Part shown: positions 1-37,370 of the stretch, piece after piece | How the letters are laid out: each line of letters begins with the position of its first letter | Position numbering within the stretch: position 1 is the stretch's first letter | Assembly: GCA_050258155.1 (NCBI GenBank) | Contig: JBLMYG010000057.1 | Span: forward strand, 1 to 37,370 | Direction of reading: 5' to 3' | Length of the DNA: 37,370 nucleotides | Source: Acidithiobacillales bacterium | GTDB taxonomy: Bacteria > Acidobacteriota > Thermoanaerobaculia > UBA5066 | Program-made: the position numbers and the translations under genes | Notes under the pieces: generated by a model | Database searches by the model: none | What the model was told of the DNA's origin: nothing | What the model saw: the letters and a program-made list of their open reading frames with translations, nothing else

Positions 1-716
1 GCCCGCTCGCCGTCTCGCCGCGCGGCGGCAGGGAGGACCCCTTCGAGCGCCCGGGCGGCGCTCTCTGCCGAATCGACGAGGACCGTCCCGGGGGAGAGGT
101 GGCCGGCGATCGTCCCCTTCAGGAGCGGGTAGTGCGTGCAGCCGAGGACGACAACACGCGCTCCCGAGACCCGGACCGGTGCGAGGTAGCGCTCTGCTGC
201 GGCCTCGGCCACTTCGTTTGCGGTCCAGCCTTCCTCCGCGAGCGGCACGAAGAGCGGACATGGGGTGTGGAGGACCTGCCGCTCCGGGTCGAGGCTCCGG
301 ACGGCCCGTCCATAGGCGTCCGAGGCGACCGTCGCCTCTGTCGCGAGAACGGCAAGCGGCGACCGCCGCTCGCCCCTTCCTTCGAGCGCTCTCGCCGCCC
401 TCACGGCCGCAGCGGCGCCGGGGGCGACGACGCCGACAACCGGGACGGGCGAGAGCTCCTCGATCAGGTCGAGGGCCAGCGCAGAGGCGGTGTTGCAGGC
501 GACGACGAGCGCCTTGATACCCCGCTCGAGCAGTATCTCCACCGCGCGGCGCGAGTAGCGGCGCACCGTCTCGCGGGACTTGGTGCCGTACGGGAGGCGC
601 GCCGTGTCGCCGAGGTAGAGGAGGTTCTCCGACGGAAGCCGGCGCGCCACCGCGTCGAGGACCGTGAGGCCGCCGACACCCGAGTCGAAGAGACCGATGG
701 GCCGGGCGTCCGTCAC
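1..716 (-). CDS. murI: Glutamate racemase, partial (3' end runs off the window)
   Basis: Not in the ORF track. Manual translation from GTG at 716 gives MTDARPIGLFDSGVGGLTV...LYLGDTARLPYGTKS...VACNTAS...VLGCTHYPLL; both catalytic Cys motifs are present. Confidence 0.95.
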   Translation of the reverse strand, partial: MTDARPIGLFDSGVGGLTVLDAVARRLPSENLLYLGDTARLPYGTKSRETVRRYSRRAVEILLERGIKALVVACNTASALALDLIEELSPVPVVGVVAPGAAAAVRAARALEGRGERRSPLAVLATEATVASDAYGRAVRSLDPERQVLHTPCPLFVPLAEEGWTANEVAEAAAERYLAPVRVSGARVVVLGCTHYPLLKGTIAGHLSPGTVLVDSAESAARALEGVLPAAARRDGER

Positions 717-747
717 GAGGCCAGTATGATCCGCCCGAGAAATCCCG

Positions 748-1707
748 ATGCATTTCCCGGCCTCAGGTGTCGACGTCTCGCCGTTCATCCCTCCTCTGGT
801 CGCCTTCGCCATATCGCTCTTCACGTCGACCGGCGGCGTCTCGGGAGCCTTCCTGATCCTTCCTTTCCAGATGAGCGTCCTCCACTTCACCTCACCGGCC
901 GTCAGCGCCACCAACCAGCTCTACAACATCGTGGCGATCCCCTCGGGCGTCTGGCGGTACGTCCGGGAAGGGCGGATGGTCTGGCCGCTCACGTGGGTCG
1001 TGATCGCCGGAACGCTGCCAGGAGTCCTGATCGGCGCCATCTTCCGCGTCCGCTACCTTCCCGACCCGGCGCGGTTCAAGCTCTTCGCCGGAGTCGTTCT
1101 CCTCTACATCGGGGGACGTCTCCTCAGGGATCTCCTTTCGAAGCGAAAAGGCGCCCTGGACGCCACGGCGGCGGAGGAGCGTTTCCAGGCCCTGGTCCGG
1201 CGGTACCGCGAGGCGGGCGGAAACGGTCCCGGCCGCGCCGGCCAGGCCATGCCCCGCGTAGCGGTCAAGAGATTCACCCCGTCTCGGATCGCGTACGAGT
1301 TCTACGGCGAGGTCTTCGACTTCTCGACGCCGGGTATCTTCGCCCTCAGCTTCGTCGTCGGCGTCGTGGGGGGCGTCTACGGGATCGGCGGGGGGGCCAT
1401 CATCGCGCCGTTCTTCGTGGCGTTCTTCGGCCTGCCGGTTTACACGGTAGCCGGGGCGGCACTCATGGGCACCCTCATCACCTCGGTCGCAGGGGTCCTC
1501 TTCTATCAGGCGATCGCGCCGTTCTACCCCGGGCTGGCGGTCGCGCCCGACTACCCTCTCGGCCTCCTGTTCGGCATCGGCGGCATGGCGGGGATGTACC
1601 TTGGGGCTCGCCTCCAGAAGCACCTCCCGGCGAAGGCCATCAAGGGGATGCTCGCGGCCGTCATCCTCTTCATGGCGGTCCGGTACATCGCGGAGTTCCT
1701 CCGATGA
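748..1707 (+). CDS. TSUP (TauE/SafE, DUF81) family sulfite/sulfur-oxyanion transporter
   Basis: Multi-TM 319 aa protein with two repeated halves: STGGVSGAFLILP and GGVYGIGGGAIIAPF motifs. Confidence 0.85.
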   Translation: MHFPASGVDVSPFIPPLVAFAISLFTSTGGVSGAFLILPFQMSVLHFTSPAVSATNQLYNIVAIPSGVWRYVREGRMVWPLTWVVIAGTLPGVLIGAIFRVRYLPDPARFKLFAGVVLLYIGGRLLRDLLSKRKGALDATAAEERFQALVRRYREAGGNGPGRAGQAMPRVAVKRFTPSRIAYEFYGEVFDFSTPGIFALSFVVGVVGGVYGIGGGAIIAPFFVAFFGLPVYTVAGAALMGTLITSVAGVLFYQAIAPFYPGLAVAPDYPLGLLFGIGGMAGMYLGARLQKHLPAKAIKGMLAAVILFMAVRYIAEFLR

Positions 1708-1723
1708 CGAAAACGCGCCAACT

Positions 1724-4192
1724 TCAGGTGAAGGCGGCGTAGTCGCCCCGGAGGAAGTGCTCCGTGAAGTGGCGCATGTTCGTTTCATCCTGCATCAGCA
1801 TGTCGAGCTGCCGGGCGCAGCCCATCAGGGAGCCGAGCGTGGACAGAGCCTCCTCAGAGGGCCCGCGCGGATAGCGCCGCAGCCAGGCCGTGACGAGATC
1901 CCCCCGCCGGTCCACGCCGAAGCCGGACCTCAGGAGGACCTCGGAAAGGAACCGGGCCCTCAGATCGCGCCGCTCCTCCCCCGCGCCGCCGCCCCGGAAG
2001 CGGAAGTTCACGAAGTTGTTCTCGGGGACGGGCGAGATGAAGGCATCCACCATCGCGAAGTGGTAGGCGAGCCGGGCGTTGAGGTTGACATAGTCGGGGG
2101 CGACCATCAGGTAGTTCCGACCGCCCACCTCTCGCACGCCGGAGCGCGAATCGCCGATCGACGAGCCGAGGACCGACATGAAGCCCCCCAGGCTGATCTG
2201 GGTTCGCCCGGCCCAGCTCACCCCCGGCCGGGTCATGCCGCGCCAGAGCGCCTGGAAGGGACGTGACGCGATCTCCTCCGGCCGGACTCTTCGCTGTTCG
2301 AGGGCCGGCGCCGGAAGGGTCCCGCCGAGGTCGAGGACCGCGAGCGGAAGCGGCACGTCGCTCTCCAGCCGGCAGACCTGCCGCTGGCCCTCCCGGCCCA
2401 CCTCGTCGCCGAGCTCGAACATGGCCGCCACGGCCTTCTCGTGGGTGAAGCGGACGATGTCGTGGACGGAGCGGCAGGCCCGCGCGCGAAAGTTGAAGGC
2501 CTGTGGGTTCGTCAGGTTGAGCGCGAGCACGCGCTCGTGCAGCGGGCTGGCGAGGCGTCGGGCGGGAAGATGCCGGATGCGGCTCCGGACCCGCTCGATC
2601 ACGTCCGGCCAGAGTCTCCCCTCGAAGACGAGCCGCCGCGTCGCGTCGAGGCTCAGGGACGGGCGCCCGCCCAGACGCTCCTCCGCTTCCTCGACGCCGA
2701 AAAGCGTCGGAACGCCGAACTCGCGGACGAGGGCCGCGGCGTGTCCTGCAGGGTTTCCCTGCTCGGCCACCACGCCGGCCAGGCGCGGCAGGACGGCCGC
2801 AAGCTCCGGCCCGGCCTGACGCACCACGAGAACGGCACCCTCCGGCGCTGCGAGGACCTCCTCCATGGAACGCGCCCGATGCACGGGGCCGACGGCCCGG
2901 CCCGGGAATATCGTGACGCCTCCGGTCGCCAGAGGCGCCGCGCCATCTCCCGCCGCCACCCCCTCCGCTCCGACGTCCACCGTCCGGAGTGGCCGGCACT
3001 GGACGATCCGGAGGGCATCCTCCCGGGTCAGGACCCACTCGATGTCGAGCGGGCCTCCTCGGAAGGCCTCCAGCTTCAGGCCGACCTCCACGAGAGCTTT
3101 CACGTCGCTGCCGGAGAGGGGCGCGCCGGCGGCCCGGGGCTCCGCCGCCCCGGACTGAGCCGATGTCTCGATCTCGCCGGGGCGGCTCCGCCGGGCGAGG
3201 AGGGTCCATGCCGCCGTTTCGCCGCGCACCATGGCGTCAGCGAGCCCGGCTACGGCGTCGATGAGCATCCGGTCCGCGGTCTCGTTGCGCGGGTCGCGTG
3301 TGTAGAGCACGCCGGCCGCGCGCGCCTCCAGCATCGGCATCACGAGGACGGCCATCGGCGTCTCGGCTTCCGTGAACCCTCCCACCAGGCGGTAGAGGAC
3401 GGCGTGATCGCCGAAACGGCTGGCCAGGACGATCCGGTACGCAGGCGCGAGAGCCTCGGGCGGGACGCCGAGAACGGTCTCGAACTGCCCGGCGAAGCTC
3501 ATCAGGCCGTCTTCGCCGACGGCGCTGGAGCGGACGGCGAGGCGCTCCGGCGGGCCCTCCCCGAACAGGCGAACCCCGAGAGCGAGGGCCTCGAGCACGC
3601 GGCCCGGCACCGGGCTTCCCTCGATCAGCGCCCGGATCTCCCGCGTCCGCTCCTGAAAGAGCCGCCGCCCCGTGATCAGGCTCAGGTCCCTGAAGAGCTT
3701 TCGGATCGGCTCGTTGAGGCGGTTCTCGGAGAGGAAAAGACGGTACGCAGCCGTCGTGACGACGAATCCGGGAGGGACGGCGCCCGGAAACACCGCGAGG
3801 AGTGGCCCGAGTCCGGCCGCCTTTCCCCCGACCTCCCGGATTCTGGCCGGCCCGGCCTCGGCGAGCGGCAGGGTGAGCGGCAACGCCGAAGGCGCGGGAA
3901 ACGAGCGGAGCGTGGAGCGCACGGCCCCTTCGATCTCTGCGTGGGCGGCGTAGAGAGAGCGGTGGGAGGCCCCGGTCAGAAGGTTCAGGTTCTCGGCGAG
4001 GAGGAGCGATCCGTCCAGGAGACGGAGCACCGGATGGACGACGACAGGCTCTCCCGGGTCGTAGTGGGCCAGGTCCGCCTCGAGGTCGGCCATCTGCTCG
4101 AGCATCTCGCTGTTCGCCGCGAGCAGGCGCCGGAGGATCCGGTACCGGTGCCTGAGGGGATCGTCTGGGGGCGGAAGCGCGCTTTCAGGCAC
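1724..4192 (-). CDS. PEP-synthase/PPDK-like phosphotransferase: ATP-grasp + phospho-His swivel domain + uncharacterised C-terminal domain
   Basis: Motifs GGKAAGL, PPGFVVTT, AVRSSAVGED..SFAGQFET, DIEW, VQCRP and GNPAGHAAALVREFGVP (His codon 2741-2743). No PEP/pyruvate TIM-barrel motifs. Start placed at GTG 4192, overlapping the upstream stop. Confidence 0.8.
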   Translation of the reverse strand: MPESALPPPDDPLRHRYRILRRLLAANSEMLEQMADLEADLAHYDPGEPVVVHPVLRLLDGSLLLAENLNLLTGASHRSLYAAHAEIEGAVRSTLRSFPAPSALPLTLPLAEAGPARIREVGGKAAGLGPLLAVFPGAVPPGFVVTTAAYRLFLSENRLNEPIRKLFRDLSLITGRRLFQERTREIRALIEGSPVPGRVLEALALGVRLFGEGPPERLAVRSSAVGEDGLMSFAGQFETVLGVPPEALAPAYRIVLASRFGDHAVLYRLVGGFTEAETPMAVLVMPMLEARAAGVLYTRDPRNETADRMLIDAVAGLADAMVRGETAAWTLLARRSRPGEIETSAQSGAAEPRAAGAPLSGSDVKALVEVGLKLEAFRGGPLDIEWVLTREDALRIVQCRPLRTVDVGAEGVAAGDGAAPLATGGVTIFPGRAVGPVHRARSMEEVLAAPEGAVLVVRQAGPELAAVLPRLAGVVAEQGNPAGHAAALVREFGVPTLFGVEEAEERLGGRPSLSLDATRRLVFEGRLWPDVIERVRSRIRHLPARRLASPLHERVLALNLTNPQAFNFRARACRSVHDIVRFTHEKAVAAMFELGDEVGREGQRQVCRLESDVPLPLAVLDLGGTLPAPALEQRRVRPEEIASRPFQALWRGMTRPGVSWAGRTQISLGGFMSVLGSSIGDSRSGVREVGGRNYLMVAPDYVNLNARLAYHFAMVDAFISPVPENNFVNFRFRGGGAGEERRDLRARFLSEVLLRSGFGVDRRGDLVTAWLRRYPRGPSEEALSTLGSLMGCARQLDMLMQDETNMRHFTEHFLRGDYAAFT

Positions 4193-4580
4193 GCTCGTCT
4201 CTTTCCTCGCGGAGGGAGGCGGCTGCATGCTGGACGACCTCGCGCAGGCGGTCGGTCCGGAGAGGCTTCGAGAGGACCTCGAAGGCGCCGAGCGCCATCG
4301 CCTCGGCCGCCACCTCCGGCGACGGGTAGCCGGTGATCAAGATGACCTTCGAGGCGCGCGATTTGGCGCGCACCCGCTTCAGGAGGGTCATGCCGTCGAT
4401 CCCTTTCATCCTGATGTCGCTCACGACGATGTCGAAGCCGGCCTCGAGGAAGCGGGCGAGCGCGAGAGCGGAGTCTTCGAACGTCTCCACCTCGAAGCCG
4501 AGCTTCTCGAGAACGGGTTTGAGCCTCCTGCCGACGATCGGCTCGTCGTCCACGATCAGGGCGCGGAGGGGCCCGCTCAT
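4185..4580 (-). CDS. Stand-alone response regulator receiver
   Basis: VDDEPIV, SDIRM (phospho-Asp), ITGY, SKP; 131 aa with no output domain. Confidence 0.92.
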   Translation of the reverse strand: MSGPLRALIVDDEPIVGRRLKPVLEKLGFEVETFEDSALALARFLEAGFDIVVSDIRMKGIDGMTLLKRVRAKSRASKVILITGYPSPEVAAEAMALGAFEVLSKPLRTDRLREVVQHAAASLREERDERA

Positions 4581-6115
4581 CAGCCGGTCCCGCGGAATGC
4601 GTCCGCATCAGGACCGGTGGCAGGGCGTCCTCCACCGGTGAGGTCGGGCCCGGCGAGGCGGGCGCGAAGCCGGCCCACGGCGCGGACCCGGTCCTCTATC
4701 TCCGGCCCCGGCAGGCCGCGGAGCCACCCGGTCACGTCACGCCCCGTCCGCGACACGACGAATCCGAGGGGCTCCAGGAGACGGGCGGCGAGCTCTCCAC
4801 GCGCCCCCTCGGGGTCACCCTCGCCGCGCGGCGAGAAGCGGCAATAGACGCTGTTGCCTTCCGCTGCGTCGGAGGCCGTGGCATCGAGCAGGTCGAAGCC
4901 GTCCAGGAGGGGCATCGCGGCGAGGGCGTGCTCCTCGGTGGCGACGGCCTCGACGGCGCAGGGCGGCTGCTGGAAGGCCTCGCCCCCCTGGCCTTCCGGG
5001 CTCGTCAGCCCCTGGAGAAGAGCGCCGAGGGGACGCGATGAGGGCTCCTCCGGCTGCATTCCTCCCCGCGAGCCGTGACCTTGCGAGCGCCCGAGGTGGA
5101 CGACGTGAACGCTGCACGAGGGCGCCCCGGCGAGACGGAGACCGGTCCCCGCATCGCCGCATCGGCTCGTGAGGAGCGCGGCCATCGCATCGCCCGCGAA
5201 GCTCTGGGCGAGGTGGACGAGATCGTGGAAGGTCCGGCAGTCGCCGATGGCCGGCAGGGCGCGGTCTGCAGGAAGGGTGAGGGAAAAGGCGGCCTGCCGC
5301 ACGGACCGGAGCAGGGCGTACTCGGGCTCTTCGCCCGAAGCGGCGCGCGTCGAGACGTCGTAGTCCAGAAGCTCGCCGATGCGCCCCTCGTAGACCACGG
5401 TCTCGTCGGCGTCGACCGTCACCTCTCTCCCGTCGCGCAGAAACCGGGTCGCGTCGCCGAGCCCCACGATGGCAGGGATGCGCAGCTCCCGCGCCCGGCG
5501 CGCGGCCGGAGCCGCCACCCCTCCCCGGTCGAGGAGAAGAGCCGCGGCCCGCCCCATGGCTTCCAGCGCGCCGTGCCCGGACGGCAGATCCCCCGCCACC
5601 AGCACACACCCCGCTTGAAGGGGCTCCCGGAGCGGTCCGTCTCCGAGATTGCGAACGACGCCGGCGGCGACGCCCCGGCAGGCCACCTGACCCCGTTCGC
5701 GGCAGACGACCCGCGAGCGCGACAGGGCGGCCGCGAGCCTCGCGGGGCTGACCGCAGGTGAGACCTCTCCCCCCGGCCTCGCCTGCGATCCCGCGCCTTT
5801 CTCGACGAGAAGGCTCCGGAGCTCGGCCCGAAGCTGCTCGGCCCGTTCGTAGATCGCCAGATTCCGCTGCGAGGCGAGAACGTTGAGGTCGAAGGACATC
5901 CCGTCGGCGATCTCCGCCACCTGCTCCGCAAGGGAGACGATGTACTGCCGGTCCAGTATGAAGCTGCCTCCCTGCTTCTCCGCCGCGTCCTCAAGAAGCG
6001 CGAGGAAAGCGCCATAGCTTCGAAGGAGTTGACGGAAGCGCGTTGCGCGGAGCTTGAGGAGAAGGAGATCCTCTCTCCCACCCGCCGGCCGAAGGATACG
6101 GCCCAGCCACGACAT
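4580..6115 (-). CDS. Degenerate paralog of the PEP-synthase-like protein (no ATP-grasp domain; swivel-domain His replaced by Pro)
   Basis: Swivel-domain signatures GVAAGVV...GGVAAPAARRARELRIPAIVG...EVTVDA. The N- and C-terminal blocks align by eye with 1724-4192 (CRTFHDLVHL vs CRSVHDIVRF). GGAGG RBS. Confidence 0.72.
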   Translation of the reverse strand: MSWLGRILRPAGGREDLLLLKLRATRFRQLLRSYGAFLALLEDAAEKQGGSFILDRQYIVSLAEQVAEIADGMSFDLNVLASQRNLAIYERAEQLRAELRSLLVEKGAGSQARPGGEVSPAVSPARLAAALSRSRVVCRERGQVACRGVAAGVVRNLGDGPLREPLQAGCVLVAGDLPSGHGALEAMGRAAALLLDRGGVAAPAARRARELRIPAIVGLGDATRFLRDGREVTVDADETVVYEGRIGELLDYDVSTRAASGEEPEYALLRSVRQAAFSLTLPADRALPAIGDCRTFHDLVHLAQSFAGDAMAALLTSRCGDAGTGLRLAGAPSCSVHVVHLGRSQGHGSRGGMQPEEPSSRPLGALLQGLTSPEGQGGEAFQQPPCAVEAVATEEHALAAMPLLDGFDLLDATASDAAEGNSVYCRFSPRGEGDPEGARGELAARLLEPLGFVVSRTGRDVTGWLRGLPGPEIEDRVRAVGRLRARLAGPDLTGGGRPATGPDADAFRGTG

Positions 6116-6207
6116 CGGTCAGCCTCCCCGGCGCAAAGAGACGCGCGGTGCTCCGATCAGGACGCTCGATCGTAGCTCACGGATCACGGGACCTCCGCGA
6201 GGGAGGC

Positions 6208-6225
6208 CGTTACGCAGGGGTGACA
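6208..6225. promoter_or_regulatory. Putative activator (UAS) site CGTTAC-N6-GTGACA; weaker second copy at 6238-6255
   Basis: cgttac gcaggg gtgaca; the motif recurs in four intergenic regions; centre 105 bp upstream of the -24 GG at 6321-6322. Confidence 0.65.
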
Positions 6226-6319
6226 AGTTCCTCCGGGCGTTACGGCTCCGCAAGGCCGGTCTGCCTTGGTCTGCCCGTCGCGTTATTCCTTCTGAAGGTT
6301 TTCCGCTCCTCGAGGCATC

Positions 6320-6335
6320 TGGCAGCGACCTTGCT
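6320..6335 (+). promoter_or_regulatory. Sigma-54 (-24/-12) promoter of the cmk-like/DUF202/HK/REC operon
   Basis: TGGCAGCGACCTTGCT: GG-N10-GC spacing with TTGCT, ending 27 bp before ATG 6363. Confidence 0.75.
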
Positions 6336-6362
6336 GCCCTCTCCGCCGGGTCTGGGGGCCGC

Positions 6363-7175
6363 ATGCCGGTTGTTCTCATCTCTCGCGGCACCATGTCGGG
6401 CGGCGAGGCGCTGGCTCACTGCCTCGCGGAGCGCCTGTCGCTGCGATATGTGCGCCGCGAGGACCTGATCGAGGTCGTCGATGCGCAGGGCGAGTACGCG
6501 AAGAAGGTCCGGGCGAGCCTCGACCGGGCCACCCGAGCCTACGACCAGTTCGGCCAGCTCCGCCGCCCCTATCTCGTCCTGATGCGACGCGCCCTGCTCG
6601 GCTTCATCCGGGAGGATAAGGTCGTCTACGCCGGCTACGCGAGCCACCTCCTCGTGCCGAATCTCCCGTGCTGCCTGAGGGTCCGGATCAACGCCCCGAT
6701 GGCCCTGAGAGTCCGGTACGCGATCAGCCGGCTCGGCCTGCCGGAGAGCGAGGCACGGGAACACATTCTTCGGGAGGACGAGCAGCGGGTCCGCTGGGGC
6801 CGCTTCATGTACGGGCACGACATCAGGGACCCCGACCTCTACGACGTCTGCTTCTTCCTCGACAGGATGTCGATCGACACGATCTGCAGCATGGTCATGG
6901 CCGGCCTCGCCGAGAAGGACTTCCAGAGAGGGCCGGAGGCCGGGAAGGCGCTGGAGGAGCTCTTCCTCTCGGCGAGCGTCGAGGCGGCGCTCGTGAGCGA
7001 CCGCCGGACGCATGCCTGGGAGATCGGAGCACGGGCCCGCGACCGAAGCGTTCTTCTCGAAGGCCCCTTCCTCGAGGAGCGCCAGCTCTCCGACGTTCTC
7101 GAGGTCGCCCGGGGCGTCAGCGGCGTCGAGGCCGTCGAGTACCAACCAGGATGCGTGTCGAGTTTCGACGGATGA
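6363..7175 (+). CDS. Cytidylate-kinase-like family protein with C-terminal BON-like domain
   Basis: MPVVLISRGTMSGGEALAHCLAERL, LRVRINAP...R, ED..R..W...YG.D..DP..YD; the C-terminal ~70 aa is BON-like. Start moved from 6054 to ATG 6363. Confidence 0.78.
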   Translation: MPVVLISRGTMSGGEALAHCLAERLSLRYVRREDLIEVVDAQGEYAKKVRASLDRATRAYDQFGQLRRPYLVLMRRALLGFIREDKVVYAGYASHLLVPNLPCCLRVRINAPMALRVRYAISRLGLPESEAREHILREDEQRVRWGRFMYGHDIRDPDLYDVCFFLDRMSIDTICSMVMAGLAEKDFQRGPEAGKALEELFLSASVEAALVSDRRTHAWEIGARARDRSVLLEGPFLEERQLSDVLEVARGVSGVEAVEYQPGCVSSFDG

Positions 7176-7206
7176 CGGAGCGCCAGCGAAGGCCGGGAGA
7201 CCACCC

Positions 7207-8094
7207 ATGCCGATGACGACAGACACCAGTGGCCACGCATTCACCGAGACGGTCGAGGAGTTTCTCTCCCGCGCTGCCGAGGCCGAGGAATCGCTCGTCC
7301 GGCTCGCAGCCGCCCGAAACGAGCTTCTCCGGGTCTCGAGCGAGACCGGCGTGAAGCTCCTCGGCTTCACGTCGAGCACGACGGGTCTCACGGAACGCCA
7401 GACATCGATGGCCCAGGAGAGGACCGCCCTGACCCGCGAGCAGACGCGCCTCTCCACCCGGAGCACCGAGCTCGCGGGCATCCGCACCGACCTCGGCCGC
7501 GAGCGGACGAGCCTCGCGGGCCAGCGGACGGACCTGGCGGTCGCGCGGACCGAGATGGCGCGCCGCCGCACCTCGCTGGCCGAGGGGCGGACGGGCCTGG
7601 CGCAGTCCCGGACGGGGCTCGCCGAAGAGCGGACGGGGCTCGCCCGGCAGCGGACGGGGATGGCGCACGAGCGGACGGCGCTCTCCTCCACGCGCACCGA
7701 CCTCGCCCGGGACCGGAACCGCCTCGCCGAAGAGCGGACCGGCTACTCCGTGCGGCGAACGGACCTCGCGGCCGAGCGGAACGTGCTCGCCACGGTCCGC
7801 ACGGACCGGGCGGCGTCGCGTACGCGGCTCTCGACTCAGAGGACCGAGATGGCCCGGGAAAGGACGTACCTCGCCCTTCTCAGGACCGGTCTCGCGCTGC
7901 TGACCTTCGGCATCGTCCTCTTCCGCTACTTCGGGGTCTCGTGGTGGAGCCTCTTCGACGCGGCGCTCGTCTTCGTCGCACTGGTCCTCCTCTCTGTGGG
8001 GGTGACGGGCTACCTCAAGAGCCACCGCAAGGTCGTGGAACTCGGGGATCGTCTCCGGTCCGACAAGGGCCTGAGCGATCTGGAGGCGGGCTGA
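7207..8094 (+). CDS. DUF202/YidH-like membrane protein with a long N-terminal heptad-repeat helix
   Basis: C-terminal MARERTYLALLRTGLALLTFG plus two TM helices is the DUF202 signature; GGGAGA RBS before ATG 7207. Confidence 0.75.
   Translation: MPMTTDTSGHAFTETVEEFLSRAAEAEESLVRLAAARNELLRVSSETGVKLLGFTSSTTGLTERQTSMAQERTALTREQTRLSTRSTELAGIRTDLGRERTSLAGQRTDLAVARTEMARRRTSLAEGRTGLAQSRTGLAEERTGLARQRTGMAHERTALSSTRTDLARDRNRLAEERTGYSVRRTDLAAERNVLATVRTDRAASRTRLSTQRTEMARERTYLALLRTGLALLTFGIVLFRYFGVSWWSLFDAALVFVALVLLSVGVTGYLKSHRKVVELGDRLRSDKGLSDLEAG
7378..7902 (+). repeat. 25 in-frame 21-bp/7-aa tandem repeats, consensus R-T-x-L-A-x-x
   Basis: TTGLTER QTSMAQE RTALTRE ... RTGLAQS RTGLAEE RTGLARQ ... RTYLALL RTGLALL with no register break; near-identical DNA units cggacggggctcgcc in the middle. 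Confidence 0.9.
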
Positions 8095-8108
8095 GCCGCG
8101 ACGACGTG

Positions 8109-9674
8109 ATGGCGAGCATCGCCTCCGCGGGCGAGATGATCCCGGCCGGGGGCGGGCCGGGTCCGGACCGTCTGGGGGCCCGGCTCGCGGGCCAGCTCCG
8201 CGACGCGCAGCACGCCCTCCTCTCCCGTCCCCGCTTCAGCATCCGGATGCGGCTCGTCACGCGGCTCGCGCTCTGCCTCGGACTCTGCTGCGCCTTCTCG
8301 ATCGCAGTCATGAGCATGCTCGGCCGGGTCCGGGACCGGCTCGGGCTGCTGGGGGCGACCGAAGAGCTGAGCGCGAGCATCCTCCGGGCGCGGGCTCTGG
8401 AGAGCGAGGGGGCCCTCACCGTGGCCCAGAGCCGCCAGGTGCTCCACGACGTGAGCGCAGCCACCGCGCTCTTCCGGCAGGCCGCCCGCACCGTCCCGGC
8501 CGCCGAAGCTCCGCGCTTCCGGACGCTTCTGGGCCGCCTCGAGACCTATCAGGGGCTCCTCGAGGCCAATCAGGCTCTGGCAGAGCGAAGCGGCCCGGGG
8601 ACGGGTCTGATCCCGTCCCGGGGAGCCATCGCCCGGGAGAAGGAGCTGGAGGTCGCCCGGCTCCTCGACGTCGTCGTCGCCGACGAGCGCGCCTCGGCGA
8701 TGCGAACGCTCGCGCTCGCCGAGTCCGCCCCTCTCCTCCTGATCGGCCTCCTCGTGGCCCTCTTCGGGGCCATCATCTACTCCACCACCCGTGCGCTCGA
8801 CGGTCCGATCCGGAGGTTCAAGGGCTACACCAGCCGGATCGCGGCCGGCGACTTCTCGCTCATCTCCCCGGCGCGAACGTACCGGGACGAGTTCACGGAC
8901 CTCGCCCTGGCCGTCAACGAGATGATGGCCGAGCTCCGGGCGCACCTCGATCGGGGCGTGAAGGCGGCCAAGCTGGCGGCGGTGGGAACCCTCACGTCCG
9001 GCATCGCCCACGAGCTGAACAACCCCCTGAACAACATCGCCATCACGACCGAGGCGCTCATGGAGGACCTGCCCCGGCTCGGCGATGACGAGAAATGGCG
9101 CCTTCTCGAGGACATCTACTTCGAGACGGAGCGGGCCGGCGAGATCGTCAAGAGCCTCCTCGACTTCACACGGCAGGAGAAGCCAGAGATGGTCCCCCTC
9201 GACCTCGTGGAGGTCATCCAGTCGACGGTCCGCCTCGCCCAGAACGAGATGGCGCTTTCCAACGTTTCCTTCACCTCCGAGCTTCCGGCCGGCCTTCCCC
9301 GCGTCCGGGGAGCGGCCAATCAGCTGCGGCAGGTCCTGCTCAACCTCCTCCTCAACGCCATCCAGGCGATGCCCGGAGGGGGCCGGCTTCACGTCAGCGC
9401 CGGGCATCGAGAGGAGGGAAGGGTCTGCGTCGAGGTGCGGGACGACGGGATCGGCATCCCGCCCGAGACGATGCCCCACATCTTCGATCCCTTCTTCACG
9501 ACCAAGGAGCCCGGCAAGGGGACGGGCCTCGGCCTCTCCGTCAGCCTCGGCATCGTCAGGAAATTCGGGGGCGACATCCAGGTGACGAGCGAGCCCCACA
9601 AGGGGACCGTGGTCCACGTTTGTCTGCCCGAGGCCGGGAGGGATAATCCCGCCCCGAGCGGCGAGGGGGAGTGA
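8109..9674 (+). CDS. Membrane sensor histidine kinase (TM-sensor-TM-HAMP-HisKA-HATPase)
   Basis: AHELNNPLNNI H-box, QVLLNLLLNA, DDGIGI, FDPFFTTK, GTGLGL. Start uncertain (8109 or 8136). Confidence 0.9.
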   Translation: MASIASAGEMIPAGGGPGPDRLGARLAGQLRDAQHALLSRPRFSIRMRLVTRLALCLGLCCAFSIAVMSMLGRVRDRLGLLGATEELSASILRARALESEGALTVAQSRQVLHDVSAATALFRQAARTVPAAEAPRFRTLLGRLETYQGLLEANQALAERSGPGTGLIPSRGAIAREKELEVARLLDVVVADERASAMRTLALAESAPLLLIGLLVALFGAIIYSTTRALDGPIRRFKGYTSRIAAGDFSLISPARTYRDEFTDLALAVNEMMAELRAHLDRGVKAAKLAAVGTLTSGIAHELNNPLNNIAITTEALMEDLPRLGDDEKWRLLEDIYFETERAGEIVKSLLDFTRQEKPEMVPLDLVEVIQSTVRLAQNEMALSNVSFTSELPAGLPRVRGAANQLRQVLLNLLLNAIQAMPGGGRLHVSAGHREEGRVCVEVRDDGIGIPPETMPHIFDPFFTTKEPGKGTGLGLSVSLGIVRKFGGDIQVTSEPHKGTVVHVCLPEAGRDNPAPSGEGE

Positions 9675-10045
9675 TGCCAGAGAGCAGGGATGTCATGGTC
9701 CTGGACGACGAGCCCATCGTCGGAGACCGCCTCCGGCCGGCTCTCGAGAAGGACGGCTTCAAGGTGGAGGTCTTCACCGACTCGACCGCCGCCCTCGAGA
9801 GGCTCAAGGAAAAGAGCTTCTCCGTGCTGGTGACGGACGTGAAGATGCGGGGGCCGAGCGGGATGGACGTCCTCCGGTTCGTCAAGGAGCACGCTCCCGA
9901 GACGCAGGTCATCGTGATCACCGGCTACGCCACCATCGAGACGAGCCACGAGGCCGACGCTCTCGGCGCCGTTCACTTCATCCCGAAGCCGTTCCGGATG
10001 AAGGACCTCGTCAAGCTGGTCTCGAAGTCGTCACGGCGGACGTAG
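9671..10045 (+). CDS. Stand-alone response regulator receiver
   Basis: LDDEPIV, TDVKM, ITGY, IPKP; overlaps the kinase stop codon. Confidence 0.92.
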   Translation: MMPESRDVMVLDDEPIVGDRLRPALEKDGFKVEVFTDSTAALERLKEKSFSVLVTDVKMRGPSGMDVLRFVKEHAPETQVIVITGYATIETSHEADALGAVHFIPKPFRMKDLVKLVSKSSRRT

Positions 10046-11573
10046 CGGGGAGCGGCTCGTCCCCCGGCAGCCCCGGAATCATCGCTGCCGGAAGGAGAAC
10101 GGTCACCTCCGTCCCCCTCCCCGGCTCGCTCCGGACCCGGATGTCGCCTCCGTGCTGGCGGACGATGCCGAGGCTCACGGAGAGGCCGAGGCCCGTTCCC
10201 TTTCCCCGCGGCTTGGTCGTGAAGAACGGATCGAAGATGTATGGCAGGGCATGGGCCGGGATCCCCGGCCCGTCGTCCGTCACCGTCACCTCGACCCAGC
10301 CCGGCTCGTGCCGGCTCCCGGTGGTGATCCGGACCCGCCCCCCTTTTCCCACGGCGTCGAGGGCATTGAGCAGCAGGTTGACGAAGACCTGGATCAGTGA
10401 CTGCCGGTCGCCGTGGATCGCAGGAAGGTTGGGAACCACGTCGAGCGTGATCCGGGCTCCCGACAGGCGGATCTGGTTCGCCGCGAGACCGGTGGCCCCC
10501 CGCAGCACCTCCGCGAGGTCGAGCTTCTCGGTCTTGATCTCTCCCTCCCGGGCGAAGTCCAGGAGGTTGCGGACGATCCGCTGCGCCCGCGCGGCCTGCT
10601 CGACGAGGTCATGGACCATCTCCAGCCGCTCCCCGTCGCCGAGCGCCGCGTAGTCTTCCTTGAGCATCTCGGCCGTGAGCGTGATGTTGTTGATCGGGTT
10701 GTTCAGCTCGTGGGCCACGCCGGACGTCAGCGTCCCGATGGCGGAGAGCTTGTGCGACTGGACGAGCACATCCTGCCGGTGGGCCAGCTCGCGCATCATC
10801 GTGTTGAGGGCGAGGGCGAAGTTGGAGAACTCGTCGCGGTACCACCGCCGCGGGGTGAGGGGCGTGAAGTCGCCGCTGGCGATCCTGTGCGTGGCGGCTC
10901 CGAGACGGGAGAGAGGCCCGACGATCTGGCGAGCGAGAAAGTTGGCCACGAAGACCGAGAAGACGAGGAGGAAGGCGAGGAAGGCCACCGGGAGCCGCTT
11001 GAAGAGTTCGAGGGTGGCGTTGACGCTGCTCCGCTCTTTGTCGGCCAGCTCGAGGGCGAAGGAGACCATCTGTGAGCCGTGGTCCCTCAGCTCCGTTTCG
11101 ATGGCCGCCTTCTCGTCCGGGACCTCGGAAACCTGTCCCGCCTGAATGACGAGGAGGCGGGCGATCAGCGACTCGTAGCGGTCCAGATGGGCCCGCATTC
11201 GCGTCAGCTCGCTTCGGGTCAGGACCCTTTCGGCGTCCGGGCCCGCGGCCTCCAGGAGGCGCCGGGCGTCCTTCAGGTGGTCCTGCACGTCCGAGAGTCC
11301 GGTGCCGTAAAGGAAGTAGTTCTTCTCGTACCGCCGTGTCTGCTGGATCTCCATCGTGTAGCGGTCGGCGGCCTCCAGAAAGCGGAGACGTCTCTCGAGA
11401 CGGCCGAGCAGGATCCAGGCCCCGATCGTCACGGCGACCGCGAAGACGACGAAGGAGAGGAAGCTGAGGATCAGCCGGGCCCGGATCCCGAAGCTCGGCC
11501 GGCCGAGGAACGCCTGCTCGACGCTCGACGTGTCGCGGGCCGTCGCGGCGTCCTGCCCTTTCTCCTCCTGCAC
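10011..11573 (-). CDS. Membrane sensor histidine kinase, paralog of 8109-9674
   Basis: AHELNNPINNI, QVFVNLLLNA, DDGPGI, FDPFFTTK, GTGLGL; HAMP YRDEF block shared with the paralog. Confidence 0.92.
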   Translation of the reverse strand: MQEEKGQDAATARDTSSVEQAFLGRPSFGIRARLILSFLSFVVFAVAVTIGAWILLGRLERRLRFLEAADRYTMEIQQTRRYEKNYFLYGTGLSDVQDHLKDARRLLEAAGPDAERVLTRSELTRMRAHLDRYESLIARLLVIQAGQVSEVPDEKAAIETELRDHGSQMVSFALELADKERSSVNATLELFKRLPVAFLAFLLVFSVFVANFLARQIVGPLSRLGAATHRIASGDFTPLTPRRWYRDEFSNFALALNTMMRELAHRQDVLVQSHKLSAIGTLTSGVAHELNNPINNITLTAEMLKEDYAALGDGERLEMVHDLVEQAARAQRIVRNLLDFAREGEIKTEKLDLAEVLRGATGLAANQIRLSGARITLDVVPNLPAIHGDRQSLIQVFVNLLLNALDAVGKGGRVRITTGSRHEPGWVEVTVTDDGPGIPAHALPYIFDPFFTTKPRGKGTGLGLSVSLGIVRQHGGDIRVRSEPGRGTEVTVLLPAAMIPGLPGDEPLPATSAVTTSRPA

Positions 11574-11582
11574 GAGGCCCCT

Positions 11583-11996
11583 CTACGGGGATTCGGTCAC
11601 GACCGCCCCGGCGACGCCGGCGAAGCCGAGGGCCTCGGCCGCCCTGGAGATGACGTCACGAAGCTCCTGCGGTTTGAACGGCTTGGCGATGAAGTCGAAG
11701 GCCCCCTTGGCCATCGCCTCGCGCGCCACCTCGACCGTCGCGTAGCCGGTGATCATGATGACCCGGGTCTCCGGCCAGCGCGCCAGGACCTTCTCGAGGA
11801 CCTCGATCCCGTCGATCTCTTCCATCCGGATGTCGGTCACGACGACGTCGAACCGCTTCGCCGCGATCCGCTCCAGGGCGGGCCGCGGAGCGTCGAACAC
11901 CTCGACGTCGCAGCCGACCTTGGCGAGCGCCGGCTGCAGCCGCTTGCCGACGATCGGCTCGTCGTCCAGGACGAGGACCTGAAGTCGTCTCTCCAT
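11583..11996 (-). CDS. Stand-alone response regulator receiver
   Basis: LDDEPIV, TDIRM, ITGY, AKP; start moved to ATG 11996 (AGGAGG RBS). Confidence 0.92.
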   Translation of the reverse strand: MERRLQVLVLDDEPIVGKRLQPALAKVGCDVEVFDAPRPALERIAAKRFDVVVTDIRMEEIDGIEVLEKVLARWPETRVIMITGYATVEVAREAMAKGAFDFIAKPFKPQELRDVISRAAEALGFAGVAGAVVTESP

Positions 11997-12007
11997 GGCC
12001 GGACCTC

Positions 12008-13096
12008 CTAGCCCTCCACCGGCCGGCGGACGAGGAGGGTCGTGTGGATCCGCTGCCGCTCGATGTGGGCTTTGGCGACTTTGACGAGGATCATCCCGGC
12101 ACCCCCGATGCCGGCGGCGAAAAGCATGACCGTCGAGCCTCCGTTGAGCCACCGGTCCCAGGCCGGATCGAAGGCGACCCAGCCGAGCTGCCGGAGGTAG
12201 ACGGGGACGGCGATCGCGCGGGAAATGACACAGAGAAGGATGATGAAACCCGTCGAGAGCCGGATGACCCTCTCGCTCAGGACCTTCACGCCGTAGACGC
12301 CGATGTAGACACCGACGAGGGAGCCCAGGAAGAGGAGGCAGGTCATCCTCAGGTCGACGTACCCCTCGAAGGCGTAGTTGAGCGCGCCGAACGCGCCCAT
12401 GAAGATCGCGAGGTAGAGCTCCGTTCCAGCCGCCACGGCGGTCGGGATGCCGAAGATGTAGATCATCGCCGGCACGCCGACGAATCCCCCCACGCCGATG
12501 GTCCCGGCCAGGTACCCGGTGGCGAGGCCGACCGGGAGGAGGACCCAGAGCGAGAGCTCCACGTCCGAGACCGGGAACTTGATGATCGGCTTCAGGTTGA
12601 GGCGGGCGAGGAAGTCCGTGATGGCGCGGGAGGGCCCCTGCCCCTCGGAGGCCGGCCGCAGGGCGTCACGGAGCATCGAGATCGCGACGAACGTCAGGAC
12701 GCAGATGAAGATCGCGCTGATGTACAAATCCGACCCGGCGCTCCTGGCGGTGCCGTGGCTCCCGCCCTCTGCGAACAGCAGGCTGTTGATCCAGACAGCC
12801 AGCCGGATTCCGATCAGGGCGGTGACGAGCAGGTACATGGCGAGCCGTTTGTCCACGTTCCCCATCTGGGCATGCTTCCGCGCCCCGACGAGAGCCTTGC
12901 CGAACTTGTGGGTGATGTTGCTCCCGACCGCGACGACGCCCGAGACGCCGAGGTTCATCATCCCCGGCGTCATGAAGAAGGCTCCCCCGCTGCCGATGAA
13001 GCCGGACAGAACGCCGCCGATGAAGCCGAGAAGGACGACCAGGATCGCGGTCGTCCACGTGATCGGCACGAAGACATCGCCGAAGATCGGAGGCAT
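12008..13096 (-). CDS. TSUP (TauE/SafE) family transporter
   Basis: SGFIGSGGAFFMTP and AGTIGVGGFVGVP repeats; multiple TM helices; 362 aa. Confidence 0.88.
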   Translation of the reverse strand: MPPIFGDVFVPITWTTAILVVLLGFIGGVLSGFIGSGGAFFMTPGMMNLGVSGVVAVGSNITHKFGKALVGARKHAQMGNVDKRLAMYLLVTALIGIRLAVWINSLLFAEGGSHGTARSAGSDLYISAIFICVLTFVAISMLRDALRPASEGQGPSRAITDFLARLNLKPIIKFPVSDVELSLWVLLPVGLATGYLAGTIGVGGFVGVPAMIYIFGIPTAVAAGTELYLAIFMGAFGALNYAFEGYVDLRMTCLLFLGSLVGVYIGVYGVKVLSERVIRLSTGFIILLCVISRAIAVPVYLRQLGWVAFDPAWDRWLNGGSTVMLFAAGIGGAGMILVKVAKAHIERQRIHTTLLVRRPVEG

Positions 13097-13101
13097 CTCA
13101 T

Positions 13102-14601
13102 CTACTCCAGCCGGATGAGCCTCAGGAGCGTCGAGGCGACGAGACCATACAACCCGGCGACGAGCGGCGCGATCAGGGCGACGAGAACGGGCGCCACCCA
13201 GGGCCGCGCCTTGTGGGAGGGGCCGCCGAGCAGGTCGAGGAGCGGTCCCTGATTCCGGAAGACGAGCACGTAGACGACGACCACCACGAGGAGCGCGGCC
13301 GCGACCTTGGCGATCTGGCCGGCGCCGAAGCGCAGCTTCGCGGAAAGCTCGCCGGTCCCGATGACCGGCGACCTCAGTTTGCCGGCAAGGAAGTTGGCGA
13401 GATCGCGCCCCATGCGTGTCCTGGCCGCGGCCGGCTTGTCGAGGAAGACATCGCCGAGGACCACGAGGCTGTAGCTGATGTCGGGATGCACGGCTGCGAG
13501 AAGCCGGTCGGGGCCTCCGGCGACGGTCTGGCCGCCGCCGGAGCGTCCGTCGTGGACGAGCCGCTCCAGCGTCTCGCGGAAGGCGCGCTCGGCCGGTGAG
13601 ACCTTCTCGACGACGTCCTCCTCCACACCGCCGTCGGCGGGCGTCACGCGAAGCCCGGTGGCCGGCCGGGCGAGGGGCGCCTCGCCGCCCCCCTCAGGGC
13701 GGTAGCGGATCAGCTCTACGGCCGCTCCCCACCGTCGGGCCAGCTCGTTGATCTGGGTCAGCGTCCCGGAGTCGGGGCGAAATTCCTCCTGGATCCAGAG
13801 GATGTTCGTGCTGGCGACCGTGCAACGGACCTCCCGACAGCCGGGCAGTCCCTCGAGAACCCCGGGGATCAGCGGCGCGAGGGAAGCCTGCCGGGGCATG
13901 TACGTGATCGTCACCACACCCTCGCTCGACCGCACCGTCAGATCGGCCTCGGCCGTCCGCTCGTCGAGGGCGAGCCGGATCCGGGCGCGGGCCTGGAGCA
14001 GAAGCTCCTCCATCGCCCGTCGGCTCGCCGGCGTCGGCTTGAAGTCCGGGAGGTCGACGATGCCGCAGAGCGCGGTGGCTGCGTTCTCGAGGCTCACATT
14101 CTCGAGGTTGACGACGAAGTCGTATTTCCTGAGGTCGTCCATGTCGGCGCCGTGGACGAAGTGGACCCAGGCCCGGATGTCGTCGTCGATCTCGGAGAGA
14201 AAGACCTCCGCCTTCTCCCGCGAGAGCTTCGTCCGCGAAACGACCGCGTCGAGGCGCTGACCGTGCTCCGGGATCACCCGGACGCGGAGGACGTGCGACA
14301 CGCCCGGAAGAAGGAAATGGCCGGCCCGCCCGTAGTAGACGAGATCCCCCTGGGCCGCCTTCTCGCAGATCGTGTCCGTGGCCACCGCGAGGTACCGCTG
14401 CTTGAGCCGGGCGAGTCGCTCCCGCACCGCCGGCTTCTTGACCATCGCCACCTCGAGCTTGCCGACGGGGATGCCGCATTCGTTGGCCTTCGCCACGACG
14501 TCCTCGCGGCTCAGGTAGGCGTAGCCGAGCTTCGCGGCGAGGCTCTGGGCCAGCCGCTCTCCCCCCCCGAATGGGACGCTACAGATGAAGACGATCGGCA
14601 T
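13102..14601 (-). CDS. Cytidylate-kinase-like + BON-like protein with extra domain and two C-terminal TM helices
   Basis: MPIVFICSVPFGGGERLAQSLAAKLGY, VYYGRAGHFLL, LRVRVI, YDFVVN; hydrophobic C-terminus. Confidence 0.75.
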   Translation of the reverse strand: MPIVFICSVPFGGGERLAQSLAAKLGYAYLSREDVVAKANECGIPVGKLEVAMVKKPAVRERLARLKQRYLAVATDTICEKAAQGDLVYYGRAGHFLLPGVSHVLRVRVIPEHGQRLDAVVSRTKLSREKAEVFLSEIDDDIRAWVHFVHGADMDDLRKYDFVVNLENVSLENAATALCGIVDLPDFKPTPASRRAMEELLLQARARIRLALDERTAEADLTVRSSEGVVTITYMPRQASLAPLIPGVLEGLPGCREVRCTVASTNILWIQEEFRPDSGTLTQINELARRWGAAVELIRYRPEGGGEAPLARPATGLRVTPADGGVEEDVVEKVSPAERAFRETLERLVHDGRSGGGQTVAGGPDRLLAAVHPDISYSLVVLGDVFLDKPAAARTRMGRDLANFLAGKLRSPVIGTGELSAKLRFGAGQIAKVAAALLVVVVVYVLVFRNQGPLLDLLGGPSHKARPWVAPVLVALIAPLVAGLYGLVASTLLRLIRLE

Positions 14602-14664
14602 CGGTGTCCCGTCCGTTCGGTGTCGCGGCCCGAGCGAAGCGCAGCGGATGCGCGGAGGTCCGGC

Positions 14665-15060
14665 TCACACGGGTGCGACGACCAGCTCGTCGAGGGTGCG
14701 GAGAAGCACCACGGGATCGATGGGCTTGTCGAGGAAAGCCTCGGCTTTGAAGCGCTTGGCCCGGTCGAGGAAGGCGTGATAGTCGGACGTCAGCTTCTCC
14801 TGAATCCCGCTGACAATGACGACCGGGAGGCCCGCGAGGGCGGGATCCTTCCGGATGGCGACGAGGGCGGTGAGACCCCCCCGCTCCGGCATCATCAGGT
14901 CGAGAAGCACGGCGTCCGGCCGCTCCTCGGCCAAGAGCCTGAGCGCCTGATCGACCCCGTTAGCGGCGCGGACCCTCCAGCCGTGGTCCGCGAGCAGCGT
15001 GCCGAGGTAGGCGGTGACGTCGGGCTCGTCGTCGATGACAACTACACTTCGCTCTTTCAT
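14665..15060 (-). CDS. Stand-alone receiver (DivK-like clade)
   Basis: IDDEPDV, LDLMMP, PVVIVSG, DKPIDP; start ATG 15060 with GGAGG RBS. Confidence 0.92.
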   Translation of the reverse strand: MKERSVVVIDDEPDVTAYLGTLLADHGWRVRAANGVDQALRLLAEERPDAVLLDLMMPERGGLTALVAIRKDPALAGLPVVIVSGIQEKLTSDYHAFLDRAKRFKAEAFLDKPIDPVVLLRTLDELVVAPV

Positions 15061-15102
15061 GTTGCCTCCGGCAGACCCTTCAGCGGCGCCCAATGCGTGA
15101 AG

Positions 15103-15117
15103 GCAAAGGCGATGCCG
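15103..15117 (-). promoter_or_regulatory. Sigma-54 promoter of the REC/cmk-like/TSUP/REC/HK operon
   Basis: Minus strand CGGCATCGCCTTTGC: GG-N10-GC. Confidence 0.7.
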
Positions 15118-15209
15118 CCCCGATCCTCGGCTCGCCATTCATGGCCCGGCAGAATTTAGGGTTCTCGCCGAGTCCGCGCGCCACCTGTATGCCACCGGGG
15201 ACGTCCGTC

Positions 15210-15227
15210 CGTTACGTTCTGGTGACG
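15210..15227. promoter_or_regulatory. Putative UAS CGTTAC-N6-GTGACG
   Basis: cgttac gttctg gtgacg; centre 103 bp upstream of the -24 GG (15115-15116). Confidence 0.68.
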
Positions 15228-15289
15228 TCCGTGTTCCAACCGGCAGGTCCGGCCGTCCGGCCTTTTCCGACCGGGTCCCCGCTCTGTCC

Positions 15290-15697
15290 CTACGCTGTCA
15301 CCGGCAGGCCGCCACAGACGTAGGCCAGGACGGCAAGTAGTGCCTTCGGGTCTATGGGCTTGCCAAGTACGGCGTCGGGACCGCTGACGCCGCGGAGCGA
15401 CATCAGGTAGGACTGGCAGTCGTGCTCGAGGATCTGATCCATGCCCGTGACGACCACGAGCGGGATGTTCCGGTAGCGCGGGTCGCTGCGCAGCGTGACG
15501 ACAAGATCCAGCCCCGACCTTCCCGGCATCAGGACGTCGACGAGGATCGCGTCGGGCCGAAAGCCGTCGAGGGCCCGCAAGGCCTGAGCAGCGTCGGAAG
15601 CGGATCGGGTCCAGTAGTCCTGGTCCTCGAGGAGAGAGGAGACATAGGCCACCGTATCGGGATCGTCGTCAACGATGAGAACGCACCTTGCGGCCAT
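15290..15697 (-). CDS. Stand-alone receiver (DivK-like clade)
   Basis: VDDDPDT, VDVLMPGRSG, PLVVVTG, GKPIDP; start ATG 15697 (GAGGAG RBS). Confidence 0.9.
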   Translation of the reverse strand: MAARCVLIVDDDPDTVAYVSSLLEDQDYWTRSASDAAQALRALDGFRPDAILVDVLMPGRSGLDLVVTLRSDPRYRNIPLVVVTGMDQILEHDCQSYLMSLRGVSGPDAVLGKPIDPKALLAVLAYVCGGLPVTA

Positions 15698-15707
15698 CGC
15701 CGTCTCC

Positions 15708-17159
15708 TCAGGCCCTCCCTGCCGACGCCTCCGTCTCGCAAGGTGACGTCGAGGGACGAGCCGTGAGCGGCAGGCGAACGACGAATCGGCTGCCGCGCCC
15801 CGGCTCCGAGTCGACCTCGATCCCACCGCCATGCTTGTTGGCGATCTTGTTGGAGATGAAGAGGCCGAGCCCGGTCCCGCTGATCCCCTTCGAGGAGAAG
15901 AAGAGCGAAAAGAGCTTCTCGCGCGTTTCGCGATCCATGCCGATCCCGTTGTCCTCGATTTCGAAGAGCATCCAGGGAGGCGAGCACCTCACCTTGAACC
16001 CGACACGGTGAGGCGCCTTCGCCGTGTCGGCCCGGCAGGCGTCCAGCGAGTTCTCGAGGATGTTGACGAAGAGCGCCCTGACGGCCTTGGCATCGCCGGG
16101 GAGCAGCCCCACGTCCGGCTCGACTTCCAGGGTGAGCGTAATGTCGAGGTCGGTGGCGCGCTGCTGCATCGACTCGACGATCTCACCCGCCAGCTTCGCG
16201 ACCTCGATCGGCTTGACCTCCAGCTCGCGATCCTTGGCGTAGTAGAGGATGTCGAGCACCATCGACCGGATCCGCTCGACGTTCCGCTGAACCATCTCCC
16301 AGCCCTGCTTCACCCGCTCGGGCCGGCCTTTCTCGAACCCCGAGTTGACCAGGTACATCCCCCCGTCGAGGCCGGTCAGGAGCCCCTTGATTCCGTGCGA
16401 GATCGACCCGACGAGGAGGCCGATCGAGGTGAGCTGCGACTGGAGCTCCCGGAGAGGCGTGATGTCGGTCGACATCTCGATGATCGAGTCGACCTCGCCG
16501 GCCGCGTTGTGGACCGGAGCCGTCGTACAGAGGACGTGAATCGGCCGGCCGGCCGCGGTGATCACGACCTCTTCGTGCTCCTGCGGCACCCCGTCGTCGA
16601 AGGTCCGCTGGGCCTTGCAGATCAGGCATGGCTCCTCGCGGTGCTTGTAGACCCGCCAGCACGCCTCCCCGACCCCCTCGCCGAAGGTCTCACGGAACTT
16701 CCGGTTGGCCGTCTGGATGATCCGGTCCCGCCCCTGGACCGAGATGAAGCAGGGCACCTCCTCGAAGAGCTGGGCCAGCCGCGCCTGGGTCTGCTGGAAG
16801 CGCGCCTCCAGGAACTTGAAACGGCGAAGATCGGTGTGCATCTCCATGACGCCCACGATCGCGCCGCTCTCGTCGAGGACCGGCGTCGTCCGGACGCGGA
16901 CGGGGACCGGCTGGCCGGTCGTCGGGATGAGTGTCTGCTCGCTGATCTGGCCACACCCCTCTTGGAAGGTTCTCAGAACGGGGCAATCGTCGCAGACCTC
17001 CTCACGTTTCTTGTAAGCCCGATAGCAGAACTCTCCGACCCGCTCGCCGAAGTCCTCGCGAAAACGGCGGTTGGCCTCCACGATCCGGAGGTTCCGGTCG
17101 TGCACCGAGACGTAGCACGGCATCTCCTCGAAGTACTGCCGGTACCGCTCTTCAGGCAT
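15708..17159 (-). CDS. Cytoplasmic PAS-PAS histidine kinase
   Basis: Two similar PAS repeats, each with C-x10-C-x2-C; H-box SISHGIKG, NILENS, DNGIGM, GTGLGL; no TM segments. Confidence 0.9.
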   Translation of the reverse strand: MPEERYRQYFEEMPCYVSVHDRNLRIVEANRRFREDFGERVGEFCYRAYKKREEVCDDCPVLRTFQEGCGQISEQTLIPTTGQPVPVRVRTTPVLDESGAIVGVMEMHTDLRRFKFLEARFQQTQARLAQLFEEVPCFISVQGRDRIIQTANRKFRETFGEGVGEACWRVYKHREEPCLICKAQRTFDDGVPQEHEEVVITAAGRPIHVLCTTAPVHNAAGEVDSIIEMSTDITPLRELQSQLTSIGLLVGSISHGIKGLLTGLDGGMYLVNSGFEKGRPERVKQGWEMVQRNVERIRSMVLDILYYAKDRELEVKPIEVAKLAGEIVESMQQRATDLDITLTLEVEPDVGLLPGDAKAVRALFVNILENSLDACRADTAKAPHRVGFKVRCSPPWMLFEIEDNGIGMDRETREKLFSLFFSSKGISGTGLGLFISNKIANKHGGGIEVDSEPGRGSRFVVRLPLTARPSTSPCETEASAGRA

Positions 17160-18915
17160 GGGTCTTGTGGTTGTGGAGCCCGAGGATGCGCCAGATGTTC
17201 TCGACGAGCTCCTCCTCCTTGATCGGTTTGTCCATGTATCCGTCGGGAGGCGGCACCGCCCGGGAGTAGATGACCTCCCGGAACTCGGGATGACCTGTGA
17301 CGACGCAGACGGGGATGCCTGCCAGCTCGTTGTCGGAGCGGAGCTCGGCGAACGTCTCGATCCCGTCCTTCTGCTCCATCGAAAGGTCGAGGGTGATCAG
17401 GTCGGGTTTCCGTCGGCGCGCCTCGGCGATGGCCTGGTTGCCGTCGGCGGCCTCATAGACTTCGGCGCCGGCGTCCTCGAGGACAGTCCTGAGGAAGAGC
17501 CGAATGTCGGCCTCGTCGTCCACGACGAGGATCCGCCGCCCCTTCAGGGGAAATGCGGGCTTCGGCATCTCGACCACCCCTTTCGGCTTCTTCTTCACCG
17601 CACACTCCTCGATGACGAGGGCGTCAGCGACCAGGTCGACGAGCTGCTTGACCTCGCATCCGAGCTTGTAGTGTTTGATCAGGTCGTTGAGCCCGTCGAC
17701 GCAGTTGTGGCAGGAGGTCACGACGATCGTCGCGCCGGTGGCCGCGATCTGGTCGGCCTTGATCCGAGCCGACTTCAGGCGCCTCGGCGTGTACTCCGAC
17801 ATCGACATCGCGCCGCCGCCGCCGGTGCAGCAGAAGTTCTCGGCGCGGTTTGGGATCATCTCCACGAAGTCGGTCGCCACCGCCCTCAGCAGCTCGCGAG
17901 GTTCCTCCGTGATGCCGCAGGAGCGGGCCAGATTGCAGGAATCGTGATAGGTGACGCGCCGGCCGAGCTTCGCCGGGTCGACCACGATCCGCCCCTCCCT
18001 GACGTAGCGAAGCATCGTGAAGATGGAGCTCTCCATCTCGAAGTCCTGGTCGATTCCGGCCCAGTTCGGGCCCTCGCAGCGCGTGGAGCGGTAGCCGTGA
18101 CCGCACTCCGAGATGACGATGCGCCGGGCGCTCAGCTCCTTCAGCTTCTCGAAGACGCGCCGGGCGGCGGCTCCGCCGAGCTGGTCGTCGCCGGAGAAGA
18201 GGCCGAAGTTGGTCTGGTCCCACCCTTCCGAGGGCATGGTCCAGCTCTCGGCGGCAGCCCAGAAGATCTTGGCCGCCGCCGCGATCGTCCGCGGGTCGTA
18301 CTTGGCCTCGCGGGGATTTATCGTGTAAAGGACCTCGCAGTCTCTCTTGTCGACCGGGATCCGGGCGCTCTCGTCGCCGACCTCGCTCGCAAGCTCGTCC
18401 GACATCCAATCGAGGGTCTCCAGGTAGTCCTCCTTGAGGACGCCCATCTGGTTTCCGATCTCCCACTGGTCCTTGGAGACGACCCGGACCCCCTCGGGCA
18501 TGACGCCGACGGCGGAGAGGAGACCGCGCATGATCCGGTTGAGGACGGCCGTGTCGACCCCCATCGGGCAGTTCAGGGTGCAGCGGCGGCAGTTCGTGCA
18601 GGTGCCGAAGGCGATGTCCTTCAGGACGTCGAGGTCGGCGTCGGTGAGAGGCTCCTTCGCTCCGACCCACCAGGGGAAGACCTTCCCCGTCCAGTCGTAG
18701 TTGTACTTGAACAGCTTCCGGAGCTGGTCGGCCTTGAAGGACGGAGTCATCTTCGGATCGTCGGGATGGGTCAGGACGTAGTGGCACGCCGCGTTGCACA
18801 TTCCGCAGTGGACGCACCCGACGAGGGAACCGACGACCGGGCGGGTCAGCTTCTTGGCCAGAAGCTCCCGCATGACCGGGATTCGGTAGCTGCTCTGGCT
18901 CTGGCTCTGGCTCAT
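17152..18915 (-). CDS. hmcF: HmcF-like (HdrD/DsrK family) Fe-S/CCG protein fused to a C-terminal receiver domain
   Basis: CVHCGMCNAAC, CTNCRRCTLNCP, SECGHG, HDSCN, CCTGGGG, SCHNC. Blocks such as WTMPSEGWDQT and EGPNWAG recall Desulfovibrio HmcF (from memory). The last ~130 aa is a REC domain (VVDDEAD, LDLSM, DKP). Confidence 0.75.
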   Translation of the reverse strand: MSQSQSQSSYRIPVMRELLAKKLTRPVVGSLVGCVHCGMCNAACHYVLTHPDDPKMTPSFKADQLRKLFKYNYDWTGKVFPWWVGAKEPLTDADLDVLKDIAFGTCTNCRRCTLNCPMGVDTAVLNRIMRGLLSAVGVMPEGVRVVSKDQWEIGNQMGVLKEDYLETLDWMSDELASEVGDESARIPVDKRDCEVLYTINPREAKYDPRTIAAAAKIFWAAAESWTMPSEGWDQTNFGLFSGDDQLGGAAARRVFEKLKELSARRIVISECGHGYRSTRCEGPNWAGIDQDFEMESSIFTMLRYVREGRIVVDPAKLGRRVTYHDSCNLARSCGITEEPRELLRAVATDFVEMIPNRAENFCCTGGGGAMSMSEYTPRRLKSARIKADQIAATGATIVVTSCHNCVDGLNDLIKHYKLGCEVKQLVDLVADALVIEECAVKKKPKGVVEMPKPAFPLKGRRILVVDDEADIRLFLRTVLEDAGAEVYEAADGNQAIAEARRRKPDLITLDLSMEQKDGIETFAELRSDNELAGIPVCVVTGHPEFREVIYSRAVPPPDGYMDKPIKEEELVENIWRILGLHNHKTHA

Positions 18916-18925
18916 GGCGGCCTCC

Positions 18926-19612
18926 TCATCCCCTCACCAGGGGCATGACCCCGCGGTGCCCCAGGGTCCGGCCGAGCCAGATGCGGGTGAACGGGTAGTA
19001 GAGGTAATGGGAAATCTTCGAGAACGGGACGTAGAGAAGGAAGAAGCTGGTGAGGAGAAGGTACGCCATCATCACCCCGTCCCCCTCGACCCGGCCGAGG
19101 ACGTTCAACTCCGCGAAGACTCCGATCAGGAACCAGACGGTCAGAAGAGAGACCGAGAAGTAGTCGTCCGGCGTCGAGATCAGGCGCATCACCGGTCGCA
19201 GCAGCCGGCGGGAGACCCGGTAGAGGCCGATCAGGAAGGCGGCCGAGAGGAGGCCGAGAGTCGCGGTCGCGACCGCCGGTCTCTGCAGGACCGGTCGGGA
19301 GAGAGTCGACAGAAACGCCAGGGAGATCCCCGCGACGACGCCGAGATGGAAGAGGACGAATGTGAGGTAAAAGGCGAATCCCCGCCGCGTGCTCTCCATG
19401 GCCCACGGCATCATCACGTTGGCCAGCGAATAGACGGCTCCCCGGTGCGCATTGGTCCGCGCCGGATCGCTCGCCAACTGGCGGTCGCGTGTCGCACGGA
19501 ATGAGAGGAGCCAGCGGATGCGAAGGGTGTAAACGACCGCCATCACGACGAGAGCGATCCAGTGGATGATCTCGACAGTGTGCAGCCAGCCGGAAGGCTG
19601 ATGGAGCGGCAT
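18926..19612 (-). CDS. hmcE: HmcE-like NarI-family membrane cytochrome b subunit
   Basis: 228 aa, ~5 TM, PWAMESTR..FVLFHLG, R.ISTPDDY, YVPFSKISHY; lies directly before the HmcF-like gene. Confidence 0.68.
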   Translation of the reverse strand: MPLHQPSGWLHTVEIIHWIALVVMAVVYTLRIRWLLSFRATRDRQLASDPARTNAHRGAVYSLANVMMPWAMESTRRGFAFYLTFVLFHLGVVAGISLAFLSTLSRPVLQRPAVATATLGLLSAAFLIGLYRVSRRLLRPVMRLISTPDDYFSVSLLTVWFLIGVFAELNVLGRVEGDGVMMAYLLLTSFFLLYVPFSKISHYLYYPFTRIWLGRTLGHRGVMPLVRG

Positions 19613-20139
19613 TACCGTCCTCCTTCCAGCGCCGCTGCCAGCGGCTTGTACTCACGCGAGTCGTTGGCATCGAAGAGAACCTCTTTGAGGCTGGTCGTCC
19701 CTTCAAGGTGTCTCTTGACCGTCTCGAAGAGAACAGTCGCGCAGACATCGAGCGGCACCTGGTAGAGCCCGGTTCCGATCGGCGGGAAAGCGACCGTGGC
19801 CAGCCCTTTCTCGTCGGCTCGCTTCAGGGCGCTCTCCACCGCTCTCGTCAGCTTTCCACGGGTGTCCGGCTCGTGGAACTTCGGCCCGTTCAGATGGATG
19901 ATGAATCTTGCCTTCATCTTCCCCGCCGTCGTCACCACCGCCTCGCCCGTCGGGACCGGGCCGATCGAATTGAGCTCGTCCTGGACGACCTTGCCGCCCC
20001 GGGTGGCGATCGCCCCCCCGTACCCCGCACCCAGCTTGCCGTCGGCCGTTACGTCGTAGACGAAAGCGTCCACCTCCAGGTCCGTGATGTCACCGCGGAC
20101 CACCCTGATCACTCTGTCCCCGACCTTCTTCTCCACCAT
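19612..20139 (-). CDS. Macro (ADP-ribose-binding) domain protein with altered catalytic loop
   Basis: RGDITDLEVDA, GEAVVTTAGKM..RFIIH, VAFPPIGTGLY; start moved to ATG 20139 (AGGAGG RBS). Confidence 0.85.
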   Translation of the reverse strand: MVEKKVGDRVIRVVRGDITDLEVDAFVYDVTADGKLGAGYGGAIATRGGKVVQDELNSIGPVPTGEAVVTTAGKMKARFIIHLNGPKFHEPDTRGKLTRAVESALKRADEKGLATVAFPPIGTGLYQVPLDVCATVLFETVKRHLEGTTSLKEVLFDANDSREYKPLAAALEGGR

Positions 20140-20143
20140 GGCC

Positions 20144-20632
20144 CTATCCTCCTGCGCCACGCCCCGTCGGCCGCTCTTCCGGCGCCCCGGCCGAAAGTAA
20201 TGTCTCCTTCTTCATCAAGCCGACCCACGCGGGGTCCAGCATCTGGGCGAGCGTGAATCCGTGGAGCACCTCTCCGATGCGCCGGTTCATCAGGACGTAG
20301 ACCGGCCGGCACTCGCAGATATCGCTTCGAAGGCACGACAGCGGGTCGCCGACACACTCCACGATGTTGACCGGGCCAATCGCCGCTTCGATGATCTGAC
20401 CAACTGTGATTTCATCCAGCCGGCGGCCCAGCCGGTAGCCCCCCTGCTTTCCGCAGACTCCGCGAAGCAGGCCGGCGTTCCTGAGACCGAGCGCGAGCTG
20501 CTCGAGGTAGCCGTGAGAGAGCCGCGTGCGGGCGGAGACCGTCGCCAGGCTGACCGGGCTCTCCTGGCCGCCGAGCCGGGCGATCTCGAGCATCATCCGG
20601 AGCGCATAACGGGGGCGTGTACCAAGCTTCAC
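20144..20632 (-). CDS. Rrf2/IscR-family transcriptional regulator with Cys cluster
   Basis: RYALR, LSHGYLEQL, G..GGY.L, C-x6-C-x5-C-x-C. Confidence 0.92.
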   Translation of the reverse strand: MKLGTRPRYALRMMLEIARLGGQESPVSLATVSARTRLSHGYLEQLALGLRNAGLLRGVCGKQGGYRLGRRLDEITVGQIIEAAIGPVNIVECVGDPLSCLRSDICECRPVYVLMNRRIGEVLHGFTLAQMLDPAWVGLMKKETLLSAGAPEERPTGRGAGG

Positions 20633-20638
20633 AAGCTC

Positions 20639-20673
20639 AACGTAGTGCCAGCACTCCTAGTTGTCAAGTAGGA
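20639..20673 (-). promoter_or_regulatory. Sigma-70 promoter (TTGACA-17-TACGTT), probably leaderless, with a 19-bp palindromic operator over the -35
   Basis: -35 at 20662-20667 and -10 at 20639-20644, 6 nt before GTG 20632. The imperfect palindrome tcctagttgtcaagtagga (20655-20673) lies in an AT-rich stretch. Confidence 0.72.
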
Positions 20674-20844
20674 TATTTGTCAAGTTACTTGGTCGATATG
20701 ACTTGGATTTCATAGCAATACATGTGGATCAGATTACATATATTGGCAGTGGTCAAGAACTCAACGCAAGCCTAGCGCCGCTCACGGAATTCAGCCGAGG
20801 CGCCGGTCTGGCATCGAGCCCGTCCCGGAGGACGAGCCGGAATC

Positions 20845-21330
20845 TCACCTGGTCCTGGCGGAGGACGCGCCAGCCGGTATCGGCTCGATGGTCGCCTCGC
20901 AGCCTGTCCCTTTCGACCAGAGCCAGGCCGGATCCCGAATCTGACCGAGCGTGACGTTGTCCAGAACTTCCTTGATGCGGCGATTCAGGAAGGCGTACGT
21001 GCGGCGGCACTCGCAGCAGTCGCTGCTGATGCAGGTCTCGGGGTTCTCCACGCAGTCCACGATATTGAGGGGGCCCGTCGAGGCCTCGAGAATCTGTCCG
21101 ATCCCGATCTGGCTGATCGGCCGCCCCAGACGGTACCCCCCCCGGCTGCCGCGGACCCCTTCAAGGAGTCCGCGGTTCCGGAGGGCGAGGGCGAGAGGTG
21201 CCAGGCTGTTCCGGGGGATGTGGCAGCGCTTCGACACCGCGGACAGGCTGACAGGACGCTCCTCGCCACCGAGATGGCTGATCTCCCACATCATCCGGAT
21301 GGCGCAGCGCGGGCGCGCCCCGAGCTTCAC
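20845..21330 (-). CDS. Second Rrf2-family regulator (tandem paralog)
   Basis: VKLGARPRCAIR...GVRGSRGGYRLGR...DCVENPETCISSDCCEC; colinear with 20144-20632; start set at GTG 21330 by alignment. Confidence 0.87.
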   Translation of the reverse strand: MKLGARPRCAIRMMWEISHLGGEERPVSLSAVSKRCHIPRNSLAPLALALRNRGLLEGVRGSRGGYRLGRPISQIGIGQILEASTGPLNIVDCVENPETCISSDCCECRRTYAFLNRRIKEVLDNVTLGQIRDPAWLWSKGTGCEATIEPIPAGASSARTR

Positions 21331-21391
21331 GGGTCCGCCGTGGGCCGAAGGCGTAAGGCCGAAGGCCGAAGGAACGGCGCCCGGCGCGGGG

Positions 21392-22657
21392 CTACCTCTT
21401 GGCCTCCCCCGTGGCGTGGCCATGCAGCTTGATCTCCACCTTCTGCTCGAGGCTGTCGTAGTACTCCTTCAGGATGGCAATGACCTCGGGCTTCGAGAAC
21501 TCGGATGGGACCGGCTTCCCCTCGCTCATGAGTTTGCGGAGGAGGGTGCCGGAGAGCATCAGACGCGCGCCCCCCTTGTACTGGCCGTTCTCGTCGATGA
21601 CGGCCTTGCTCTCGTGGGGACAGGTCTTCATCGAGGCCATCGTCCCGCACTCGTAGCAGTAGAAGGTCCAGTCGAGGGGAAGGGGCTTCAGGACGAGGGC
21701 GTCGGAGGGGATCTCGTAGAAGATCTTCTGGGCGTCGAACGGCCCGTAGTAGTCCCCCACTCCGGCGTGGTCCCGCCCAACGATCAGGTGCGAGCAGCCG
21801 TAGTTCTGCCGGAAGACGGCATGGAGAAGGGCTTCCCTCGGCCCCGCGTAGCGCATCTCCATCGGGTAGCCTCCCTGGATGACGCGCTCCTTCCGGAAGT
21901 ACTTGTTGACGAGGGCGTCGATGGCCCGGACGCGAACCTCGGCCGGGATGTCTCCCTCCTTCAGCTTGCCGACGAGCTGGTGAATGTAGACGCCGTCACA
22001 GACCTCGATGGCAACCCAGGCGAGATAGGCGTGCGATCCGTGCATGGGGTTCCGGAGCTGCAGCGCTGCCACCGTCGTCCAGCCGCGCTCCTCGAAGGCC
22101 TTGCGCGCCTCGACCGGGCGCTGGTAGATCCCCTTGAACATCTCCGGGTAGTACGACTCGGAGACGACCTTCACCGGTCCGGCCAGGTTGACGGGGGCCT
22201 GCGCCATGACCTTCTGGACACCGGGGTGCTTGGTGTCGACGGTGCGGAAGACCTGCTTGCACTCGAGCTCCTTGTCGATGACGTACTTCTCGGTCACCTT
22301 CATGGTGCCCATGAGGGCGTCCGTCTCCGTGTCCCAGAGGGCGACCTCGTCACCGATCTTCACGGTGTCGGCGACCCATGGCTCGGCCGAAAGAGTGATC
22401 GGGATGGGCCAGAAGAGGTTCTTGGCCGAGGGGAGCTGGTAGGAGTCGCAGCAGCGCTTCCAGTCGTCGTAGCCCATGAACCCCGTCAGGGGCGTGAAGG
22501 CGCCGATTCCCATCATGATGAGGTCCGAGGTCTCCCGGCTCGTCATGGGGATCTTCTTGAGGGAGCGCGCCTTGAGGACTTCCTCCTCGAGCGCCTTGCC
22601 TTCCAGAAGAAGCGGCTTCAGCGTGCGGCTTCCGTGCGGCGGTACGAGTTTCGACAT
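21392..22657 (-). CDS. sat: Sulfate adenylyltransferase (dissimilatory type)
   Basis: [37 protein letters not shown], Zn site CYEC..CPH, SGT..R. Confidence 0.98.
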
Positions 22658-22684
22658 CGAATCGTTCTCCTTTCCATGAGCCTT

Positions 22685-23806
22685 CTACGGGTGGGTCGGC
22701 TCTGCCGCCTCGACCATGCGCTGATGCACCATCGCGAGGGAGCGGTAGAGAAGATGGGCGAACTTGGAGTACGGAAACGTGATGAAGAGATTGAGTACGA
22801 CGCCGAGGTGGGTGATGTAGACGGCGACGGCGAACTCCGGAGGCAGGGCGAGGCGGGCCACCTCGGCCAGGACCCCGGTCACGATGACGAGGGCCACGAC
22901 CGTGAGGAAGTACGTGTCGAAGGCCGTGGAATTGCCGGTCGCGGTCCGGTTCCCCAGCCGGCTCGCGACGAGCCATCCGCCGCCGACGACCAGGAGGACC
23001 GCCGAGAGGTTGCCCAGGATCTTGTACGGGTGGGAGAGGGCGAGGGGCATCGGCAGCTTCTGGATGTAGATCCCGACGATCAGGAGGCCGGACGTGACCG
23101 CTGCGCCCACGAAGCCCCAGAAGAGGAGCAGGTGGCTCGGAAACCGTGAGCGGCCGGCGCCGCACGACTTGAAGCGCTTGTGCGTGGAGATCTCGCCGAG
23201 GACGCCCATCAGGCTCCCCAGGAACGAGCCGGACCTCTTCTCTCCGCTGCCCAGAAGCGCCCAGAACCGTTTTCCGCTGACCCAGCTCGCCAGAACGACC
23301 CACGCGGCCACGGGGAAGAAGACGCCGTAGATCAGCGCATGCGGGACGACCTGCTCGTAGGCGTGGAACTCGGCGGGGAGGGTGAGGTGGCCGGTACCGG
23401 CCAGAAGAGCCAGCCAGAAGAGGATCGGTATCGCCAGGAGAAGCGGCCAGGTCGTGGCGGCCCGTCCGACGAACCGGCCGAGGGCTTTCGGGACGGCGAG
23501 CTTCTCGACCGAGAGGGCCCGAACGGCCTGAAGGACGTCCCCGGGGCGGGCGTCGCGGGGGCATCGCTGGGTGCAGTCGTTGCACTGGTGACAGAGCCAG
23601 ACAGCGGGGTCGGCCGCAATCTGCGCCTCGAGGCCCCACTGGGCGAGAAGCATCTGTCGGCGAGGGAACGGCGCATCGTCCCGGGCCAGCTCGCAGACCG
23701 CCGAGCAGGTGGCGCACTGGTAGCAGCGGGAGGCTGTCGCACCGCCGCGGCGCGCCAGCTCCGTCCGGAATTCTGCGGAGGGGAGGATCGCGGGGAGACT
23801 CGACAT
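22685..23806 (-). CDS. qmoC: QmoC (ferredoxin domain + membrane heme b domain)
   Basis: CYQCATCSAVC, FPRRQMLLAQWG, WLCHQCNDCTQRCP, TM helices, PYSKFAH; real start ATG 23806 within the longer track ORF. Confidence 0.95.
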   Translation of the reverse strand: MSSLPAILPSAEFRTELARRGGATASRCYQCATCSAVCELARDDAPFPRRQMLLAQWGLEAQIAADPAVWLCHQCNDCTQRCPRDARPGDVLQAVRALSVEKLAVPKALGRFVGRAATTWPLLLAIPILFWLALLAGTGHLTLPAEFHAYEQVVPHALIYGVFFPVAAWVVLASWVSGKRFWALLGSGEKRSGSFLGSLMGVLGEISTHKRFKSCGAGRSRFPSHLLLFWGFVGAAVTSGLLIVGIYIQKLPMPLALSHPYKILGNLSAVLLVVGGGWLVASRLGNRTATGNSTAFDTYFLTVVALVIVTGVLAEVARLALPPEFAVAVYITHLGVVLNLFITFPYSKFAHLLYRSLAMVHQRMVEAAEPTHP

Positions 23807-23817
23807 GATGTCCCCCT

Positions 23818-26061
23818 TCAGAACCCCTTCAGCGGGTTCGGGCCGAGGTCTTCGATCGTCTTCGAGAACGCGTCGAGGACCTCGGGGATGCGGTCGAACT
23901 CGTCGTGGGCGAGCTCCACGACCTTGATCCGCTCCGGCTCGAGGGCGAGGCGGGTCAGAGTCTCCTGCACGTTCGTCAGCCGGGTCTGGGCGAGCTGGGA
24001 GCCGCGCACATAGTGGCATTGGTAGTCGTCCCCGGACTTGCAGCCGATGAGCATGACGCCGTCGATCCCCCGGGAGAGCGCGTCGGCGATCCAGACGATG
24101 TTCGTCGAGCCGAGGCAGCGGACCGGCACGACCCGCACCCATGGATTCCAGCTCTTGCGCCGGGCGGCCGCGGCATCGAGGGCGGGGATCGCGTCGTTCT
24201 CGCAGAGGAGGGCGACGATCCGTGGCTTCTCCTCGGACTCCTCCGGCACGCTCATCGCCTTGATCATGCTGGACACGGTGTCGACCGAGTAGTCGGGGAA
24301 CGAGACGATCCGCTCGGGACAGGCGCCCATGCAGATGCCGCAGCGGCGGCACCGGAGCGGGTTGAGCTGGGGCGTCCCCTTCTCGTCCTCGTTGAGCGTT
24401 CCGAAGGGACACTCCTCCGTGCAGCGCTTGCACTGTGTGCACCTCTGCAGAAAGAACTCGGGGAGTCCGAGGTCTCCGGAGCGCGGATGGACGGCTTCGC
24501 CCCGCTCCGCGGCGGCGATGCACTGGATGGCCTTCATCGCCGCCCCCCAGCCGTCCTCGGCCGCCTGGGCGGCATCCATCGGCGCCCGGAGCGCCCCGGC
24601 GGCGTAGATGCCGGTCCTCCGGGTCTCGTACGGGAAGCAGATGAAGTGGGAGTCGGGGAAGGAGCCCCCCAGAACGGGCAGGTCGGGTCCCTGGCGGTAG
24701 CCGAGGTTCAGGATCTCGGTCCCGTCGTGGTGGGCGAGCGAGGCGGCGAGCTTTCGCGCCTCCTCGCGCTGCACCTCCGACTCGCCCTTCTCGGCGCGCC
24801 GCTGCGCGTCGCGCAGAGCCCGGATCGCCTCGCCGTCGGCCGCGTTGGGCACCATTCCGACCGCCAGGACGACGAGGTCCGCCTGAAGTTCGCAGGCGTC
24901 GCCAAGGAGGCTCTCGCGCAGCCGGACGGTGAGCCGGCCGTTTCCCTCGACCTTCTCCACCTCGCCGCGCGTGAAGAGGCGCCCCGGCCGGTCCTGCACG
25001 GCCCGGAAAAAGCGCTCGAGCGGGCCGGGAGTCCGGATGTCCTTGTAGACGACGGCGCATTCGACGCCGGGGAAGTCCCGGCCGAGGACGGCCACCTGCT
25101 TCAGGGTCGTCCCGCAGCAGTCGGCCGAGCAGTACGACAAGTGGGCCGGATCGCGCGATCCGGCGCACTGCACGAAGACGACGCGCCCCGGGAGCTTGCC
25201 GTCGGAGGGGCGCCGGAGCTTCCCTTCCCGCAGCATCGCCTCGAGCTCGTGCGAGGTGACGACGTTCGGCGAGACGCCGTAGCCGAGATGGGAGAGCTTC
25301 GTCGCGTCGTAGGGTCGGGCCCCCGTCGCCTGGACGATGGCGCCGACCGTGAATGCTTCCACCCCCCCCGGGGTCTGCAGCTCCACCTTGAACTGGCCCG
25401 GCTGTCCCGTGATGGCGTGGATCCGGGTCGACGTGAAGACGCGGACGGACGGGTGCGCCGCCACCTTGCCGACCAGCTCGGAGACGCGGTTCGGCTGCGG
25501 CGCGTCGTAGGGGGGCGTCTCCGGCACGACCTCCCGCTCATCGGCCAGGTGGCCGCCGAGGCGCTCGCGCGACTCGACGACGGCGACCGGGTGGCCGGCC
25601 GCGGCGGCGGCCCAGGCGGCCGAAAGACCGGCGATCCCGCTTCCGACGACCAGGACGGTCCGTTCGATCGTCTCGGCGACCGGCTTCGGCGGGGCGATTC
25701 TCGTCAGACGGGCATGACCCATCCGCAGGAGGTCCTCGGCGAGCAATTGCGTGTCGTCCGCGCCGGCCGGGTGCGACCAGGCCACTTGCTCCCGGAGGGC
25801 CACCCGCTCCACCACAGCCTGCTCGGGATCGAACCGGAACTCGGCGACCTTGGCCCGCGGCGAGCAGGCGCCGACGAGGAGCCCGTCGAGCTCTCCCTTC
25901 TCCACGGCGGCCCGCATCGCGGCGACGGCTTCCGGGGCGCAGAGACACGGATGGATCGTGCAGGGAACGTTTCCGAGCTCGGCCGCGGCGGCCAGCCCCT
26001 CCAGCTTGATCGCCTCGCCGATTCCGCAGCCGCTGCAGAGGAAGATTCCGGGGCGCTGCAT
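23818..26061 (-). CDS. qmoB: QmoB (HdrA-like FAD/Fe-S + MvhD domain)
   Basis: FLCSGCGIG, VVGSGIAG, QCAGSRD, PDSHFICFPYETRRTGIY, CTQCKRCTEECP, CENDA..RCLGS, GPNPLKGF; TGATG coupling to qmoA. Confidence 0.97.
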   Translation of the reverse strand: MQRPGIFLCSGCGIGEAIKLEGLAAAAELGNVPCTIHPCLCAPEAVAAMRAAVEKGELDGLLVGACSPRAKVAEFRFDPEQAVVERVALREQVAWSHPAGADDTQLLAEDLLRMGHARLTRIAPPKPVAETIERTVLVVGSGIAGLSAAWAAAAAGHPVAVVESRERLGGHLADEREVVPETPPYDAPQPNRVSELVGKVAAHPSVRVFTSTRIHAITGQPGQFKVELQTPGGVEAFTVGAIVQATGARPYDATKLSHLGYGVSPNVVTSHELEAMLREGKLRRPSDGKLPGRVVFVQCAGSRDPAHLSYCSADCCGTTLKQVAVLGRDFPGVECAVVYKDIRTPGPLERFFRAVQDRPGRLFTRGEVEKVEGNGRLTVRLRESLLGDACELQADLVVLAVGMVPNAADGEAIRALRDAQRRAEKGESEVQREEARKLAASLAHHDGTEILNLGYRQGPDLPVLGGSFPDSHFICFPYETRRTGIYAAGALRAPMDAAQAAEDGWGAAMKAIQCIAAAERGEAVHPRSGDLGLPEFFLQRCTQCKRCTEECPFGTLNEDEKGTPQLNPLRCRRCGICMGACPERIVSFPDYSVDTVSSMIKAMSVPEESEEKPRIVALLCENDAIPALDAAAARRKSWNPWVRVVPVRCLGSTNIVWIADALSRGIDGVMLIGCKSGDDYQCHYVRGSQLAQTRLTNVQETLTRLALEPERIKVVELAHDEFDRIPEVLDAFSKTIEDLGPNPLKGF

Positions 26062-27314
26062 CACGCCCTCCTTCCCGCCACGAACGCCCGGGCGGCGGCC
26101 GCGGTGGCGTCCCGCGTCGACGCGGCGACGTCCTCGGGCCTTCGGGCCACCCCGGCCACCGAGAGGCTTGCCTCGGGGCTGTCGAGGCAGAAGCCGTCCT
26201 CGTCCTTCCGGATGGGGAAGGGGAACCCGTCAGCGGCGAGGGCGGGAACCATACCGGTCGCGAGGACGACGAGGTCGGCCGGCGCCGAGACGAGACGCCC
26301 GGCCGCCACGTCTTCCAGCCGAAGACGGAGGCCCTTGCCGTCGTCTCTCTCCACCTTGCCGACCTTCCCCTTGATCAGCTTCACCCGGCTCGTCGCGGCG
26401 ACCTTCGTGAGCATCTCCTCGTTGCGTCCCGGTGTGCGGCGGTCGATGTAGTAGATGCTCACCTCCGTCTCGGGGAGCTGCTCGTGCACGTAAAGGGCCT
26501 GCTTCAGCGAGGCGAGGCAGCAGACGGACGAGCAGTACGGCAGGTGCTTCACGTCGCGCGACCCGGCGCACTGGACGAACGCCACCTGCCGCGGCGGCTG
26601 CCCGTCGGACGGCCGGAGGATCTTCCCGCCGGTGGGACCGGAGGGGGCCGCGAGCCGCTCCATCTGGACGTTGGAGATCACGTCGGGGTAGACCCCGCCC
26701 CCCAGCTCGGGAAGCTTCTCCAGCGGATAGGGATTCCACCCGGTCGCGATCACGACGGCGCCGACGTCGATCGTCTCCTCCCGCTGCTTCGCGGAAAGGT
26801 CGATGGCCTTGACCGTGCAGGCATCCACGCACGCCGTGCAGCCTTCGGGACAGGCCGTTCGGTCGAGAGCGAAGCGGCGGGGCCAGGCGTTCGGAAAGGA
26901 GAGGCGCACCGCCGGCACCTGGGACATCCCGAGGTTGAACGGATCGGAGATGCGGGCCGGGCAGACCTTGCTGCAGTCGCCGCAGGCGGTGCAGAGGTCG
27001 CTGACGTAGTCCGGGCCGCGGGTCAGCGTGACATGCCAGCCGCCGTCGGAGGCCGAGGCCTTCGTCACCCCGCAGTTCGTCAGGACCCTGACGCGGGGGC
27101 TCCGCTCGAGCCGCCGGATGTTGATCTCCATGCCGCAGGACGGGGGGCAGAGCTTGGGAAAGTAGTGGTGGTTCCGGAGAACCCGGCCCCCCACGGCCGG
27201 CTCCCGCTCCACCAGCACCACGTCCCGCCCCGCCTCCGACGCCTCGAGCGCGGCGGTGATGCCGGCGATTCCGGCCCCGACGACGAGGATCGGCTTCGGG
27301 CGCTGGGCGGTCAT
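26061..27314 (-). CDS. qmoA: QmoA (HdrA-like flavoprotein)
   Basis: VVGAGIAG, YFPKLCPPSCG, NVQMERLA, QCAGSRD..HLPYCS.VCCLASLKQ. Confidence 0.96.
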   Translation of the reverse strand: MTAQRPKPILVVGAGIAGITAALEASEAGRDVVLVEREPAVGGRVLRNHHYFPKLCPPSCGMEINIRRLERSPRVRVLTNCGVTKASASDGGWHVTLTRGPDYVSDLCTACGDCSKVCPARISDPFNLGMSQVPAVRLSFPNAWPRRFALDRTACPEGCTACVDACTVKAIDLSAKQREETIDVGAVVIATGWNPYPLEKLPELGGGVYPDVISNVQMERLAAPSGPTGGKILRPSDGQPPRQVAFVQCAGSRDVKHLPYCSSVCCLASLKQALYVHEQLPETEVSIYYIDRRTPGRNEEMLTKVAATSRVKLIKGKVGKVERDDGKGLRLRLEDVAAGRLVSAPADLVVLATGMVPALAADGFPFPIRKDEDGFCLDSPEASLSVAGVARRPEDVAASTRDATAAAARAFVAGRRA

Positions 27315-28099
27315 TGCCGCCTCCCCTCCCGGACGGCCAGCGTCGGCTCGCCGAAAAGGGCGAACTTGAGCCAGCGGAAGGAGAACCGGAGCAGCGCAAG
27401 GTCGTCGTTCTTCAGCCGCTCCACGAGCTCCGGCGCCACGAGGAAGCGGTCGAGGAAGCTCGATTCGAAGACGAGGCGGCGGAAGGTGTCGAGGTCGTAG
27501 CAGCCGATGAAGAACATCTCCATCCGCTTCGGATCGAGCTGCCGCCCGCCGATGAACCAGGGGTGCGAGACGATCTCCCGGAACCCCGCCTCGATCTCCT
27601 CCTGCTCGTCCACCTTCTGGTCGCTCCGCCAGGCAGGCGCCGTCCAGAGCCGGGGCTCCTCGCGGCCGAGACAGAAGTCATCCTCGAAGAGGAAGGAGAC
27701 GGGATCCGGATCGACCCCTGCCCGGGCCGGCGGGAGCGCCATGCCGACCGGGTACATCCGGCAGGCCCAGGGGCGGTCCTCGTAGACGGTGCAGCCGTTC
27801 TCCCCGACGAAGGGGCAGCGCTTCCCCTCCCCTTCGTCCATCCGGAGGATCACCACGGGAAGGCGAAGCTCCTTCGTGATCGGCGTGAGGGTGTGCCGGT
27901 CGAGGAACTCCCGCGTCGTCAGGCCCCTCCGGCGCGCCAGCCTGAGGACATCGACCGGGGTCAGCAGAATGTTCACGTCGGCGCAGCACCGGTTGAAGCA
28001 GGCCACGCCCGGGTGGCACGCGAAACGAAACGGCTCGTCGTTTCCGAGCTGGCGCTGCCGCCTCACCGCCTCGCCCACCGAACACGCCTCTGTGCTCAT
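27311..28099 (-). CDS. YkgJ/UPF0153 (CxxCxxCC-type) cysteine-cluster protein
   Basis: FACHPGVACFNRCC...CPF....CTVYEDRPWACRMYP; 4-bp overlaps with both neighbours. Confidence 0.85.
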   Translation of the reverse strand: MSTEACSVGEAVRRQRQLGNDEPFRFACHPGVACFNRCCADVNILLTPVDVLRLARRRGLTTREFLDRHTLTPITKELRLPVVILRMDEGEGKRCPFVGENGCTVYEDRPWACRMYPVGMALPPARAGVDPDPVSFLFEDDFCLGREEPRLWTAPAWRSDQKVDEQEEIEAGFREIVSHPWFIGGRQLDPKRMEMFFIGCYDLDTFRRLVFESSFLDRFLVAPELVERLKNDDLALLRFSFRWLKFALFGEPTLAVREGRRQ

Positions 28100-28449
28100 G
28101 GTTCGTTCCCTTTCTTTCCGCCGGAATCGGGGGTCACGTCGCGGTCGTCGGAGTCGTCGTCTTCGCCGACAGCGACGTCAGCCTCGAGGATCCGGTCGCG
28201 GATCGCCGTCGGCGACCAGACCGGCAGGGGGGACGTCGTTCCCGTGGCGGGGTCGAGGCGGTGGCGGTAGGAGGACCTCACGCCGTAGTGCTCTTCCATC
28301 CAGGCCCAGCCGCGTACGTAGTAGGGGCAGTCATCGCTGAAGCAGGCGAGCTGGAACGGGGTGTCCCATCCGCTCTGCTCGGGCAGCGAAAACGGGACCA
28401 TGGTCACGCCGCAGTGGGGGCAGACGGGTGTGGACGGTCTGGCCGGCAC
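28096..28449 (-). CDS. Small Cys-rich (Zn-ribbon-like) protein of unknown function
   Basis: CPHC...CFSDDCPYY..GW..M; start placed at GTG 28449 (GAGG RBS), downstream of the aprA hairpin. Confidence 0.75.
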   Translation of the reverse strand: MPARPSTPVCPHCGVTMVPFSLPEQSGWDTPFQLACFSDDCPYYVRGWAWMEEHYGVRSSYRHRLDPATGTTSPLPVWSPTAIRDRILEADVAVGEDDDSDDRDVTPDSGGKKGNEP

Positions 28450-28462
28450 ATCAACCTCGCTC

Positions 28463-28502
28463 GAAAGAAGCCGCCCCGGGCGCCGCGAGGCGCCCGGGGC
28501 GG
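28463..28502 (-). terminator. Intrinsic terminator/stabilising hairpin after aprA
   Basis: Perfect 14-bp stem ccgccccgggcgcc/ggcgcccggggcgg (28471-28502) with a 4-nt loop, followed on the minus strand by CTTCTTTC. Confidence 0.75.
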
Positions 28503-28516
28503 TCCAAAGCGGGAAC

Positions 28517-30424
28517 TCAGGCGCTGACGAGCACACCCTCGCCGGCCTTTACGAACGAATGAATGATGGGTCGCTTGGTCATCTCCCACTCGCCCGTCGT
28601 GCTGTTGAGACGGCAGTTCACGAACACGTGCCAGTTCTTCTCGTCCATCCGGGGCTTGTCGGAACGGAAGTAGTAGCCGGGCCAGCGGGTCTCCTCGCGG
28701 AAGAGGATCGACCGGACGTGGGCCTCGGCCTGGTGCATGCGGTGAATGTTCTCCCAGCAGCGCATCAGCTCGTGGAGGTCGGAAGCGCCCAGCTTCGCCG
28801 AGTCCTCCTTGAGGAACGCGAGCAGCTCCAGACCCTTCTTGAGCAGCGCCTCGGAGGTGGTGAACTGCGAGGTCACCCCACCCGCGTACTCGTCCATCAG
28901 CTTCTGAAGGCGCATCTGGAACATCTTGGGCCGGATGTAGTTGGGGTTGACGTCCGTCTGCGTCGTGGCACCCTTGAACTCCTCGAAGGTCTTCAGCGGC
29001 TTCAGGACTTCCGCCTTCAGCCGCTCGACCTCGGTCGGGTCCACCTTGGGCGCCGCGACCTTCTCCTTGACGATGAACCGGACAGCCGCCTTGGCAGCGA
29101 TCCGCCCTTCCGCGTGCGAGCCGGAAGAGAACTTGTGCGAGGAAGCGCCCGAGGCGTCGCCGGCGCAGAAGAGGCCGCGCACGGTGGACATGTTCTCGTA
29201 GCCCCAGAAGTACTCCTTGGGGGCGAGATCCTCGGGGCCCGACACCCAGGCACCGGAGGCGCCGGAGTGCGAGCCGATGAAGTACGGCTCGGCCGCCGCG
29301 ATTTCAGACGCCTTCTCCTCGGGCGACACGTTCGACGCCGCCCAGAGGATGGCCTGGGAGATCGTCATGTCGAGGAAGTCTTCCCACGCCTCGGACTCCA
29401 GCTCCTTGAGCTTCTTCTTGGCGGCCTTCTCGTCCCCCGCGGCCGCGGCGATCTTCTGGATCGCCTCCTCGGTCCGCATGAAGATGGGGCCCTTGCCCTC
29501 CATGACGTCCAGCAGCATGAGGTAGTTGCGGAGGTTGGCCGGGACCGGCTTGACGTGGCCGTACGGCTTCCAGTTGTCGAGCTCGGCCTTGCGGGTCTCC
29601 ATGTAGTTCTCGCCGAGGGCGTTGGTCGCCCGAGACTTGAAGAGGAGGAACCACGCGCCGACGGGGCCGTAGGCGTCCTTGAACCGGACCGGAATGAAAC
29701 GAACCTCCTGGCAGGTCATCTCGGCCCCTGCCTTGAGGGTGAAATACGCGGAGGCGCCGGCGTTCCAGGGCGGGTACCAGGCACGGCCCTGACCTTCGCC
29801 GGAGGACCTCGGCTTGAAGACGTGGACGGCGCCGCCCATGGCCGCGATGACGGCCTTCGCCTTGAAGACGTAGAAGGTGTTCTCGCGCACGGAGAACCCG
29901 TATGCGCCGACACACCGCCCGTCCTCGAGGATGGGGCCGACGATGAAGACGCGCTCGTAGATGTTCTCCTTGCCGATCGCGTTCTTGGCGGCCTCGGCCA
30001 CGACGACCTTGTAGGACTCGCCGTTGATCATCAGCTGCCAGCGGCCTTCGTGGACGTAGGCGCCCTTCTCGTCCTTCCAGATGGGGAGGCCCCACTTCTC
30101 GAAAAGGTGGACTGTGGAGTCGACGTGACGGGCGATGTTGGCCACGAGGTCCTCACGGGTGATCCCCATGAGGTCGTTCCGGACGTAGTCGACGTAGTCC
30201 TTGATGGTGTTCTCGCCGTCCTTCAGGCCCACGTACTGGTTGATCGCGGAGAGGCCCATCGCGACGGCGCCGGAGCGGTCCACGGCGGCCTTGTCGACGA
30301 GCGTCACCTTGAGCCCGTGCTTCTTGGCCCAGTAGGCGGCCTCGACCGCGGCGCCGCAGGCGGCCATTCCGCCGCCGAGGATGAGGAGGTCGGTATCGAC
30401 CTGAACGGTTTTGAAGTCAGCCAT
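28517..30424 (-). CDS. aprA: Adenylylsulfate reductase alpha subunit
   Basis: GGGMAACG, RSGAVAMGLSAIN, WQLMINGESYK, RFKDAYGPVGAWFL, HKFSSGSHAEGR, REETRWPGYY; start ATG 30424. Confidence 0.99.
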   Translation of the reverse strand: MADFKTVQVDTDLLILGGGMAACGAAVEAAYWAKKHGLKVTLVDKAAVDRSGAVAMGLSAINQYVGLKDGENTIKDYVDYVRNDLMGITREDLVANIARHVDSTVHLFEKWGLPIWKDEKGAYVHEGRWQLMINGESYKVVVAEAAKNAIGKENIYERVFIVGPILEDGRCVGAYGFSVRENTFYVFKAKAVIAAMGGAVHVFKPRSSGEGQGRAWYPPWNAGASAYFTLKAGAEMTCQEVRFIPVRFKDAYGPVGAWFLLFKSRATNALGENYMETRKAELDNWKPYGHVKPVPANLRNYLMLLDVMEGKGPIFMRTEEAIQKIAAAAGDEKAAKKKLKELESEAWEDFLDMTISQAILWAASNVSPEEKASEIAAAEPYFIGSHSGASGAWVSGPEDLAPKEYFWGYENMSTVRGLFCAGDASGASSHKFSSGSHAEGRIAAKAAVRFIVKEKVAAPKVDPTEVERLKAEVLKPLKTFEEFKGATTQTDVNPNYIRPKMFQMRLQKLMDEYAGGVTSQFTTSEALLKKGLELLAFLKEDSAKLGASDLHELMRCWENIHRMHQAEAHVRSILFREETRWPGYYFRSDKPRMDEKNWHVFVNCRLNSTTGEWEMTKRPIIHSFVKAGEGVLVSA

Positions 30425-30434
30425 GTCCGCCTCC

Positions 30435-30872
30435 TCAGGCTTTCGTCCACACGGCGGGCAGGCCGAGGGAAGTCGGTTCGGTGTAGAGGACCGGCCCCTC
30501 GAGCGGCGGCGTACCGTTGAAGCCGCCATCGGGTTTCGCCTGGCCCTCGGGTGTGGTGCGAATCGGGAACTTGAAGCGTTTGATCGTGCCGTTCCGGAAC
30601 TTCACCGTCCACATGATGTTGTCGGTGGAGCGCATCGGCACCACCGACGCGCCCATCGGGACGAAGTCCGCGTAGCCGCGCACGTCGACCGCCTGGGTGG
30701 GGCAGATCTTGACGCAGTTGTAGCACTCCCAGCACATCTCGGGTTCCTGGTTGTAGGCCTTCATTGTGTCCTTGTTGAGGACCATGAGGTCGTTGGGGCA
30801 GATGTACTGGCAGGCGGTCTTGTCAAGCGCCTTGCACCCGTCACATTTTTCCGGGTTCACAAAACTGGGCAT
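30435..30872 (-). CDS. aprB: Adenylylsulfate reductase beta subunit
   Basis: MPSFVNPEKCDGCK..TACQYICP, CWECYNCVKICP, VRGYADF, KRFKFPIRTTPEG. Confidence 0.99.
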   Translation of the reverse strand: MPSFVNPEKCDGCKALDKTACQYICPNDLMVLNKDTMKAYNQEPEMCWECYNCVKICPTQAVDVRGYADFVPMGASVVPMRSTDNIMWTVKFRNGTIKRFKFPIRTTPEGQAKPDGGFNGTPPLEGPVLYTEPTSLGLPAVWTKA

Positions 30873-31019
30873 CTAGTTTCCTCCTTAAGGCCTCGAGGGC
30901 TCGCTGTCTTCTGGCGGGTCGTCCGCCGGCGGGGGCCGACTTCTGGATTCACGTCTGCTGCACCACCTCCTGGGCACGGTTTCGAAGAGCCGGGAGCACT
31001 CTCCGAAGGTCTCGCGTCC

Positions 31020-31034
31020 GCAATTCATGTGCCA
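31020..31034 (-). promoter_or_regulatory. Sigma-54 promoter of aprBA(-qmo-sat)
   Basis: Minus strand TGGCACATGAATTGC, a consensus TGGCAC-N5-TTGC, ~150 bp upstream of aprB. Confidence 0.82.
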
Positions 31035-31182
31035 CGAGCGGTGAAGCGGCCAACGTGCTGCAACGGAGAGAGAAGAGCTCTCCGGTCCTAAGCGGGCGCG
31101 CCACCGGACCGAAACAGACCTGTCCGCCGGGCCTCCCCGATCAATTGCGGACCACGGAGCCCTTAGACCGGGCGACGGGCAC

Positions 31183-31217
31183 CGTTACCCATCGGAAACC
31201 GTTACACCCTCGTGACC
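31183..31217. promoter_or_regulatory. Tandem putative UAS sites between divergent aprB and dsrM
   Basis: cgttac ccatcg gaaacc (31183-31200) and cgttac accctc gtgacc (31200-31217). Confidence 0.65.
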
Positions 31218-31357
31218 CGGCGCGGTCCGAATCCGACGGCCGCAGATCCCGGCCGGGTATCTCAGGTTCGCCTCCTTCCTGCCGTGTGAACGGAAGACCC
31301 GAACCTCGCAGCGGGTGCGTTCCGGGATTCCGGACCACCGCCGCTTCGAGCGGGGGC

Positions 31358-31373
31358 TGGCACGAAGATCTCA
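31358..31373 (+). promoter_or_regulatory. Possible degenerate sigma-54 promoter of dsrMK
   Basis: TGGCACGAAGATCTCA: perfect -24 element, but the -12 element reads TCTC instead of TTGC. Confidence 0.35.
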
Positions 31374-31423
31374 TGACATCCCCCGGAACAGGGCGCGCGT
31401 TCGCCCGGCGAGGAGGGTTCGAG

Positions 31424-32329
31424 ATGGGATGGGTCCAGATTCTGGGCGTTCTCGCTCTTGTCGCCTTCGCGGCAGGATGCCTGTACAAGGCCATTCACTA
31501 CGCCCGAATGCCGCTCCACCTTCGATGGGAGCTCTACCCCGTGGCCCACGAGAAGCAGAAGGCGTCCTACGGTGGCTCGTACTTCGAGGAGCTGGACTGG
31601 TGGACCAAGCCGCGGGAGGTATCGAAGCTGGGCGAGGTGAGAACGATCGCCGAGGAGGTCCTGACCCTCAAGCAGGTCAGGGAGCGCAACCCCGGCCTCT
31701 GGCTCCCCTCTCTCCTCTTCCACTACGGCCTCTATCTGTTGTTCGCTCTGGGGGGGGCGCTCCTGCTCGGCGTAATCCCGGGCGTGCGCGACCTGCCCCT
31801 CCTCTGGCGCCTCGGTGGAGGGCGCGCGCTGGCCCTCTGGTGTGCAATTGGCCTCGCGCTTGGCACCCTCGGAGGTCTCGGCCTCCTCGCACGACGAACG
31901 CTGAACCCGAGCCTGCGCCGGGCTTCGACGCCGGCGGACTTCCTGCACCTCGTCCTGCTCCTCGCGGTCTTTCTGGCGTCGTGGGGGAGCCTCCTGACGG
32001 CGGACCCGCATCTCGAGGTGGCCGCCGCCTTTGTCCGGGGGCTCGTCTCCTTCAGCTCCGTCACTGCCATTCCCGGCTGGTTCGGCGCGCAGGTTCTGCT
32101 TCTCGGCCTCTTCCTCGCCTACCTGCCGTGGAGCCACATGACGCACTTCTTCTCCAAGTACTTCACGTGGCACTCCGTCCGCTGGGACGACGCCCCGAAC
32201 CTCGGAGGAAAGTACGACGAGAGAGTGCAGAAGCTTCTGACGCTGCCGATCTCCTGGTCGGCACCGCACATCAGGGGAGACGGCAAGAAGACGTGGGCCG
32301 ATGTCGCTGTCGAAAAGGGGGATTCCTGA
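31424..32329 (+). CDS. dsrM: DsrM-family membrane cytochrome b (NarI-like)
   Basis: P.HLRWELYPVAHE..YGGSYFEE.DWW, LFHYGLY, YLPWSHMTHFF; start ATG 31424 with AGGAGG RBS. Confidence 0.85.
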   Translation: MGWVQILGVLALVAFAAGCLYKAIHYARMPLHLRWELYPVAHEKQKASYGGSYFEELDWWTKPREVSKLGEVRTIAEEVLTLKQVRERNPGLWLPSLLFHYGLYLLFALGGALLLGVIPGVRDLPLLWRLGGGRALALWCAIGLALGTLGGLGLLARRTLNPSLRRASTPADFLHLVLLLAVFLASWGSLLTADPHLEVAAAFVRGLVSFSSVTAIPGWFGAQVLLLGLFLAYLPWSHMTHFFSKYFTWHSVRWDDAPNLGGKYDERVQKLLTLPISWSAPHIRGDGKKTWADVAVEKGDS

Positions 32330-32330
32330 C

Positions 32331-33944
32331 ATGGACACCGTCCCCTCCATCCCCGACGTCCGGGACATCGCACGGAATGCCGACACGCTGTCGCCGATCG
32401 ATCTTGCACGGCTCCTTCCGCTGCCGCCCCCTTACGACCGGGACGACCCCGCTCTCCTCTGGAAGGAGGTGCCTCCAGAAAAGCGCAAGCAGATCGACGC
32501 TTCGCTGGACGGCGTCTCCGCCCTCGCTCTCAAGCGGCCGGCCGACCCGGCCGAGGAGAAGCGGCTTCTTACGGGGCTGAAGAGAGGCCTCGGGAAGCTC
32601 ATCTCCCGTGAGGACAACTGGGGATTCCTCCAGCAGCTCACGCTCACGCTGGACCACTGCACCCACTGCCAGACCTGCGCTGGGGCCTGCCCGATCTACG
32701 AGACGAGCGGCCAGAACGAGGTCTACCGGCCGAGCTACCGGGCCGACGTCTTGCGCGGGCTCCTCGCCCGCTACGGCCCAAATGGCAACGCGCTCAAGGC
32801 CGCTCTCGTCGGCGCTCCGGAGCTGAACTGGAACACCTTCGCGCGCCTCGCGGAGCTGGCCTACCGATGCACCCTCTGCCGCCGCTGCTGTCAGGCCTGC
32901 CCGATCGGCGTCGACAACGGCCTCATCACGCACGAGCTGCGAAAGCTCTTCAGCCAGGAGCTCGGAATCTCCGCCCGGGAGGCTCACGCCGACGGCTCGG
33001 TCCTGCAGCTGAGGGTCGGCTCCTCCACCGGCATGACGCCCGAGGTCGTCAAGGACAACATCCAGTTCATCGACGAGGAGACGAGCGAGAAGGTCGGATT
33101 CAAGGTCGAGACCCCCTGGGACGTGGAAGGCGCCGACGTTCTCCTGATGCACAACGCGGGCGAGATCATGGCCTGGCCCGAGAACCCCGGCGCCTTCGCC
33201 GTCATCATGCAGAAGGCAGGGATCTCGTGGACGCTCTCCTCCGAGATGGTCGCGTACGACGCGATCAATTACGGACTCTGGTACGACGACGTCCAGTTCG
33301 CCCGCGTCGCGCTGAAGCACGCCGAGCTGGCAAAGAAGCTCAAGGTCAAGAAGATCGTCATCGGTGAGTGCGGCCACGCGCACAAGGCCCTCGCGGTGGT
33401 CGCCGACCGGATCCTCGGCGCCGACCTGGCCGTGCCGCGGGAGAGCTATGCCCCGTTCCTCGCCTCGATCGTCGACTCGGGCGTGCTCAGGTTCGACCCG
33501 TCCCGCAACGACTTCCCTGTCACCCTGCACGACCCCTGCAACATCGCACGCGCCATGGGCATCATCGAGCCGCCGCGCCGCGTCCTGCGCAGGATCGCCC
33601 CCCGCTTCCGCGAAATGGAGCCGCACGGCGTGGACAACTACTGCTGCGGCGGCGGATCGGGCTTCGCCATCATGTCGGGCAACAACTTCGCCAACTGGCG
33701 GATGCTCGTCTCCGGCCGGATCAAGATGAAGCAGGTCCTCGACGCCTTTGCCGGCGAGCTCGATCCGTCCATTCCCAAGTACGTCTGCACGCCCTGCTCC
33801 AACTGCAAGGGGCAGTTCCGCGACCTGATCCGGGCCTACGACGCCTTCGAGAGGAGCAAGATCCTTTACGGCGGCCTCGTGGAGCTGATCGTCAACGCGA
33901 TGGCCGACGTCAAGCCCGGCTTCATCGAGTGGGAGTTTCACTAG
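32331..33944 (+). CDS. dsrK: DsrK-family Fe-S/CCG protein
   Basis: CTHCQTCAGACP, CTLCRRCCQACPIG.D, GECGHA, VTLHDPCN, NYCCGGGSG, PCSNCKGQ; lies between dsrM and dsrA. Confidence 0.88.
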   Translation: MDTVPSIPDVRDIARNADTLSPIDLARLLPLPPPYDRDDPALLWKEVPPEKRKQIDASLDGVSALALKRPADPAEEKRLLTGLKRGLGKLISREDNWGFLQQLTLTLDHCTHCQTCAGACPIYETSGQNEVYRPSYRADVLRGLLARYGPNGNALKAALVGAPELNWNTFARLAELAYRCTLCRRCCQACPIGVDNGLITHELRKLFSQELGISAREAHADGSVLQLRVGSSTGMTPEVVKDNIQFIDEETSEKVGFKVETPWDVEGADVLLMHNAGEIMAWPENPGAFAVIMQKAGISWTLSSEMVAYDAINYGLWYDDVQFARVALKHAELAKKLKVKKIVIGECGHAHKALAVVADRILGADLAVPRESYAPFLASIVDSGVLRFDPSRNDFPVTLHDPCNIARAMGIIEPPRRVLRRIAPRFREMEPHGVDNYCCGGGSGFAIMSGNNFANWRMLVSGRIKMKQVLDAFAGELDPSIPKYVCTPCSNCKGQFRDLIRAYDAFERSKILYGGLVELIVNAMADVKPGFIEWEFH

Positions 33945-33953
33945 AGGGCCTGC

Positions 33954-33971
33954 CGTTACGGCTCCGTGACG
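33954..33971. promoter_or_regulatory. Putative UAS CGTTAC-N6-GTGACG (distal)
   Basis: cgttac ggctcc gtgacg; its first 13 bp are identical to the site at 6238. Confidence 0.62.
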
Positions 33972-34072
33972 CCCGGAAGCAGGCGGAACGTGTCGCTCGT
34001 CGCCGCCTCATCTCCGCGCGGCCCCCGGCCGAGCCGACCCCGAGCCGGGATGGGAGAGCCCTTCCCCGGCCT

Positions 34073-34090
34073 CGTTACGGAGCGGTTACG
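34073..34090. promoter_or_regulatory. Putative UAS CGTTAC-N6-GTTACG (proximal)
   Basis: cgttac ggagcg gttacg; centre 104 bp upstream of the -24 GG (34185-34186). Confidence 0.62.
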
Positions 34091-34183
34091 GACCCCGAAA
34101 TGCAGCGAAGCCCTCTGGCGACTTCCTCTCTGAACGGTCTGAGCCAGAGTCACTTGTTGTCCCCGCCGGGGTCGCCTTCACAC

Positions 34184-34199
34184 CGGCACGGGGGTTGCT
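34184..34199 (+). promoter_or_regulatory. Sigma-54 promoter of dsrABDL
   Basis: CGGCACGGGGGTTGCT: GGCAC-N5-TTGCT, ~120 bp upstream of the dsrA ATG. Confidence 0.8.
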
Positions 34200-34316
34200 C
34201 CATGCGCCTTCCGGGCGTGAGCCCCGGAGAAGCGTCCAGCCGAATGCTTTGCGACGACAGCAGCCGCGATCCTGGATTCCCGAAGACCGAAGGACAGGTG
34301 TCCATAAGGAGCCGCA

Positions 34317-35507
34317 ATGACTGAAAAGAAGAAAGAAACACCCTTGCTCGACGAGCTCGAGAAGGGCCCCTGGCCGAGCTTCGTCAAGGAGCTCAAGAAG
34401 GAAGCCGCGAGGCCAATGGTCCAGGACCTCCTGGGTGTCCTCGAGCGCTCGTACGAGGAAAAGATCGGACACTGGAAACACGGAGGCCTCGTCGGTGTGA
34501 TGGGGTACGGCGGCGGCGTCATCGGCCGCTACTCCGATCTCCCCCAGGAGTTCCCCGAGTGCGCCGAGTTCCACACGATGCGCATCAACCACCCGTCCGG
34601 CTGGTTCTACACGTCCGAGGCTCTCCGAACCATCGCCGACATCTGGGACCGGCACGGCTCCGGCGTGACCAACATGCACGGGTCGACCGGAGACATCATT
34701 CTCCTCGGCACCAAGACGACCGAGCTGGAGCCGACCTTCGCCGAGCTGACGGAAAAAGGGTTCGACCTCGGCGGTTCCGGCTCCGACATGCGGAGCCCGA
34801 GCGCCTGCTGCGGCCCGGCCCGTTGCGAGTGGGCCTGCTACGACACCCTCAACGCCTGCTACGATTTCACCCAGACCTACCAGGACGAGCTGCACCGGCC
34901 GGCCTTTCCCTACAAGTACAAGCTGAAGTTCGCTGGCTGCCCCAACGACTGCGTGGCATCCGTCGCGCGCTCCGACATGTCCTTCATCGGGGTCTGGCGG
35001 GACGACATCAAGGTCGACCAGGCCGAGGTGAAGGCCTATGCCGCGAGCGGCAAGCTCGACATCCAGAAAGACGTCTGCGACCGCTGTCCCACCCGCTGCA
35101 TGAGCTGGAACGGCAGCGTCCTCGGCATCGACAACGCCAACTGCGTGAAGTGCATGCACTGCATCAACGCGATGCCCAAGGCGCTGGCCCCGGGCGACGA
35201 CCGCGGCGCGGCGATTCTCATCGGGTCGAAGGCGCCGATCGTCGGCGGCGCCCTCCTCTCCAGCGTCTTCGTGCCGTTCATCAAGATGGAGCCCCCCTAC
35301 GACGACATCAAGGAGCTTCTCTCGCGCATCTGGGACCTCTGGGCCGAGCACGGCAAGAACCGCGAGCGCGTGGGCGAGTTCATCCAGAGGATCGGGCTCG
35401 GCAACTTCCTGGAGCAGATCGGTCTCGAGCCGGCCCCCGAGATGATCACCGCGCCCCGGGCCAACCCCTACATCTTCTACGAAGAGACCGTGCAAGAGAC
35501 GGCCTGA
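34317..35507 (+). CDS. dsrA: Dissimilatory sulfite reductase alpha subunit
   Basis: [44 protein letters not shown], siroheme ligands C-x5-C...[17 protein letters not shown]. Confidence 0.99.
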
Positions 35508-35531
35508 GGACGGGAAAAGGAGTACCTACGA

Positions 35532-36611
35532 ATGTCTGCCACCCCGAGAAAAACCGACATCGGCCCGCCCCACTACGAGAAGTTCCTGCCCCCCGTCGTC
35601 AAGAAGAACTACGGGAAGTGGAAGTACCACGAGATCCTGAAGCCCGGCGTCATGGTCCACGTGGGCGTCTCCGGCGACAAGCTCTACACCGTCCGGGCCG
35701 CTTCGCCGCGAATCCTCTCCATCGACACGATCCGGACCTTCGCGAAACTGGCGGACGAGTACTCCGGGGGGTACCTCCGCTTCACGAGCCGGAACAACGT
35801 CGAGTTCCTGCCGACCGACCCCGCCAAGATCGACCCGCTCATCGCGGCCCTGAAGAAGGAAGGATTCCCCGTCGGCGGCATCGGACCGGCCATCTCGAAC
35901 TGCGTCCACACGCAGGGCTGGGTCCACTGCCATTCAGCGGCCTCCGACGCCTCCGGCGTCGTGAAGGCCGTCATGGACGAGCTCTACCCGCACTTCGTGA
36001 ACATCGACATGCCGGGAAAGCTCCGGATTGCGTTCGCCTGCTGCCTCAACATGTGCGGCGCGGTCCATTGCTCCGACATCGCCATCCTCGGCATCCACCG
36101 GAAGGCTCCCAAGATCAGCCACAAGGACCTCCCGAAGATGTGCGAGATCCCGAGCGTCGTAGCGTCGTGCCCGACGGGCGCGGTCCGTCCCGCCACGGTC
36201 GAGGGCGTGCAGTCCGTGGAGATCATCGAGGAGCAGTGCATGTACTGCGGCAACTGCTTCACGGTCTGCCCGGCTCTCAAGATCGCCAACGCGGAGAACG
36301 ACGGCATCTCGATCTGGGTGGGCGGCAAGGTCTCCAACGCCCGGAGCGAGCCCAAGTTCTCCAAGCTGGCCATCCCGTTCATCCCGAACAACCCGCCCCG
36401 CTGGCCGGAAGTCGTGGCTGCGGTCTCCAACCTCGTCAAGGTCTATGCCGCGAATGCACGGAAGTTCGAGCGGATGGGCGAGTGGATCGACCGGATCGGC
36501 TGGCCGAAATTCTTCCAGCTCACCGGGATCGAGTTCACCAAGTATCACATCGACGACTTCAAGCACGCCGGCGAGACGTACAGGCGCTCGATCCATCTAC
36601 GGCAGGCGTGA
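35532..36611 (+). CDS. dsrB: Dissimilatory sulfite reductase beta subunit
   Basis: [63 protein letters not shown]. Confidence 0.99.
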
Positions 36612-36620
36612 GGGGGTCTT

Positions 36621-36860
36621 ATGAGTCCCGTCAGTGTTGAGCAGGTCGCCGATGCGATGTTCCAGCTCGTCAAGGAGACGCACGGAAAGAAGAGCCTGAA
36701 GGCGATGGACCTCACCAAGGCCATGATCGAGAAGTTCGGCGAGGGGGAGTGCGGGAAGGACCTCTGCAAGCAGGCGATTCGTCAGCTCATGGACTCGGGT
36801 CGCTGCATCTATTCGTACTTCGGCGGCAGCTACATCACGCTCCCGCCGGACAAACCGTAG
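36621..36860 (+). CDS. dsrD: DsrD
   Basis: 79 aa directly after dsrB; winged-helix-like K.AIR.L.DSG...Y.Y.GGSYI.L C-terminus. Confidence 0.85.
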   Translation: MSPVSVEQVADAMFQLVKETHGKKSLKAMDLTKAMIEKFGEGECGKDLCKQAIRQLMDSGRCIYSYFGGSYITLPPDKP

Positions 36861-36870
36861 GGTCACGGAT

Positions 36871-36899
36871 GGCCTCCGGGGCCCTTTGCCCCGGAGGCC
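36871..36899 (+). terminator. GC-rich stem-loop between dsrD and dsrL (no U-tract; stabiliser or attenuator)
   Basis: ggcctccggggc-ccttt-gccccggaggcc, a perfect 12-bp stem. Confidence 0.55.
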
Positions 36900-36934
36900 C
36901 GCCTCATCCGGAGTTGGAAAGAGAGAGACGGACG

Positions 36935-37370
36935 ATGGGACTTCTGAAGCCGGTCACCAAGAAGCCTCCCCTCAGGATGGGAGGGAGCGGCGCCACGCAG
37001 GTGTCGTCGCTGCGTCCGCAGGTGGTCGAGAAGCTCGCCCCCTGCATCGGGAACTGCCCGAGCGGCTCGGACATCCGCGGCTGGATCACGACGATCGCGC
37101 AGCACGAGAAGACCGGGCTCTCCGAGGAGCAGGCCTTCGAGAAGGCGTGGCGCACGATCGTGGAGTACAACCCGTTCCCGGCCGTCATGGGGCGCGTCTG
37201 CCCGCATCCGTGCGAGGAGAACTGCAACCGGAGCGAAAAGGACGGTGCGGTGGCCGTCAACGCCCTCGAGCGCTTCGTCGGGGACTGGGGCCTCGAGAAG
37301 GGCCTCGCGCTCAGCCGGCTGCAAGACGACCCGAAGCCCGAGTCGATCGGCGTGATCGGCGCGGGGCCGG
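36935..37370 (+). CDS. dsrL: DsrL (GltD-like NAD(P)H:acceptor oxidoreductase), partial
   Basis: Not in the ORF track. Manual translation: MGLLKPVTKK...SLRPQVVEKLAPCIGNCPSGSDIRGW...AWRTIVEYNPFPAVMGRVCPHPCEENCNR...ALERFVGD...IGVIGAGP; follows dsrABD. Confidence 0.88.
   Translation, partial: MGLLKPVTKKPPLRMGGSGATQVSSLRPQVVEKLAPCIGNCPSGSDIRGWITTIAQHEKTGLSEEQAFEKAWRTIVEYNPFPAVMGRVCPHPCEENCNRSEKDGAVAVNALERFVGDWGLEKGLALSRLQDDPKPESIGVIGAGP

Follow-up and report, generated by a model that had tools for sequence, protein, structure and literature searches.

A conserved set of transporter, kinase-like and receiver genes next to the genes for sulfate respiration in an uncultured soil bacterium

The window analysed here, 37,370 nucleotides in length, covers positions 1 to 37,370 of contig JBLMYG010000057.1 (assembly GCA_050258155.1, Acidithiobacillales bacterium). 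Its host is an uncultured soil bacterium, whose genes for sulfate respiration adjoin the gene set described below. Between positions 748 and 15060, Pfam and NCBIfam models recognize two TauE/TSUP permeases, two PEP-synthase-like proteins, two PF13189 kinase-like proteins and a DUF202 repeat protein, together with two HAMP kinases and four stand-alone receivers. Every element named in a preliminary description of the locus is thus found in place. The coordinates also confirm the tight operon packing reported there, with stop/start overlaps or gaps of 5-31 nt, and Pfam finds no output domain in any of the four receivers, which had been described as devoid of DNA-binding domains. At ~68% GC the window is rich in spurious ORFs, and several ORFs were therefore first listed with over-extended starts; the true start of CMK1 lies at ~6363, and that of REC4 (15060) is fixed by the position of its promoter. 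Just past 15060 come another stand-alone receiver, the fifth, a PAS kinase and a fusion of a DsrK-like protein with a receiver.

748..1707, + strand: TSUP1, TauE/SafE-family permease (PF01925, 127.5 bits)
1724..4228, - strand: PPS1, barrel-less PEP-synthase-like dikinase (PPDK_N and PEP-utilizers, Pfam)
4185..4580, - strand: REC1, stand-alone receiver between PPS2 and PPS1 (PF00072, 93.5 bits)
4580..6115, - strand: PPS2, PPS1 derivative without ATP-grasp and swivel His (PEP-utilizers only, Pfam)
6363..7175, + strand: CMK1, soluble PF13189 (Cytidylate_kin2) kinase-like domain (91.5 bits), then a BON-like domain
7207..8094 (approx.), + strand: DUF202 membrane protein, ~23 heptads xRTxLAx, then two C-terminal membrane helices
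8109..9674 (approx.), + strand: HK1, HAMP histidine kinase (HAMP, HisKA, HATPase_c; Pfam)
9671..10045, + strand: REC2, stand-alone receiver (PF00072, 88.6 bits)
10011..11573, - strand: HK2, HAMP histidine kinase, HK1 paralogue (Pfam)
11583..11996, - strand: REC3, stand-alone receiver, conserved as third gene behind CMK2 and TSUP2 (PF00072)
12008..13096, - strand: TSUP2, TauE/SafE-family permease (PF01925, 132.9 bits)
13102..14601, - strand: CMK2, kinase-like domain (PF13189, 82.6 bits), BON-like domain, conserved middle, C-terminal hairpin
14665..15060, - strand: REC4, stand-alone receiver, first gene of the CMK2 operon (PF00072, 69 bits)
15290..19612, - strand: adjacent operon, made of the next four genes
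15290-15700, - strand: REC5, stand-alone receiver (profile search)
15708-17159, - strand: PAS kinase (profile search)
17152-18915, - strand: DsrK/HmcF-like Fe-S protein fused to a receiver (HmcF NF045711, 323.9 bits, cut-off 750)
18926-19612, - strand: DsrM-like membrane protein (likeness read from the translated C-terminus)

PPS1 consists of an N-terminal helical bundle, an ATP-grasp domain, a phospho-His swivel (His496) and an undescribed C-terminal domain of ~295 aa (AF2 model, pLDDT 81.9). His496 is invariant in 23/23 sequences, and the ATP-grasp residues are conserved too. Matches of PPS1 to PDB profiles end at about position 575; its C-terminal 297 aa have no Pfam match at E ≤ 1, and the best hits of this domain reach a Foldseek E of 0.056 and a VIA Z of 6.2. 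PPS2 retains the helices of the N-terminus along with the new C-terminal domain, which aligns to that of PPS1 with an E of 1e-11; the swivel His is replaced in all five PPS2-type proteins. Both PPS-like proteins announced earlier are present, PPS2 having neither ATP-grasp domain nor catalytic His, and the PEP/pyruvate-binding barrel is absent from the two of them. NCBIfam PpsA equivalog models give scores of 200.7 and 195.1, where 598 and 739.75 would be required; the 200.7, set against 598, belongs to PPS1.

The system had been described as built from paired paralogues. This stands for HK1/HK2 (41% identity), REC1-3 (45-53%), CMK1/CMK2 (27%) and PPS1/PPS2 (27%), with the reservation that PPS2 is a His-less derivative, and fails for TSUP1, a distant neighbour that is not conserved. 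TSUP1 and TSUP2 share 25% identity over 107 aa only, and the adjacency of TSUP1 and PPS1 is not kept in related loci; the membership of TSUP1 in the system is uncertain. TSUP2, with orthologues at 58-91% identity (n=25, two phyla), is predicted to be the core transporter.

The BON match of CMK1 (16.6 bits) lies under the cut-off of 27, and its score with the archaeal CMP-kinase model is 22.5 against a cut-off of 102.1. In CMK2 the P-loop is degenerate, and A1 shows no conservation across the P-loop region; PDB profile matches point to 3hdt (E 4.5e-11) and OsmY (E 0.0058). Its C-terminal hairpin corresponds to two predicted membrane helices, at residues 430-448 and 472-490. We ran the pairwise complex prediction that had been proposed for CMK2 and TSUP2. 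The three ipSAE values, 0.60, 0.60 and 0.58, are above the best of three controls (0.00), with at least 60% of contacts agreeing between runs and a partner pLDDT of at least 70. Of 157 solved complexes 116 reach the mark, as do 2 of 215 mismatches, and scores of 0.60 or less belong to only 18 of the 157 solved complexes and to both passing mismatches, which places the pair at the weak end of the scale, as 'weak support'. The prediction is the one result to bear on post-translational gating, at which it faintly hints.

The DUF202 protein (PF02656, 35.9 bits) has its heptads, taken from the translation, reflected in a 21-nt period at 7467-7683; its membrane helices occupy residues 221-239 and 249-267. 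In HK1, two predicted membrane helices flank a segment of ~135 aa outside the membrane. REC1 has the acceptor-site residues DD, D, T and K in its translation, and the order PPS2-REC-PPS1 recurs in Thermodesulfobacteriota (loci L033, L035, L057, L059, L060 and L076). The adjacent operon is probably linked to the module: a DsrK/HmcF-like-receiver fusion, whose copy in the window has its receiver domain at residues 462-574, is also found upstream of CMK2 in L012, L062, L073 and L088. The DsrM-like ORF at 18926-19612 has no Pfam match.

We compared loci from Acidobacteriota, Thermodesulfobacteriota and one Abyssobacteria MAG. As the preliminary description expected, the components occur together elsewhere: CMK2 is followed by TSUP2 in 71/73 evaluable loci of two phyla, and in both phyla further HAMP kinases, PPS-like proteins, CMK1 and DUF202 are met again no more than 10 kb away. 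Of 70 loci evaluable for the third gene, 63 have a receiver there and 7 a PPS2-like gene; 22/26 Acidobacteriota loci and 47/54 others include an HK2-like gene. Adjacency to sat/qmo is seen in 10/26 Acidobacteriota loci and only 1/54 others, and in L031 a CMK-receiver fusion adjoins a SulP gene.

The expected association with dsrB is present in Acidobacteriota. Among 401 sampled genomes, 39 have the CMK subfamily, 45 DsrB, 37 both, 8 DsrB alone and 354 neither, a table that overstates independence because the counted genomes are related, the positives falling into 9 families. The two genomes with the CMK subfamily and no DsrB are 64% and 67% complete. The PPS C-terminal domain is found in 29 of the 401, all 29 CMK-positive and 27 DsrB-positive. 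A CMK match and dsrB share a contig, no more than 21 kb apart, in at least 11 genomes.

In the window, GGCA-N6-TTGC has four matches against 0.65 expected; all four are correctly placed, before CMK1, REC4, aprB and dsrA, and each is accompanied by at least one upstream site.

6209..6224: upstream site GTTACGCAGGGGTGAC, 97 bp ahead of the CMK1 promoter, a candidate for activator binding
6321..6334, + strand: sigma-54-type -24/-12 element before CMK1, GGCA-N6-TTGC
15103..15116, - strand: sigma-54-type -24/-12 element before REC4, GGCA-N6-TTGC
15211..15226: upstream site GTTACGTTCTGGTGAC, 95 bp before the REC4 promoter, kept in L009, L010 and L012
31020..31033, - strand: sigma-54-type element before aprB, GGCA-N6-TTGC
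31201..31216: upstream site GTTACACCCTCGTGAC, 168 bp before the aprB promoter
33955-33970 (exact) and 34074-34089 (1 mismatch): two dsrA upstream sites, 215 and 96 bp before the dsrA promoter
34185..34198, + strand: sigma-54-type element before dsrA, GGCA-N6-TTGC

The promoter architecture that two of the operons had been said to share with dsrA and aprB is thereby both confirmed and sharpened. The CMK1 element is conserved in L009-L011, L013-L015, L020, L023 and L055, with a GTTACGCAGGGGTGAC-like site at equal spacing in L009-L011 and L013-L015; the REC4 element is conserved in L009, L010 and L012. The dsrA element is present in all four relatives where dsrA was found, and its two-site layout recurs in relatives L101 and L102. 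Strict GTTAC-N6-GTGAC occurs five times in the 3.47 Mb genome: four of the sites sit 95-215 bp upstream of the four promoters, and the fifth falls inside an amidase gene. None of the other 50 sigma-54-like sites of the genome, which contains rpoN, has such a site.

The preliminary description supposed that the relay might feed a sigma-54 activator missing from the locus, and the relatives support this by offering a candidate able to take its output. In G402, G403 and G404 a receiver-type NtrC activator, with no neighbouring kinase, is encoded 18-19 kb beyond dsrA; by synteny, we infer that it may be the missing protein. In Thermodesulfobacteriota loci, a kinase and an NtrC-type activator directly precede the operon, and a TGGCAC-N5-TTG motif (score ≥17) is found in 26/53 of them.

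The closest precedent in print is the 'nitrate cluster' of Desulfovibrio (PMC4001038), likened to the window by its kinds of genes. There, mutants in DVU0251 (TauE), DVU0247 (receiver) and DVU0246 (PPDK-like), all of one cluster, have nitrate resistance in common. It is strongest in the TauE mutant, which the authors read as barred entry; G20 mutants are mildly sick when grown on thiosulfate, and a leaky thiosulfate transporter is proposed.

The database names 'pyruvate, water dikinase' and 'cytidylate kinase' would make these genes housekeeping ones, for gluconeogenesis by a PEP synthase and for nucleotide salvage, and the conserved ATP-grasp residues and swivel His of PPS1 agree with this. 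We find it hardly credible, given the missing barrel of PPS1 and PPS2, the sub-threshold PpsA scores, the lack of a conserved P-loop in CMK2, the CMP-kinase score of CMK1 and the predicted membrane anchor of CMK2. It is quite improbable, too, that the module deals with an anion unconnected with sulfur respiration (for instance nitrate, nitrite, an organosulfonate or a metal oxyanion) or with such a stress (osmotic or pH, in view of its BON and USP parts) and lies beside dsr and apr only as a co-travelling island. Block transfer would fit the window's own family, where DsrB, the CMK subfamily and the PPS domain are each found in 0/3 genomes. One carrier, the Abyssobacteria genome with CMK2-TSUP2-REC3, its completeness unstated, has no DsrB match at E ≤ 1e-30. 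The PPS C-terminal domain is present in 130/151 genomes of one order, often in several copies, and its family is therefore broader than any single pathway. Nitrate resistance is the sole published phenotype (PMC4001038), although the Desulfovibrio authors are themselves sceptical that handling nitrate is a native role. Against a mere island, 354 of 401 Acidobacteriota genomes have neither DsrB nor the CMK subfamily, and the module occurs without DsrB in two incomplete ones only. The genome-specific upstream site and the sigma-54 promoters, found also on aprB and dsrA, argue for common control and not mere proximity.

That the module is mainly a sensor is a reading we consider rather unlikely. 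The permease and its kinase-like partner would then be co-sensors (a 'trigger transporter'). They, the HAMP kinases and the receivers would jointly inform the orphan NtrC-type activator of anion supply or energy state; the activator would set how far dsr, apr and the module's own genes are transcribed, and bulk transport would fall to SulP/DASS carriers. The output-less receivers agree with this, as does the kinase-less receiver-type activator that ends the dsr cluster in relatives; module promoters bearing the same upstream site form an autoregulatory layout. The genome also holds other anion-carrier candidates, SulP (2), DASS (2) and PiT (1), and TSUP2 therefore need not carry sulfate. However, the conservation of TSUP2 across two phyla is at least that of DsrB, which is 55-59% identical to the proteins of four Thermodesulfobacteriota genomes, and fits a working carrier; barred entry in the Desulfovibrio TauE mutant, as its authors read it (PMC4001038), speaks the same way. 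Furthermore, two modules of the same genome, PPS|CMK-TSUP|PPS-PPS-TSUP-CMK (C239) and Alph_Pro_TM-PPS|CMK+BON (C159), have no GTTAC-N6-GTGAC site upstream, and therefore not every module copy is tied to dsr and apr, a point that counts also against the reading favoured below.

We favour, at about an even chance, a module accessory to the dissimilatory sulfur pathway, placed in the sigma-54 regulon of aprBA and dsrAB, that most likely moves a sulfur oxyanion with its flux tuned post-translationally. The earlier interpretation is thereby upheld in part: co-occurrence, the tracking of dsrB, the shared promoters and sites and the candidate activator of relatives speak for it, and full paralogue pairing is given up. 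We infer signal-controlled sulfur-oxyanion transport as the function. TSUP2 would be the permease, for sulfate, thiosulfate or sulfite in either direction, and CMK2 its regulatory subunit, a cytoplasmic pseudo-kinase/BON protein held at the membrane by its C-terminal hairpin. HK2, and HK1 of the second operon, would detect a signal from outside and hand phosphate on to the small receivers, whose targets may be the CMK proteins and the PPS pair, not DNA. PPS1 could pass phosphate from ATP through its swivel His to an acceptor bound by the new C-terminal domain, with His-less PPS2 as its partner or brake. The orphan receiver-type NtrC activator, its gene presumably beyond the contig end, would bind GTTAC-N6-GTGAC and turn on the module, apr and dsr together. 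The conserved gene set appears to be switched on through the respiration genes' own control sites.

The genes at 748-15060 are best read as an anion-permease module under signal control, part of the dsr/apr regulon in this lineage. The contig is one of 473 from a 3.47 Mb metagenome-assembled genome (MAG) with a completeness of 87.5%, and the G+C content of the window is ~65-72%. We drew the gene map from a third-position G+C filter together with Pfam and NCBIfam scans. The scans bear out the parts that the preliminary description had listed: TauE permeases (TSUP), PEP-synthase-like proteins (PPS), PF13189 kinase-like proteins (CMK), HAMP histidine kinases (HK), a DUF202 protein and stand-alone receivers (REC).

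Features of the window (coordinates, strand, description)
748-1707, +, TSUP1; convergent with the PPS2-REC1-PPS1 operon
6115-4580, -, PPS2; operon PPS2, REC1, PPS1
4580-4185, -, REC1; between PPS2 and PPS1 in the operon
4228-1724, -, PPS1; last gene of the PPS2-REC1-PPS1 operon
6363-7175, +, CMK1; its operon is divergent from PPS2-REC1-PPS1
7207-8094, +, DUF202 protein; CMK1 operon
8109-9674, +, HK1; CMK1 operon
9671-10045, +, REC2; CMK1 operon
15060-14665, -, REC4; its operon is convergent on the CMK1 operon
14601-13102, -, CMK2; CMK2 operon
13096-12008, -, TSUP2; CMK2 operon
11996-11583, -, REC3; CMK2 operon
11573-10011, -, HK2; CMK2 operon
15290-15700, -, REC5; past REC4
15708-17159, -, PAS kinase; adjoins REC5
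17152-19612, -, DsrK/HmcF-like Fe-S protein fused to a receiver, with the preceding membrane protein; Fer4 and CCG domains
20144-21423 (-) and 20633-20850, two regulators of the Rrf2 family and a Macro-domain protein; located between the DsrK-like-receiver operon and sat
27311-28536, -, CxxCxxCC (PF03692) protein and a 146-aa protein with a weak zinc-finger match; between aprA and qmoA
31055-33944, +, second DsrM-like/DsrK-like pair; directly before dsrA

Further on in the window lie sat, qmoCBA, the two small Cys-rich genes, aprAB, the DsrMK-like pair and dsrAB, after which only the start of a gene with a Fer4_20 domain is present, which we take to be dsrL. The DsrM-like/DsrK-like pair is additional to the dsrMKOP genes on contig C363. 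Ahead of the second Rrf2 gene, the spacer is richer in AT than is usual in the genome. In the DsrK/HmcF-like Fe-S protein the receiver domain occupies the C-terminal residues 462-574, so that a redox module is fused to the phosphorelay; the same fusion lies upstream of CMK2 in the related loci L012, L062, L073 and L088. The C-terminus of the membrane protein that precedes it appears, in our reading, DsrM/NarI-like.

HK1 and HK2 score above cut-off for HisKA and HATPase_c, and REC1-REC5 for Response_reg. Their translations hold the H-box 'HELNNP' in the kinases and the acceptor-site residues DD/D/T/K in the receivers. These are the marks of a two-component phosphorelay, and phosphotransfer among the window's kinases and receivers is predicted. 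The DUF202 protein matches PF02656 at 35.9 bits (cut-off 23.4) and carries ~23 heptads of the form xRTxLAx.

The set is a conserved system. Searching with a profile of CMK2 orthologues found relatives in 171 stretches, the best 80 of which come from Acidobacteriota, Thermodesulfobacteriota and one Abyssobacteria MAG; the counts that follow refer to these best 80 of 171. TSUP2 stands directly after CMK2 in 71 of the 73 loci with enough DNA, the exceptions being L030 and L050, where it lies at an odd offset. The gene after TSUP2 is a receiver in 63/70 loci and PPS2-like in 7/70, there followed by a receiver and PPS1. Among the 26 Acidobacteriota loci and the 54 others, an HK2-like kinase is present in 22 and 47, PPS-type genes in 21 and 13, and CMK1-type genes in 13 and 6, respectively. 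Outside Acidobacteriota, sat or qmo is near the operon in only one of the 54 loci. Additional modules are found in the window's genome, on contigs C239 and C159. In three loci titled Desulfocapsaceae or 'delta proteobacterium', CMK2 is preceded by a receiver-GGDEF diguanylate cyclase (L062:5957-6901, L073:8327-9322 and L088:8220-9146); elsewhere this place is taken by a bare receiver or a USP-like gene.

In Acidobacteriota the module also tends to occur together with DsrB. In an even draw of 401 Acidobacteriota genomes, 39 have the CMK subfamily (E<=1e-20) and 45 have DsrB (E<=1e-40): both are found in 37, CMK only in 2 (64% and 67% complete), DsrB only in 8 and neither in 354, a distribution for which a Fisher value overstates the case, since the positives fall in 9 families and the genomes are not independent. 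The C-terminal domain of the PPS proteins occurs in 29 of the 401, all of them CMK-positive and 27 DsrB-positive. Two observations run counter to the link: the Abyssobacteria genome that carries the module gave no match for DsrB, and sat and qmo are rare near the operon outside Acidobacteriota.

The three sampled genomes of the window's own family (G095, G154 and G246) have no match for DsrB, the CMK subfamily or the PPS C-terminal domain, and the closest orthologues of the module sit in other families. The absence of all three markers suggests that the region was inherited or transferred as a block. With the closest orthologues in other families, either an island was transferred or the contig is mis-binned.

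Shared control is suggested by the promoters. The core of the sigma-54 -24/-12 consensus, GGCA-N6-TTGC, occurs four times in the window against 0.65 expected. All four matches are intergenic and point the right way, with distances to the gene downstream of 29 nt (CMK1), 43 nt (REC4), 148 nt (aprB) and 119 nt (dsrA). A candidate activator-binding site, GTTAC-N6-GTGAC, is present five times at <=1 mismatch (0.62 expected), each copy 95-215 bp upstream of one of the four promoters. One copy, at 31201-31216, overlaps the first-listed start of the long DsrM-like ORF, whose true start is therefore probably later. In its strict form the site occurs five times genome-wide, four times in the window and a fifth time inside an amidase gene; none of the genome's other 50 sigma-54-like sites has it at 30-350 bp upstream. 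The pair of site and promoter is kept before REC4 in the related loci L009, L010 and L012, before CMK1 in L009-L011 and L013-L015, and before dsrA in all 4 relatives with a dsrA match, two of which share the two-site spacing; genome G401 gave no dsrA match. A search for the upstream site and the sigma-54 pattern in the dsrC-dsrMKOP-cysG-ptxB stretch of the relatives and on the MAG's own contigs C363 and C62 gave no match. The gene rpoN is present, on C124. Promoter placement, rpoN and upstream sites are those of a sigma-54 regulon, whose activity is predicted from sequence; from promoters and sites together we predict that the two CMK operons, aprBA and dsrAB make up a single regulon.

At E<=2e-35 the activator ATPase domain is matched 18 times in the genome. 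Three close relatives have an activator gene 18-19 kb past dsrA, alike in strand and profile coverage. The protein of genome G402 is a receiver-type NtrC without a kinase beside it, preceded by dsrL, dsrC, dsrMKOP, an oxidoreductase, cysG and a PtxB-like binding protein. The dsr cluster of our MAG continues on C363 and C62, and C62 ends within the PtxB-like gene. The best matches to this activator in the MAG are 44-46% identical, which is the level of paralogues, and we name no candidate among them; with the end of C62 in the PtxB-like gene, this indicates that the orthologue is probably unassembled. The preliminary description had supposed that the relay might feed a 'missing' sigma-54 activator: a receiver-type NtrC is indeed encoded beyond dsrA in three relatives, but no orthologue is assembled in this MAG. 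By synteny in the relatives only, it is the putative cognate activator, and such an orphan receiver-type protein would be a natural sink for the window's kinases. In genome G404 the syntenic NtrC-type activator has as its direct neighbour a gene (L107:797-2509, -, 571 aa) for a fusion of a multihaem cytochrome c3/c7 domain with a TauE permease.

In Thermodesulfobacteriota, two loci have a HAMP kinase and an NtrC-type activator (REC, sigma-54 AAA, HTH_8) directly before the USP-like gene and CMK2, and receiver-containing ORFs of 448-540 aa stand directly before CMK2 in most loci. The strict sigma-54 pattern has few matches in these loci. A weighted scan finds TGGCAC-N5-TTG(T/A/C) before the USP-like gene, often without the GC of the -12 element, and as a sigma-54 promoter this motif is suggestive only.

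RNA-library contigs from two soil metatranscriptome runs (X1 and X2) fall on 11500-31400, and in X2 mismatch-free pieces lie on sat, qmo and aprA. The summed word depth is 111-523 for aprBA, 22-39 for sat and 0-3.8 for the CMK2 operon, in contigs that can neither rank genes nor prove transcription. For this reason we did not use the depths as evidence, and the contigs speak neither for nor against co-expression of the module with aprBA and dsrAB. The interpretation in the preliminary description, a post-translational sensing or gating of sulfate or sulfite transport, is partly upheld, for co-occurrence (the 401-genome counts) and for shared control (the promoter and site matches); the mechanism is a proposal.

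Both permeases match PF01925 over the whole membrane domain (TSUP1 127.5 bits, TSUP2 132.9 bits, cut-off 32.6) and have ~8 hydrophobic segments each. TSUP2 is 58-91% identical across two phyla; the corresponding identities are 41-48% for CMK2 and 55-59% for DsrB, the latter against four Thermodesulfobacteriota genomes. The substrate is presumably a sulfur oxyanion. We rejected TSUP2 as the only sulfate carrier: SulP, DASS and PiT genes lie elsewhere in the genome, and because of them thiosulfate or sulfite is as likely a substrate as sulfate.

CMK2, the putative partner of TSUP2, appears to be a pseudo-kinase. The N-terminal domains of CMK1 and CMK2 match PF13189 (Cytidylate_kin2) at 91.5 and 82.6 bits, respectively (cut-off 28), in a genome with 8 matches to this family, and a profile of the CMK2 orthologues finds PDB entry 3hdt at E 4.5e-11. 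CMK1 reaches 22.5 bits against a cut-off of 102.1 for (d)CMP kinase (TIGR02173), and CMK2 has no NCBIfam match. The P-loop region is not conserved among 15 CMK2 orthologues, running from 'VPFGGGERLA' to 'STSAALRKEV'. A BON domain (PF04972) scores 16.6 bits in CMK1 (cut-off 27) and 37.6 bits in the CMK paralogue on C159; the BON-like segment of CMK2 matches OsmY (8rjx) at profile E 0.0058. CMK2 ends in two C-terminal membrane helices. Compared with the structural-genomics entries of PF13189, 3hdt and 3fdi, the window's proteins have putative BON-like domains fused on and an unconserved P-loop, CMK2 adds a conserved middle region and the two-helix membrane anchor, and the genes are strictly paired with a TSUP permease. 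The papers listed by one literature search make no mention of 'cytidylate kinase-like'.

The CMK proteins would be regulatory subunits. Complex predictions for CMK2 and TSUP2, each with its alignment, score 0.60, 0.60 and 0.58, against 0.00 for the best of three controls, with contact agreement of at least 60% and partner pLDDT of at least 70; the verdict is 'weak support'. Of 157 solved complexes 116 reach the mark of the method, as do 2 of 215 mismatches; scores up to 0.60 account for only 18 of the 157, yet for both passing mismatches. Because the genes are strictly paired, we read the modelled score as mild support for a contact between CMK2 and TSUP2. In L031:44-1270 (-) a Cytidylate_kin2-receiver fusion of 408 aa adjoins a SulP/STAS sulfate-permease gene (1283-3419, -) that reads as split in pieces, a link of the kinase-like domain to receivers and anion carriers.

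PPS1 shares two domains with PEP synthase. Its ATP-grasp domain matches PPDK_N at 180 bits, and both the ATP-grasp motifs and the catalytic His496 of the swivel domain are invariant in 23 homologues (23/23 sequences for the histidine). Its profile matches PpsA (9dae) at E 4e-105 over positions 104-561, and Foldseek with the whole protein returns 2ols (E 9.8e-19) and 5hv3 (E 2.7e-18), the Foldseek matches being to the N-terminal parts of PpsA, RPH and PPDK only. Scores with the PpsA equivalogs NF005057 and TIGR01418 are 200.7 bits (cut-off 598) and 195.1 bits (cut-off 739.75); the rifamycin phosphotransferase family (NF041857) gives 156.6 bits against 999, over residues 121-417 only. ATP-grasp and phospho-histidine swivel domains are thus common to PPS1 and PpsA, PPDK and rifampin phosphotransferase (2ols, 9dae, 5hv1, 1dik). 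The swivel domain is central in PPS1, whereas the rifamycin phosphotransferase order is ATP-grasp, rifampin-binding and C-terminal His domain. Unlike PpsA-type dikinases, PPS1 has an additional N-terminal helical bundle and is paired with a receiver and a histidine-less paralogue.

The third domain of PPS1, alpha/beta and ~295 aa long, differs from the PEP/pyruvate TIM barrel and from the rifampin-binding domain alike. Near position 575 the PDB profile matches come to an end, and the last 297 residues (538-834) have no Pfam match of any kind at E<=1. AF2 models are confident (81.9 for the whole protein, 76.3 for this domain). Foldseek against the PDB finds nothing at E<=0.001 (best E 0.056), and VIA-align against 48,161 chains nothing at Z>=8 (best Z 6.2, 1tk1, rmsd 4.2, 134 aligned); we therefore assign no fold, and these nulls do not show a new one. 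Atlas places the domain in unnamed or 'PEP-utilizing enzyme family' clusters without Pfam families. It is present in 130/151 genomes of the order that contains a Desulfohalobiaceae-titled MAG. PPS2 has the same C-terminal domain (E 1e-11) and N-terminal helices, and no ATP-grasp domain (no PPDK_N). The swivel histidine is present in 0/5 PPS2-type proteins (PPS2 and four others).

The closest described counterpart is the Desulfovibrio 'nitrate cluster', DVU0251-DVU0245 / Dde_0597-0605 (Korte et al. 2014, PMC4001038). Nitrate resistance there results from transposon insertion in the gene for a TauE-like permease, for a small conserved protein, for a PtxB-like protein, for a receiver or for a PPDK-like protein. 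On thiosulfate, G20 mutants show mild sickness; in D. vulgaris the annotation makes the kinase gene a pseudogene, and the authors propose a leaky thiosulfate transporter. The phenotype shared by permease, receiver and PPDK-like mutants argues that these parts work together. The window matches Table 3 of the paper by gene content: TauE-like permease, HAMP/PAS kinase, stand-alone receiver and a barrel-less PPDK-like protein with ATP-grasp and mobile domains only. It is plausible that the Desulfovibrio PPDK-like proteins and the window's PPS are members of one family. The cluster includes a PtxB-like binding protein, and a Phosphonate-bd protein ends the dsr cluster of the window's lineage (on C62). 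As excerpted, the cluster's listing lacks a kinase-like/BON protein, a DUF202 protein and a PPS2 without the histidine; it does include a phosphatase gene, which the window does not have, and no promoter link to dsr or apr is reported.

The sigma-54 activator regulons of D. vulgaris include the 'transmembrane transport' operons DVU0150-0146 and DVU2957-2964 (Kazakov et al. 2015, PMC4641369, available in part), and there as here a -24/-12 promoter has an activator site ~100-200 bp upstream. Here, in contrast to what the available text describes, the upstream site also stands before aprB and dsrA; sigma-54 control of dsrAB or aprBA was not reported in the literature searched, partly as excerpts, where one paper, a mud-volcano community study, mentions Acidobacteria, dsrAB and sigma-54. 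In Thermodesulfobacteriota loci the operon has the activator gene next to it; in relatives of the window the gene is ~19 kb away. Excerpts of a third source describe DVU0145-0150 as syntrophy-induced, with a response regulator and lipoproteins (PMC4265775); that it is the same module is a lead, likened by description. According to the accessible part of a 2026 study, an adjacent 'PEP synthase', TauE-associated membrane protein and TauE are more abundant in the Dissulfuribacter proteome under thiosulfate disproportionation (PMC13490349), a set likened to the window's proteins by annotation only. TSUP functions in sulfate reducers are described, in the part of Marietou et al. 2018 (PMC5840216) consulted, as not assignable and the family as poorly characterised. 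The gene set is known only genetically, and the module in the window is a variant with several features that are biochemically unstudied.

A bolder and rather improbable reading makes PPS1 a new phosphodonor for receivers, in a dikinase-driven relay that gates TSUP sulfur-oxyanion flux with PPS2 as antagonist. ATP would load His496 through the ATP-grasp domain; the acceptor of this phosphate would be the neighbouring stand-alone receiver or the permease complex, reached via the C-terminal domain. The histidine-less PPS2 would be a built-in antagonist. Receiver-phosphate and the pseudo-kinase/BON subunit would open or close the TSUP permease, gating the flux of sulfur oxyanions into or out of the dsr/apr pathway alongside the classical histidine kinases and in part without them.

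Analysis of the locus as a signal-controlled anion-permease module corrects the widespread annotations 'PEP synthase' and 'cytidylate kinase', and it offers, for the dissimilatory sulfur genes of Acidobacteriota, a predicted sigma-54 regulon whose binding motif is defined. For the passage of sulfur oxyanions across the membrane of sulfate reducers, and its matching to the respiratory enzymes, the locus is a concrete and testable candidate: a permease family at least as conserved as DsrB across two phyla, strictly paired with a membrane-anchored pseudo-kinase, wired to receivers and to dikinase-like enzymes with an undescribed domain, and with predicted control sites common to the module, aprBA and dsrAB in this lineage.

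Follow-up and report, generated by a model that had tools for sequence, protein, structure and literature searches.

A palindrome at a fixed distance from sigma-54 promoters probably marks a shared sulfate-reduction regulon in an uncultured Acidobacteriota bacterium

The 37,370-nt stretch analysed here (the window; Acidithiobacillales bacterium, Acidobacteriota; Thermoanaerobaculia; UBA5066, GCA_050258155.1, contig JBLMYG010000057.1, or C57, positions 1-37,370) carries a recurrent palindrome that is very likely the activator site of one sigma-54 enhancer-binding protein by which four transcription units would be switched together, with a receiver-type activator known from related genomes as the likeliest binder. 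The units that would be co-induced are dsrABD(L...), aprBA-qmoABC-sat and two accessory operons containing cytidylate-kinase-like, TauE, kinase and receiver genes. Activator dimers bound to the palindrome would contact the sigma-54 RNA polymerase waiting in a closed state at the -24/-12 promoters, which lie 110-112 bp downstream of the site, or 183 bp at aprB, and ATP hydrolysis by the activator would then open the promoter. The sites, the predicted promoters and the fixed spacing between them all emerge from genome comparison, as do their conservation and restriction to Acidobacteriota.

CGTTAC-N6-GTGAC occurs in four exact copies at 6208, 15210, 31200 and 33954, all on the plus strand and all intergenic, and these are the four positions named in the initial annotation. 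None was expected in the window from 100 dinucleotide shuffles of its sequence, and the genome-wide scan proposed in that annotation found no further exact copy in the whole assembly (G000; 3,467,012 bases in 473 contigs, 87.5% complete). Among the variants that had been listed with them, 34073 is the sole additional site in the window when one mismatch is allowed, and at 6238 and 31183 only the CGTTAC half-site is intact, the second arm being degenerate. With up to one mismatch to GTTAC-N6-GTAAC, there are 11 sites genome-wide, six of them within the 37-kb window. The canonical form across loci is Y-GTTAC-N6-GTAAC-R; the second arm in this genome is GTGAC or GTTAC, and none of its sites matches the consensus GTAAC in both arms. 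Among 30 unique phased sites, which start with GT and end with AC by selection, base 3 is T in 28 and base 14 is A in 27.

Upstream of the first accessory operon (6363..10045, plus strand), which according to Pfam encodes a cytidylate-kinase-like protein, a DUF202 protein, a HAMP histidine kinase and a receiver-only regulator, the site GTTAC-N6-GTGAC (6209..6224; activator sites are given without strand) lies 112 bp from the -24 GG and is kept in the related genome G005 (G-numbers denote genomes of relatives and L-numbers DsrA loci from other genomes). A second, degenerate site (6239..6254; GTTAC half-site, second arm GCAAG) follows 30 bp downstream, and its half-site CGTTACGG is kept at the same place in G005. 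The predicted sigma-54 promoter TGGCAG-N5-TTGCT (6320..6335, plus strand; GG 6321-22, GC 6333-34), located before the ATG at 6363, is identical in G005. The second accessory operon (12008..15060, minus strand) encodes a receiver protein, a cytidylate-kinase-like protein and a TauE-family permease (Pfam). Its site (15211..15226, GTCAC-N6-GTAAC when read on the minus strand) is 110 bp upstream of the -24 GG of the promoter CGGCAT-N5-TTGC (15103..15117; GG 15116-15, GC 15104-03). The initial annotation gave the right distance for this pair, 102-103 bp from the centre, and its strand is corrected here, since the promoter is on the minus strand. It falls inside an over-extended open reading frame call; the true start of the receiver gene is the ATG at 15060, which is preceded by GGAGG. 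Neither the site nor the promoter is conserved in G005 or G012 in a three-genome alignment.

In the divergent aprB/dsrM2 intergenic region, a pair of sites (31184..31216, GTTAC-N6-GAAAC and GTTAC-N6-GTGAC) is kept in G005, G012 and L025, and the aprB promoter GTGGCAC-N5-TTGC (31020..31035, minus strand; GG 31033-32) is kept in G005 and G012. The two sites (31200 and 31183) are 183 and 166 bp upstream of the promoter GG; the spacing at aprB is 183-185 bp in G005, L025 and L026 and 155 bp in L027 and G012. The promoter precedes aprB, aprA, two small genes, qmoA, qmoB, qmoC and sat (21392..30872, minus strand; Pfam), after which come two genes for Rrf2-family regulators (20144-20632 and 20845-21423, minus strand). 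On the other side, before dsrM2 (start at about 31418; Pfam Nitrate_red_gam), is a sigma-54-like element, TGGCAC-N5-TCTCA (31358..31373, plus strand), which has a non-canonical -12 box, is conserved in an alignment with G005 and L025, and is of uncertain function. The dsrA promoter, CGGCAC-N5-TTGCT (34184..34199, plus strand; GG 34185-86, GC 34197-98), has a proximal site, GTTAC-N6-GTTAC (34074..34089), 111 bp upstream of its -24 GG and a distal site (33955..33970) 230 bp upstream, and a distal site at 214-230 bp is seen again in several other loci. The genes that follow (34317..37370, plus strand; Pfam and tblastn to G005) are dsrA, dsrB, dsrD and the start of dsrL, which is cut by the contig end. 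Transcription starts would be predicted some 11 nt past the -12 GC, near 6346, 15091, 31008 and 34210.

Three promoters, those of the cytidylate-kinase-like operon, dsrA and the minus-strand receiver-gene operon, have the site 110-112 bp ahead of their -24 GG. These distances and those at aprB are within the approximately 80-200 bp typical of dyad enhancer sites, and the distal dsrA site is in addition to them. The centre-to-GG distances that had been reported, 105 bp (6216 to 6321) and 104 bp (34081 to 34185), were reproduced; the phasing of about 104 bp holds for three of the promoters and not for the aprB pair. GG and GC are spaced by 10 within TGGCAC-N5-TTGC-like elements at four promoters, three of which are conserved in relatives, and the genome encodes sigma-54 itself (rpoN; PF04552 match, C124:17202-17675, E 1.3e-65). 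When the 179 sigma-54-like promoter matches in the genome were searched for association with the motif, a test suggested in the initial annotation, three had a palindrome (up to two mismatches) 106-116 bp upstream, and all three are in the window.

Phylogenetic footprinting, another check proposed there, showed that the palindromes and the -24/-12 boxes are kept upstream of dsrA and aprB in relatives. In two of them, these elements form conserved islands amid the diverged upstream DNA of dsrA, aprB and the cytidylate-kinase-like operon, so that site and spacing are retained at orthologous promoters while the flanks are not, as would be expected of an enhancer. A comparative set of 80 DsrA loci from other genomes (40 labelled Acidobacteriota and 37 labelled other phyla) contained 22 loci in which a palindrome lies in the 600 bp ahead of dsrA; a GGCAY-N5-TKGC promoter was found in all 22, 109-115 bp downstream of a palindrome in 21, and in only two of the other 58 loci. 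Over 1.52 Mb, comprising the window, the G005 stretches and the 80 loci, 31 of the 65 palindrome-to-promoter pairs within 400 bp were spaced by 110-112 bp, which is the peak of the distribution. The 40 Acidobacteriota loci had 66 palindromes and 27 phased pairs, compared with two palindromes and one phased pair in the 37 loci from other phyla with similar DsrA identity; judged from these loci, the canonical palindrome at DsrA loci is nearly confined to Acidobacteriota. The conserved islands, the 21 phased dsrA loci and the presence of rpoN support the enhancer and the shared sulfate-reduction regulon that were initially put forward. The relatives are not independent, so that all these counts overstate the support.

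The initial annotation placed the activator outside the window, and indeed none of the 21 PF00158 (Sigma54_activat) matches in the genome is on C57. The binder is most likely a receiver-AAA+-HTH_8 activator, which ends the dsr island in relatives and has a receiver, a sigma-54 AAA+ domain and a Fis-type helix-turn-helix (HTH). Orthologues (72-100% identity) were found in all seven motif-bearing genomes searched (G005, G012, G041, G042, G043, G044 and G046). Among 40 relatives, the activator is present in G001, G005 and G012 only, and of the 37 that lack dsrA, 36 gave no orthologue; the remaining one, G001, has the activator and no dsrA match, and is only 75% complete. According to the coordinates, in all six genomes that have both genes on one contig the activator gene shares the strand of dsrA and follows it at a distance of 17.4-18.7 kb. 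In these related genomes a periplasmic binding protein of the PtxB/AioX/ArrX family, a Cache/HAMP histidine kinase and the activator close the dsr island, a module that would amount to an AioXSR-like oxyanion-sensing system. The kinase gene is directly ahead of the activator gene in five of five loci, and the recognition-helix stretch (V/I)SRKTLWEK is invariant in five of five orthologues. The G005 genes run from the binding protein (PF12974) through the kinase to the activator, and the best solved relatives of the binding protein are PtxB, ArrX and AioX (PDB). In the window's own genome, contig C62 carries a siroheme-synthase-like gene and a binding-protein gene inside which the contig ends, so that of the three genes only this one is retained. 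The proposed activator and its kinase are missing from this 87.5% complete assembly, and the link in this genome therefore rests on the relatives.

Alternatively, the palindrome could be the site of a one-component, OrpR-like redox activator (PAS domain with C-x8-C-x3-C, sigma-54 AAA+ domain, HTH_8), in which case the signal would be cellular redox and no periplasmic oxyanion sensor would be involved. In 10 more distant loci (L053, L055, L067, L070, L071, L073, which is partial, L076, L079, L085 and L087), a gene for a Cys-rich PAS activator (PAS, Sigma54_activat and HTH_8 in Pfam) ends just before a single palindrome, 17-75 bp from it in the seven loci where the stop was located, and this palindrome is itself 110-112 bp before a sigma-54 promoter. 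Such adjacency argues for the PAS activator as the binder in those genomes. Its motif CC[ED]-x6-C-x3-C has the C52/E54/C61/C65 spacing of the [4Fe-4S] PAS domain of OrpR (DVU2106), the one-component sigma-54 activator of Desulfovibrio vulgaris Hildenborough; OrpR, however, recognises a different sequence, GGGCGYRTTTTGCGCCC, and controls the orp operons only, according to excerpts of PMC8359166. Furthermore, the genomes with the PAS activator also encode the receiver-type activator. G000 (87.5% complete) has no full-length match to the PAS activator, no similar HTH and no activator with the Cys-triad PAS and an acidic residue at +2, a combination found only in other genomes; the PAS activator was likewise not found in the motif-bearing G012 (96% complete), and the homologue in G005, with 50% identity, has a different HTH and fails the reciprocal-best-hit test with the dsrA-adjacent gene. 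We therefore consider this activator unlikely to be the binder here.

It is far less likely that the motif is an operator of the window's Rrf2-family regulators, which would then act as repressors or modulators at these promoters. Rrf2 proteins recognise inverted repeats, two Rrf2 genes are located downstream of sat, and within the genome the motif is restricted to this locus; however, the G012 locus has the palindromes and no Rrf2 gene beside sat, the G005 locus has only one, and sites at a fixed distance 110-230 bp upstream have the geometry of enhancers, unlike an operator overlapping the promoter. A reading of the repeats as products of chance or as relics of a mobile or repeated element with no regulatory role, for which it might be noted that the four exact copies are all on the plus strand and that 13 bases (CGTTACGGCTCCG) are common to 6238 and 33954, is already contradicted by the pattern of conservation seen in the alignments, since chance predicts no copy and the flanks are unlike, with only the arms and the promoter spacing kept across genomes whose DsrA proteins are 70-93% identical.

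In Deltaproteobacteria, sat and apr are controlled by Rex and HcpR, and the Rex/CRP-type boxes GTGA..TCAC have the opposite half-site order to the palindrome. A term search for dsr, apr and sat in the main text of the D. vulgaris sigma-54 regulome paper, as available, gave no occurrence (PMC4641369). The motif was initially not recognised from described regulons, a point that is corrected here: in excerpts of PMC5335332, the AioR consensus at the aioBA sigma-54 promoters is a 16-bp GTT-N10-AAC, which accommodates GTTAC-N6-GTAAC and is matched by the phased sites, and CbrB, an NtrC-family activator of Pseudomonas, binds upstream of sigma-54 promoters, frequently with an intervening IHF site, at the subsites TGTTAC (forward) and GTAACA (reverse), hexamers identical to the present arms (excerpts of PMC6296734). 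The type of motif is thus already known, and what is new is the regulon; no report of its use for dsr, apr or sat was found in the literature searched. CbrB differs in its wider and looser subsite spacing, as opposed to exactly 6 bp and a nearly fixed promoter distance here, and in its unrelated regulon. The CbrB subsite spacing is reportedly N14. The AioXSR systems of Agrobacterium, Rhizobium NT-26 and Herminiimonas similarly join a receiver-type sigma-54 activator to a histidine kinase and a periplasmic PtxB-like protein, but they belong to another phylum and target arsenite oxidase rather than dsr/apr/qmo/sat. The likeness to AioR is one of module makeup and site; the candidate activator matches the NCBIfam AtoC and NtrC models over its full length (residues 6-456 of 458) at a generic level only, below the equivalog and every other curated cut-off.

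To our knowledge, nothing is known about how uncultured Acidobacteriota decide on sulfate or sulfite respiration. In peat and marine sediments, a large share of the environmental dsrAB genes belongs to uncultured members, and those with dsrAB also encode oxygen respiration; the words "sigma" and "promoter" do not occur in the available text of the two papers describing them (PMC6018796, PMC10591310). A conserved site, a fixed promoter distance, a pair of candidate activators and a putative periplasmic sensor open the question of control to bench work and give a testable picture of sulfate respiration in such bacteria. A broader proposal, which we advance tentatively and would stop short of calling probable, is that in Acidobacteriota the whole dissimilatory sulfate/sulfite-reduction pathway is one sigma-54 regulon, whose master switch is an AioXSR-like sensor of a sulfur oxyanion at the 3' end of the dsr island. 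The periplasmic PtxB/AioX/ArrX-family protein of this three-gene module would bind sulfite, sulfate or thiosulfate, and the signal would pass through the Cache/HAMP histidine kinase to the receiver-type activator and on to GTTAC-N6-GTAAC, where the activator would dock at a distance of about 111 bp from each promoter, some ten and a half turns of the helix. Co-transcription of the module with dsr would, in addition, make the switch self-amplifying, and, if the proposal is true, no substrate sensor and no master regulator of Dsr-based respiration would have been known before these. The palindrome is also a practical marker for regulon members, pointing here to the two accessory operons. Used in this way in other genomes, it points to a YeiH-like transporter and dsrT, and in G005 an anion-porin operon.

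A scan of the window located the near-palindrome CGTTAC-N6-GTGAC at 6208, 15210, 31200 and 33954, as the initial annotation had claimed, and on the + strand in every case; the expected count was 0 in 100 dinucleotide-preserving shuffles of the window. Allowing one mismatch added just one further site, at 34073, and at 6238 and 31183 a CGTTAC half-site is followed by a weak second arm. In the assembly as a whole (3.47 Mb in 473 contigs, 69% G+C, with contig C57 being the entire window), the exact copies were confined to the four of the window. When the canonical core GTTAC-N6-GTAAC was allowed up to one mismatch, 6 of the 11 genome sites fell inside the window, and none of the five outside it had a sigma-54 promoter at the right distance. 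A pair of GTTAC half-sites 26 bp apart was also observed on contig C287 (9850-9891), upstream of a gene encoding a protein that begins MSELRHDPLNRRW, and no sigma-54 promoter was seen near it.

Every site-bearing intergenic region of the window contains a -24/-12 element, identified by sequence match: TGGCAG-N5-TTGC at 6320 (+), CGGCAC-N5-TTGC at 34184 (+), GTGGCAC-N5-TTGC at 31035 (-) before aprB, and CGGCAT-N5-TTGC at 15117 (-). With distance counted between the leading G of the palindrome and the leading G of the promoter GG, the values were 112 bp for the site at 6209, 111 bp for 34074 and 110 bp for 15226 (minus strand), while the aprB sites lie 183 and 166 bp and the distal dsrA site 230 bp from the promoter GG. 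Genome-wide, a palindrome with at most two mismatches lies 106-116 bp upstream of only 3 of 179 sigma-54-like matches, and all three are in the window. The rpoN gene was found in the genome.

Genes were assigned by Pfam. The plus strand encodes a cytidylate-kinase-like protein, a DUF202 protein, a HAMP kinase and a receiver (6363-10045), and further on dsrM2 (about 31418-32329) and dsrK2 (32301-33944), followed by dsrA, dsrB, dsrD and the start of dsrL. On the minus strand, one run extends from 30872 down to about 15290 and comprises aprB, aprA, two small genes, qmoABC, sat and two Rrf2 regulators, and then a macro-domain protein, an unknown protein, a DsrK-like Fe-S/receiver fusion, a PAS kinase and a receiver; another, from 15060 down to 12008, comprises a receiver, a second cytidylate-kinase-like protein and a TauE permease. 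The promoter at 15117 falls within the longest ORF call of this last receiver gene (14665-15138, minus strand), which is 26 codons too long and would swallow its own sigma-54 promoter. The true start is likely the ATG at 15060, which is preceded by GGAGG and from which the product begins MKERSVVVIDDE, as is typical of receivers. With this start, the centre-to-GG distance of 103 bp that had been proposed for the 15210 site is correct, though the promoter sits on the minus strand. An additional element, TGGCAY-N5-TCTCA, was observed at 31358-31373 (+), with the dsrM2 start about 45 bp further on; a -24 box is present, but a T replaces the G in the -12 GC. It is kept in the same-genus relative G005 and in another locus, L025, where its distance to the palindromes differs.

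Among 40 relatives, dsrA is present in just two, one of the same genus (G005, DsrA 93% identical) and one of the same family (G012, 88%), and the dsr loci of both are syntenic with the window. Phylogenetic footprinting made the palindromes and -24/-12 boxes upstream of dsrA and aprB stand out as conserved; in the alignments, the conserved islands upstream of these two genes and of the cytidylate-kinase-like gene are the palindromes, the -24/-12 boxes and the ribosome-binding sites. The 15210 site was not conserved in G005 and G012. Compared with G005, the window has an extra block (about 15290-20632) between an Rrf2 gene and the receiver gene, which encodes a receiver, a PAS kinase, a CCG-receiver fusion, an unknown protein, a macro-domain protein and the second Rrf2. 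The 15210 site and its promoter are limited to the arrangement with this block, and in G005 and G012 the upstream gene runs straight into the receiver gene.

With DsrA as the query, 80 loci were returned, in 22 of which GTNAC-N6-GTNAC occurs within 600 bp upstream of dsrA. All 22 have a GGCAY-N5-TKGC promoter, located 109-115 bp downstream of the palindrome in 21; the remaining locus, L032, has a site with one mismatch at the expected place. Among the other 58 loci, a promoter match was found in 2, and the upstream sequence is shorter than 40 bp in 3. Over 1.52 Mb (the window, the 80 loci and G005 stretches), 65 palindrome-promoter pairs were less than 400 bp apart, and 31 of them were spaced by 110-112 bp, with minor groups at 183-185 bp (aprB) and 214-230 bp (distal dsrA sites). 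When phyla were taken from the record labels, three of the 80 loci being unlabelled, the 40 Acidobacteriota loci (750 kb) contained 66 palindromes and 27 phased pairs, against 2 palindromes and 1 phased pair in 37 loci of other phyla (581 kb). A check placed the family Sulfomarinibacteraceae in Acidobacteriota, and the sole exception, L073, is labelled Chondromyces yet has an acidobacterial-type activator fragment. The consensus from 30 unique phased sites was Y-GTTAC-G-N5-GTAAC-R, in which the GT and AC of each arm were set by the selection of sites; the columns that carry information are T (28/30), A (27/30), G (22/30) and Y (27/30). Across clades, the stretch between site and promoter is kept in length and not in sequence, which argues for functional constraint and against a transferred block.

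The same site-promoter unit precedes other genes as well. In other genomes it was found before a YeiH-like (PF03601) membrane-protein gene ahead of dsrA and before a DsrT-like (RsbRD_N) gene. In G005 it also stands, at a site-promoter distance of 111 bp, in front of genes for a porin O/P-like protein, an FAD oxidoreductase and an AMP-dependent ligase, in that order; this unit consists of the palindrome CGTTACGGTGGCGTTAC and CGGCAC-N5-TTGC (L020:10313-10440, about 615.3 kb on G005 contig C1). Taken as a whole, the motif observation was confirmed, and comparative genomics gives the enhancer reading good support, the palindrome being very probably a sigma-54 activator site.

The motif type itself is not new. 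In the AioXSR arsenite system, according to PMC5335332, the receiver-type sigma-54 activator AioR has the consensus GTT-N10-AAC, and its MEME motif there has room for the GTTAC-N6-GTAAC found here; the CbrB subsites given in part of PMC6296734 are TGTTAC and GTAACA. Both the motif type and the three-component design were therefore already known, and the novelty first suggested for the motif holds only for its targets, since dsr, apr and sat were found as such in none of the literature searched. No paper on sigma-54 control of these genes was found there, supplements aside. They are absent from the main text of the D. vulgaris sigma-54 regulome (PMC4641369), whose supplementary tables could hold sites; a sigma-54 regulon survey from 2025 makes no mention of dsr or Acidobacteria; and the terms 'sigma' and 'promoter' are absent from two key acidobacterial dsr genome papers (PMC6018796, PMC10591310). 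The present reading would provide the first concrete model of pathway control in dsr-bearing Acidobacteriota.

None of the 21 PF00158 (sigma-54 activator domain) matches of the genome lies on C57, in agreement with the earlier view that the activator is not encoded in the window. We infer that it is a receiver-type, AioR-like protein, which is favoured over a Cys-PAS type. Orthologues of the receiver-type candidate (72-100% identity) are present in all seven motif-bearing genomes searched (G005, G012, G041, G042, G043, G044 and G046), and among the 40 relatives they are limited to G001, G005 and G012, the next best matches being 46-47% identical; in G001, which is 75% complete, no dsrA was found. 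This candidate fits the distribution of the motif. In the six genomes with both genes on one contig, it lies 17.4-18.7 kb downstream of dsrA on the same strand, as worked out from gene coordinates. Its HTH stretch (V/I)SRKTLWEK is unchanged in 5/5 orthologues, and a Cache/HAMP kinase gene precedes it in 5/5 loci. In G005, a periplasmic binding-protein (PF12974) gene, whose product has PtxB, ArrX and AioX as closest solved relatives, sits before the kinase gene, and the island runs on one strand through dsrABDL, dsrN, dsrC, dsrT, dsrMK..P, an oxidoreductase, a siroheme synthase and then the three-gene module. No sigma-54-like promoter was detected from dsrL to this module in G005, in G005 690-710 kb, or on contigs C363 and C62 of the window's own genome. 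In the latter the island is split across C57, C363 and C62, and because C62 stops within the binding-protein gene, the kinase and activator are most likely unassembled, not absent.

The alternative is an OrpR-like, one-component activator with a Cys-bearing PAS domain. In 10 more distant loci, a gene with PAS, Sigma54_activat and HTH_8 domains ends just before the palindrome (17-75 bp from the stop in the seven loci with the stop in hand), and its PAS domain has CC[ED]-x6-C-x3-C, the spacing of C52, E54, C61 and C65 in the [4Fe-4S] PAS domain of OrpR as described in part of PMC8359166. An orthologue is absent from the window's own genome by tblastn (whole protein and C-terminal 75 residues) and by six-frame regex for the HTH, and was not found in G012; the G005 homologue is 50% identical, is not a reciprocal best hit and has a different HTH. 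In the long-read MAG locus L106 (G041:C4, about 3.077 Mb), the N-terminal PAS part of the homologue is out of frame, which a frameshift or a consensus error could explain. The G005 Cys-PAS activator at 555 kb was rejected as a general binder, being not a reciprocal best hit and missing from G012; orthologues of the two G005 activators were not found in the window's own genome (best matches 41-51% identical). Another receiver-type activator, the only match in G041 and G042 when a degenerate DNA pattern for GIHxSTLxxK was searched in five related genomes, was dropped because it has no orthologue in the window's own genome, G005 or G012. No activator candidate reached an NCBIfam equivalog cut-off.

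The sat, aprBA and dsrAB sequences occur in RNA libraries, being matched by contigs assembled from four soil metatranscriptome runs of two studies, several without any difference; assembled RNA contigs show no starts, and these matches neither support nor contradict promoters or regulation. In all four runs (RNA libraries alone), the summed depth dropped from high to low after the bin ending at 31019, which is compatible with the aprB promoter and is not counted as evidence.

Other features of these islands were also observed. In L053, L055, L067, L070, L071, L073 and L079, a second conserved block, approximately GAAGTGGAA-N4-GGTGAA-N4-TTGTGA and including TCAA/TGAA-N4-TTG, lies between the palindrome and the dsrA promoter; it is IHF-site-like, precedes the -24 box by about 40-85 bp and does not stand out in the clade of the window. 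A second TGGCAC-N5-TTGC promoter occurs about 8 kb downstream of the dsrA promoter (L053:9809, L055:17889, L067:17864, L071:14180, L076:17889), without a GTTAC palindrome at 111 bp, and may be where the other activator of these islands acts. In the window, the protein encoded at 17152-18915 (-) is DsrK/HdrD-like, with two 4Fe-4S motifs, a CCG domain and a fused C-terminal response-regulator receiver domain; its gene adjoins those for a PAS histidine kinase and a receiver-only protein, and the fusion protein may be a redox enzyme that a phosphorelay controls. Furthermore, two PEP-utilizer/PPDK-like, two cytidylate-kinase-like and two TauE genes and a DUF202 gene flank the sulfate-reduction genes (1724-6115 (-), 6363-8094 (+) and 12008-14601 (-)), and some of them have the enhancer in common.
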